NCBI GenBank assembly: GCA_003971905.1
Contig: RSEE01000031.1
Coordinates: 124,001-188,000 of the forward strand
Direction of reading: 5' to 3'
DNA length: 64,000 nucleotides
DNA from: Moniliella sp. 'wahieum'
Taxonomy: Eukaryota
The translations under genes were made by a program, and so were the position numbers. The first letter of the stretch is position 1; every line of letters begins with the position of its first letter. The notes beneath the pieces were generated by a model. The model was not told the origin of the DNA and did not search any database. It was given only the letters and a program-made list of their open reading frames with translations. Positions 1 through 64,000 of the stretch are shown here, piece by piece.

Positions 1-9
1 CACACGTAC

Positions 10-1650
10 CCAACCGGAAGCCGCCAAATAGTCCAGTGCGCCCGGGGCAGAGCGGTCGCCGATCCGGCGCAGATCTTGGTTGCGCAACGCGACCATCACG
101 CATTTCCGCCACAAGTACAACGTCCCCAACAACCCGGGCACCGACGCCAACAGACGCAGTGGGTGCAACACAAAATGTGAACCAGTACATCGTCCCTCCT
201 CCTCCTCTTCTGCCGCCAGAGCCTCCACCATTTCATCCACCTCGTCCACCTCATCCACTTCATCCACCTCATCCACTTCATCCACTTCCTCCTCCGTCAC
301 ATTCACCGCGTCTCCCTCCAACGTCGCAGCCTCCCGATCGGGGTGGAGGCCAGGAACCAACTCGTCGTCCGATCCCTCCTCTTCGGGGGTAGACGTCGGA
401 CCGATCCCTGGCACAGCCTGGTCCGGTACGATGACCGTTGCCCTGGTTCGAGGGGGGCTGTAAGGTGGGGGTGGGGGCGGGGAGGACGTGCGCTCGGGGG
501 TCGGAAGGATCGGCGGGATCGGCGGGATCGGCGGGATGGGAGGGACCGAAGTGACGGGGGCGCGGAAGGCGTAGTGCCCGGTGCAGCGATCCCCGTTGAC
601 AGGGCCGAAAGCGTGGAGAGGTTGGAGTGCGGGAACGCCGCAGTGGACGGCGACGAGGCGGGCGGGTATCGTGTACGGGGGTTCGACGTCGTCGCGTGCC
701 CGAGGCTAAGCGGACAGGGGGGGGAGACAGTTGAACGGGCTGGGTGTTGGAGCGATAGCGGGTGGACCCTCCTGAGTGACCTACAGGGGCCGGGTCCAGC
801 TCGTCGAGAGACGAAGAGGAAAACGGGTACGGATGGCTCGGTGGATGGGAGAGGTGAGCGTCGGGGAATATACCAGGGCCGAGGCTCGCTGCGACGGAAT
901 AGCCCGTAGGGGACGTGGACGTGTGCGGACAGAGCGCTGGCTAGAAACGCGTGTCTCTGTGCACATCCCCTAAGGAAGAGGACGTCGGCAGGCTGGATCT
1001 TGACATGGAGGAAAGGGGGACAAAAACGGGAAGACCCCAGTCGGTCTGCCTCTTTGCGCAGCTCGGCCTGTGCCGCGCCGAGGCCGGCCACGATGCGGTG
1101 TCGATGGGAGCGAGGCGGGCGGCTGCTGGCCTGTTCTACCTGCGGGAGGGGGCGACGGGCAGAGCGGGAGGGGTGCGGGAGGGACGAAGAGGAGCTGGAG
1201 GCGGAGGGGGAGGCGATGATGGAGTTGGGCGTGCGAGGAGCAGGAGCAGGAGCAGACGCAGGCGGGTGAATGCGGAGGTGAGAGAAGGAGTGGCGCGAGG
1301 CCAGCAGCGGCGGGGGTGGGGGAAGCGGCCCGGGGGGCGCAGGCTGGGTGGGCGCTGCGACGACGGAGGAGGCGGCGGGGTAGCACGGCGGAGGAGGCGG
1401 GGGGGAGGTCGGAGGCAAGGGACGAGCTGCTGGCGGCGGGGCTGGACACGGGGCCAGCGGGGAAGGAGTGGGCTGCTGTAGGTGGCAGCGTCGAGGTCGA
1501 GGGTGAAGGCGGGCGCGGGGGGGGATGGGGAGGGGGGACGGGGTGTCGGGGGGCGGAGAGGGGGGCATTGGGACGGCATGCGACGGGCGGTGGGGATGGG
1601 GGTGGGGGCGGTGCCGACGCGGCTGGTGCTGCTGCCGAGAGACGAGGCAT
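10..1650 (-). CDS. Eos1-like (N-glycosylation/oxidative stress) membrane protein, 5' part; continues beyond the window edge after an intron
   Basis: ATG at 1650 (MPRLSAAAP...) opens a long Pro/Ser-rich, frameshifted N-terminus. An acidic (EVD)n run precedes FVLHPLRLLASVPGLLGTLYLWRK...APGALDYLAASGW, which ends at a GTACGT donor at position 9. The hydrophobic segment resembles fungal Eos1 proteins as I recall them. Confidence 0.45.
233..287. repeat. 9-bp coding tandem repeat (TCATCCACY), about 6 copies, encoding (EVD)n on the minus strand
   Basis: Directly visible: tcatccacc tcgtccacc tcatccact tcatccacc tcatccact tcatccact. Confidence 0.85.
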
Positions 1651-2526
1651 GCCTGCTCTCCACGCGCCCCCTCTGTTGTTCTGCCGATGCGGTGCGGCTC
1701 CGTGGCCCAGCCAGCGGCCGGCCAGCCATGTCCCTCCCTCGCCCACGCTGCCCGTCCGCCCCCGCCCGATTCCTGCCACTTTCAATTTTACTTGCCCCCG
1801 GGACTGACTTGGCGCTATACACGTGCTTTGTTTGCTTTATACACCCCGCTGGGGTCCCTCAAGAGGGGCGGTGTGCGTGAACGCGGTAGACCTGGCTCGA
1901 GGCACTGCTGCTGGCCACGCCGAGTGGACGTGTGCCCGCTACACCGAGTGCACAGGAATAGATCTGTCTCCCTTGCCCATTTGATGGGCCCAGCAACTGC
2001 CTCGTGGAAGAGGCACACCAATGAGGGCAGCCGCAGCGGCTGTGTGTGTGGAGATGTGGAGACGGCGAACGGAAAGCAAGAAGGGTGGCGTGGTGGTGGC
2101 GAAGAGTCAAGTGAGCCTCCGTCTCTGCAAGACCCGGGGCAAGACGGGATGAACGAAGCCCTGCCGGAGCCAAACAAAGGATTTGTCGGTCGCAGAGCCT
2201 GCGGAAACGGAGACTGCCAGCAAAGCGGAACCAGGCGGAACCACAGTGAGGCTGGTGCAACATCCATGATGCATGATGTCCTGTGTAACGCATGATGTGG
2301 GGGTCGTCTGAGCTTATGTCAGCTTCCTGCAGCCAATGGTGCTCATCTAATGGTTACGGCATGCAGCATGACGCATGAGATCTGAGAAGGGTCGATGATC
2401 GATAAACGCATTGGGCGCAGCGGCCCCGTTCCGCCTCTGTTCCGCCCCTCCTTGTTTGCGCCTCCGGGCAGCCTCCCCCTGATTGCATCCCCACCACTTT
2501 GACCCCTGCCTTGCTCGCCTGCCACT

Positions 2527-2617
2527 TGGTGACGAGAGTGGGATTCGAACCCACTCCCCAGAAGACTGCGGCCTCAACCTCAACACAATGCCAGTTCGAC
2601 CGTCGTGCTACTGTCGC
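2527..2617 (-). tRNA. tRNA-Leu-like gene or pseudogene with a degenerate 5' half and genomic 3' CCA
   Basis: The minus strand has a perfect T-arm/B-box GTGGGTTCGAATCCCAC, a long variable arm, a Leu-like ...GGCCGCAGT anticodon-arm 3' side and the acceptor strand TCTCGTC-A-CCA. An A-box-like TAGCACGACGG is present. The anticodon loop has a TTGAGG duplication and the acceptor stem pairs poorly. Confidence 0.6.
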
Positions 2618-3128
2618 ATACGTCACATGTCACATGCACACGTCATCTCCGTCACGTGCTTGTCGCCTCTCGCACGGGTAGGCTGGGGCAGCCAGCACTA
2701 AGTAAAGGTAGATGCTAGCTTGAAGCTTGAAGTAAGCATGGAGTGGGGCAGCGGAGAGACAGCGCCGGGAAAAGGACTGCCCAAGCGAATATTGAATTTT
2801 GCTTTGCGCCTAGGTACTAGGCAGCCTTGGTCCGAGGGGGGGCACTGGAGTCACATGCTCATGTCACATGTCACAGGTCACTACGTCACTAGTCACTAGT
2901 CACAGATGAATTCAACGACTTGCTTGACGCGTGACGTGTGACGATGGCAACGCCCGGTCCGGCTCGGAGCCGCATGGGGCACTAGGCATGGGGGCAGAGA
3001 CGGACCAAAGTGTCCTCCTACGGCGGGGGGGCGGGTGTCTAAGACACCGGCCGAACAAGTGCTGCGCCTCTGCGGTACGCGTTACGTTTGCATCGGCCCC
3101 ATGGGAACATGGCAACTTTGGCCCCCAG

Positions 3129-3248
3129 CCTGCTGTGCCTGCTGTTCCTGCTTGCCTGCTGTGTCTGCTTGCCTGCTGTGTCTGCTTGCCTGCTGTGTTG
3201 CTTGCCTGCTGTGTCTGCTTGCCTGCTGTGTCTGCTTGCCTGCTGTGC
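3129..3248. repeat. 17-bp minisatellite (GCCTGCTGTGTCTGCTT), about 6-7 copies
   Basis: Tandem copies are directly visible. Confidence 0.9.
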
Positions 3249-6200
3249 CCCATGCACACTATACCCTACCACTGCGCCCTCTTTATAGGATGCCGTCCTT
3301 GCCGAGATACATCGATGCTACATGGTGCCCTTGCATTGGATATTGATTGTTCTGAGTGGCTAAGCCTCAGCGCAGCTCCTCAGCCTTAAGCGCTTAAGCA
3401 TAGACGTGGAGCAGCCGCGCTTGGACCAACGATCAGCGGCTCAGCGCTCAACGCCAGCGCTCCGGGCGCTCAGAGCCGTATGGTTCCATCCCAACTATAG
3501 CATCATCGACATCGATCATCGAGACTGGACAAAATGCACTTGTTGCATGGCTGTGGCTTCAGCCCCCACCTCTCTCCCCGCCACGCACCGTGCCTTGGTG
3601 TGCTTGCTCCACTCGCCTCGACCCGCATGCCCCCTGCTGTAATGTCGATGTCCCACAAAGTACTGAGACCGCCGCTTTTGAAGCTGCACTAGGTACTACT
3701 CATGCATCATGCATCATGCATCATACCTCGTCCCATGCCACGCATTTTTCCTGTTGCGTTATTTGGAGGGAGCATACGATGGAAGATGGAGTACTGACAT
3801 GTTGACCCTGGGGGCGAGTGTGGCGTGAAGAGTAGAACGGGGAGGCTGGGAGGAGCCTTGGTCTGCTTTGGCCTTGAATGGCAACATTCCATTGCACCGC
3901 CCACCCGCCCACTGTGTCTGAGTTCGGACGCATGTCGCGGACGCGTGACGCGTGACACAAGAGTATGTAGGCGGTTCGCGGCTGTCGCAGCAAGCCGCGG
4001 GGGGTCGCAGCCTTCAGCGCCTTCAGCCTCCTCGCAGCGACCGCAAAGCGACCGCATCCCAGTCTACCCAGGCCGACCCACTAGCCCGACACCTGCCCTC
4101 CTGCGCCGGGGCAAGCGTACCGTGTCACGCATCAGTACCATCGATATCGGTACCAGTGCAAATGTCCCCACACATTTTGTCGGCGTCTCAGTCCAGGCCA
4201 CTAGGCCACTGCTGACGGCCAGCGCGCGTCAGCCCCGTCCTCTTCGATTTTAGAACGTGAGGCCCGAGGCGTACAAGCACGTAACCGGGTAACCCCACGT
4301 ACAACCCCACATACAACCCCACCCGCCTTTCTCGGGATTATGCAGCTGCGGAGGCCAATTGCACAGCCAAATTTGCCCTAGAGGTTGAAGACATGTAGAT
4401 AGACGCAGGACTCTCCGTTCGCAGTTCTTTTACCTTCTGTTTTCCCTTCAAGCTTCAACGTCAACCTCTTCAACGTTCAACGTTCAGCGCCGGCAGTCCA
4501 TGGGCACCCGGACTGGAGCTCGGCACAGTAGCGCTAGGCCTTTCTAGACCGACCGCCGGCCATCGTGCACCACATATGGTGCCTCATCGGCATCGATCAT
4601 CGATCATCTGTTTCCCCACCGGCCAGTCTCATCCAGGTTTGAGAATTTACGGGCGACAGGCCACAGGCGGGCCAACGCCCCCGCGACCGCCACACCGGGC
4701 TTGTGTCGCATGTCACATGTCAGCAAACGCAAAGGCTTGTGACTAGGTACTGTTAGCCGCCTTTTTCCTCTCCCCTCTCCCCTCGACCCTTTCGAGGGCG
4801 GGTGGGTTCCTCTTGCGGCTTGCCAGAGAGAGAGAGAAAGAGCGTGCCTGCCTCCCCCGCGCGCCTGCTGAGCGTCGAAGAGTGGATATTGGACGTAGAG
4901 CGAGGCCGCGGGTGGGAAGTGAAATGTGAGACGGGGGGGGGCGTGGGGCCCCGTGCGATCTCCGGATCTTAGATCACAGATCTCAGACTGAGATCTCAGG
5001 GTTTGTGGTGTCAGTTTTCCGACTGGACGCGGACGACGCACTGCCCCCTGCCAGCGTCACGCGTCACTGGTCACTGGCACTGCACTCGTTCCCAGTACCG
5101 GCGACGGGCAACGGGCCTCTCCTTCTCCTGTGGCGCTGGGCAGTGTGCGATGCATCATGCATCATGCGCCATGCGCCATGCGAGGTGGGGGCAAGGGCGG
5201 GCGCACTCGTGCATGTCATGGGTCAGTCTCCTGGGAAGGAACGCCACGCACGGCGCCTGTCCTTCCCGGGAGAAGCCAAGAAGAGAGCAGTGGGCAGGTG
5301 GAACGCAAAATGGGACTAGGGACGCGGCAAGCGAGATGCTCGATGCGGCTTCAAGCTTCAAGCTTCAAGTTCTCTTCAAGTTCACTTCAAGTTCGTTAAG
5401 CTTCAAGCGCTTCCAACGCGAGCGATTCAAGGTACACCTCAGTACCTAGTACACCCCCATCCACTTTTGTCATGAAGCTTGAAGCTTGAGTACTAGGTAC
5501 TGAATACTTTCGGCCGACGCTTCCGGGCTGCCTGCGCATCGCGGAGGAGAACAGGTGGGGCGCTGTATGTTCAGTTGAACACGTTGGACGTGCAACACTT
5601 CAACGTTCAACGTACGGTGAAGCCTGAGGGAGGCCTGAGGCCTGAGGGCTAGCTGAGGGGTTGTGCGTGGCGGACAGCGTGTAGTGGGAGGTCGTCTGGC
5701 AGTTCATGCATCATGTTCATGCGTCCCGCGTCATGGGTTAGACCCTCCCCTCTGAGGCGTAACTAGCTTAACTAGTAACTGTGCTAGTGCGGCGTCGCGT
5801 GAGGCCTGGAGCTCAGCGTGAGCGCCCAGCCAGGCTCAGTTTCCGGGGGGCGGGATATCACACACACGCACTCCGTCATCGATCATCGTTCCCGACCTCG
5901 GCCTCATTGGTTCATCGATTCGATCAGCCCGCACGGGCATCCTGCGAGCCATTAGACAAGTCACAGTTGGCGCTGGGCGCGGGGAGCCGTCTCCCGCATT
6001 CTCCGGCCGGGGCACTGAGCCACTCAGTACTCACTTCTCGAGCTCTCCCCCCCGTGGTTGGGCGAGTCAGAGACAGGCGAGATCCACCGCGGGCAAGCGC
6101 GAGGGCGGTGGAGGAAGCCAGGTCTCAGATGCGCCAGATCTGTTGCACTGCGAGTGGCTGGGTCGGCGCGGCACGAGCCGAGTGTGGGCTGGACACGGAA

Positions 6201-6556
6201 CGGTGAACATCGACGTTAACGTTGACGTTAAACGTAGACCCCCGCACGTGAAGAAGCTGGGGCCTGGCGCCTGGCGCCTGGGGGCTGCTGGGTGCGGTAT
6301 TGGGCCTCGGGCGCGGGAGAGGAGGCGTGTGCGGGCGTGTGCGGGCGTGTGCGGCAGGCGGCCGTAGACGCCCGTTCCAGGTCCATGAGTCGGCGCCAGC
6401 CCACCCGGCGCTCGACGTTTGGCTGGGGTCGTGCTAGGCCATAGCGCCGGATCGCGCTTCTTATCCCCAGAGATCGTCAGGGGGCGGCGGTTAGCAATCC
6501 CCCCCCCCCCAACAACCGCAGCAGGAGAACGTTCGTCCCCTTTCCATTGCCGGTTG

Positions 6557-6563
6557 TATAAAA
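6557..6563 (+). promoter_or_regulatory. TATA box of the MFS transporter gene
   Basis: TATAAAA lies about 150 bp upstream of ATG 6709 and is followed by a pyrimidine-rich leader. Confidence 0.5.
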
Positions 6564-6708
6564 GCAGTCGGCGACACGGCTTTCTTTCTTTCTTTTTCTC
6601 CGTGTCGTGCTGATTCTTCCTCTTCCCCTCATCAATTGCTCTTCCCACCGTCTGCCAAGCACACACTACCTTCGTAACCCCCCCATCTGTCCATCTCCTT
6701 CCCACGCC

Positions 6709-9174
6709 ATGGCGCACGCCTCTGCGGACGAGCATTCCACCTCGGGCGCCTCCACCACGAACAAGCAAGGTGAAGCGCTCTCGGACTTCCCGATACGGCA
6801 CAGGGCCCCCCTCGCAAATCGCTCGAGGGCCACGTTACCTACCTCTCCACGGCCGATGCCCCCGCCGAGCACGATGGTCCCCACCGCGATAAGACCAAAC
6901 TGAGAATTTTAACCGAGGAGGACTGCTACGAGGAGTTGGCGTTCTGTTGGCCTGCTTGGAAAAAATGGTTCGTTCTTCTGCTTCATCTCGTTCTCCTTGC
7001 CCTTGCCCTTCCCCTTCCCCATCTTGTCATCTCCTATTCACATATTCGTGCACCACCTCTCGTCGGGGTGATGATTGGGGTGGCAAGTTGGGAGCAAACA
7101 CTTTTTCTCCTCGCTCTGGCACATGGTCTGACCCTTCTCCGTTTGACCAGGTGGACGCTCACGGTGATCTTTTTGATCCAGACCAGCATGAACCTCAACA
7201 CCTCGCTTTACTCGAACGCTATTGCTCCCGTCCGCACCACAAGGGCATGACGGAAGAATTTGGCATTTCGGCTCAGGCGGCGCGGTGTGGTGCGATGGTC
7301 TTTTTGGTGACGTATGCGTTTGGCTGTCAACTCTGGGCGCCCTGGTCCGAAGAGCTTGGGCGCAAAGTGACCTTGTTCACCTCGCTCTTCTTGGTCAATG
7401 TGTGGCAGATCCCCGTCGGGGTCGCCAAGAACTTTGGCACGGTCATGGCCGGTCGTGCGCTGGGCGGGTTGTGCTCGGCAGGCGGATCGGTCACGCTGGG
7501 GATGGTGGCAGACATGTACGAACCGGAGGATCACCAGTACGCGATCAACTACATTGTCCTCTCTTCTGTTGGTACGTTTTTTCGCCCTGCTGGTCCCTGT
7601 CCAAAAATCCAGAGCTTAACTAATCTCCGCCCCCCCGTTTTGGCTTGCAGGTGGCTCGATCGTTGGCCCGATCGTTGGTGGGTTCTGTGAGCAATGGCTC
7701 GCGTGGCAATGGTGCATCTGGCTGCAACTCTGTGCCGGCGGGTTTGTTATGATCCTTGTCCTCCTCATTCCCGAGTCTCGGTCGACGACAATGATGACTG
7801 CCATCGCCAAGCGGCGACGCAAGAACGGTGAAGATGTGTGGGGCCCGAACGAGGTACTGCCTTGGCGGGAACGCTTTGCATTCAAGGAGGTCATTGCCAT
7901 CTGGACCCGACCGTTTGTCAGTGCGTATCACATTTCTCCGTTTCCCCTGAGAAGGTGTCCCTCTATTGAGGCACTTTGGCTCCCGATTTCTGTTGTTGCC
8001 TCTCAGAAAGGAACTGACCATGTTGTTGCGACTAAACAGTGTATGTGACCGAACCCATCGTTCTCGTCCTTTCTCTTCTCTCGGGATTTTCCGACGCTCT
8101 TATTTTCATGTTCATTCAAAGTTTCTCGCTCGTCTATGGCCAGTACGATTTCCGGCCCTTTGAGCTGGGCCTTGCCTTTATCCCCCTCGGCGTTGGGTAC
8201 CTTCTGGCCTACATCTCTTTCTTCTTCTCGATCAAACGCAACATTCGTCGCCGTGCCGAGTTCCCGCATGACGAACGGGTGCAATTTGAGGAACGGCTGT
8301 GGTGGTTGCTCTACCTCAGTTGGCTTCTCCCCATTGGTTTGATCACCTTTGCCTGGACTTCCTCCGGCCCTCCGATCCATTGGATTGGCCCCATGATTTG
8401 TTCGGCCATGGTAGGAATTGCCAACTTTGCCGTGTACGCAGCTACGATTGATTACATGGTGGCTGCCTATGGTCCCTACTCGGCCTCGGCCACCGGTGGC
8501 AATGGTTGGTCGCGCGACATTTTGGCCGGGATCTTGACGGTGCCTGCCGTGCCCTTTTTCAGTAACATTGGTCCCCGCAGTCACGGCCAAAAGCACCACC
8601 ATCACCTCGAATACGCTTCGACCATTCTGTTTTGCATCTCCACCGTCTTGGTGGTGGCGGTGTACCTGATCTACTTTAACGGACCTACTTTGCGCCGGCG
8701 TTCTCCCTTTGCCCAACAGCTCACGACGAGCGGCAAGAACATGCGGCCCATCGTCCTTCTGTGTCGAGTGCACGCCAAGGCTTGGGTACCGATACGGAGA
8801 AGAGTGCTGCAGTGAGTCCTGCTCCTGTCCGCCCTGGTCTGCCGCACCGCCACTCGACCGCGCGCGAATGGCAAGAAGAGCGTATTCGTCCCGGACTTAG
8901 CTCGCGCCGGTCCAGTTACTTGGCGACAGAGGGTCCGGCCCACGATCGCAGTCGGGGTAGCAGTCGCGTAGGTTCGCGTGCAGGCTCACGGGCTGCAAGT
9001 CGGGCCAACTCGATGGAGGAGGACCGCACGGGTGTAACCCCTGCCAACATGGCCGAACGACTGCACGCTCGTCTTCGTCCCGACCTGGGATCGCGCCGCA
9101 ACACGCATACCAGCACGGTCAGTCATCCGGGATTGGCAGATGTGGCGGAGCGGACAGGCCAGGAGGAGGCCTAG
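6709..9174 (+). CDS. MFS transporter, DHA1 (drug:H+ antiporter) family
   Basis: Motifs WPAWKKW, WAPWSEELGRK, GRALGGLCSAGGSVTLGMVADMY, TEPIVLVLSLLSGFSDALIF and IDYMVAAYGPYSASATGGNGWSRD. Introns at 6968-7150, about 7572-7650 and about 7917-8039, plus a few frameshifts. Confidence 0.92.
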
Positions 9175-9824
9175 CGGGGGTGTACTAAATACCTACTGCC
9201 CATTGGGTGGTCTAGTCTCCTAAAATTACGTTCGACGCACTCTTTCCTACACCATTATTAGCATGCTGTGTCGGCTTTTCTGTTTACGCGTTTAACGTTT
9301 ACGTCTCACTTCGAGTACCCACGTACTTGTAACTACATTTCCGTTACGTCCGAGAAAAGTACTTGCTTGTGTAAAGGATTTATAGCACAGCGTTTCTCTG
9401 TCCCACAGCCTTAAGCTCTGTCAATGATATGGCTGCAGGAGGTGTCTATTAGGGAGAGTGTATTAATAGTCTGGGGTGCTACCTCAACCGCGAGAGTGGA
9501 ATCAGGAAGAACTAAGTTGAGATTATATGGGGTGAGCGCATGGGGGCGAATAACCTCTTGTGGGCGGTCAACTCATTTTTCCGAATCCATGATCGATAGC
9601 ACCCCTCCCTGAGTCCTCAGGGCTGGATCTTGTATTTCATGCATCTCCCTCTTTTAGACCTCGAAGGCGAGGCTGCCTTGCTACATAAAACCGCCGATTG
9701 GCGTACCAATAGCACATGTTTCTCCCTATGGACGAGAGGACTGAATATGTCAGACCAAGATGGAGATGGACTCCCACAGCAAAACCAGCAAAACACGTGA
9801 GGAGCCACAAGTGACCACAACTTC

Positions 9825-11490
9825 TCAATTTGCCCCAAACCAGTTCATCGGTGCTGGCGCAGTCTCAACAAAGTTGATTTGGCTGAGAGATACGCACGTA
9901 ATCCTTCCTCTCCCAATTCGCGGCTGGTGCCCGACCAGCCACCACCACCCCACTCGGCCTTGGCCGAGTACGGGCCGTAGGTATTAACCCATGTTGTGCC
10001 CGCCCGGATCTTCTTGGCAACCCGCTCGGCCCGCGCTTGGTCTTGAGACTGCACACCGGCCGCCAAGCCATATGGAGTGTTGTTGGCCAAACCGGATCGC
10101 TTGCGCCTCATTATGCGGGAACCGCTCAATCGTCAATATCGGACCAAACGTTTCTTCTTGGACAATGCGCATGTCGGCGGAACACTGATCAAAAACGGTA
10201 GGCAAAAAGAAGTTTCCCTTGGCGAGGTGGGGAATTCCTCCGGATCAGGTTGGGTGCCTCCTACAAGGAGTTTGGCGCCCTCGGTCTTGCCCAACTCAAC
10301 GTAGCCTTGACCTTGGTGAGGTGGTCTTGGGTCGCTAATGGCCTGTTTCAGAACGAGGGTCGAGCCCTGATCCCATCCGTACTTGCTCGCCTGTTCACCA
10401 CTTTTTCTGCCAGTGCATCCGCCACTGTCTCGTCCACAATCAACCTCGTTGCCGAGCTGCACACTTGACCCGAGTGAACAAACACGCCGTTGCCACCACG
10501 TCCGCCGCCCAGTCGAGGTCAACATCGGCAAACACAACCTGGGGGTTTTTACCCCCAAGCTCCATATGGGTCTTTTGACGGTGTCCGCACAAGCAGCCAA
10601 TACCCTGCGTCCGGTTGCCAGTCCGCCCGTGAAGCTGACCAAGTCCACGTGCGGACTCTCTGTGAGCGTCGGCCTACTCGTGCACCATGGCCTGTGAGCA
10701 GTTGCACCACGCCAGGCGGTAGGTCCATAGAGGGATGGAGAAGGATGTGACGGACAATAAAGAGGGTGGAAAGGGGGGTGACCTCGCTCGGCTTGAGTAC
10801 CACGGCATTACCTGCCACCATGGGGCCAGTTTCCAGAAAAGTTGCAAGATGGGGTAGTTCCATGGCATGATCAATACACACACCAACCGGTTCGTGGCTC
10901 ACCGCAGCCCGTACCGATCCAGGCAGGAAGAGTCATGAATCATCTTGGAACATCGTACTTGAGCGCCTCCTCAGCATAGTATCGGCACACCGACGTGACA
11001 TCGTCAATGTCAGCGTTGCTCTCGGCCAATGTCTTGCCCGTATCAGCGTTTCGAGAGTGGCAAGCGTAGGCTTGTGTTGTTGTAACAACTCTGCTATCTG
11101 GAGAAGATACTTTGCGCGCTCAGAAAAAGATGTGCGAAGGGGGTCGGACCAAGAGGAAGTGTCGAAGAAGGTACGGGCGGCTGAACTGGCCTGCTCGGCG
11201 TCCGCGGTAGATGCTTCGTCAACCGCGCGCAGAAGGGTTTGGTCAAACGGATTAAGAGTCGGCCTCTGGGCTCCATCGCTGGCATGCCGCCAGTGACCAT
11301 CGATAAACAGAGATGGCCCGGAAACCGACGCCAGGCCTCGATGAGATCTGCTGCTTGGTTGGCTCGTGAGCTGAACTGGCGTTGGAGGGGCAAGGCGCGC
11401 GACGTCGGCTGAAATGCAAGGAGGCCAACTTTGGTCCATTCGACGAAAAGCCAGGACGTAGTGCAAGAAAAGATGGAGCACGCCGCGCAT
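9825..11490 (-). CDS. Aldehyde dehydrogenase, betaine-aldehyde dehydrogenase (GbsA-like) type
   Basis: Across frameshifts: LFIDGHW, DTGKTLAES, HEPVGVC..PWNYP, KPSEVTP, SFTGGLATG, GQVCS (catalytic Cys), EETFGP, ELGEEGL and a C-terminal PAPMNWFGAN*. No introns seen; the start codon is uncertain. Confidence 0.92.
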
Positions 11491-11889
11491 CCTGGTTGTT
11501 ACAGAAGGAATGGCATGCGAGCACGACACATGCTCAGCGACGCGGTGACCATCGCCCGCGTGGTGGTGGCAGCGAGAGGAGAGAGATGATGCCCTGTGTG
11601 TTCCTTCTCTGGCACCACACTCGTACCCTAATAACTCCCTTCGAGATCTGAAAGGGATGCACTATTCTTTCAATCTTCATTTCCTCTTCTCCACACAGCG
11701 GACTAGCGTGGCCTCGTGCCATTGTCATCGAAGCCATCTTGTCTACACATATGGATAACACAAGAAGAAGACCGATCGCTGCCGCAGCCAGGGAAGCCAT
11801 GAAAGCAATGGGGTGTTATCAGCACTTTCGTTTTACATATCTAATGTCTCTTCTGGTAGCCAACGTTTTGGCATGATGCAGGACTGCTC

Positions 11890-12858
11890 TCATGCATTCG
11901 ACGCATTTCTGGAATCATCAATAAGAGCGAGATCAGTATCAGTACTCAGTGGCAAAGACAAAGGAGATAGAAGAGGCACATACTGCAACAAGAAACGAAC
12001 GTTATTGAGAAAGATGTGGATTTGGTCCTCGTACGGCGTCCACTCGTTTGCCTGAGCTGCCATTTTACACGAGCGCGCCAGTTCGAAGAGTTCATTACCG
12101 TGCTGCATCTCCACCTCAACCTCAAATGAGGGAGATTTATTGGGGGCAGAGACTTGGGTAATGTCAACCTGCGAGATTTGGTGCTTGTAAGACAAACGTT
12201 GTTTTTCCCGCGTGCAGGGCCGGGGAGCTCGGCACCGGATCTGATGGTAGGAGATGTGGGTCAGAGATGGAGGGGGACAAGATGGGGAATGGGAATGGCA
12301 TGCCCCCTGGGCTCAACGTACGAGGAGTTTCAATGTTGATACTAATACGATAATCCAGTAACGCTTGAGGGTTAAAAATGTCCATGCTGGCAACACGTGT
12401 CTTGACCATGCCGTTTTGGCACCCGTCTTGTGGTCGCTGGTGAGACGAATGCGTGAATTGGGAGGGACACGGTCGACAGGACCGGGAGCATGGAACGTGT
12501 CGGTTGACTGAATACGCTGTACGAGACCGGGGCGCCATGGTAGCCAGGCTCATGCGATTGCTGCACAGTGTTGTTGAGCAGATGGTTGAGACTCGCGTGT
12601 TGGGTACGCGTCACTGGCCTCAAAGCGTGGATCCAGGTGGATAATCCGTGATGGTCTCAGTACGAAGGGGAAGGTGTACGCGTTGTTGAGTGGCCAGGTC
12701 GATGAGCGTTCCTAGCTTGGCCTCAATCTCGATTTGGCCAGCGGCCGGGTCGATGCCTTGATCTCTTGCCAGATCCACTCGGACACAACAACAGTAAAAT
12801 CGTCACGCGGATCGACGGCAAAAATGGACCGCTCGAGAGGCGGATCAGGCCACGACAT
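11890..12858 (-). CDS. CET1: mRNA-capping RNA 5'-triphosphatase (CYTH/TTM fold)
   Basis: MSWPDPPLERSIFAVDPRDDF, EIEAKLG (motif A), DYRISINIE, RLSYKHQ..QVDITQV and FEVEVE (motif C). Introns at about 12241-12321 and 11909-11983. Confidence 0.88.
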
Positions 12859-13446
12859 GACGCAAGCCAGCGAGGGACAGGGCCAACGAAGGCGAGATGG
12901 CGACGGTGGCGAAGACGGTGGTGGGGTAAAAATGGGCGACGCGACGTAGAAGCCTCAATGGGCTGTTATTCCTATTTATTTTCCTTTTTTAAACCATTTC
13001 TCCCACATCCAATATCGGCCATCAAATTACCACCTCACCGCACCGCCTTCTCGCACCCCTCGCTTGCTGGCCCCAAAGCACAGAGGATATACCATCCAAC
13101 TTGATCCAGACTGTTACCGCAACTCGACAACGTACTAGGTACGCCTAACTTCCATCTACGGCTACTAAGCTGACTTGCTGAATTCAGTCGATCGCAACAT
13201 TGCATTGCGTTTTGAGGTCATAGTGACTGACCGGTGTAAGCGCTAAAGGGGTAGAAGGGACAAAGTGATACAAGAAGCATACGCGTCCCACCGGTTCAAT
13301 CGAGTGTCGCATCCACGCAGGACACGGAGTAGATGAGGCACAGTTGCGAACGTGCAAGCACCTACAGCATTTTTGAGGGGGGTAGAGTCGAAAAAGGGTG
13401 GATACAATGATGATGACAAGACCGTGTGAAGGAACCGAGTATGAGC

Positions 13447-14226
13447 TTAGACGCTGGCGAGAGGTGTAGGCTCGACAAACTCAGCACTCTTGACCTTGGC
13501 CCCGAGGTCCTCAGCGCCAACCACGTTGGCGCACCCCCGTGGAGCTCAACGAGGCGCGAAACGTCAAACTTGGGCTTCTTGATGATCTTAACCTTGTGGA
13601 CAAACACGTCCTTCAAAGGGTAGATCCCACGGGTTGACTTCTCAATTTCACGACCAATGACCTCAGGAATGAGCTTCTGCACCACTCCTTGATGTCGCAA
13701 GTCTCAATCTCCCGCTTGATAATCTGGAACATCTTTTGCCGGATCGCGCGCACTTGGGCGGATTGAGCGTAGGTAGTCTTCGAGACACTGTTGGAGCGGC
13801 GCTTGGTGAAGGCAATGACAAACAGCGCACAACGTAGCCGTCGGTCAACTTGACGTCCTGGTGTGCCTCGATCGTCGTCTGCCACTTGCGAACAAGGGAA
13901 CGGATCTTGTCCGTGGTGAAGTTCATCGAGTGGAAGTTGGTGAGGCACGACCGGCCCTGCACCTCATCAACGCGGAGGGAGAACTTGCGGAAAGATTGCT
14001 CCTCGTCCTTGTTGAGGTCGGCCAACGAGGCCTCGACAATGCGGCCCTTGAGCGAGTCGTTGGCGTTCACCAGACCCTGAGACTTGTTGACAATGGTCTT
14101 ACCCACCGTGCGGTTGTCAAAGAAGGTGGGCGCCCGGATGTCGTGCCACACCTTGCGGGACATGGGGTCGACCGTCTTTTTCTTCATGCCCTTCTTGCCG
14201 AGCTTCTTGTTCTTGCCAATCGCCAT
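13447..14226 (-). CDS. RPS1: 40S ribosomal protein eS1 (S1/S3a)
   Basis: [59 protein letters not shown]. Intronless, with about three single-base frameshifts. Confidence 0.98.
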
Positions 14227-14339
14227 GTTGTGCAATGGGTCCCGAGGACTGATCGATGTGTCGGCAGAAACGAGCTACGAGACGAGGACGACCCACTGCC
14301 GACGACAGGCCAGGCAGGAGAAGGGCAAGGACACATGGC

Positions 14340-14370
14340 AACCCTAGGCAAGACTCCCAGGGTTAGGGTG
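14340..14370. promoter_or_regulatory. Telo-box-like motifs (AACCCTAG; AGGGTTAGGGT) in the divergent RPS1/SAD1 promoter
   Basis: Two oppositely oriented telomere-like motifs lie about 120-140 bp upstream of the RPS1 ATG. Confidence 0.4.
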
Positions 14371-14656
14371 GGGTGGAATGACGGCTGGGGGGCTGTGTAC
14401 TTGCGCAATGCTGCGGTGTTCAATTCAGCCGAGGCACTCACGGATCATTTCACATTTCAAATGGATGATGAGATAATCACGTGTCTGGTTTTCATTCCCT
14501 AAGTGTTCCTTACATAATGTATGTCATGTCATGCCATCACGATCCGTGGTGGATGATTGATGGTCAGGTACGTTTCATTCCGCGGGGCGGGCGGAATTTG
14601 CTGCGAGTCTGCTGCTCTTGTCGTCCCAGCCACTCCACCAACCACCTCCCACATCC

Positions 14657-16505
14657 ATGTCTCCGCCCCCCGCCAAGCGCCCGCGCTCCAGCCGGCCCAG
14701 TAGGGGGCCGTCCATCTCCGTCCCTCCTCCTCCACCGCCATCGCCGCCTCCACCAGATTCCTCTTCTCCGCCCCCGCCCCGCCACCGCCTCCTCACTCTC
14801 ACCCTCCCCACTTTTCATTTGCTACCTCTACCCCCCATCCTGCCGACGTTTCCAACGCGATGCGATGACGACGACCTCGATGATGCCCAATATTGGACTC
14901 AGCGTGCCGCAGAGGCCGAATCAGAGCGTCTCGCTGCCGCGCGCAAGCACGCAACCCTCTATTTAGACACTGTCGCCCGCCCGCGTCTCGACTTCGACTT
15001 TGAGCATGTATGCAGCGTGTCCATGTCGCCGCTTCATGTCTACGCCTGCTTGGTCTGCGGCCGCTTTTTCCAAGGTCGTGGCCCCCATAGCTGGGCTGCG
15101 AAACATGCCGTGGACGAGGACCACCGTGTCTTTCTCAAACTCGCTTCGGATGGAGGTGGAGCAGCTGGCAGTGTTTGGATCCTGCCGAAGCCCAACAGCT
15201 CACCGACCCTGCCAGCCTTGCGGCCCTGGCCGACATTCGGTACCTGCTTAACCCCACATTTACTGAGCAGCAGATCGAGCGCCTGGACGCCCCCAATATT
15301 CCGCTCAGTCACGACCTCCAGGGTCATCCCTATACCTCTGGGTTTGTTGGCCTCAACAATGTGGGCAAGACAGATTACATAACGTTGTATCCAAGCTTTG
15401 GCCCACGTCAAACCCCTCCGGAATTTTTTCATTCGGGGTCAGCCTCTTGCAAACGCCGCATCCAATGTTGATACGACGGACTGCATGGAGACAAAACGAC
15501 GGGTCTGGTAACCCAGTTTTCACTCTTGGTGCGCAAATTGTGGAACCCGCGTCTGTTCAAGTCCCAAGTTCGCCCCAAGAGTTTCTCCATGCTGTGGACC
15601 GTGCCTCCAATGGCCGCTTTCGTCTCGGAACTGGGGGGGACCCCTCTGAGTTTCTGGGCTGGCTTCTCAACCAGCTCCATACCGACTTGGGTGGCAGTCG
15701 CAAGAAGGAGAGCATCATCTCGGCTTGTTTCCGTGGCTCACTGCGTGTCGAAAGTCAAAAGGTGGTCGTCCGTTCGGGGCTGGAACTGGAGGACGAGCCG
15801 AGGAACCAGCTGGATGCGGACGGTCGTGCCGATGGCGGACAGCGGGACGAGAAGAACGAAGCCCGGTTCAATATTGACAAGGAGGTGCAAGTTCACTTTT
15901 CCCCGTTTTCTTCTTAACCATTGATCTTCCACCTCTACCTGTGTTTCGGGACGATGTCGAGTCCAACATTATTCCCCAAGTCCCGCTAGCCCAACTAATT
16001 GCTAAGTACGATGGGGTCACGTTCCAAGAAGCTCGCGGCCAGATTCGTCGCTTAAGCTCACCCGCCTCCCCCCGTTTCTGATTCTCCATTATCGTCGGTT
16101 TACCACCAACAATTTGTGGAGGAACGCAACCGCACCATCGTCAACTTTCCCGTTCGAGGACTCGACATGAGCCCCACCATTGAGCAAGCAGACCAGCCGG
16201 GGGTCGAAATGGGTACGATCTGGTTGCCAACATACCCACGAGGCCACCCCGGGTACCGTCAAGGACAACCAAGTGTGGCGGTCCCAGGTGCATACTCGTG
16301 TGGATGGTCGGCCGCTAGGCCCAGTTAAGGGACCGGGCAAGCGAATGGCGGAGGAGTCCGAAATGAGCGAACCAACGCCGAGGAACGCTGGTTCCAAATC
16401 CAAGATTTGATCGTCGAAGACATCAATCGACAGATGCTCTTCCTGGGCGAGTCCTACCTGCAGATCTGGAAACGCAAAGACGGGAAGAAGAGGTGGAAAA
16501 GATAA
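14657..16505 (+). CDS. SAD1: U4/U6.U5 tri-snRNP protein Sad1/USP39 (ZnF-UBP plus inactive USP domain)
   Basis: LYLDTVARPRLDFDFEHVCSVS, YACLVCGRFFQGRG, GFVGLNNVGKTDY, RKLWNPRLFKSQV, EERNRTIVNFP, MLFLGESYLQIW. Confidence 0.95.
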
Positions 16506-16779
16506 TGCGTCGGCAGGCGGAGCATCAAACCAAAAAGCACCTTGCCAAGAGCCAATCCAAGGGCAAGTCCATCTCAACTGCGGCAGCTGTCTCTTCTTAA
16601 ACCGGAGAGCTTATTGCCTGTCCAGTGGCGCGAAAGCAGGATGCAATGTAATACTGTCTACATTAGTGCACCATTTGAGCAGTGATGGTAGTGCTAGGCA
16701 CGAGTGGCGTAGCAAGGCATGGAGGTAGTGCATGGCATGGGGGGATGGTGCCTGTCAAGGGCAGTTGCAGAATTAGGCC

Positions 16780-17160
16780 CTAGGGAGCACGGAAGTCGAT
16801 GACCTTCTTGGTATAATAGCGCCAGCCAAGAGCGAGGTGGCCGTCAAAGCCTTAGGCACCGGGCCCTTACGAAACCGGGGGGCAGACGCGCCGAGGAGCA
16901 AGACCGAGGCAGCGGCGGCAACCTCATAGCCATTGTCGCCTCCGCTCTGGATCTGGTATCCGGCTAGGCCATAGAGCGCCCCGACGCCCAAGCCAGCCAC
17001 AAGCGAGGGCATGGACTTGGTGCGCGCAAAGCCAATCACGCCGCCGAGGGCACAGAGGCCAGCCATGCTGTAAGCGGGGTGGGTGCGACTAGTTGAAGCA
17101 AACACAATGGAGGATAAGCTGGGGAAGCAGATGATGGAAGGCGGGCACAGCACGTACCAT
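16780..17160 (-). CDS. TMEM14-family small mitochondrial membrane protein
   Basis: ATG-only first exon and intron 17089-17157, followed by HPAYSMAGLCALGGVIGFARTKSMPSLVAGLGVGALYG. Confidence 0.88.
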
Positions 17161-17647
17161 CGTTTTCCAGGCCGGAAACAAGGAGGAAGAGAGGAGGAGG
17201 AGGAGATGCGGAGGTGGTGGTGATGTTCGAGCTAGCCTCGGCTTCTCAGAACGCCGAGCTTTGCTCAGGCTGAGCTTTCAGTCGGTTAGTCGTGAGCACA
17301 TGGGGCGATGTGAGTACTTGAAACTTTCGACGCATGGGCCAATCTCTCGGTGGATCTACGGGAGCTGACGAACCAACCACACGCGTATAAGAAAGCGGAT
17401 GAGCAGGATCGGCTATATACATACCCACCACCCAAGAAGTACACCACTCCCTGGCACCTGATGCTGACAGGAAGGACCGGCCACAATCGAGGCAAACGCG
17501 CTACGACAGCAATTGTAGTGGCAGTGGCAGTAGCAGCAGTTTGCAGGAAGCCGATACAATTTATCCAATCGCTTTTGGGGGGGAGTCGTCTCCCCGCCTT
17601 CAGTATTCTATGCAGTCCAGGCATTCCACATCCAGCGCCCCCGAGTC

Positions 17648-20600
17648 TTACTCGTCCTCTTCTGCTTCAAACTCAGCGTAGTGCCGCGCCTCGAAGGGGG
17701 TCCCGAGCACCTGCGACGCGTACGCGCACACCAGCCCGGCCGCCCCTCCAACCAGAAGGGTGAGGTGAGTAGCAGTGAGAGACAGTGCCGCCGCCACGTA
17801 CCGCGGTCCCCACACCGTGGCCAGCATCAGGTCATCCCGCATCAGTCCCACCCACACTGCCGCTGCCACGCAGGCGACGGACGCGGTACCAGCGTAGCCC
17901 AGCGCTGCGCGCACCAGGTACGGGATCGTCGGCATCGGGTCGTCCACCTCGGTCCCTGGCTCCTTCTTGGCTTCGCTCGTGGCCATCCCACGGGGCGGGG
18001 AGTGTGGCGCCAGAGGACGAGCAGAGGAACAGCAAGCACAACCAGTACGCTTGGCCCCAGCGTGTTGACGGCAAGCAAGATGGGTGCAAAGGGATAGGTC
18101 AGGTGGCGGAAACCAACCAGGCTGTAGCCCATTGGATGCTTGGCATGGTCGCCTGGTGGCCTGTACTAAAGAAGGCGACGTGGGAGAGGAAATGAAGAGT
18201 AACGAGAACAAGGGGCGAGGCGACCTCCAGTTTGCCCCACTCATTAAGCATCCGCACCCCCGCACCAGCCCCCTCCGCCAAACAAAGCACAACCGAAATC
18301 AATAACCCCAGCGCCACCTGCCCCATGGGCTGAGCCAGGAGAAAGACAAAAGATGCAAGGAAGAGCAAGGAGAAGGTAGTGTACTCCAAGCAGGTTGCGT
18401 AGACCTGTCAGAACGGGGCGTTGCACGCCCGGCTCCGATGGCGCCCGCTCTATTTTCAGCTCCAGCGGAAGAGGCGACAGAGGCCAGAGGACCAAGGCAA
18501 AAGGAGTGTAGCACCAATATCCAAGAGGGCAAGAGGACGTTTCAACCAGTTGGACCATACAGCCAATTTTGACGGACGTAATCCCGTCACCCCAGCGGAC
18601 AAGTTGTCGAGGACCCAATACGCCGCACCAACCACCAAGGCGGAACGGAGAAGCCACTTGACATAGAGTTGGATCAGGCGTGTATCTGACTCAGTCAACG
18701 CGGCGGCTAGGCGAACCATAGCTGGCACCAGCCAATATGCCACGGCCAGCGCCAACATCGAAGCCCAAAGACTGTTGGTCGAGGAAGCCATGGGGGAGAA
18801 GGGCGTTGTCTCATTCCCTTCACTAGTCGAGTTGTAAACGTAGCGGGCGAAAAACGTGGTTTGCAATAAGGACCCTGCTCCGCCCGGCACACATGGATCC
18901 CCAGCAAGAAGCGCGTGAGCACAATCCCCAACACAGCCAGAGCACCCGTACGAAGAAGATCCTTCTGTGTCGTGGCCCTTCGCACTGCTGAGCTAGAGAT
19001 GAGGCTCGTAACCCGAAGGCGGGCGCCAGCAACAAAAGAAAGGCAAAGGAGGAGCTGAAGAAGGGTGAATGTCACATGGTCCTCCCACGCAATGAAGTTT
19101 TTGCTCCCTAAAGAAAGTCCATGTATCAGAACAAGGGCCGCAGGGATGATCGTTCCCCGGTGCAGGGATAAGGCACGAATTGTCTTGTCGGGCTTGCCCA
19201 GGAGAATAAGGTTGGCCACAATGAGCTGGCCACAGAAAATGAAGCCCAAACTGACGTGTCCGAACCGGGGGAAAAGCTCAAGAACCGAAACCTCATTGAT
19301 GTGCCCCATCACACCCAGCATCAGGCCCAGCAACGGGCCAGAGAGGATGAAGCTCAACGCAGCTGCTTGTCCAAGAACGCGCGTTGCAGCCCGCAGCCCA
19401 GCAACAGGACGAGGCTTGGCCCCAATCGCGGAACGCAAACGGAAGCAGAAAGCATTCCCAACACAAGTAATGCAAGGCCCGCACCCATGGCCTCAAGGTG
19501 AATGTGAGTCCAGGAGACCTTGGCCCGTGTAAGAACGAGACGAGTATAGGCAAAGTAGGCTTGCTCGGCCGTGCGCGTCAGAGCGGGCGGAGCGGACTCG
19601 AAGCTGGTAGCGCCGCCAGGGCCCAATCCGCTCGGGCAGCGCGTGCCCATGCCGCTTGCAGCTCACGAATAAACCCATTGAAATCCCCTGCCTTACCCAC
19701 ATAGCTTTCAAGGTAGGTGTGAACCTGCAAAGCGTTAATCCGGAGCGCCCTCAGAAGGTCCTCCCCAAAAAGCTCTGGAATGACCGTACCAAGGGAGCTG
19801 AACGGGATAGGCAGCCCATTTAGCAATGCAAAAGTGGGGACAATGTCGACTTGCTGGATGCTGTGGCGAAACTTATCTGGCCCCAGAGGACGCACCTGGC
19901 CCAAGGCTTCGAAAGTGCTGCGGGCCCTATCATCCGGCTGGAGATCATTGGGGAAAGAGAAGGCGTCGGGCACCAAATTGTTGCGAGTTGTCGAGAACAC
20001 GAACGACCCTTGTGGCCTGCCAGTAAATGAAGCGCCAGTCTCGCTGGCCGCAATGTTGCATGAGGTCCCCTCCGCACAAGCCAAGAAAACAAAGTAGTCC
20101 TCCCCCAGAGCAGTAAGGTTCTTGGCCGTAGCGACAAACTTGCCTGGACCGAAGTGGTGACCACGCGTGGAGGATCCGAATGAGACACGTGTTTTCTCAT
20201 TGGGCAAGACGATGTAGTGCAGTCCCTCCCCTCTGGGTAGAGGGGAAGTGAGAGGACGCTTAGAATAGGCAAAGAAGGCGGCAGCCTTTTCGACGTTTTC
20301 ATCTACGCCTCAAGCACCTTGGCATCCATGCCACGGTCCCCCACAACGAACAGAAGAGCGTCTTCTGGCAAATGGGTAGCAACAAAGCGAAGTTGCTCAT
20401 CAACCATTTCCAGCTGACGACTCATCTCTGCATGGTCAAGACTGTCGCTCGAGTGATTGAGACCCCTCATGTGCAACAAGAAGGGACCAATTCCCCGCCT
20501 CAGTTTGGGAGTAGTGGTGGGATCCAACAAGGCGCGAAGATGCGACTCGACACCTTGGTCGGCTGAGGCAAGGCCTTGAATCTTGTGGTAGGGCCAGGTC

Positions 20601-21420
20601 CAGGCCTTGTCAAACGAATTAGGGTACAGATTGAGCCAAGTATCGTCACCGATGAAGGCCAAACCAGCGGGTTCCCTGTCGCGCGCAAGGACTCGTGCAC
20701 GCAGCTGAGCCAGCAAGTTGTCCTCCTCAATCTTGGTCGCACCAAAGTGGGAGCCGGTATGGATAAACGCGGGAAGCACGCCCGTCATCAGAGACTTGAG
20801 CCGTTGAATTGTGGGTGTGGACGGTTCGGAATCAAACTGGGCCAGCAGTGTATGGCCCGGGTGGTCCGACTGCAAAGCAGGAATCGTGTTAAATGCGCCC
20901 ATCACGTCCGGCGTAAACTCGGCATCGCTCCCTTTGTCTGGAGCCAGCGTGGCGGGTAGACTAACTCGGAGTGAAGACCATCGACCACAAATAACAACGA
21001 GCGGTCAAAGCGGCGGGGGAGGGTGCACTCGCCGTGCGCCTTCAAAACATTCGACCAATTGGAGGGAGTAGCTTCACCCTCTGCCACAAGCGCGGCAAGG
21101 GTAGTATCAATGTTGGCAGCAGCCTCAAAAGAGGCATGGCAGTGTGTGCTGTCAGATAGCTCGGTGCGAGTGATGAGGAAGCCCCGGGCGAAGAGCAAAA
21201 GACCAGCAATCTGAGTGATGGCACAAAGGCTAACAGAGCCAATGCGCCACAGCAAAGGCACCAACGATGGCGGGTGGATAGAATCGTTGTCATGTGCGTC
21301 ACCGCTAGCACTGGAACCAGCATTGGGTTTTGGCTTTTTCGACTGATCCTTCGAGGCAGACTTGGTCTGTGGCGAAGACGCCTCCGGTGCCGTACGGCGT
21401 CGCTGCCGCAGGCTGCTCAT
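17648..21420 (-). CDS. GPI13: GPI ethanolamine-phosphate transferase 3 (Gpi13/PIG-O) homologue, divergent
   Basis: LLLFARGFLITRTEL, TIQRLKSLMTG, IEEDNL, FIGDDTW, QVDIVPTFALLNGLPIPFSSLG, FFSTGHQATMPSIQW, LMLATVWGPRY, with a multi-pass C-terminus. Confidence 0.88.
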
Positions 21421-21606
21421 CAACCGGCCGAGAAGATAGGAAAGCGGGAGGGGAGGGAGGAGAAGGTGGTCGCGAGTTCTCGCGGCATGTCCACGGCATC
21501 CCTGAGTTCTGACGAATCTGACGCGCAGGCGGAATTCAAACTGGGGAGATTAATGTTCAGAACCAGGAGGATGTCATGTGATTAATGATTGATTGATTTC
21601 GATGGT

Positions 21607-21977
21607 TGTAATCACCGGTGCACAATAAAGCACGCAAACACCACTCAGTGTAAGGGTCAGGCGATACGAGTGAGGCCAAAAGCACCAAGGGAAGAAAGGA
21701 TGCACTGGTAGGGGAAAGGAGAACAGGAGCGGCGAGGAGCAGTGAGAATATTTACCTCAATAGCTAAGAGGACCGTGACACTCAGGACCACCACAACGAA
21801 CACAATCCACGTATGTGGCAAAAGCTACTATATAGATGACAACGATTTGGCCCATCTAACCATGCCTGGTGCGCAACATAGTATGTTGGTTGACACTCAG
21901 TACTCAACCAACATACGAATAACAACAACACAAGGCACACCCTCCCGGGGGGTTAACAATCTGAGCACAGTATAACA
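21607..21977. mobile_element. Possible solo LTR
   Basis: A 371-bp segment bounded by TGTAAT...ATAACA, with AATAAA, a TATA-like ctatatag and an internal 13-bp inverted repeat. No target-site duplication, PBS or PPT found. Confidence 0.25.
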
Positions 21978-22430
21978 AGAAACGGTGAGTCTCTGTGCGC
22001 GTGTTGGTACGCTACTTGTCTGTATCATAGCAAGTATTACCCGATTTTACGGTGCGTTATAAGCCGTTGGACGCGGGCCTTTTTTACTCTCCGCGTATAC
22101 ATTCTCCACGTATAAAATACTCTCCGATATTGACCCTTTAAGCTTTAATCATCGATCATCGGCGATCAGTAATCATTCATCAGGCCTGGCCTCATGCACT
22201 TCATGCCTATGCCTGCAGGACTCAATATTCACGTGGATAAGGGTAGGTGAGTGTCTGGTATGAACTATAGTGTGTAAGAGATGCATGTCGACATGTGGGC
22301 GGCGGAAACTATATCGACGCCAACCTGTTTGGGACGAGATGCATTTCTTGATGAATGTGGAATGGAACCCGCTGCACAGCCCCGGCTGAGCCGCTGAGCG
22401 CTGAGACTCAGCGCTGAGAATTGGACGGAC

Positions 22431-22451
22431 GGGGGGGGGGGGGGGGGGGGG
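22431..22451. repeat. poly-G tract (21 nt)
   Basis: Directly visible. Confidence 0.9.
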
Positions 22452-25165
22452 TGCTATAGATTTGTTCTGAAATTCACGTGCAAGAACAGAAGTATAGGAT
22501 TAGTGGTCGGGGGAGAGCCCGGCCTGATTAATGTGGTTGCCGTTTTATGCAATGCCGAGAGGGCAATGCTGTGAAGAGTATATATAACTCGAGACACTCA
22601 TAGTTATAACCGGCAACCACCAGGGCATCGGATCCATCAGGTCTCAAGCTGTGTTGGCGCCGCATATTTTCCCGCTTTTACACGCAACATGCATACTGCC
22701 TTGCCTCCCACTTGCAGCCCAAAACACTATCCAGCTTCAAGCTTCAATAAGAAAGCGGAACAAAATGAATGCCATAATGCATAACGTCGGTGCTGGCTGA
22801 GGCCTAGGCCTGATTGATGCCAGGATAACTTGCCACTCGGTCCCACTGCCGCCATCGATTTCATTGACATCAGTCTCTAGCTTCATCGCATCGCGAGCCA
22901 GTGAAGCGGAGAGGTCTGGATCAGACCAGTCCGAGTGTGTGAAGCATTGTGTGAAGTTGAGGAGGCCTGCTCTCAGACTGAGCACTGAGGCTCTCAGTAC
23001 TGAGGCCAGTGAGGGTACTGAGGTTCGGGAACCGGTAACTAGGAACTAGTAACTCGTAACGCGTAACTGTGTTCCCTAAGCGAAACACACTGTGTTCAAT
23101 AAGACCGTTTGTACTCACTGCGGAGGGTCATCGGGGCAACCGGTCACCGGCCATCCGGTCATATACTGGGGGGTCTCACCCGCCCCGATAGGGAGACCCC
23201 AGACCGGCATTGGTCAGAATACTGGTGTGGCCGGATTCGGGTGGAGATCCGGGACCCAAGGTCCGAACGAGCTGCCATGGCCTGAAGAAGGTCTATATAA
23301 AACGCCCTAAATCGCTATACTATACGCGTTCTACTTATACGCGTCGGGCGCGTTACGGCGTACGCTAGGGTCCCCAGGGTACGCCTCGGTGTTTCAGGTG
23401 TGATGATGATATTCACCGAGCGGCTTTGTGATGTGTGACGGCGTGAGCGGGATGCGTGACGCCTGAGGCCTCAGCCTGAGGCCGGAGACTGCGGCTGGTC
23501 GAAAGCTGATCGCTGATCTCGCTGATCTGAGGAGCTGGGGCCTCCTCCAGCTCCTCTAGGAGGATCCATATATCGCGAGGTTAGCTCTGTCGATCACCAC
23601 TGCTCAGCCGCTCAGCGCGCTCACGTTCTAAGTGGGTCTTCGAGTTGTTCACAGCACCTCCGCAAAAACTACATATGCAGAAGCTGTGGTATTGAAGGTT
23701 TTGAACTTTCGATCCGCGGACAACGGCGGAACACAGGGGGAATACCAACGTACACCAGAGAAGGCATATCTAGCGACTCACAGGCCCCGCCCGTGTGAAA
23801 GAGCAGAATACGTATGTCTCTAAAACGCATGTCCTTTAACAGCTAAACGTTAATCGATGTCCTGTAACATGTAACATTTAATCGATCAATCGAGATCGAT
23901 CATGATGGAGATTGGATACCGAGAGACATAACAGAGCGTTAAGTGATGTAAACCACAGATGTGCCCCCGCGACCTCAGCGCCTCATCTTCAGGGTATAGA
24001 AAGCCGGTGTCCTGTAGCGACGCTCTAATCCACCCGGCTATGCAGACCGCAACATGGACGCTGAGCGCTGAAGAGTATAGGGCAGTGGCGTATAGGCGAT
24101 AGCGCATCCACCGTTTTCTGTTCCCGGTGCCTAGGTGTTCTTTCCGTTTCCCGTTCCCACTCCGGTGCGACGACGCCCTGGATGGCCTTTCCCCAATTGT
24201 TGCACCCCGATGTTACCCCGGCTTCCGATGGTTTCTGATGCTTGGCCAGCTTCTTGCCCTCGTCGCCGCTTCAAATTCGAACGGCCTTGAAACCTTGCCC
24301 TCGGTTCTTAGTTTGTTTCTGTTCGGTCGCGTCCAATAACGCACCCGGATTGGTTGTTCCATCACCCCCATCCGCACATCAATCGTACAGTCGGCGTACG
24401 GTTCAAGACGCTCGCGTCCAGCCGGCTAAAGATTTCCCATTCTTCCCGATGGACGACTCGAGCATGCCTGATGGCCAACCGGTTTCGAGCCCACGCCTCG
24501 TTTCCAAGTGAGGTCCAACCCTCAACTATCCAAACCCTTGAGGCTCGCGACGGTTTTCAACAGCTCAAGACGGATTTTTTTTCAGGATCCTCGTCTGCGA
24601 CGTCAACCTCGGTTGCTCTATTCCTTCTTTCTCGTTGGTTAATTTCCGCTCTCCCCCGCGGAGAGGGAGGACCCAGGAGATGCGCGCGGACGCGCATAAG
24701 AGAGATGAGGAGTGGGAGCCCAGGTCGCCAAAAGGCGTGGCGACGGCTGAAAGCCCAATTACCTGTTTATCCTACCAAGTAGGCATGTGTGGACATGCCT
24801 TGTGAAGAGGAGCGTGATGTCACGGGCGAAGACGGGCTGGCAACCCCAGCGGAGTTTACGCGCACGTCTTTCGCCTTCCTGCGCCCTTCGCCTTCCTGAA
24901 AGGATCGAAGAATCTTGAATCTTAAATGGAGAGAGAGGTTGCATGCGATGGCGACTGCGGCAGGGGCAGAGAGAAGGGGAGAGGGCCGATTGATCGGAGT
25001 CCTGACGTCAGTTCATCTCGCCGTCCTATAACTTGCCGCTTTGAGCTTTACCACACACGACGGGGGACGTGACTAACAAGAATTTGGATGTGCAATGTCC
25101 CATTCACCTTTAGCTTATCTCTTCTAGCTTCTACCCATATAGAGAAACCCTTTTAGTTGCATCAA

Positions 25166-25236
25166 AGAGGATGTGGCAGGAAGAAAAAAAAGGCCCCGCT
25201 TTAGAGGATGTGACAGGGAGAAAAGGCCCCCACTTT
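25166..25236. repeat. Imperfect direct repeat of about 35 bp (AGAGGATGTGRCAGGRAGAAAA..GGCCCC), 2 copies
   Basis: Directly visible. Confidence 0.7.
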
Positions 25237-25603
25237 CACTTCGCCACACTCCTTTTAGTAAGGCCGGTAATGCTTAAAGGGCCTTGTTTCGTCACATGCC
25301 ATCTCCTGTTAGACAAAAAGCTATGTCACATGTGACACTGCTAGAGTGCGAATTGTGGGAGCACTCGCGATCCTATGGATCAGCTGCAAACCAGCCTTCA
25401 GACAAGGTGTGAAGGCAAAGTGGTGAGCGGTGAGCCACAAGTCTTCAAGCAACGTCTGAACCGAAGGAGATAGGAGAGAAAGAAGGGATATGAAGCGAGC
25501 AGGGCGTGTGCGCCCGAGAGCGGAACTCTTCCGCCAGGCCTAAGCGAGCGTCACCGATCCACTGAGGGCCGTGCAGGGGAACCCCAGCAGTACCCTGAAG
25601 CAA

Positions 25604-25683
25604 GCGAAGGCTGCGAAGGCTGCGAAGGCTGCGAAGGCTGCGAAGGCTGCGAAGGCTGCGAAGGCTGCGAAGGCTGCGAAGGC
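25604..25683. repeat. 9-bp tandem repeat (GCGAAGGCT), about 9 copies
   Basis: Perfect tandem copies are directly visible. Confidence 0.95.
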
Positions 25684-28420
25684 ACTAAGAATATCATCAG
25701 ATAGCACTTCCTCGTGTGACATGTCACAACAGCAGTGGTCATACTGTCACATACGCAAGACGTCACACACGGTGTCAATAAACGTCGTTTCCCCTCGAAG
25801 TTAATATTCTGCGGGTTTGAGAGGAGGACAAAACTATACGCGACGGATCCTCGAAGAAAGAATAGGACGCGAATGCCAAGCCTGAGGCTGAGGACATCGA
25901 TCATCCTGATTCCCCACTGACGCTTGACGTCCTAAAGTCTAAGAGAAGTTCTGACACAGAAAGGAGACAAAAAGGGGTGTGGGCCCTAACGTCTAACCCA
26001 GACTGAGGAAGGAAGCAAAAGCCAAGTGGCACATACACTTGTACTCAAAGTGAAATATACTGTGGCATGGCTTTTCCCATTTTGAAGATCAGTGGAACTT
26101 GGCAGGCGGCTGGCCCTCTAACATGTGACCATGTGACCTCTGTGACGGTGGCCTGAAGAGATCTGAGATCTGACCCTTGTCAACACAGTCTGTCGGCATT
26201 CCATACTAGTAGCGAACAGCCATGCATTATCGTCATCTTCGTTATCGTTCTGCCAGAGCGTTTCGCCAGCGGTCGATCATGCATCCTCTGTGGTGCATAT
26301 GGTGTTCCAGTACAACTGTTGGTCAGCTCTCGTAGTGTTGGCGGTGTAAACCACATCGACTAACACGCCAACTTTTTTCACGTTTTTATTATAGTACACC
26401 GATAATCGATAACCGATAATTTCGTCAAGATGGGTCGATATGGATGAGCATGTGATGGTATGCCACACCGTCCCATGAGATGCCATGAGACACGAGTACG
26501 AGTACTGAGTGCGTGAGAGACGAGAGATGGTCGAAGGGAGTGAGGGATGATATTATGCACATTCGATGATCGATGCAAGTCGAGGAAAGTTAGCCACCAG
26601 CGAGAAAGAAGCACACAACAGGCAAAAAGTCAATCACAATTCCCATTATGATACGCTTTAGCGCTTAGCTTAGCGCTTAACGCTTTTAATGTTGTCTATA
26701 CTGTGGTGCATGAAGGAAGAGACCGGTGCATGACTGCGTGAATGTGTGCCCTTCGAGCCGAATAGCAGACTTGGTACTTAGTACTTATTGGGGATTTTAT
26801 AACGCCAACGCAGTCAGCGCAAGGGTGCATATGTGTTCTGGTGAGGGTGAGGCCTGAGCCCTGAGCCCTGAGCGAGCGCTGAGTGCCTGAGCGGCTTGAG
26901 CTCAGCCTGAGGCTCCTGAGGCCTGAGGGTCTGAGGGCCTGTCCTGCTGATGAGCCTTTGCGCTGAGCTTGAGGCCGAACCCTGGAAGCCGGGCAAATGA
27001 AATTTGAAGAGGAGCCTAGATCTGAAAAGGAGCACGGAGCGTTGTTGTGTGTCTCGTACATCCGATTTGTCACCGAGAGCGAGAGAACGGAGAGCCACAC
27101 AGACGCGTCAGATGTGTTTGATCTGTTGCTTTTGTGTGGTGTTTTACCTGTTGTTTCGGACATGTCTGTGATCTGTTGAATTAAATTTGAAAGGCTTGGG
27201 CGTGGGCGTTTTGAACAAAGCCCCTGATTGAATGATTGTAACTGGTGGCATGACCCAACCAGATCAGCCTGAGCCCTAGGGCATCGAGCATCATGGAACT
27301 CAACGTTGCGCTGGGAGCATTGGGTGCATTAGGCGCAAAAAGGGGGAGCAGAAAATGCGATAGGCCCATCGGCGATCGCTGCCTTAGCATATGCGCCTCA
27401 TGAGCATGATCAACTCGATCATGAGAGGAGGCGAGAGGCTGCTTACTGCAGGATACACCCTGTGGCGTGAACGCTTGAAGGCGGAGGCCGCCTGAGAGGC
27501 ACTTCAATCAGGAAAATAGTTCACTGTGGCTCAGGCGCTCAGGCCTGAGATAGCGCCACCCATCTCTGACCATCGAAGTGACCAGTGAGTGACTAGTGAG
27601 TTAGTGATCGCATAGGAACCGACGCGGTTGCTCGATTTGTAGCACATTTTGGTCGCATCTTCCTGGTCGGGCACGTGAATGGGTGATGCATGATGCAGGA
27701 TGCGTGAGCGCGATTGCTCAGGCTGAGCCTCGTGGGGGCGTCTCGGCCTGAAATTGAACGCCTGAACCGAACTGAAGCGTTGATCAGTGGCCTCCGGATC
27801 GATGATCGCTGATGCGCTGATGCACCGATGGAAGATGTGACATGCGGAAAGCTCCATGTGACATCTACACCAGCTCAGTATTCAATTACCAATTCCCGGA
27901 GCCGTTCATGGGGCCAGCAGGCGCCAGCAGCATGCTCCACCCTCAAGCGCACAGGCCTCCGGATCACTCGATCGCTGGCTTCGCTAGCTTCACTCCACGG
28001 GGCGCTGCTGGCTCTGGCACGCGCAGGGTCTAGTAGGGTCGCCAGGGCTCAGCACAGCTGCGTTGCCGGCACCCGGGCAGCCCCCCGGCAGTCGACCGGG
28101 CTCTCCGAGTCCCACACTGCTTTGACGCCCGACTCTCATCCTGTGCGGCGCAGGGTGCTGTCTGCCGGGCCTCCCCCCAGCAGGGAGCAGCGCTCCGCCC
28201 GACACTGGCCCCATGCGTGCATCGGCGCATTGCAGCTGCCCGCCCAGCACCACACACCCGCTTCCGCCTTGTTTGGGAGAAGGTGCGGCACGGCGGCGCT
28301 TTATGACAATTGCGTTATAAGGCTCCCATTTCAACGCCAGCGTATCGCACCTTCCTTTTTCTTGTCTCCCCCCTCCTCCTCTTCCGGCTTTCTTGGCCTC
28401 CCACATCTATTCCCCTCGCC

Positions 28421-29057
28421 ATGTTCTCGCCGCTTCTCCCACTCCAGACGTCGCTTGATGCTCCCAACAACGATTGCTCTGCCGCAGGCAACTGCCGGCC
28501 TTAATCTGGCCCCTCCCTCGACTCCAGCCCCTGTCACTTCCTTGGTGCCTGCAGTCCCCTCCTTCCCTTTCAGCCTGTCATCCCATCAACCTCGCCCTAC
28601 TCCGTTCGCTTAGTATTCCCTTGGAGGAGGACCAAGAGTGCGACCCTTTGCCCGTCACGCCGCTTGGCGCAACGCGGCGCGCTCGCCAATCCGGCGTTAC
28701 TGCCCTACCACAATGCGACAGCCTATGCTCTGTCAGCAAAGATACCACCTCCTCTTCGCAATCGCACTTCACCGCCAAAGACCAGCTTCAACTGTTCCCC
28801 ACTATGACCCTGCAGACTTCAGCGCTACTTCCATCCACTCTCTTCGCCCCCCTCCGCTGCATCCGTTTCTGGCTGGTCCGCGTCGCTCATCCGTCTGCGG
28901 GCCACCGGTCACGGAGGAGCTTGAGAATTCAAGTCGCAAGGCATATCCTGCATACTGGCGTTCCTTTGGACCGCCCAGCTTCCCTCTACCTTTCCCTTGC
29001 GGACGGCCTCGGTTCACATCCGATCCAACAACGATGGGCAACAGTCCATTGGAATAA
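28421..29057 (+). CDS. Hypothetical Pro/Ser-rich protein (frameshifted)
   Basis: TTATAA near 28315, a pyrimidine-rich leader and a GCCATG start context. Protein-like segments in successive frames (LLRSLSIPLEEDQECDPLPVTP; RKAYPAYWRSFGPPSFPLPF). No recognisable domain. Confidence 0.35.
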
Positions 29058-29915
29058 AAAGCCTCTCCCTCTCCGCTCTCACTCAACTCACTCTCCTCTC
29101 GCAACCTCTTTTCATCCTTGCTTCCATCACTTACTCGGCCTCATTGCTGCATTCAAGCCTCGCCCTCAGCATAATGCTGCAACATCGTCACTGTCCCCCA
29201 CGCTCATCCACACCACTTTTTCCGTACTACTTGCGCATCGCTAGTTGGCTACGTCCCCCCCCCCCAATCGGACCCCATCTGTCCCCGGCGATCATCACAC
29301 ATCATCACGCCCTTCTCGCGTGTTTTCTCCACACTGCTCGGCTTTCGCTGATCATAACCACCCCAACCGCATTCGTTGCAATCTCTTGCTTTTGGTACCT
29401 TCGTTTTCTGCCCCAACATTAATATTCTTCTGCTCCTTTTGGTTCTGCCACAACCTACCCACCTGTATTGATGACGCTCAGTTACTCTTGGTCGCTGATT
29501 TCGCGTTGGAACCCTTTGTATCATTGCCTACAAAAGAGCATCAATCATCATTCATTCCAGATCCGATTCGTAATCTGTATATACCGCCTGAGTCTCCCCC
29601 ATATAGCTACCCTCTCATAGAATGTCCAATCCCCCCTCGTTACAGACCGTTACCCAGGCCTCGACTGCCCAGCGCAGTGTGAAAAGAATGGTGGGAGTGA
29701 CGCTTGGCGGGCCCACGATTGGTACGGAGTGATATGCATCATCACATGTGATATGGGCTATGCGTGTGACAGGGGCTAGGGCCATGTGACATGTGACATG
29801 CAGTGATTTGAGGGGGCGGCGGGAGAAAATGGACGAAAGCTAGTGGGTTTTTTTGTTGCGCCGCTTCTGTTCCTCCACCATCTGGGCCAAGAGCGTTAAC
29901 GGCACGGTGCTCGCC

Positions 29916-32900
29916 ATGGCTGCCGACCCGGAGTTTGTTGCGAGCATCAACCAGCTGCTCAACGACTCTCTCCTCCCCGACACCAACGCCGCCAAGGCCG
30001 TGCGTACGGATACTCGATATCTCGTCTTTCCTCTCTCTCCGTGCTGACCCCCTCCCCCCGTTCCGCGCTTCCCTCACGTAGGCCACCAAGGATCTTCAAG
30101 CGCAGCACAAGATCCCGGCCTTCATCCCAGCTGCCCTACAGATACTTGCACTCCCACTCCGACCGACGACGATGTTCGCCAACGTGCCATGGATGAGCTC
30201 CGCAAGTGCATTGGCAAGAGACCTAAAGTATGGAATGCGCAGACAGTCAATGTGCGCACAGCAGCCAAGTCCCAGTTACTGGACATGATCACAAACGAGC
30301 CCAACACCTCGGTCCGTACCGCCGCAGCCCGTTTGGTGAGCGAGGTCGCGCGTCGTGAACTGCCGCAGGATGCCTGGCCCGAGCTGCTTCCCTTTCTTTT
30401 CACTACGGCCGAACAGGGCACCGCTGCCCAGCGTCATGCTTCTGTCGTTGTCTTCTTTACCCTTCTCCAGACATTCAACAACGAAGACTTTGTTCAGAAA
30501 TACCTGCCGCAGATCGTGCAACTGTTCACCCGGACGATCAGCGATCCTGAGTCGCTAGCGATTCGCGTGGCCACCGCCCGTGGCTTGGGTAAGGTCGGCG
30601 AACTTCTGGACTACGGCGCGACGACCGACTTGGCTGCCGTGCAGTCAGCCATCCCTCAGATGATTAAAGTGCTGAAGCAGGCCATCGACGAGAATAACTC
30701 GGAATATACCCAGTTCCTCTTCGATGTGTTTGACAGTTTTGCCTTTCGGAACTACCGATTCTCAACTCGTCCCTGGGCAATCTGTTGGAGTGTTACCTTG
30801 TGGCAGCGGAGCGTAAGAACGTGGATGACAACATCTGCGTAGCTGCGCTGAACTCGGCCGTGTGGACCGTCACCCACAAGCGCCAAAAGGTTCAGCAGCT
30901 CCAGCTGGCCGGGATGATAATCCCCCGCACTCTGTCATCCTGCTTATTCCCGACATTAAGGTGACGGTCGGGCGGGGCATGGCGGCGTTACAACTGCTCG
31001 ATGCGATGGCCTCGGAACTTGCCCCCTCGCATGTATGGCCGCGGTTGCTAAGGGGGGTGCAGCTGCTTGCCCGGAGCTCGATCCCGGCCAACCGTGGTGC
31101 GGGGCTTCTAGCGCTCGGCGTTTCGGCCGAAGGGTTAGCGCAAACGCTGCGGGGGGATATGGAATTAGTATGGCCGTTGATTTGGGCTGGGATAAAGGAT
31201 CCTGAACTTCAAACTCGCCAACGTGCATTGACTGCCATTGGGTACATGTACGACCCACTTTCCGAAGAGATGTCGAGCAGCACGGGGTACTTGTGCCTGC
31301 ACTGATGGAGATGATTGCTCAGCCCGAAACCCAGCGCGCCGCCCTGGGTTCTTTGGGCTACCTTCTGGATTACTTGGGCGAGGGCATTAAGCCCTACCTC
31401 GACTCTGTTATGAAGACCCTTACTGGTTACCTCGATACGACGCCGTCGGACACCAAATTGTCCATTATTACAGCCATTGGCTCAGCTGCCCACTCGGCGG
31501 AGAAGGACTTCATTCCGTACCTCGATGGCATCATGACCAAGCTCACCCCTTTCCTTCAGTTCAAGGACACATCTGACAAGGAGAAAATGGACTTGCGCTC
31601 TGCTGCCCAGACTGCCATTGGTAACATTGGCGGCGCGGTGGGTTCCCGCGCCTTCCGTCCGTATTTTTCCGACACAGTTGACACTGCGTATGATGCGTTT
31701 GAGCTGGGTCAATCTCGTTTGAAAGAATGTTCCTTCATCTTCTTCAGCACGATGGCTACGGTGTTTGGAGAGAAGTTTGGCACTTGCCTTTCCCTAATCA
31801 TGCCCAAAATCCTGCAGAGTTTGCGGGAGCTGGAGCACGCTCCATCCCAGGCGACGACTTGTCGGACGATATTCTTTCGGCGGGCGCACAGGATGAAGAC
31901 ATCGATGATGAGTACGTTGACATGGAGGAGCTAAGCCAGTTCGTTGATTCGATCACACCGGCTGTCGCGAGCGAGAAGGAGGCCGCCGCCGACGCTGTGC
32001 GGGTGATTTTCCAGTACAACCACGTCGGCCTTTTTGCCCTATCTGCAGGAGACGGTGCAGGAGCTGGTCGCGCTCTTGCAGCACCATAGCCCAAGCCTCC
32101 GCAAGGCCGCCGTTACCGCCCTCTTCTCCGCTATCATAACCCTCAACGCGATTCAGAACCCAGACCAGTGGAAGGCAGGCCTGGATGTCCCGGTGCCCAT
32201 CTCCTCGGACGTGGAGCGACTGATTGACTTTGTGATGGGCCATGTTTTAGCATGTGGCAGCGAGGACGACCGGTACGTACTTTGGGTTCCGCTGTCATTA
32301 ATCGTTTCCTTGCAGGAAGACAATCCTTTCTCCGATCACGCCTAGTGGTGGAATAGGACCACCGCAGTGTGGAGAACCTACATGGAGCGACAGAAGAATC
32401 TGTCGCCTTGCTTTGCTTTTTTGAGCCTTGCCGTACTGACCTTACCCTTGCGCCTCTTTCCAGGACTGTGGCAACGCAGCTGTGCAATTCTCTCAGCGAC
32501 ACGCTCAGCGAGGTGGGTCCGGCTGTGATTGCGAAGCGTACGAGTGACGCGGCGGACATTGCGATGAGCATCCTTGAAAAAAAGTCCATTGCTCAGTCGC
32601 CCGATGGGAAGAGGAGGACCCCGACGAGGCCACCTCCGAACTGGATGCCATGCTCGTCTCTTCGGCCCAGGACCTTGTGTGCGGCATGGCGGAATCCCTC
32701 GGTGCTGACTTCCAACAGCCGCTCCAGCGGTTCTTGCCCCAGATCACCAAGTTTTACGGCCCAGGCAAAGCATCGCTCGAGCGGTCGGCAGCATTGTCGG
32801 CGATTGGCGCGTTGGCTGGAAGCATGAAGGAGCACGTGACGCCCTTACGCATGACATGTTCACTACCGTCTATGACGGTATGAAGGAAAAAATGGGAATG

Positions 32901-33404
32901 TGCAGCTGCACGCCACCTATGCGATGGGGCTGTTGATCGAGAACTCACAAGAGGACTTGACGGCGCACTACCCTGCTCTACTGACTGAGCTCCAACCAGC
33001 GCTGAGCCTGTCGAAAGACACGTCGCTGACGATCAAGCTGGAGCGAAAACTGAAGGCCAATGCGATGGGGTGTCTGGCGCGAATGGTGTACAAGAACCCC
33101 CTGCCCTCCCTTTGGCCCAGACGTTCCCGCTGATCATTGATGACTTATCCTTGTTGCATAAGGATCTGAATCAGGCACCGATAGTGCAACTCTTCATTTC
33201 CCTCCTCCAGGCCAAAACTCGATTGCCCAGAAGCACAGGAAAACAATTCTGTTTTCTTTGCGGTTGTGCTCGACGCACCCGCGGAGAGCGAATGGACATG
33301 CTGAACGCCGAAGAGCGCGACCAACTGCTCGCCTTCATCGCCAGCTTAATACCCAAATCCCGGACGAGATCCAGGCAGCGAGTTTGACGAGCTACCTTGG
33401 TTAA
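29916..33404 (+). CDS. KAP123: Importin-beta family karyopherin, importin-4/Kap123-like
   Basis: HEAT-repeat protein of about 1050 aa: WPELLPFLF, AIGSAAHSAEKDFIPY, EKEAAADA, ERSAALSAIG, ANAMGCLARM. Introns at about 30000-30081 and 32273-32463. Confidence 0.85.
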
Positions 33405-34090
33405 AGGGTTCGCCCTCCCTTACCATCCTGCCAATAATTTTCCAATAAGGGCACCTTATCAGCTGTCATCCTCATTCTACCTGGATAAAAGTGAGTATGG
33501 GTGGGTGGGATCGCAAGAAAGGCTACAGCACCTCCCCCCCACCCCCGTTTCCCATGTCTTCCTCAGCATCCCCCCTTTCTCCTTAGACTTGCCCCTAAGT
33601 TACCTCGCCTCTGCCAGGCTCATCTTCTCCCCTGATATACCATATTGACCGTACGTTCTCATGTATCTTTTTCTCCTCGCGTTGCACTGGCACGTCTCAT
33701 CCCCTCTCCATCGACATTCGCTCTACTGAGTGCGACGGGCGCCAGCCCTAGGTGAAGCAGGACAACAAACAAGGCAAGACAGGAAGGCGAACGGGGTGCG
33801 CTTCCCCCTGGCCAAAGATTCGACTTGACACCCCACCCTTTTCAGCCTTATTTTTTCTATTAACGTCATGTCACACCGCGTCACCGCCTTGGCATACCTC
33901 GCACCCGCGAAACATACAATCGAATCTCCCCCGATGCCCCCTCCCGTTCGAAAATGGAGAGTAAAAAGGGAATATGGGTGTGCTGCCACCGTGAAGTGAG
34001 GTGGGGAAGGCGCGCGGGCGGGTTGGGAGTGAGAGGGTCAGGTGGGTGCGGTGGGTGCAGGTCGGTGCAGATCGGTGCAAGGGGGCAGCC

Positions 34091-34893
34091 TTACACTTTG
34101 GGCAACTTGGTGGGATGCGGACGGCCAAGCCGGCAAACAGAGTGAGGAGGAGCAGGGTGGCCAGTGCACGCTGGAAAAAAGTGGTATTGTTGGCCATCCA
34201 GGTGGTTTCCCAAATGGCCAAGAGGAAGGTAAGGATGAACAACAAGACCGTCCCGTACCCCGATGCGCTGGACCCGACAAGCGAACCCGAACCACGCCAA
34301 GCGAAAAAAGGGAAACCAAAAGGGTCAGTATGCGCCGCGTAACAACTGGGTATAGTAGCATCCACTCTGACTGAACCGGATCGAGAGGGGCTAGAGTGGA
34401 GTGGGACTGAGTAGTACGTACCGATGATACTTCCATAAAGCCCGGCCCTTGGCCGGTCCCCCAACCAACACGCCGTTGCCCCATGTCGCAGCACCAGCGG
34501 CAGCCTGGAGCCAAGCAAGCGGCACCAAGGCTGCACCAAGCGTGCCGTGCCAGGAGATGTAGTGCTGCGTGCCCGGCTGGTCGTGGAGATGATACATGAT
34601 GCTTGCGCCAGCGGTAAAGAGGGGCACGACGACGAGGCGAGGAGGAGTTGGTGGAAGGAGGAAGCGCGGGCTTTCTGGTTGGGCTGGGTGGCCGAGGTGG
34701 GCTGGAGGGTAAGGATGGCCTGGACGAGAAGTAGCAAGCCAAACGACTGGAGCAGCGGATGGAAGCCAAAGAGAGGGAGCGGGTGGGGCAGATGGATCCA
34801 GACAAGGTAGGAATCAAGGCGAGAAGGCGAGGGCGGCTTGGGTTACCCGTGCACTACTGCTGCTCAGGGCACCCGCAGTGTAGTCTGGGCCAT
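34091..34893 (-). CDS. Eukaryotic cytochrome b561 family protein
   Basis: Four heme-ligand His motifs: FHPLLQ, SFHQLL, HYISWHGTLG and LWKYHRASGY. Intron 34268-34421. Confidence 0.85.
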
Positions 34894-36745
34894 GGTTGCT
34901 TGCTCGTCGATGGGGAGGTAGAGGTAGAAGGCAGCGGGAGGGATGAGTCGAGGAGGGGAGTGCGATCGCCAGGAGTGGGGTCAGAAGCCATGGTGGGAGA
35001 AAGGAAGGCGGTTTCCGTTTAAAGGCGGACAGAAGCCTGATTGAGATAGAAGGCCCGTGCAAAAACAAGAGACCCAAACAAATAAAGATGAGGGTTTTGA
35101 AACAAGACTAGGTCCAAAACAACCGGGGCCGACGTACCAATTTACCAATTGACGGGATTGTGGGAGGAAACCCAAGCTTTACACAGATGGCGGGAGGTTA
35201 CGGAGGAGCGACGATGCCGGGACTGGCGAAAGAGGCACGAAGAGGCCAATGGGCGACGGTGGAGGTGGGACGACAGGCTCCCTCCGCAGGGCTCTGCGGC
35301 TGGATGGCCCACATCCATCAAAAGGCAGCGTCGGCATTTGTAATCTCTTTGAATTGCATCACCGGCACAGCGGAAGCATGAATCCATTAATCACGCCCAG
35401 TCCGATCGATGATTGATGGGGCCGAGAGGCTACGGAGCGCTCGTAGGCATAACGCCATTCAGCGACAGCCGAGCAAAGGATGCTGTTGGAACAGGCTCTG
35501 CAGCAGGCAACCTCGATCGGCGCCGGCGCACGACGTCCTGTGGCCCAATCTAAACACGTGGCACAGCTGATATAGTGAAAGACTGGAGATAGGGGCACCA
35601 GCCACCAACCAACCACAGTATACTGGAGATAAGCTGACAGCGGAGATAACAGAACAAAACATACCATCTAGATGCATATGGCACGTGTAGTACCGTATTG
35701 TAAACAGCGTAAAAGCCGACTTGTTCCGCGTTCCGCGTTCCTGGAGAGCTACGCTCTGAAAGGCGCGAACGTGTGGTGAACTCGTATACATGCAGTTAGA
35801 ACCACATTGCCCAGCCATAATCACATGGGCGACGGAGTCACTGGACGTAATGTTCTTCTCTTTTTCGAAGAACCTTTTGAGAGCCACACAACGATGTCTC
35901 TGTACATCGCCGGGCTGCTCGCCATCACCTTTTGAAAGCCGAGGAATACGCAGTGCACCCCATACATTTATAGTATTGTTAATGCTGCTGCGTTACTGTA
36001 TAATCGCGACAATGGACACAGTTTCGTGCTGCGCACTGCGCTAACCTTCGCTGACGTCGTTGACGATTGACGTAGGACGGCGACAAACGGTGGCCAAGGC
36101 AAAGGCGCGAAGATGCGAATACTGCGAAGGGGGAGAAAGTGACCCCTCCTATTATACGATGATCGCAATGGGCTCGCGGGGCACACGAGAAGTAGGGTGT
36201 GCCCGGTGCTTTTTGTCTTCATGGACCGGGGACAGCCAATCGTCAACCCGCCTCTCTTCGAGAAACCGAGAAACCGAGCCACACCACCACCCACCCCCCA
36301 AGCAGAGAGGAATGTGGTTGGGAAGGATACTCATTTAGATCTTAGACCGTATATAGGACTTTTCTGAAGGAATGTGGTTGTATCGATCGACCATCGACCT
36401 GTATTCAGTTGATGTAACTCTATTATAGTAACCAACCTACTGTGCCTATCGCATCTCCACCATCACGAAGGCAACTGAATACCGCGCAAGCAGCGCGTGC
36501 TCTCAAAACTATAAAAAACCCTTCTATTCCTTGTTCTATTCCCTGTTCCTTATCCAGCCCCAAGAAATTAAAAGAGAAAAGAATCCGTCTTCCAAGCTGG
36601 TCGAGCTGCACAGTTTAGAATGTTGCATTTCCATATAATAACGTCAATCAAATCACCTACAACCAGCGCAGTTCCGAGTGACCGCACCACGAGGCCCCAA
36701 AAGGGAGAGGGGCACCACGAAGCAGCACAAGCTACACCGTGCCGT

Positions 36746-38299
36746 TTAGGCAATGTAGGTGGAAGCCGAAACGTTGCCACCGCGACCAGTCCAGTTAATG
36801 TGAATGTCCTGGTTGAGCGGGAGGTTCGCATTCTCTTCGCCAGGCAAGACGCGGAAGGTGTGAGCACCAAAGTAATCGCGCTGGGCCTGGATCAAGTTGG
36901 CTGGCAAACGCTCGGTGCGGTAGCCATCAAAGTACGCCAACGCCGTCGAGTGGGCAGGGGTAGGGATGCCCGACAAGGCACTGGTGGCCACCACGTTGCG
37001 CCAGCCCGGTTCGGCCTTGGCAATCGCCTCGACAAAGAACTCGTCAAACAGCAAGTTCTCCAGCGTCGGGTTCTTGCGGTAGGCCTTGGTGATGTCTTTG
37101 AGGAAGACGGAGCGGATGATGCAGCCGCCGCGCCACATGAGCGCAATGGACGGGTTGTTGAATGTCCAATTGTACTCCTTGGCCGCCTCACGGAACATCA
37201 TAAAGCCCTGGGCGTACGAAATAATCTTCGACACGTACAACGCCTGTTCCAAGTCTTTGAGCACTTGCTGCTTGTCTCCCGTAAAGGGACGCGTGGCCGT
37301 CGGCTTGAGAATCTTGCTCGCCCGCACACGCTCGTCCTTCAACGACGATAAGCAACGCGCAAACACCGCTTCCCCAATGAGGGTAACGGGCAACCCCATG
37401 TCTAGCGCATTGACAGCCGTCCACTTGCCCGTGCCCTTCTGACCGGCCTTGTCCATAATCTTCTCCAGCAAAGGCTTGCCGTCCGTGTCCTTAAACTTGG
37501 TCACATCGCGCGAGATTTCAATCAGGAACGATTCGAGCGGGCCCTTGTTCCACGCATCAAACGTCGCGCTAATCTCATCGTCCGACATGCCCAGCGTGCG
37601 CTTCATAATGTCGTATGATTCCGAGATGAGCTGCATGTCGCCATACTCAATCCCATTGTGGACCATCTTGACATAGTGACCCGAGCCCGAGGGGCCAATC
37701 CAGTCGCAGCACGGCTCCCCGTCCGATTTGGCCGCAATCGACTGGAAATTTCCTTAATCTCGGGCCAGGCGGCGGCCGAACCACCGGGCATGAGCGATGG
37801 GCCGTGCCGTGCTCCTTCCTCTCCACCCGAAACACCCGTGCCAACATAGAGGAAGCCCTTGTCCTCAATCTCCTTGGCACGGCGGATCGAGTCGGGGAAG
37901 TACGTGTTGCCACCGTCAATGATGATGTCGCCCTTCTCGAGGTGGGGCTCGAGCAACTGGATAAATGAGTCGACAGCTGGGCCAGCCTTGACAAGCAGAA
38001 TAATCTTGCGCGGCCGCTTGATGAGCTTGACAAACTCCTCAATCGAGTGGGCACCCACAATGTTGGTGCCCTTGGCCTCGTTGGCCATAAAGTGGTCCAC
38101 CTTGGAAACGGTCCGGTTAAAGGCAGCCACCTTGAAGCCGTGGTCGTTCATGTTGAGGATCAGGTTCTGGCCCATGACGGCCAGGCCAATCAGGCCAATG
38201 TCGCAGCTACCGCCCCAGCACAACACGGTCAGCAGCCGGGGCATCCACGACGGACGGGCGGAGCAGAAGAGCAGGTACATACACAGCCTCAGTAGACAT
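36746..38299 (-). CDS. GND1: 6-phosphogluconate dehydrogenase, decarboxylating
   Basis: [67 protein letters not shown]. One 5' intron. Confidence 0.98.
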
Positions 38300-40567
38300 G
38301 GCGGAGCGGAGGTGGGAAGCGACGGCGGAGATGCGGGCGAGTATGGTGGGGAGGCAGAAGGGGGGCTAGCCTGGTCGTGCGAGGAGAGGTGGCCGGGCAG
38401 AGCAGAGCAGAGAAAGACCAAGGCACCTCGGAAGCGCTGCTGGCCAGCGAGACGCGGCCAGATTGAGGGCGCCTAAATACAGTTGGCCGCTTGCGCTCGC
38501 CGCACACGCCCACACAGGCACCGCAGCGCACGGCGCGTGTGTGCAGCCGTGCCCCAGCAGGCGCAGAAGCGCAGGGGGTGCTGGGTGGCCCTTGCAGCTT
38601 GCAGCTTGCATCTTGCATGGGCAATGGGCTGCGGCTGGGCGGCTGGGACGTGGCCCGTGCTGCAGGCACCAGGCCCGTCGCCGCCGCCGCGCACAAGACT
38701 GGCCCGTGGCCCGTGCATGCGCCGGGTCTGTCGCCGGCCGTGAGCATCACCCATCGCCCACCCTGCCTGCACGCCGCCGCACCCCCGTCCGCCGCACCTC
38801 GCCACTCTGTCCCCGCCGCTGCAGCAGCGCTGTGTGACGTCAACACGGACGGCCTCTGCATCATGCGTCCTACATCACCGGTCCTCTCGTCACCTGCAAG
38901 AAGGCACCCGCCGTGTCGCTTGCACGCCCATCGACTACTGGGCTGCAACACGCATGACGAGCACTTGTTCGTCACTTGTCACTTGAAGCTTCACTCCGGC
39001 GCCGCGTGGGGGGTTGCTCCTCGCACCGCGTCATCGTCCTCAGTAGCACTGTGCTCCGCCTGCTCTAGCCCACGGGATGCCTGCGCTACACAGGCCCAGC
39101 AGGCAATGCGCCGCCCACCCATCCTCTATCTCAGCGCCTCAGCACTGAGGCTCAGCCCCCTGAGATCCGAGGCGCTGGGGCTCAGCTGAGCTCAGCGCTG
39201 TACGCGCCATAACATGCATGACACACTCTGGCCCTCCACAGATAACCGCTAACCATACATGGCAAACAAACCATGGCAGCACCTTCCTTACCTCTTCTCC
39301 TCTGCCCTCGCCGCGGGGGAAGACCACACACAGCTGTGCGACCGTTTGTCCCATCGCCTCGGCGCCACAGCTGCCCAAGCTGAGGGGGGAACCAGTACTT
39401 GCCTTCTTGACACATATTTGTTCAACAGAGAGCGTGCGCAACCGTGGGGTGTGGAAGTGCTTATCGGCTTTGGCCTGTCGTCAAGCACGAGTCTGGTGGG
39501 CGGGGGGGAAGCAGTGGGCAGTGCAGGGCGGGATGAAGGGGAGGGGGGTTACGTTGACAAGAAAGTTCTCGTAAAGGCATCTAATCTTCTTCGTCCAAGC
39601 CCATGCTGGGCGCACTGGATTCAGTCTTTCCCAGTAGAGGAGAAGCAGAGAGGAAGATGCCGTATCATCGTCACTTTCTTCCAGCCACGTGGGGACGCCG
39701 GCTAGACGAAGGTCATACTATGGGCCTTCCCATGTTCCGATACCGGTGATATCTCGGACGGTCAGCACAGAGCTCAGAGGCGGTTGCAGGATGCGGTTGT
39801 ATGTGAGCAACCAAAGGGAGGTGGATCATCGATCAGGGAAGAATGCGCCAAACGCGATCGAGCAGCCAAGAAAGTCAAAGCGAGAGGGTAATGGAGCTCC
39901 AGTTCCGTCGTCGGGGCGGATCCGGACGTGCAATGGGATGAAGGGGCGTCACGCGATGTTTCGTCTGTTTCGGCAGCAACAGCAACTAAGCGCAGAGCTG
40001 GAGCTGGGGCAGGTGTAAGAACAGTCGTGGGAAGCGCAGCATTGACGAAGGTGGGAGGCGCAGGGTATGGTTCACGTCGGAGGCATTTGTGGCAACCAGC
40101 GAGCTAGCTCGTTTGGAAGAAGACGAGTGGGACGGGAAGAGGGAAGAGCGGCGGTTGAGGAGAGCACGTTTGCCAAGACGCGCGCCGCTTTGGGTGGTAG
40201 ATATCCTTGGGCGAGTGGGTTTAGCCTTTATAACCGGCATATACATAACGCAGCTAACCTAGGTTAACCCAGCCTAACTATGATTAACCCTTAGCTCTGT
40301 TTCATGGAGAGTCTGCCAGGCACTGCCCCCCTCGGATTCCATATGCCACCTGGCGTATCCATGCATCCAGAGGCTTCCGACTTGGGATGGCTGGATGGTA
40401 CTATAGGCAAACCAACCGGGCCAAGCAGGCGCCTAGAAACTGCAAGTGTGGCATTGCACATCTGACATGGGGCCCCATAGGGGTGTACATAGCGTATCAA
40501 TGCTTGCATGGTGGACCGAGCATGCAGACTCTACCCCACCGCAAGTCGGGATCGGTTGGATTCACCG

Positions 40568-41841
40568 TTACACGCGCTCCAAGATGACCGCAATGCCCTG
40601 GCCACCGCCAATGCAGGCCGCGCCCAGCGCATACTTCTTGTCGAGCCGGTGCAAGTTGTGCGTCAAGTTAGCCAGGATGCGAGCGCCGGAAGCGCCGAGC
40701 GGGTGGCCCGTGGCGATCGCACCACCGAAGGGGTTGGTAATGTCTTCTGGCAACTCCAATTCCTTCTGCACCGACAGGAACTGGGCGGCAAACGCTTCGT
40801 TCACCTCGATCAATCCCATATCGCCAATCGACAGTCCGGCCCCTTGAGCGCCAACCGGATCGCTTCCACTGGGCCAATGCCCATGATTTCCGGCGCGCAG
40901 GCCGTCACGCCGTACGACACAATCCGCGTCAGCGGCTTGAGACCATACTTCTTGACGGCCTCCTCAGACGCCACCACATTGGCCGCTGCACCATCGCAGA
41001 TGCCCGACGCATTGCCAGCGGTAACCGTGCCGTTCTTCTTGAACACAGACGGAAGCCGGCCCAGCGTCTCAATCGTCGTCTTGCTCCGAGGATGCTCATC
41101 GACAGAGAACGTCTCGGTCGTCTGCATGTTATCCAGCAGCAGCAACCACAATACGTTAGAACCCCAATTCCCACTTTGCTTTCGTGAGACGCAACCGAGC
41201 GGACGAATACGTACCTTCTTGACCGGCACCTCGACCGGCACAATTTCATCTACAAATGCGCCCTCTGCCAAGCCCTTTTGGTACAGTGCCTGGGACCGGA
41301 GAGCAAACGCGTCGCACTGTTCCCGCGTGATGCCATACTTGACCGCCAAGTTTTCCGCCGTGATGCCCATTGGCGTCGGGGTGGGGTACATGTCGGTCAA
41401 CGCGCTCATCAACGAGTCGACAAGCTTAAGGTCCACACCAAACTTGCCACCGCCAAAGCGGACGCCGTGAAGCGTGTAGGGAGCTTGGGACATGCTCTCC
41501 GTACCGCCGGTCAAAACGACCTGGCTGTCACCCACCTTGATCTCATGCACCGCATTGATCACGCTCTGGAAGCCCGAGCCGCACAGCCGGTTGACCGTCA
41601 GGGCGGGCGTGGTGACGGGGAGGCCAGCACGATGACCAACGTGGCGGGCAAGATAAGCGGCCGAGTTGTCGCTGGCATGTACGTTACCAAAGATGGTCGC
41701 GTCAACCTGGACCCCCTCGGGCAGCTGCTCCAGCGCCGCCTTGGAAGCGATGCCACCGAGGTGAGCGGCGTTGAACGAGGCAAGCTTGCCGCCGAACGCG
41801 CCAAAGGGCGTGCGCTTGGCTGCAACAATAAAGGACGACAT
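40568..41841 (-). CDS. 3-ketoacyl-CoA thiolase, ACAA2 (mitochondrial beta-oxidation) type
   Basis: [64 protein letters not shown]. Intron 41122-41214. Confidence 0.95.
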
Positions 41842-42737
41842 GCTAAGGGAAGAGAGGCGGGGGGAAGAGGGAGGGGGGTGGGGGATGGTGGCGGGCGAAG
41901 AGAGGACCAGGAAGTACAAACCCGGAGAGCCGGCCGGGTGGGCGTCGCGCCGGGCCGAGCGCCTGCCGGTTGTCCGATGTCCCCCGGGCGGCGCGGGGGC
42001 TGGCAACGTGTGAACGTGAAAAGCCATTTTCAAAGGGGCGCAGTACGCGCGATGCGATGCGGGCATGGTGCGTGATGTGTGATGCGTGCCGAGCTCGCAT
42101 CGGCTGAGCGGCAGAGCAGACAAGCGGGAATAGGCGTTTACAGGCTTACGCCCAGCGTAACGCCGTCTGAGCCGTCGAGGCTCCGGCTGAGCTCAGCTGA
42201 GCGAGCAGAGCCCAATTCGAGGCCGGAGGCCGGAGCGCAGCTAGGGTTGCCGGCTGCCGGTTAACGCGGTTGGCGCTGCTGGTGCTGGCGTCTCTATAAA
42301 GTAGTTGCTGCTGAGCACGCCGAGCACGCCCGGGCACGCCGAGCACACCCATGCGCTTGATGGGTTAGGGCATCCTTGTGCTCGACACCCTCTTGCACCA
42401 CGCTCATCTACGAACTAAGCCCTCGTCTAAGTCTCGTCTAAAGAGGAGGCGTCAAATACACCAGTCGAAACGTCGTGGTGATAACCACATACTTGCAGGG
42501 GAACCAGTGACAATATGATACCTTGCTTGGCATGTGCATCTGTTGTACATCAAGTTGTTCTTGCAGTCAATATCAAATCCGTCTGTCGCTCTTGCAGCCT
42601 GAAGCTTGACTACTAGGGTCTCCTTCCCCCCTCGGCATCGAAGAGAAGGGTGGAGGTGGAGGTGGGGGAGGGACAGGTTGGATGAGTGCAGAGTGTCCGG
42701 GGTCGTGATGGCAGCCGCAGGCGCGATCACACCCGGA

Positions 42738-45700
42738 TCAGACTAACGGCAGGTCGAAGGCAAGCGAAGAAAAATCACAGCAAAACGTCAGTCAGTAAGT
42801 AGTACACGGGTCGGTGCGAGCCGCGCGCGGCTCGCTCGCGATCCGATCCCATCCTATCCTATCCCATCTGATGCGATCCGAGAAGGAGGAGAGACGCGAC
42901 GTACAGGAAAACAGGCCTTCCCCGCGACCGTGCTTGCCGCCCAGGAGGTAGTACGAAAGCAACGTTGCGCTGAACAGGCCTACACTCAACCCCAGCGCAA
43001 CCGACAAGAGCGATTCTGCCACCTGGAAGCCCGAGGCGATGGAGGAGCGAGCTGTGACGGTAGAATCGTTGGTATGGGTGTAGTTGGTGTGGCAAATGCC
43101 AACAGGCCGCCGCCTGCCCATCCGGACGGCAGGTAGAGGATGCCCGGTACGGCGACGACAAAGGAGCGTCCATCAAACAACGCGCCATAAATGGAGGAAG
43201 AAACGCCGACGGTCATGCTGCCCAGCATGGCGGCAAAGTCTTGTCGGTTTTGCAGCGCTTTGCTTTGCCGCTAAAGTGGGTCACGCACCACCCGGCAATG
43301 GCCACGAGGGTCATGACGAAAAACTCTTTGCGCACCGGCTTGGCATAGTTGCGCAGCGACAGGCCAATTGCGTACCCTGGCACACAGGAACGCATAGTGG
43401 ATCCCAATCGTCTTGAAGTACCACTCGTCCGCCTATGGGAGCGAGAACAGGTCGAGTCGTCAGTCGCGTCAATCACTTGGCCCGAGATAAAGGTGTATAA
43501 GCTGCGCCGCAAGCACAATGTCAATTGAGTCCCCACAACGCAGAAAAAAGTGTGCGGGATACGCACTGCTCCAATGGACAAGCCAAACCCCTGTCGAGAT
43601 AGCGCATCAAGCATTATGGTTAGTACCCAACCCGACCCCACTACGGGCCCCACCACCCAGCTCGGCTCGACAGCCCCATCCAAAAAGAAGAGAAAGGGGA
43701 CGCACCAAAAAGAGACTATATAGGAAACCATAAACGAGCCGAACACTGCCCGCAATGATCGACTTGCTCTGCAGCTCCAACGAACCGGAGAGAAAGATAA
43801 ACCCAGGCAAGATGAGGACAATCGAGGCGGGGGTGATCGCGGCATAGCAGATTCCACTTGTTCCGTTCTGGTACGCTGCAGCGGCGATGAACGAGTTGAT
43901 GCCGGCAAAGCAGATCTCAAACACATTGGAAAACAGTTCGGCTTTGATGGAGGATGACAAAATACCAGGAACGCTCCGAGTGGGAAAGCAATCAGACAGT
44001 CAACAAAACTCCCGTTAAAGCCCATCGGGCCCGCACAGATCATCGAACTGCACAGTCCCCTACCACCACCATCCAAAAGCGGTTGATGAGGGGTTTGCGA
44101 CGCATCAGCTCGTCCAGTTGCTTGCTGCTTCCTCGACACCGACCTTATCGTGCACAACGTTCCAATAGATGGAATGCAATCGGTCAGTTTGGCTGAGGAA
44201 GAGAGGGTCACAGGTCAGCGTCAGAGCCTCGATCGATCCATAAAGACAGGGGGCCCTGGGAGAGGCAGGGAAAAAGGTACATACATAGGTCAAGCAAGCT
44301 GGGCTGCTTGATAAGCGCGTGTCAGACGTGTGGGTCATATCATCCCCAAAAGAGACGAGCATCAAGGACGGGAGGTAAATACAACGGCATGATATTCCAA
44401 GATCCGCGCGGGTAGACTGAATCTGGGTCTCGATGCGGTGTGTCGGAGCGCCAAACATCATGAGCGCACGAGCAAGCTTGAGCAAGAATTCTTGTCGCTG
44501 CAAGACGGCCGCCACATGGAGCGTGATCTATCCCGTCAAACAGTAACACGACAATCAGTACCCTGAGGGAGATGGTTCAACGTTCACGCAGACAAAGCAA
44601 AGAAATACGTACGTAGATCTCCTCTTTCTTAGTTCGTCGCGCCCGCTTGCGCACCTGCCGCTGCCAATGTTCCTTGTCGTAACGAGCTCCCTTGTGGTGC
44701 ATGCGCTGCTGTTCAGCGGCTGCGGGACCAAAGTAGTCCGTCGCAGCCTCGGACATGGCTGGGGTGGAGGGTGCAGTGCTCATTCGCCATGGTACCAAGG
44801 CACGCTCCGACTGGTTCAGAACAGTGGACAATCCAGAAAGGTGATGATGATGATGATGGGAAGGCGTAGTAGCTCCCGGGTTGGTGGGGAGCGTGGGCTG
44901 AGAAGCACTGACCAAGGGAGTATGCTCCGAGCGTGATCCCTGCGGCACCTCCGAGTCGGGTGTGGCGATGGCTGAGCCAGTAGGGGTAGGGCGGGTGGAA
45001 GAAGAGAGGTGGGAACGAAGAATGCCAGATGTGCGGTACGGTAGCGGAGGTCGAGGCGGTGGACCTGCGGCTTGAGCCACCAACTTGGCCGTCCGGCGCA
45101 TCGTTTTGGCGTTCATCTCAGGCAAAAAGTACCGATCCAAGGTGAAGCCCGGCCGGAAAGGGTTGGGCCCCAACTGGGCCGACGCGGGGGAGACGGCACC
45201 AACCAAGTTGTTGGCAGTCGCGACCAATGCGCCAAACACACCTGCACCATTTCGCGCCGCACGGGGACGTTCTTCCATCTCATAGTCCCCCATGACAAAC
45301 GCCGAGGCGGAAGCCATGGCACTTCCCACATTTCGAATGGCATGACGGCCCTCGTCGATGATGGAGGAACCGTGATCGGCCTTCCTGGTGCCTCCAGGGG
45401 TCATGGACGAGGTGGGCGAAGGGAGAGCCGATCCCATCCGGGAAAAAGGACGGCGGTGAACGCCAAAGGGATTGGGACGGGGGCCATGGCCGGATCCAAT
45501 GGAACTGGGAGGCTGGCTACTTTCCGGAAGAAGGTTGGATCGGCCCTCCTCCCCACTCTGTTCACTGTGAGCATTGGCATTGGACCCACGGAAGGCGTCC
45601 TTCTCAGCCTGGTTCTGCTCGCGTTGCTGTTGTTCGTACAGCATCAGCAAGTTGCCCAACACCCCTCCCGTCGCCACAGGACGGGCGTTCATCCTGGCAG

Positions 45701-47296
45701 TTGTCTGCGCCACCCCAGGCGTGGATTGCCCCGAGTCAGGAAGATGATCCCTTGTAATGGGTTTGGAGGGAAAGAGCATATCCCCTGGCGGGGCCCCCGC
45801 CCCGCGATCGGAGCTAAGACGGGAGGATCGATTGCGTCCTGTGACAAGCCGATGGGCACGAACCAAGCGAGCTGCCTGTCGCTCGTACTTGGACGGCTTG
45901 GGTTTGTCCCCCGTACCACGCAGACCCGTACTGGTCTGCACAGGCACACTCTTGCGATTGGTAGCATGGGATACGTCGCCTTGCCCAGCAGGTGATTCTC
46001 CCACTCTCCCTTCCTCGATCTTTTCTGTCTCCATATCGGGCCTGAGGCCGGTGCGCGTCTGGGAGGACGAAGCGCCCTTTCTGAACAGAGACCGAGCTCG
46101 ACCCAGAACGCCTTTCACATCTGCCTGGACTGATTTCATGCCGTCCTTGAGATGAGTGGGGTCGTGGTGGGAGGAAGGGAGGCGGGCAGGCATCCCATCC
46201 ACCTCGCCCTCGACCATGGGGATGTGGTTCAACTCCGAGTCTGTCATGGGGTTGTAACTTGCATCCGAGGGGGTAGCACTCCCAGATGGAATCTGGGATG
46301 ATGCATCTTGAGGACGACCAAGATTGGATGAGTGTCGGGCGCTGTGGGGGGCACCAAGTTCCGAAGAAGACAGGTTAGGCGTATCGTAGCTTCTGCAGAG
46401 CGGCCGACACGAAGCTTGCCCAGCTGGTACCGCAGTTCCAGGAGCGTTTTCCTGTCGAGACCGCGTGCGTTGGCGTCCTCCTCACCCATTGGATCCGAGG
46501 CGGAAGCTAAAGGAGGGCGATGCGCTTCTGGGGGAAAGTGTTCCCCGCCGAACCGGGCTCTTCAGGGATGGGGGAATCGATCTTGGTATCATGGTACGGA
46601 TGGTTATTGATCGCAGTAGCTTGGGGTGCTTGCGACCCAGCATACTTGGGAAGTCGTTCAGCCAAGTTGAGCGGACCCGGATGGTTCCTCCTGTGTAGCG
46701 AGGAGGTAGTTTTGGCCGCTGATAGCGTTGGGGGGCGGACCAGAGACGGGGAGGAGCAAGAGGAGGAAGGTGCCGATTGCGAGATGGATTGCGGTGTGCC
46801 AGAGGCAGAGGATCGGGTGGCAAGGGGAGGAGGGTTGACCGGGCCTACGCCATGCCTTCCCGCGCGCCTCGGATGGGGGCGCACGCACCGTCACACGTGG
46901 TCCGCTGGGAAGCACTGAGGATGGCACTGGTGCCCGTGCACGTGTGGCTGCGGCAACGGGAGATACACTACTTGGACCTGCGCTTTGGCCAGACATGGGG
47001 TTCTGGAGGGACGAACCGACGGTGTGGCCGCCAAAGCGGACGCGGCGGCCATCTAGGGGCACCGGGGTGGTGCGGGCGAAGCTAGAAGTGGGCGAGGGAG
47101 GGGCGGATTGGAAGGGTGCTGAGGAAGTGGATGCGGAGGCAGGCGCGGACGCGGATGGCAGCGCGTCCCGCTCAGGCGCGGCGGGAGCAGAGGAGGGAGG
47201 GTTGGGGGCGCTCGGGCTGCTGGGGGCGGCGAGGGTTGCGCTGGAGGGTGGGGAGGGCGTGGCGCCGGCGTCATGGCGAGGGCCATCGGCGGCCAT
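42738..47296 (-). CDS. PRM10: Prm10 / DUF1212 (ThrE-like threonine/serine exporter family) membrane protein with a long disordered N-terminus
   Basis: KKEEIY|ITLHVAAVLQRQEFLLKLARALMMFGAPTHRIE, SIVLILPGFIFLSGSLELQSKSIIAGSVRLVY, VPGILYLPSG, VALGLSVGLF. Several introns. Confidence 0.9.
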
Positions 47297-48845
47297 GGCG
47301 GGACGGCGTGGTGGTGGAGAGGGTCAGTCGGACAGACGTCCGCGGACGACCAAGTTAGCAGCATGGACCTCGACCGAGTCCCCAGTTGAGTACTCAGTCT
47401 CACCGGTCAGCTGACCGGTGCCCGATTAAAATTTGGCGTATCTGTCTCTCTCTCGCGCGCCAGACCAGTGCCATCGCAGCCACGCATGCTAAAGCAGGCC
47501 TCTGCTGCAGCCACCCCGCTCAAACTATCAATTCGGTGACCGCTGATCGACGCCGTGGGAGGCCATCAGTGAAGCTAGTGAAGCTTGAAGCTTGACCTGT
47601 CAAGTGACAGGCGGATGGTAGCCGGTGACGGTGAAGCGCGCACAGGATGGAGGATGGAGCTTGGAGGAATGTCGATGGAGTGGCATCCCAACCCCGACTG
47701 TCGGTGGGTTCTTTGGGCGGGCTTTGCCTGGATGTGAGTGATTAGTGACACGCAGCACATCCACGTTGAACGTTCAACTGTGCCGTGCTTGCTTGGCATA
47801 TTTTGGAGTACTGTAGTACCTACAAACAAAACGGTTATAGTTAACAGCTGCTGTTCATCGATCGACTGCGTCGTCATCAACAACTCGTGCATCATATAAT
47901 GGTGGTACGATGTAAGAAATGTTGATAGAATATAGACTGTCGCTTCTCCAGAGACGAGAGCTCTTCGAATCTGCCAGCAAAGGCCTTATATAACCGCAAC
48001 ACTACGTATTTTGACCCCCACCACAATGTGTGCGGTCCCTCCTTGATCCTTGTCATCAAACTAAGGCAATCCCAAAGCTGAGGACGAGAGAATACTGCGG
48101 AGGCGCAGACATTGTCTTATACTTCTCATCGTTTTTCTACAAACGGTGCGGCGGCGAGAAAATGAAAGGGATCAGACGGGCGCTTGAATTTCCGCCCCTC
48201 TGGTGTCAGAGGTGCTGTGCTGTATAGCAACGTCGCAGTCGCATTTGCCTTAGTATGGAGAAGAGCGACAAACGTGATGGTGGAAAAGGACAAGGTGACT
48301 GCTTTCGTGTGGGTTTATACGACCTTTTCCGAAGAGCAATGAGGCACACTCCAGCAGAGCGTGTGGGCCAGACAAAATGCAATAAATGGATACGGCAGAT
48401 CTTCCCTATATATGTACTCGCAGAGTAGAGAGTGTGTAACTCAAAAGACGATTATCATGGCCGAATCGGTTCTCACACTTAAGAGTGCGTACGAGATTCC
48501 GTTCTCCTTTCGTTATAATCCTTGCTATCGAATGAGTCTGTACCTTCAAGCTCAAGGAGCGCTGAACACTGAAACCTACTGTGACAACTGTCTCTAGTGG
48601 AGTTCATCTTCACCGTGACGCTGCACGTACAGGCAGCTGCACATATTCGGCCGTGATACGGGCTGCACGCAGAGCCCGAAGACCAAAAGGAAAAGCTCTC
48701 CAAACTAGGTGGGACGGGCGAGACGAATCAATTCACTGATTGAGTTTCTGTTGTCAAATGTTGGTATGCCTTCGACACAGAGAGCATATCAGCAGAGAGG
48801 AAGAGGCAAAGACCGAGGCTGGCTGTCCGATTCCCTTATTGCGTT

Positions 48846-49682
48846 CTAGCGCCTGTGAGTGACGGAATCGTACAGAACACGGTCGCGCCGCCAAGACTAG
48901 CCCCGCCCCGCCAAGAACACCGTTCACAGCCCCGCACGACGGACTGGGAAGACATTGTTAGCTTCCTATTGGTCGTCCAAAGCACAAATCAAGGAGGGAG
49001 GAAGCATAAGCGTACAGAACAAAGCCGGAATGACCAAAGCGCCAATGGATGCCCCTACGAGGAAATAATCTGGGAACAGAGTTAAGGGGCGTCGCGGAGA
49101 GATAACATGTTGATAAGTGCTTCTGTGAGGAGATACGTACCTTCTTTCCGAATGCGACGAAGATCGGCCCGAATCGTTTCCGCAGCATGGAAGGTGGCCA
49201 AGGGGTCTTGGTTGGCAATGCTGAGTCCACAAGCAGAAGCTCCAATGACTCCTCCGATCAGGGGCAAGCCCCAGCTTGATTTTGATACGAAATGGAGGAT
49301 CTAGTCAGATAGATGGAGCAAGTGGGAACAGGAGGAAGGTCGGGACAAGGGAAGCGTGGTATACCAACCTAGTGCGTAGGGCTGAGCGGAGGGAAAAGCC
49401 CTTACGGGAGGCGTAGAGAAGATAGAGGGGAGGGGCAAGAACAGTAGAGATGGTGGCGGCACCCAAGGCGGCTTTGCCAACGAGGTATTGTTGGTAGCGC
49501 TTAGCATTAATAAAGGCGGCGATCGTGGGGCGGTCTGACATGGAGGGGAACTGCACATCGTCTTGGTCAGTTGCAGGAGCGAAAGATGAGGGCATGACAC
49601 GTTGGGCTGGAGCGGCAGCGGTGCTGGCGGTAGCTGCGGGGGCGATGGCTGTACGCAAGGAAGACGAGCCGGTGGCGAGCAT
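48846..49682 (-). CDS. Small multi-pass membrane protein with a presequence-like N-terminus; function unknown
   Basis: MLATGSSSLRTAIAPAA..., YLVGKAALGAATISTVLAPPLYLL, LIGGVIGASACG, DYFLVGASIGALVIPALF, RRAG..VLGGAGL, interrupted by canonical introns. The 3' end is approximate. Confidence 0.65.
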
Positions 49683-51814
49683 GACACTAGCTGAAAAAGA
49701 TGATGAGAGATGCAGAGGAGAGAGGAGAGCTAGACGGAAGATGGGGATGGTGGTAGCGGTGGTGGCAAGGAGGAGTGTGGCGGAGAAGGCAGCGCCCAAG
49801 GAGACTCAACAAAGTACCATGCACCAAGAGAATCTGATCTTAGACCAGCGCAGTTAACGAGACGGGGTCAGCGCGAGGATATAATTAACCTTGTTCCATA
49901 CCTCTCAGTTGGACCGGCATCTCCGCCCATAGTACTACTAGCAGAGTAAGTGGGGTACAGGGGTACTGCCTGCCGCAACGCGTCGCCACTGTTCCACCCC
50001 GCTGCTGTCCGGGCCGGACATACCCGGCGTCTGTCCATCAGCATCCGCGCGTCAGCCACAGGTAACCAGTGCAACCAACCATCTTCAAGCTTCCGCCTCA
50101 CCGCACACCAACAAGCGACCGGCATCGGCAACACCATCTCCCCGTCATCACGTGTGATGTCACATCTGCCATCATCCAATCACGCGCAGGCACTGCAATC
50201 CCCAATTATCGCACGGGGGTCCTTCCGCGATGGGGAGTGGCAAAACAGAGCCATCTGAAGCGACCCCACTTGGACACCATCGTTATACCCAGCAAACTTC
50301 TGCTTGCCTCTGTCCACCCGCCTGCTCGAAGGCGAGATCGACGTTCTGCATGAATTCCTCGGCTCATATTCCCCGTTTCGCCGATGAGGATACGGATGAG
50401 CGCGAGAAGGATTGGGTCGCATTTGGGAGAGGATAAGAAATTGGCTTTGCGCAAGGCGGTGTGGTCCACCCCCGTTGTAAACACCCTGACCCCTTGACTT
50501 TGAGGAGTAGACTTGAGTTGGAAAGTGCCTTCAACAGCACGCAACCTATGCACCGGGCTCCAGGCCGCACACTTCCGTCTCGCTGACATGCAACCAACGT
50601 TGCTTTCCTGCCAGTTTTTGGGGTTGCCGTTTTGGACGGGACATGGGTCGTCCTCCATCGCCGTCGGCACGCGGACTTTTGCCCCCTGCCCGACATTCAT
50701 GTCATAAACGGGTTTCCTTCTCTCTGAACCGGCAAACCCTTGCTGGGGTGGCGATGAATGAGATGGGGATGAGCAAGGGGTGTTTGGCATTCGCTGTGAT
50801 GCAAGTGATGTGGAAACGTGTAGCTGACAGCTCGAAGGCTGGAGGGATTTCGTATAGTCAGAGTGGCCGGCCGACTTGTCGTGATCAACGCGTCCTGCTT
50901 TGGAAGAGGTGGCACTGCGGCTGTTTACATACAACTCCGATAGTCAGGCCATCCTTTGGTGGGTGGCCGGTGGCGGTGCGCGGCAGGCCGTCGGAGCGAC
51001 TCGTTCGAGTTGTTTTCAAAACTTTTTTTTGCCTGAGTACTCGGTGGGTCAGCGCGTCAGCCATCGCCGACTGGATCGATATCATCGAATCCCTTGCTGA
51101 GAGCCTGACGGGCCTGACGGCCTGAGGGGTCAGCCTGACGGCTCAGCTGCTCAGCCTCCTCCTTCCCGCCTCAGCTGTGCGCCATCTTCGCCAGGCATCA
51201 CCTTCCCCATCATGCATCTGCCATCATATGGCCATCGAACAGGCAATTCGCGCCCCACGTCGGCCCACCCGCCCACGGCCCACCCATCCAAGTGGTGGTG
51301 TCGGTCTTTGGTGGGTGGCCTAACGCCACTGGACATGGTGGGAATCTCGACGGTGGACGCGGAACCGAGTACCTAGTACTGAACGTAGAACGTTGAACGT
51401 TTTGAATGCTGCCCCTCTGCACCAGATCGCACGGGTGGATGGGCTCATTGAGCCATGCTGTAGCTCTGCGCTCTGCTGAGGCGCTGAGGCCCTCTGCTCT
51501 CCGCGGCTCCTCGGCCAGGGGCCAGGCGGCGCCCAGCGCCACGTCCGCGTCATTCCACCCCACCCGCCGTAGCTCACAGCCTCACATGTCATATGTACAG
51601 GCTCAGGCCTGATCGGTCCTGATCGATTGATCTGTTAAACGTTAACATGTTAACAGGGCGTCAGGGGCAACCCGCGCCCCCCCTCCCCCCACCAACCATA
51701 GCAACCCTTTGGCAGTGTTCCTTCACCACCATCATCCACCTCGCTCTGTCTCCCTCTTCCATACGCGAACCTTGGCCGCGCTCTCCATTTCCAACCTCTA
51801 TCGTTACACCCGCC

Positions 51815-52879
51815 ATGTCACCCATGCTCCCTCGTGCTCCTGAAGGAACGCCGTTCCAGGACACGTTCAACCTCCTTGTGTTGGGCGAGTCGGGTACGTT
51901 CCTCTACCCTGTCCTGTCCCCACTAACTACTTGGGGACTGACGTTGAGATGACTCGCAATCATGACCGTGTACGTTTCCCGGGGCAAAAAAGGCGTGGGC
52001 AAGACGTGCCTCGTGACGCAGTACATGACGCCCGGCACGTTCACTCTCGAACGCCCGCTTTCCTTCTGCAAGGTGCCCGTCGACATCTCCTCCATGCTGC
52101 TCACGCCCAACGAGCGGACCTACCGAGTGAACATTGTAGGTCGGTGCTCCTGCTCTCCGTGCGGAAAATACGACTGACCTAATGGGTCCCTTCCATCTGC
52201 AGACGGCCACCGCAGGCGACGGATCGTTTGGCGGATGACAGAAGTGTACCTGCGCGGGGCGATGGGTGTGGTGGTAGTGTACGACGTATCGGACCGCAGC
52301 TCGTTCGATGGCGTGCAGCACTGGATCGAAGAAGTGGGGGAGTATGCAACACAAGGTGTACCGCTACTCCTGGTGGCCAACAAGCGGACGATGCCACGCC
52401 GTTTCCTCGTGAGGTGAGTCGGGATGAAGGCGAAGCGTGTGCCCGCGCGATGGGCGCGCAGTATATGGAAACGTCCGCTATGACGGGACAAGGGGTGGTG
52501 GAAGCGCTGGACTGGCTGGTGCGCAGCATGCTCGACACGGTGGTGGATAACCCGGCGTTTGAGCAGGCCGCAGGCATGCGGCTACCTTTCGTGCCTTGGG
52601 CTGGCCGGGGATGAAGATGAGGACGAGGATGAGGAAAGCTCGTATGAGTCGGACCCAGATGAGGAGGAGGAAGCCAACTTGACCCCAGATGAGGGGAGCG
52701 GGAACCACCAAGCCGCGCCTCCGTCCGTCTTGGGCAACGCAACCCCGCTTGCATCCGTCACCGTTTTGCCTGAAACGTCGCACCCGGCGACCAAAACGCT
52801 GTCTCGCCACCCTTCTGTGATGGGTCTGGATGTGCCTCAACCGGGCCAGGAGCAAAAGTGGCTCATGACGACTAGCTAA
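51815..52879 (+). CDS. Atypical Rab-like small GTPase with an acidic C-terminal extension
   Basis: G1 GESGVGKT across intron 51894-51992, YLRGAMGVVVVYDVSDRSSF, G4 NK(A)D and G5 ETSA. Second intron 52136-52202. Confidence 0.88.
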
Positions 52880-53125
52880 CGGCGTTTTCCTTGCGCCGTC
52901 GCATCTGTTGCTCCTGCTTGTTGCCTAGCTTCCGACCCGTCATTTTACACTCACGACCTAGTCCCCCTCTCGGTACGGGGACTGTTACGAACATTGTCTT
53001 CTACATCCCATCGATTCCGTGGCATGGCTTTTCTCGCTCCTCTGTACCCAACCACCCTATAGAGTGCAAGGAAAAACCAAGGGGATCTCAGGGAGATAGA
53101 TGAGATGTCTCGATCTGGGACCATC

Positions 53126-55085
53126 TTATTGCTCGTCGTAGGCTAACGCCTCTTGCGCCCGCCTTACTAACCGTGCGGGGCCCAAGAGGGCTAATAAGGT
53201 TGGCAACGGAGGCCCAGCCTAAGAAAAACACACAAGAGTCAGTACACCGTTTTTGCCCCCGCACGACTAGGAAGGAAATCAAAACCCACTTTTTCGCCTA
53301 TGGCCGCATGACGCAAACTGCGCATCAAGACGCCCTTGAGTTTTTTGCGTTCCTTGGACGAGCTGGGCGCCAAAAGCGACACAATTGGCCGCCAAGTCCG
53401 TCATGCCCTGCTGGTCCACCGTTGCGTCGGGCGGGAGGGAGGCAAAGACCTGGTGGGCTTGGTGCAAGACCCGACGGTACAGTTCCGCGTCAATCTCTGC
53501 TCGGAACGATTGTGCGTCAGCGCTGGTCCAGTCGGGTCCACCGAATAGGATGGCAGCTTTGGCGGCTGCTTCAGGCAAGGTGTGACTGCGTTCCTGTGGT
53601 ACAAAAGCAAAAGGGGGTTAGAGGGGCTGTGGGGGGCTGGGGGAAGGAGAAGGACGGGGCCTGGGGCAAAAAGAAGGGAGACGTACAATAAACGCCAATG
53701 TGATCTCTCGGATCCGTTCGTCCGTCTTGTCGGATGGGCTGGGTGACAAGAAAAAGAGGATAGGGATAGGTGAGCCACACGAACTGAGAAAGAAAAAAGA
53801 AAATGGGAAACGGAAAAGGAAAAGGACACATACACCAAATCGGTACCGCACGCTTGTTCTAAGAATTTTCTGGCTCGTGGGATGATCGTAGCATACTCAG
53901 CAGCCCATCCTTTCCCCCGGGGCAAGGAGGAGAGCAAAGCGGATATGAGCGCGATTGAGAAAATTGAGTTTGACAGGGTCGGGGGAGGAAACGGTGGAGC
54001 TGATGCGAGACAGATCAAACGCGTTCTCCAGCTCGGGCAAGTAAAACAACCTCCTCGCCGGGCCAGCATCGGGATCGGGATGGGATCGAAGGTCTCCTTG
54101 GCTGTAGGAGTAATCGGGACGTAGCTCGGGGCAGTAGAGTCGACTTTGGTCTTGTGGTTGTAGCCGAGCAAAGCAACAAAGTTGATCAGCGCCGCGGGCT
54201 CGTACCCGCGCTCAATGTACGACTCGACACTGGCGTCGCCATGCCGTTTGCTCAGTTTGCGTCCGTCGGCAGTCATGAGGAGAGGCAGGTGAGCAAAGAA
54301 AGGTGGGGGGTACCCCAATGCATCGTACAGTCGCAGGTGGGTGGGGAGCGAGGGGATCCACTCTTCGCCGCGGAGAACATGCGTATGCCCATAGCATGGT
54401 CGTCCACGACACTGGCTAAATGGTAGGTGGGGAACCCATCCCGCTTCAACAACACCACATCCCCCTCGCGATCAAACTCAACGTCGGAGCTGAACCGCAA
54501 GTGGCCGTAAATCAAATCGTCGTACGTCACGTCCTCGGCCTTGTCGGGTCGGAAGAGGCGGATGGTGTGCGGAGTGCCAGCCTCAACGAGCTTTGTGGCC
54601 TCTTCCAACGCAAGGGGCGTGTACGCGCCGCTGGAAGCCGAGGCGGATTCAGAGGGCGGACGGAAATCGTAATAGGCCTTTCCTTTGCGCACCAGCTCGA
54701 GTGCAGCAGCCTGGTAGAGCGGCAGGCGTTCCGACTGGAAGTAGGGTCCTACCTGCAGCGGATCCTGCTCGGCAGGCACCCAGGGTGCCGCGTCGGGTCG
54801 AAGCCCAGCCCACTCGAGCGTGCGCGCCAGCGACTCGACGGCACCGGGTGCAAGACGAGTACGGTCCGTATCTTCAACGCGGATGAGCCACGCGCCCTTC
54901 TGACTTTTGGCCAGATGGTTGACCAACGCGGTGCGCAGACCACCGAGGTGAAGGGAGCCGGTGGGACTGGGCGCGAAGCGCACCCGCACCGACGCCCTCA
55001 GAGAAGAGGTGGAGAGCAGCCGCACGCCCAGCACGCGTCCCCGTAGCCTCAGGGTGGGCCGAATGGCGGGAAAGGCACTGAGCAT
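53126..55085 (-). CDS. MSE1: Mitochondrial glutamyl-tRNA synthetase
   Basis: Presequence followed by [46 protein letters not shown] and KLSKRHGD. Confidence 0.95.
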
Positions 55086-55626
55086 GGCCAGTGGTGGTAG
55101 CCAGGCAGCTACGGCTACGGCTGCCACCCGGCTCGGCTGGCTATTACTGGCGCCGGCCGTACTTTACTCATGAGCTTGCGGCCCAAGAAGACCAGATGTG
55201 ATTACCTGATTCTGTTTGGAAATTGCAGCCGCACGCACGAACGGCCGGATTAGTTTGTGCTGTTCTTGCTTTCGTTGGTTTCTGTGCTTTGGTCGAGAAT
55301 CCCAGCAAGGGCGGCAAGAGAAACGGGCATTGCTGCCAACAGCCACACGTCTAGGGCGCTCACACAATGAGACTGCACTGCCGCCCCCCCACCCCCCGGC
55401 GCCTAGCATAGCCGCCTTGGCATTGAAAACGTCTACAGTGTGACATCGGTCAAACGGCGGCGGAATGGATTAAACGGTGTCGGTGAAAGGACATTGGAGA
55501 CACAAACATGGTCAGGAACAATGAGAGGGTGATGGTAGGGGGATGAGAAAGGGAGAAAGGGAATGGAAGAGAAGATTCAAGAAAGCGTCTCGGACAGACC
55601 CTCACTCCATCCTCAAATCCAAACGA

Positions 55627-57222
55627 TTACTCGGACCATTGGATCGAGTCAAGATCAATGCCCTCCTGCACCATCTCCCACAGCGGGGACATGTCACGCA
55701 GCTTCTGCACCACGGCAACGATCTGGTCCGCGACATAGTCGACTTCCTCGGTGGTGGTAAAGCGGCCCATGCCAAACCGGAGGGAGGAGTGAGCATTCTC
55801 GTCGTTCAAGCCAAGCGCACGAAGGACGTAGGAAGGCTCGAGGGAAGCCGATGTGCACGCCGATCCCGACGACAGGCAGATGCGCTTGAGCGCCATGAGG
55901 AGCGACTCCCCCTCCACATACTGGAAGGTCAAGTTGACACAGCCGGGGTAGCCATGCTCGTCTCCGTTGAACAAGACGTGGGTCACCTTGCTCTCGATCC
56001 GCTCGCGCAGACGCTTGGACAGCGCCGTCACATGCGCATAATCGTATTCGCGTTCGGCTTTGGCCAGGCGGGCGGCCTCGCCCATTCCGGCCACCTGAGC
56101 CGGTGCCAGCGTGCCCGACCGCAGTCCGCGCTCTTGCCCGCCTCCCGAGATGATCGGAGTCAGACGCACCCTGGGTCGACGGCGGATGTAAATCCCCAAT
56201 GCCTTTGGGCCCATAAATCTTGTGCGACGACATGGACACCAAATCGGCCCCAATCTCATTGACGTCAAACGCAATCTTGCCCACTGCCTGGGCCGCGTCG
56301 GTGTGGAAAAGGGGTTTGCCACTCAGTCCCGCCCTCCTTGGCCAGCTGGGCTCCCTTGGTCTTGAGCAGCTGCCCAATCTCCTTCAGAGGCTGGATCACA
56401 CCAATCTCATTGTTGACCGACATGATCGACACCACTGCCGTGGTCGGACGGAGAGCATTCTCAAGGTCCTGCAGATGGATCATCCCGTTGCTCTGGACGG
56501 GAAGGTAGGTGACCTCGTACCCTTCCTCCTGCAGCGTACGGCAAGAATCCAGCACACACTTGTGCTCCGTCTGTACCGTGATGATGTGGTTCTTTTTCGC
56601 GCCATAAAAGTGAGCCGCACCTTTGAGCGCCAAGTTGTTCGACTCGGTCTCCGAGGTGAAAATAATTTCCTTGGCATCCGCGCCAATCAGAGCGCCCACG
56701 TGCTTGCGGGCGGTTTCGACGGCCTCCTCTGCTTCCCAGCCATAGGCATGCGTGCGGGAATGGGGGTTGCCGTACCGGTTGGTCAACAGAGGCAGCATGT
56801 GTCCAGCACACGTGGGTCGAGCGCTGTGGTGGCCTGCGAGTCGAGGTAGATGGGGCGCAGAGCAGTCTGGTGGGTAGGCCGCGCCTCGAGGATCTTCGGT
56901 CAAGAGATCTGAGATGGAACACAAGAGGTTAGGGCGCTGGGATGGGGGTGAGGGCGGGGAAGAGCAGAGCAGAGCAGGGAAAGACGTACTGCGGCCGCTG
57001 CTCTGGCTTGTGCCGCGAGGGGCGCGGGCACTGGACGTGGGGACATCGACGGGGACAGCTTGTGGGGCGTGGGCAGACGAGGTGAGCGAGAGGAAGAGCG
57101 ATGGCGCGGTGGATGGGAGCCAGGGCGGCGGCGGCGGGGCAAGCTGCGGAGGCAGGCGGGTGCGCCGGACGAGCTGGCAGGGAGGGTGCTGAGGGCGGCG
57201 CGCAGGGGGGGTACGCCGGCAT
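55627..57222 (-). CDS. NFS1: Mitochondrial cysteine desulfurase
   Basis: [82 protein letters not shown]. Confidence 0.98.
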
Positions 57223-57799
57223 GGCTGGGAGGGCGATGGGCAGAGCGGTGGGCGGGGTGCGATGGATGCGCCTCCGTGGCTGGCTGGGGGCAACCAGAGG
57301 CCGATGTTCGTGCGAAATGTCAGATGCGCCCTCGTCACGTGTCGTCTGCGTCCCAGCTGCTGCTGTCCACCCGCCGCACACTGGCGCTGCGCGGCCGCTG
57401 CGCTCTTCTGCGCCTGCCGGCTAGGGTTGCCGCCTTGTTACGTGACCGCCCCGCCTGGTGCGTGCATTTCAGCGGCGCCAATGGGAGCAACGCCACGTGA
57501 CCTTCCGTCCCGCCGCTCTCCTCACGTGACTGCATGCCCCCGAGAGCGCACACCATGGGTTCCGCTCCCCGTGGCGGAATGTGGCCAGGCGCGCCGGGCG
57601 AGTGTCGGGCAGTGTGGCAGTGGCCCAGCGAGCGTGGCTGGCGGGGCGGGGGTGCAAGCGCGTGGCCAAAGGCACCGCCCGCTGCCCTTGAAAACTCGCC
57701 TCGGGACAGCGAGCTGCTTGGTCCAACACCCTCCCTCGCTCCCTCGGCGTGCGCCACCCCACCTCCCCTCGTCCCTCTCCCCCTCTTCCTCTGAGTCCC

Positions 57800-59217
57800 A
57801 TGTCGGCTCCTCCCGGCACTGGCGGGCGCAGTGTGGCGCGCGTGTATGCCAACGCCAACCAGCGCTTTGGCCGCAACTGGTGGGACTACGACAATCTCAA
57901 CGTCCAGTGGGGCACCCAGGACAACTACGAGATCCTCCGCAAGGTCGGACGGGGCAAGTACTCGGAGGTATTTGAAGGTGTCAATGTTGGAGGTGTCCTC
58001 CCGCCTCAGGCGCCCATCCCGGCCCCACCCCCGACTCCACCTCTACCTCTACTTCGGCCTCGGACGCGCCCGCTCGGCTCCCTCCGCATCCCTCCGTTCT
58101 CCCGGCCCTGTCCCAGCCCCAGTCCAAACCAGATGTACCGGACAAGTGCATTATCAGGTCCTCAAGCCCGTCAAGAAAAAGAAATCAAGCGTGAGATCAA
58201 TTCTTCAAAACCTGGCAGGAGGACCCAATGTGGTTGGATTGCTGGACGTGGTACGCGACCCACAGGTACGTTTACGCAGTAGGGGGCGGTGGTCCACCTT
58301 TCTATTTGATCCCCCCTTTTTTTCTTTTGGCTGACGTTACCTCCTGTCCCTGTCCCCTTTTGTCTGCAGTCCAAGACGCCCTCGATCATCACTGAGTATG
58401 TCAACAATACGGACTTTAAGGTGCTATATCCGCGCCTGACCGACTTTGACGTGCGGTACTACCTCTTTGAGCTGCTCAAGGTACGCATGGCGAATCCTTG
58501 CCCTTCTCATTTTCTAGGATGGGTTGTCGTTTAGCTGACACTTTCTTTCTAGGCCCTGGACTTTTGCCATTCGCGCGGGATCATGCATCGAGACGTGAAG
58601 CCGCACAATGTGATGATTGACCACGAGAAGCGCAAACTGCGGCTGATTGACTGGGGGCTGGCTGAGTTTTACCATCCTTACACTGAGTACAATGTAAGGG
58701 TGGCGTCGCGCTATTTCAAGGGCCTGAGCTCCTGGTGGATTTCCAAGAGTACGACTACAGTTTGGACATGTGGTCGTTGGGGTGCATGTTTGCCTCGATG
58801 ATTTTCCGAAAGAACCGTTTTTCCATGGGCACGACAACTACGACCACTGGTCAAGATTTGCAAGTGCTGGGGACGGATGAACTGTATGTGTACTTGGACA
58901 AGTACAGATTGAGCTCGATACGCATTACGACGATATCTTGGGCCGATACCCGCGCAAACCGTGGGCTCGCTTTGTCACCCGACGGAACACCAGTTACATT
59001 TCCCCCGAAGCGCTCGACTTTTTGGACAAGTTGCTACGATACGACCACCAAGAACGGCTTACTGCCCAAAGCCCAAGCCCACCCGTACTTTGACCCGGTC
59101 CGGAAGGCCAAAGCAGAACCACAGCAGCCCGACGCACCGATGCCTAATCAGGGTTGCCCTCCTCGCTCTACCCTTCCCACTCCTTGTGTCTTGCTCCTTG
59201 TTCATCCGTTCTGCTAG
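57800..59217 (+). CDS. CKA1: Casein kinase 2 catalytic (alpha) subunit
   Basis: [56 protein letters not shown]. Introns at about 58266-58368 and 58481-58552. The true stop may be TAA at 59145 if there is a frameshift. Confidence 0.97.
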
Positions 59218-60777
59218 GTACTGATTCCCAGTGCTCTTGGTCGCACACATTGGCTACTTATCTCTGGCCTTTCCCCACTCCTCTCCCCTCTCTCCTTATC
59301 CCCTCTCCAAGGCTAGGTCTCCTCACTTTGTGTCTTTTCTTCCTTAGCCCTGTGGCTGTTGATGCATGCTCGATATTGTTGAGCACTTTCGCGGGAAATG
59401 TGTGAGCGAGACGAGAGAGAAGAAGCGAGTGTCGAAGCAGATGGACCAATGCGGGGGAGAGATCAATAGGGGGAGAAACACGATCCTTGGTCAGCCAGGC
59501 AGGCTCAGCAGGGCTCATTCAAGACCGCGGCTCTTCTCGTTGAGGGTGAGAGGCATGTGCGGGGAGGGTTATAATATGGTTGGCAACAAACGGGGGGTCA
59601 TCTGGGATCACGGCCACGCGCAGTCACGACAGACACGACTGATGGATATCTCAGACGAGATTGATGAATGTAATGACGGACACAGGGCACGTGTCCATCC
59701 ATAGTGTGTATCCCGGGCAGTTACCGGTTACCTCCTTCCCGACCCATTACTGCCAAACTGAACGAGGCCAGTCTCTCGAGACGCGTTTGCTTTTTTCGAA
59801 GGAGCAGGGGCTGCTCAGTTGGCGAAGAGCTGCCGAAAGCAGAGACACCGTGCTAACGGGGGTTCTGTTCGCCTGCCTGTGGCTCGGCATCGACTGTGGA
59901 CCAAACAGCACCTGCATCGTTGCACCATATCTCGATCGCTGCCGCTCGGTGGGTGGATGGGTGTCCCCGGTTGTCCCAACACGACAATGCCAGTCTGCGC
60001 GAACCCGAGGCGAGCCAGGCGAGCACAGGCAACCGACTTGCGGGTGCGGGAATCGAGTCCATCATTTACCGAGGGTCACCGGTCACGGTCACTACTTGAT
60101 CGATCCGCAGGGCAGATTGATATTGATTGGGGAAGCACGATAGGTGTGGAATATGCGCACGTGCACACTGCCCAGGTGCTGGGCTGGGATGGCTTGAAGC
60201 TTGATGACGCCATGCAGCGTAGCAAGCTGGCCGTCTCGGGCTAGCGCTAAGCGCGGAACGTCTGACGGCCTTTAGCTTGAACGCGTTACCGGCCCAGCCT
60301 GAGGCCTGAGCGCCTGAGCACCTGGTGCGCGTGAAGAAGGCATCGGACGTCGAACGGACGCAGTCACGCTGGCCAGCCGGCAGTGGTTCGCCGATCGTAT
60401 ATCACCCGCAGACGGTCGCCTTCCATCCCAACCACGCCCGCGTCTACCGCGGCTGCCCCCGGGATGGGGTGGGGTGGGGACGACGGGGACCGGGGACCTG
60501 CGATGGGTACGCCGGTGGGTTGCTAATGCGTGAATACAGAGTGTGAGTGCCGAGTGGGGATGCATGACGCGTGGTGCTGATGTGGGCTGGATGGCTCGTG
60601 CACCCTGGGTGCCCCGCCAGCCCAGAGCCGTCAAGGATCATCGATCACCCCCCAAGGAGACACCTCGATTCGGAATGTTTTGTATCTGGCCAACCCAACC
60701 CCTGCCGCTGTTGTCCCGATCCACCACCCCCACCGGACTCCGTTTCCTCTGTTCCCTACTTGTCTCCTGTAGTCACA

Positions 60778-61353
60778 ATGCCCCTCTTTGTCCTGTCTCC
60801 TGCCTCGCTCGCCCACTCGGCCCTGTTCGCTGGGTACTACTCCTACCTCACCGTCAAGGTCATTGGCCAGCGCGTCAAGACCGGGTACTACATTGGCGAG
60901 GGACAGGGCAACGAATCCGACTCGATCAAGCATGGTGGCAACGCCGTCAACACGACGGAGGACAAGCTTGCGCTGACCAAAGCTGTGCGTGCGCACGCCA
61001 ACTTTGTAGAGAACACCCCGCTGGCGTTTGGGTTTATTTTCCTGGCGGAACTCAATGGGGCCCCGACGGCGTTGGTGCACGGCGCGTACGCTACCCTCTT
61101 TGTCCTTCGTGTCCTTCAGGCCAACTTTGGGATCTTGACCCAGGCGCCGATGGGTTCGGGCGCCCGATTGGTACTCTGGGAACGGTGGCTCTCGCGGCGC
61201 TTGCTGGCCTGTACAATGTACGTTCCCGTTCCCGTTTCCGTTCCCGCTCCTGCTGTCGCCGGCCGACAGTGAAGGACCACGTACTGACGGTTACGTGCGA
61301 CTGTCTAGTTCAATTTGGGCTTTGAGCCTCTCAAGTCCTTCTTGGGCTTCTGA
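60778..61353 (+). CDS. MAPEG-family membrane protein (YecN-like)
   Basis: AVRAHANFVENTPLAFGFIFLAELNG...TLFVLRVLQ. Intron at about 61217-61308. Confidence 0.88.
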
Positions 61354-62234
61354 GTCGGAACGAAGGAGTTCTGTGTAGTCGTATGACTGAATCAATTGCC
61401 CCGGCTTATGGCCTGTAACGTATGCCGGTTGAGTTGGTCTTGCGTTTATGCTCGGTAAACGAAAGAGTGGAAAAGCTAAGCGAAGTTGTAGTCAAATTGC
61501 TTCGGATCGCGTCGCCAAACGATGGTGGGAACAAGTGTAGGAAGCATTTCACTCTCGTTTGTGCTCTGGCGCAGCGCAGGACGCGACGCCGTGATGCTGC
61601 GTCTTGTTATACGGCGGCGTATGAATCGGCCAACGGAAGTGGTTGCGCACACGGGGCCATGCCGCTCGGGTGGGGGAACAATTTGCATGTCGCCACCGTT
61701 GCCACCGCCCCGATAACGCGTTGGCCGCCATGGTCAGCCCATGCCACCAACGCTACGTGCCGCGGCACGGTTAACATCGACATGCATTGTAGAGCTGGAC
61801 AAAGGGCAGCGTGCGGTGCGGAAGGGAAAAAGCTCGCTACCCAGAAAAGCTTCGGTACATTGAACGAGCACAGTGGAGTGGCACACCCCATCCCCCAACC
61901 CATCGTCTCGCTTTGGGTTGCACCTCTTCTCTTGTCATACCTGCTTGAATGTTCCACTGACAACGCAAGAACGTTGACCATTTTCCCTCTTCCATAGGCT
62001 CTCTAACTAACGAACAGGATCGTCTATAGCTTATCAAAGCTCTCCTTGGCTGAGCGGTCTATATGCGCACCGAAGAGAAAGAGGAGCAGCCTGACGGATC
62101 CATACTCAAACGCAAACGTGGAGAAGTGGAGAGGGTGAAGGGGAAAGGGGGGGGGGATATGAACGAAATGGGAGAACCCTAGAGGACCTAGCCGCCCCAT
62201 TCTTCTCGTAAAGTAGGCTGGGCAAACACCGCAA

Positions 62235-63653
62235 TCAGACCCGAATCCGGTGCACGTCGCGGTCGTCCGTGACGCTGACGCCCGTGTCCGAGTGGAACGG
62301 CCGCTCGGCTGCCGGGGTGATGCGAGCACCATGACGACGGTCTTGACCGCGCGTGTCAGCGACCGGGGTGTGGGTAGTGATCCGGTTGTCCCACGCCACG
62401 ACTGCGCCCGGGCCCCAGCGCACCCGAACCTGCGCATCGACGGCATCCGCATTCAACTTGAACAGCGTGTTGAGCACCGAGTCGCTCTCTTCCCGTTTGA
62501 GAGACGGGATGCGTGGTAAACCCGTGGTTGACAAACAAGGCGCGTTCGCCCGTGACGGGGTGGGTGCGAACGACAGGATGAATGTGGGCGACAGGGGGGG
62601 CGCTTGACCACGGCCTTACCGGCCGCCTCAGAGACTTGGCTCTGCTCAAAGCCCGAGTGCTCAGCATAGAGTGTCTCGATAAACGCACGGTAGGCCGGCG
62701 AGAGACGCCGGAGCGTTTCGCGCTGGTCGGAGAACAGTGTGTCGCCGCCCGTTTGGGGTGTGTCAAAGAGGAAGAGGAACGTGGTGCCGGGCGGGTTGGC
62801 TTCAAACGATACATCGAGTGCCACACGGTCGGCACAAAGTCTTGCGTGTGCTCATAATTGTTGACTTCAATCCCGGGACTCTTGTAGACCAGGTGAAATT
62901 CATTGTGCCCCTTGGGCTGGCCACTGACTTGGTGCGCATGCAGACGAGGGCTAAAGTGCCTGCCAAACCGCTTGAATTCCTCAGGCCCTTGGTCGATAAA
63001 GTCTTGGTTGCCATGGAAGACGACCACGCCCCGCTGCGCAACGTACAGTCCCACTGGTCCAGTTCGTCCGGAGTAAGCTTGGTCAAGTCGACGCCTTGCA
63101 CGCTCGACCCAAACCGGGGCGTCAAGTCGTCCACCTCCGCATTATCGAGGAACGAGAGCGGGTTGGCATGCTGCAACGCACGGTGGCCTACATCGACGCT
63201 AAAAAGAAGGCGAAACAATTTAACTGTCAGAACCCACAGTGGAGCACACGAGAAAGGACACGGAGGATCAACATACTGCTCCAAAGGCTCCAGGTGGGGG
63301 TCCTTGAAAAGCTTGTGCTTGTACCGCTCGTCAAACCAGGGCAGTGCCCACTTGTACTTGTAGTCGTCTCCAACGGCATCCAGGTCCAGGGGGGGCTTCT
63401 CCTGCGCAATCTTGCCCAAGCGCTCAAGTTCAGCGTGGTAGGCCGCACGCGACTCGGGCAACAACGAGTCCAGGTCAGGCAGGGGTGCCTTGGTGTCGGG
63501 GTACTTGGCGTGGGCCTCCTTGTCGGCCTGCGACGGACGGGGGGCGTTGGGCCCAGGCACGGGTGCAACGTAGTCAGGCAGAACAGCCTTCTTGACGGCA
63601 GCTACCGCGGGGGGTGCTTGAGTCGGTTGGGAAGCAACAGCGACGGGAGCCAT
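62235..63653 (-). CDS. TauD/JLP1-family Fe(II)/2-oxoglutarate-dependent sulfonate dioxygenase
   Basis: LYVAQRGVVVF, WHS(D)VSFE, GGDTLF, HPVVRTHPVTGERALFVN, WDNRITTH, RRHGARITP. Intron 63199-63276. Confidence 0.93.
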
Positions 63654-63737
63654 TATGGTGAGGGTGGGGGACAGAAAGGGCCAAGTGTGCGGGTGTGGGG
63701 ACAGAAGAAAAAGGCAGACGCATGGCGAATGGGAGGG

Positions 63738-63745
63738 TATTTATA
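63738..63745 (-). promoter_or_regulatory. TATA box of the TauD-family gene
   Basis: TATAAATA on the minus strand about 85 bp upstream of ATG 63653. Confidence 0.5.
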
Positions 63746-64000
63746 GAGAGGTACGGGAATGCCCGGGGAATGAGAAAGCGCGAAGAGAGACACGGCGGAT
63801 GAGTGCGGGGAGCGGGGGGGGGCGCTGAGAGTGAGTGCGAGAGGGTATTGTGGTGCCGCACGCACTGTACTTGGTACTGATGCTGTGCGATGCAGCAGGC
63901 CGTTCCCAAGGCTCCCGCTATAGTAGCTAGTGAGTGCTCAGCCACGGCCTCAGCGCGGCTGGCGGCGACACAAGGCAGCAGCCCTGCCGCCTGCCACTCG

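Follow-up and report, generated by a model that had tools for sequence, protein, structure and literature searches.

Palindrome-spaced TNA arrays with a 7-bp period in intergenic DNA of Moniliella sp. 'wahieum' as possible excision footprints

A 7-bp TNA-palindrome pattern in gene-free DNA

The intergenic DNA of a 64-kb window of Moniliella sp. 'wahieum', a Ustilaginomycotina-like fungus (contig RSEE01000031.1; the window is the whole stretch analyzed, and all positions refer to it) contains short arrays in which TNA trinucleotides recur every 7 bp, separated by 4-bp palindromes of varying sequence. The pattern is real and very strong: TNA-N4-TNA was found 204 times, and N4 was perfectly palindromic in 91 of these matches, with about 7 expected. 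The expectation was taken from 100 simulations per Markov order and amounted to 7.6 ± 2.6 (maximum 15) at order 1, 7.0 ± 2.6 (maximum 14) at order 3, and 16.2 ± 4.3 (maximum 26) at order 5, which bears out the excess over a Markov background that an earlier sequence-only reading of this DNA had asked to be checked. All counts come from this one window, over which the pattern holds throughout.

Fifteen of the 16 possible 4-bp palindromes are used as spacers, roughly in proportion, with TATA alone missing, and the 12 examples listed in the earlier reading, covering every G/C-containing 4-bp palindrome, all read as claimed. When spacers from 0 to 12 bp were compared, palindromes were in excess only at 4 bp (91 versus 6.6), and directly abutting TNA-TNA showed no enrichment (122 observed, 125 expected). 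TNA was also the only one of the 16 XNY cores to be enriched (91 versus 7.2), while the other self-complementary cores showed no excess (4 versus 5.7 for ANT, 23 versus 21.7 for CNG, and 24 versus 24.7 for GNC), a restriction that points to a sequence-specific enzyme. The central base of the paired TNAs was the same in 70 of the 91 matches, complementary in 15, and different in 6, so that each TNA copies its neighbor, either directly or in inverted orientation. This base mirrors the trinucleotide background frequencies (TSA:TWA = 73:27). Spacers with one mismatch numbered 53, against a background of roughly 40 to 48, as opposed to the 91 perfect ones.

Period 7 dominates the repeats. In the motif-rich blocks, whose borders were drawn post hoc once the matches were known, the lag-7 autocorrelation of TNA reached 135 over a background of ~45, the remainder of the window being flat, and direct repeats of period 7 numbered 119 (10.0 expected); other periods were in excess there as well (period 8, 53 versus 12.5; period 9, 51 versus 10.3; period 6, 38 versus 10.6). 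By our own count, 47 of the 142 TRF rows show a period of 7, and the unit consists of TNA plus a 4-bp palindrome in 28 of the 53 perfect period-7 runs that measure 14 nt or more. Most arrays contain only two units. The longest perfect array comprises 3.6 copies of TCATGCA, with four TCA and three TGCA (3700..3724, + strand, as are the following), and another perfect run has 3.1 copies of GCTTCAA, that is, TCA-AGCT (5348..5369). A compound array at 2850..2904 keeps TCA in phase through the spacers CATG, CATG, CAGG, CTAC (plus one base), CTAG, and CTAG. The switch of spacers in TAA-CATG-TAA-CATT-TAA-TCGA-TCA (23865..23888), with the 7-bp phase held, and the 2-bp-spacer variant TCA-GC-TGA-GC-TCA (39182..39196) are both present as the sequence-only reading had described them. 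Variant units are duplicated inside arrays, for example at 5150-5182. Certain units turn up at numerous loci, TGTGACAT 15 times, TGATCGAT 16 times, and AAGCTTCA 14 times.

The arrays lie between genes, as had been claimed. Pfam-supported ORFs hold a single palindromic match in 13,270 nt, while two large gene-free blocks hold most of the 91 matches and 56 of the 78 loci. Block 1 (2200..6350), in which no scanned ORF matched any Pfam family, carries 29 separate loci, about one per 143 bp, and block 2 (21500..27950), which includes a CTGAG-rich stretch (26840-26941), carries 27, about one per 239 bp, in both cases evenly spread. Smaller intergenic blocks are found at 47300..47900 (5 matches, with a perfect 20-bp palindrome of two inverted TCA/CCGG units at 47401-47420), 51000..51800 (4 matches plus period-8 and period-9 variants), and 59600..60700 (5 matches). 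Loci are spread evenly across gene-free DNA with no clustering, near gene starts included, and this even spread together with the near absence from coding ORFs is what would be expected of neutral scars. The choice of TCA or TGA strand shows local runs, without consistent relation to flanking or downstream genes.

Anatomy of the repeats

Odd palindromes centered on TNA are at expectation outside period-7 runs (46 versus 44.4) and far above it inside them (81 versus 0.7). The whole palindrome excess is therefore within period-7 repeats, so that duplication and symmetry arise together, which upholds the earlier suggestion that symmetry is being generated by some process and that no one sequence is conserved. 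Among the 63 distinct runs in which the paired TNAs share the same N, 36 are below 14 nt, and the mode is 12 nt (18 runs). The majority of the repeats thus lack the length that copying of sequence already present would give.

The 12-nt runs follow a strict rule. All 18 read TNAxy-y'x'-TNAxy or its reverse complement, the two extra bases always being the reverse complement of the adjoining ones. Their phases are (0,2) or (2,0), in 8 and 10 cases, and the symmetric (1,1) does not occur. Counting all 12-nt period-7 runs with a unit of TNA plus a 4-bp palindrome (TNA-symmetric runs), we found 24 where 0.70 were expected, and 18 of the 24 occupy just two of the seven possible phases; their flanks are free of partial extension. 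A typical member of this modal class is TGAGA-TC-TGAGA (2376..2387, + strand), a 5-nt direct repeat between unrelated flanks whose middle TC is the reverse complement of the last two bases of the repeat; from these letters, we read it as a putative first-generation footprint. In the 112 runs of the general form W5-Z2-W5, such P-type junctions exceed chance only when TNA occupies the outer end of W; junctions of this TNA type number 18, and the others number 16 against about 12 expected.

A second class has period 8. T3 and A5 fall exactly in phase in 5 of the 13 period-8 runs of 15 nt (0.8 expected), and in 4 of these 5, the extra base is complementary to the adjoining one. This class includes exact nnTnAnn 7-mers parted by one base complementary to its neighbor, as in GCTGAGC-C-GCTGAGC (22385..22399, + strand), where the same 7-mer appears twice around a single C that pairs with the adjacent base. 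A period-9 form (full 7-mer, two P nucleotides, full 7-mer) was not seen among the repeats examined, and cases in which both target-site duplication (TSD) copies are kept with nonpalindromic flanks are rare (two 14-mers, at 23505 and 25422). The complementary-N class is exemplified by TCACATGTGA (25326..25335), a perfect 10-bp palindrome whose next bases, CA, equal xy. Runs longer than 14 nt have no single consistent end phase, and N orientation in asymmetric runs (22 G versus 16 C) was not significantly biased.

Possible origins of the arrays

The reading that we favor, one we hold tentatively at somewhat below an even chance, takes the arrays for footprints that a cut-and-paste DNA transposon, or a transposon-derived nuclease, left on excision, with the element itself not seen in the window. 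The sequence anatomy and its statistics are observed. We infer which agent acted (transposon or nuclease), that hairpins formed, and how the events followed one another, the agent because neither element nor transposase was found in the window. An insertion at nnTnAnn (pqTNArs) would generate a 7-bp TSD, excision would leave both flanks sealed into hairpins, and host enzymes would nick these hairpins 2 to 3 nt from the tip, giving palindromic (P-nucleotide) extensions. End joining that retained one extension and trimmed the opposite flank would then produce pq-TNA-rs-s'r'-TNA-rs, or the mirror form of it, in which two TNAs enclose a 4-bp palindrome at a period of 7 bp and the palindrome would be set by whichever two bases adjoined TNA. 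Nicks farther from the tip would yield a complementary N and with it perfect 10-bp palindromes. The period-8 form would result from a 1-nt extension if no trimming took place, and reinsertion into a footprint, or later slippage, may have built arrays of three to four units. On this model, footprints would build up only in intergenic DNA, where gaining 7 bp does no harm.

The fixed-length direct duplication that characterizes excision footprints is present in the window (7-bp period, exact 7-mers in 5 of 13, same N in 70 of 91), as is the junction formed by the reverse complement of the flank, a trait of hairpin-forming transposases (all 18 of the 12-nt runs and 4 of 5 period-8 runs). The sequence-only reading had offered a 7-bp duplication of NN-TNA-NN with hairpin-opened flanks as one option; the 12-nt phase, the 15 complementary-N pairs among 91, and the period-8 7-mers all speak for it, whereas the search that it called for, for an element bounded by terminal inverted repeats (TIRs) and for its transposase, found none in the 64-kb window. 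Besides the missing element, we count against footprints the scarcity of plain double TSDs, the lack of the period-9 form with two full 7-mers, and the inconsistent phase of long runs. Two further points against them are the very high density of loci, one per 143 to 239 bp, and the arrays of three to four units, which demand repeated events or slippage. We also considered a 5-bp TSD with P nucleotides and rejected it, since in every case the P-type dinucleotide lies on the far side from TNA, and a symmetric 5-bp target cannot give a one-sided dinucleotide.

The same sequence signature would be left, with no mobile element taking part, by a host nuclease such as a transposase that has been domesticated, or another endogenous break-and-repair cycle that cuts nnTnAnn in open intergenic chromatin with a 7-nt stagger, followed by turn-around fill-in or hairpin opening. 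This would account for the lack of any element in 64 kb and for the even spread in gene-free DNA, but a fixed 7-bp TSD-like duplication is a hallmark of transposase strand transfer and unexpected of simple cleavage, no candidate gene is present within the scanned ORFs of the window, and to our knowledge no host enzyme or pathway with a 7-nt stagger at nnTnAnn has been described; we regard this route as unlikely. It is possible, although doubtful, that replication produced the arrays: the nascent strand would fold back after TNAxy, copy two to three of its own bases (y'x'T), and realign on the T of TNA with a gain of 7 bases, after which slippage of the hairpin-prone units would give self-complementary heptanucleotide microsatellites. 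No element is required, two template switches can produce the 12-nt form, periods 6 to 9 all exceed expectation in the blocks, and variant units are duplicated within arrays, as at 5150-5182. Yet any self-complementary cNc' core should serve, and ANT, CNG, and GNC are without excess. Slippage predicts a random end phase, a free unit, and growth that depends on copy number, and the arrays, which share with slippage microsatellites the short head-to-tail 7-bp form and the duplicated variants, differ from them in having a fixed-phase 12-nt mode (18 of 24 in two of seven phases), one symmetry rule (28 of 53 perfect runs), and mostly two copies. Two-copy 7-mers are also far shorter than the length usual for efficient slippage. 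A metagenome scan with a degenerate 24-nt (WGCWTSA)n array pattern returned at least 121 loci, and among the matches listed, none was surrounded by the multipalindrome grammar; they consisted of the seed array plus chance-level TNA-palindrome matches and nothing more, and no relative sharing the grammar was recovered among them. The predominance of same N over complementary N, 70 to 15, led us to reject fold-back as the principal route.

Selection on a cis-regulatory grammar, in which clustered sites for dimeric factors with TGA/TCA half-sites (bZIP, bHLH, or TALE homeodomain) were kept symmetric in promoters, appears improbable to us. The gene-free DNA that holds the arrays does include divergent promoter regions, TGTGACAT, TGATCGAT, and AAGCTTCA recur as noted, and one-mismatch spacers are scarce (53 on a background of roughly 40 to 48) next to 91 perfect ones. 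However, a protein cannot require complementarity without requiring identity, and here 15 of 16 palindromes are in use in rough proportion, and N tracks background composition. Furthermore, loci are even rather than grouped near gene starts, strand is independent of the downstream gene, and regulation offers no reason for the end-phase rule, so that the conserved, gene-positioned recognition sequence typical of transcription-factor clusters was not found in the window. Least credible of all, we consider, are footprints of PIF/Harbinger- or CACTA-like elements, where a 3-bp TNA duplication and two leftover bases of each TIR would give TNA-xy y'x'-TNA. Typical of PIF/Harbinger elements are 3-bp TSDs of the TNA type and extended targets that are palindromic, and their TIRs would yield a palindromic 4-mer automatically. 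Canonical Harbinger elements are described with 3-bp TSDs (PMC12730594). Against this, about 15 families with differing termini would be needed, TNA-TNA duplications are not enriched (122 versus 125), and the period-8 class of exact 7-mers is left unexplained. The predicted flank-independent 10-nt runs make up 6 of 63, while 18 have a flank-templated 2-nt extension, and these run-phase data largely refute the Harbinger-like origin.

Known systems and significance

Searches of the window for an element were negative. No TIR-plus-TSD candidate above chance was detected in the 64-kb window for TSDs of 3, 5, 7, 8, or 9 bp, the output of the scan being chance or array-derived matches only. One 8-bp TIR+TSD candidate, CTAGGTAC at 3689 and 5493, was discarded as part of a separate recurring motif. 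The window contained no dispersed repeats or MITEs of at least 24 nt, and no transposase domain was found among its 96 ORFs scanned against Pfam (24 + 72). A nonexhaustive literature search found no published account of TNA-palindrome heptamer arrays.

We know of no superfamily with a T3/A5 target inside a 7-bp TSD. The hAT superfamily in its classical form has the target consensus nTnnnnAn and an 8-bp TSD, which would give A-N-T cores. In the window, A-N-T cores are at expectation, junction palindromes centered on a flipped base are not enriched, and T and A occupy positions 3 and 5, so the classical hAT pattern, with 8-bp TSD, nTnnnnAn target, and palindromes centered on a flipped base, does not fit. 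Abr1 of Agaricus reportedly has a 7-bp TSD with a consensus. ABR1 is classified as hAT-type in the source consulted (PMC10051438). Two further groups of DNA transposons from Basidiomycota make 7-bp TSDs, the hAT7 families in Pucciniales and Kyakuja in Laccaria (PMC12730594). They resemble the window in duplication length and phylum, and the superfamily of hAT7 hairpins its flanks (PMC5499845). The likeness drawn from PMC12730594 concerns TSD length, not target consensus or footprints, and no such element or transposase was found in the window.

Hairpinning of the flanks is described for hAT, Transib, RAG, and MULE enzymes, with the host opening and joining the ends and leaving footprints (PMC5499845). 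A close parallel to the junctions comes from Ac/Ds in Candida albicans and Saccharomyces cerevisiae, where footprints are described as short deletions and palindromic insertions joined through microhomology (PMC5873905). In the account given there, both target copies stay, the junctions are palindromic P-nucleotide junctions, and hairpinned flanks with short deletions are end joined, often through microhomology (PMC5873905). Ac/Ds differs in its 8-bp duplication and in a palindrome centered on the complement of the base adjoining the element (PMC5873905), whereas the window has a 7-bp duplication, an even junction palindrome (xy|y'x'), and a T3/A5 target. A palindromic 7-bp TSD consensus with a free central base, GTANTAC, is known from Galileo of the P superfamily, in line with target motifs of transposable elements being generally palindromic (PMC4168063). 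This animal element is, however, A-N-T centered with fixed outer bases, and its description in that source is of insertions, not footprint arrays (PMC4168063).

A wider interpretation would be that an active, sequence-specific process writes symmetry into this genome through either an enzyme of its own or an undescribed resident element with a T3/A5 7-bp target, a suggestion that we regard as speculative. Such a process might conceivably cut at T-N-A across open intergenic DNA, add 7 bases each time, and seed heptanucleotide microsatellites, though we put only limited faith in this. That it accounts for a share of the fixed intergenic mutations is a similarly doubtful proposition. The excess amounts to about 14 for one-mismatch spacers and about 84 for perfect ones, a ratio from which a simple decay model would date the onset of the process to an age of roughly 0.09 substitutions per site at most.

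If the footprint reading is true, the intergenic DNA would carry transposon or transposase-like excision scars at one per 150 to 250 bp, and the target (nnTnAnn), the 7-bp stagger, and the opening of hairpins by the host would be legible from the genome alone, with the element unseen. The 7-bp nnTnAnn duplications would give a pattern by which to look for the element at work, and the arrays would offer a ready, presumably fast-evolving marker set for this fungal lineage. They would also represent a clear natural case of microsatellite birth from footprints and a lineage-specific indel signature shaping promoter regions.

Gene content of the window

The DNA of the window is nuclear and fungal. 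A 335-aa exon of 6-phosphogluconate dehydrogenase was most similar to Tilletiaria (77% identity) and Tilletia (76%), while the fast-evolving ORF 44580-46481 (-), without a Pfam family, had only distant relatives, on two contigs at 55% and 49%, its best match with a taxon name being the Ceraceosorus "pheromone-regulated membrane protein 10" (38%). To judge from these protein similarities, the organism is an Ustilaginomycotina-like basidiomycete, a placement that is only broad. The Pfam scan of 96 ORFs (24 + 72) revealed ordinary, intron-bearing and closely packed genes: MFS transporter, aldehyde dehydrogenase, mRNA triphosphatase, ribosomal protein S3Ae, zf-UBP, Tmemb_14 and importin, as well as 6PGD, thiolase, Glu/Gln-tRNA synthetase, aminotransferase, kinase and TauD. 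Long ORFs without a Pfam family were found at 303-1781 (-), 17651-21549 (-) and 43216-46481 (-).

This gene-dense sequence is interrupted by two gene-free stretches, 2200-6350 and 21500-27950 (4 and 6.4 kb), within which none of the ORFs scanned had a Pfam match. The putative excision footprints discussed below contribute only a few hundred bases to their length. The first contains a 17-bp tandem repeat at 3130-3247 (CTGCTTGCCTGCTGTGT, about 7 copies, 95% matches), the second a perfect 9-bp tandem repeat at 25604-25683 (GCGAAGGCT, 8.9 copies) and a run of 21 G at 22431-22451. A related G-rich stretch is found at 4930-4959. The 8-mer CTAGGTAC is a distinct recurring intergenic motif, not of the TNA-palindrome type, that occurs eight times in the window (0.7 expected; 2810, 3689, 4743, 5442(-), 5493, 13135, 51369(-) and 59214), usually as (g)TACTAGGTACT(g), and may be a promoter element.

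Specificity of the TNA-palindrome pattern

The pattern TNA-[4-bp palindrome]-TNA is confirmed within the window as a genuine feature, far from random and confined specifically to gene-free DNA. Perfectly palindromic spacers were present in 91 of 204 TNA-N4-TNA occurrences, compared to 7.6, 7.0 and 16.2 expected from Markov backgrounds of order 1, 3 and 5 (100 simulations per order, with a maximum of 26 across all), which bears out the excess anticipated by the sequence-only reading; each of its example sites was also confirmed. As it had described, the palindrome varies, 15 of the 16 possible 4-mers being in use, and the arrays are intergenic rather than coding, with a single match in 13,270 nt of Pfam-supported ORFs. 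Of the 78 separate loci, 29 fell in the first gene-free block and 27 in the second, evenly spread within each and without clustering, although the block boundaries were set post hoc, with the matches already known.

Among spacer lengths of 0 to 12 bp the effect was seen at 4 bp only, and among the 16 XNY cores TNA alone was enriched (91 versus 7.2 expected, or 70 versus 2.6 with identical N), the other self-complementary cores in the window (ANT, CNG and GNC) remaining at expectation. TNA autocorrelation in the motif-rich blocks reached 135 at lag 7, versus ca. 45 at other lags, a peak absent from the rest of the window. The central N follows trinucleotide frequencies (TSA:TWA of 529:197 in blocks and 1357:504 elsewhere).

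Anatomy and age of the repeats

Put differently, the pattern consists of 7-bp odd quasi-palindromes, y'x'-TNA-xy (primes denoting complements), repeated almost in tandem, and two such copies side by side automatically generate the 4-bp palindrome xy|y'x'. TNA-centred odd palindromes standing alone were not enriched (46 versus 44.4 expected), the entire excess being found inside period-7 runs (81 versus 0.7); therefore, symmetry and duplication arise together. The majority of runs are too short for duplication of pre-existing sequence: 36 of the 63 distinct runs with identical N measured less than 14 nt, with a mode of 12 nt. These 18 modal runs read TNAxy-y'x'-TNAxy (8) or its mirror (10), never the symmetric phase, and their flanks showed no partial extension of the repeat. 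TNA-symmetric 12-nt runs numbered 24 (0.70 expected), of which 18 belonged to these same two phases out of a possible seven. In 12-nt runs the 5-nt repeats are separated by two bases that are the reverse complement of the neighbouring two, a junction above chance only with TNA at the repeat's outer end. Of the 91 matches, 70 had identical N, 15 had complementary N and 6 had neither; the complementary class forms perfect 10-bp palindromes, several of which then carry xy again. The window contains 13 runs of 15 nt with period 8, five of which (0.8 expected) consist of an exact nnTnAnn, one base and the same 7-mer, the extra base complementing a neighbour in four.

Some larger structures were also observed. 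A perfect 20-bp palindrome, CACCGGTCAG|CTGACCGGTG, at 47401-47420 comprises two inverted TCA/CCGG units, and near it (ca. 47596-47611) two 7-mers stand in inverted orientation, CCTGTCA-AG-TGACAGG. The densest mixed-period case of the TNA pattern is found at 26840-26941, where (C)CTGAG recurs 11 to 12 times at spacings of 7, 7, 7, 11, 8, 9, 11, 9, 7, 8 and 8 bp.

One-mismatch spacers (53, background ca. 40 to 48) barely exceeded expectation compared to perfect ones (91 versus ca. 7). Under a simple decay model of our own, this ratio would point to activity limited to about the most recent 0.09 substitutions per site, or to ongoing turnover.

Possible origin of the pattern

We tentatively favor, at slightly less than an even chance, dense 7-bp hairpin-type excision footprints at nnTnAnn, left by an agent outside our view in the window. 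A 7-bp target-site duplication would arise at pqTNArs, and excision would seal both flanks as hairpins, to be nicked 2 to 3 nt from the tip; since T and A are complementary, both nicks would give the same product. End joining would then retain one palindromic extension and trim the other flank, with pq-TNA-rs-s'r'-TNA-rs, or its mirror, as the predicted product. Nicks 4 to 5 nt from the tip would yield the complementary-N class, a 1-nt extension without trimming the period-8 form, and repeated events or slippage the arrays of three to four units.

Precedents for these steps are on record. Enzymes of hAT, Transib, RAG and MULE are described as hairpinning flanking DNA, with host enzymes opening the hairpins and end joining leaving footprints (PMC5499845), and Ac/Ds footprints in Candida albicans and Saccharomyces cerevisiae are reported as short deletions and palindromic insertions, with frequent microhomology joining (PMC5873905). 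Duplications of 7 bp are reported for the hAT7 and Kyakuja families in Basidiomycota (PMC12730594); target motifs of transposable elements are described as generally palindromic, that of Galileo being the 7-bp GTANTAC (PMC4168063).

The anatomy thus fits the 7-bp duplication with hairpinned flanks that the sequence-only reading had offered as its first option, but the TIR elements and transposase expected with it were not found: the 64-kb window held no TIR+TSD candidates above chance, no dispersed repeats of ≥24 nt and, by Pfam, no transposase domain in 96 ORFs. We know of no transposon family with a T3/A5 target within a 7-bp duplication. Membership of classical hAT fails, because it predicts palindromes centred on flipped bases with A-N-T cores, neither of which was enriched. 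Also counted against footprints are the high density of loci, the mixed end phases of runs above 14 nt, the rarity of 14-mers keeping both duplication copies with non-palindromic flanks (two seen, at 23505 and 25422) and the missing period-9 form 7+2+7 in the window. (WGCWTSA)n arrays, found at at least 121 metagenomic loci, showed no TNA-palindrome grammar around the array among the matches listed.

Replicative fold-back with realignment could yield the 12-nt product, and the blocks show excess repeats at every period from 6 to 9; however, any self-complementary core should serve, while TNA alone is enriched, and slippage does not predict a fixed end phase. We consider this explanation rather unlikely. 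Cutting by a host nuclease or a domesticated transposase would account for the missing element, with an identical signature as the outcome, but no precedent for it is known to us and it appears less probable still. A regulatory grammar fits poorly with the use of 15 palindromes, with an N that follows the background, with evenly spaced loci and with the phase rule, and is very improbable. A 3-bp TNA duplication with element termini left behind is scarcely credible and fails, being contradicted by the flank-templated extension and by TNA-TNA duplications that are not enriched. The interest of this finding lies in the clarity and density of the pattern.
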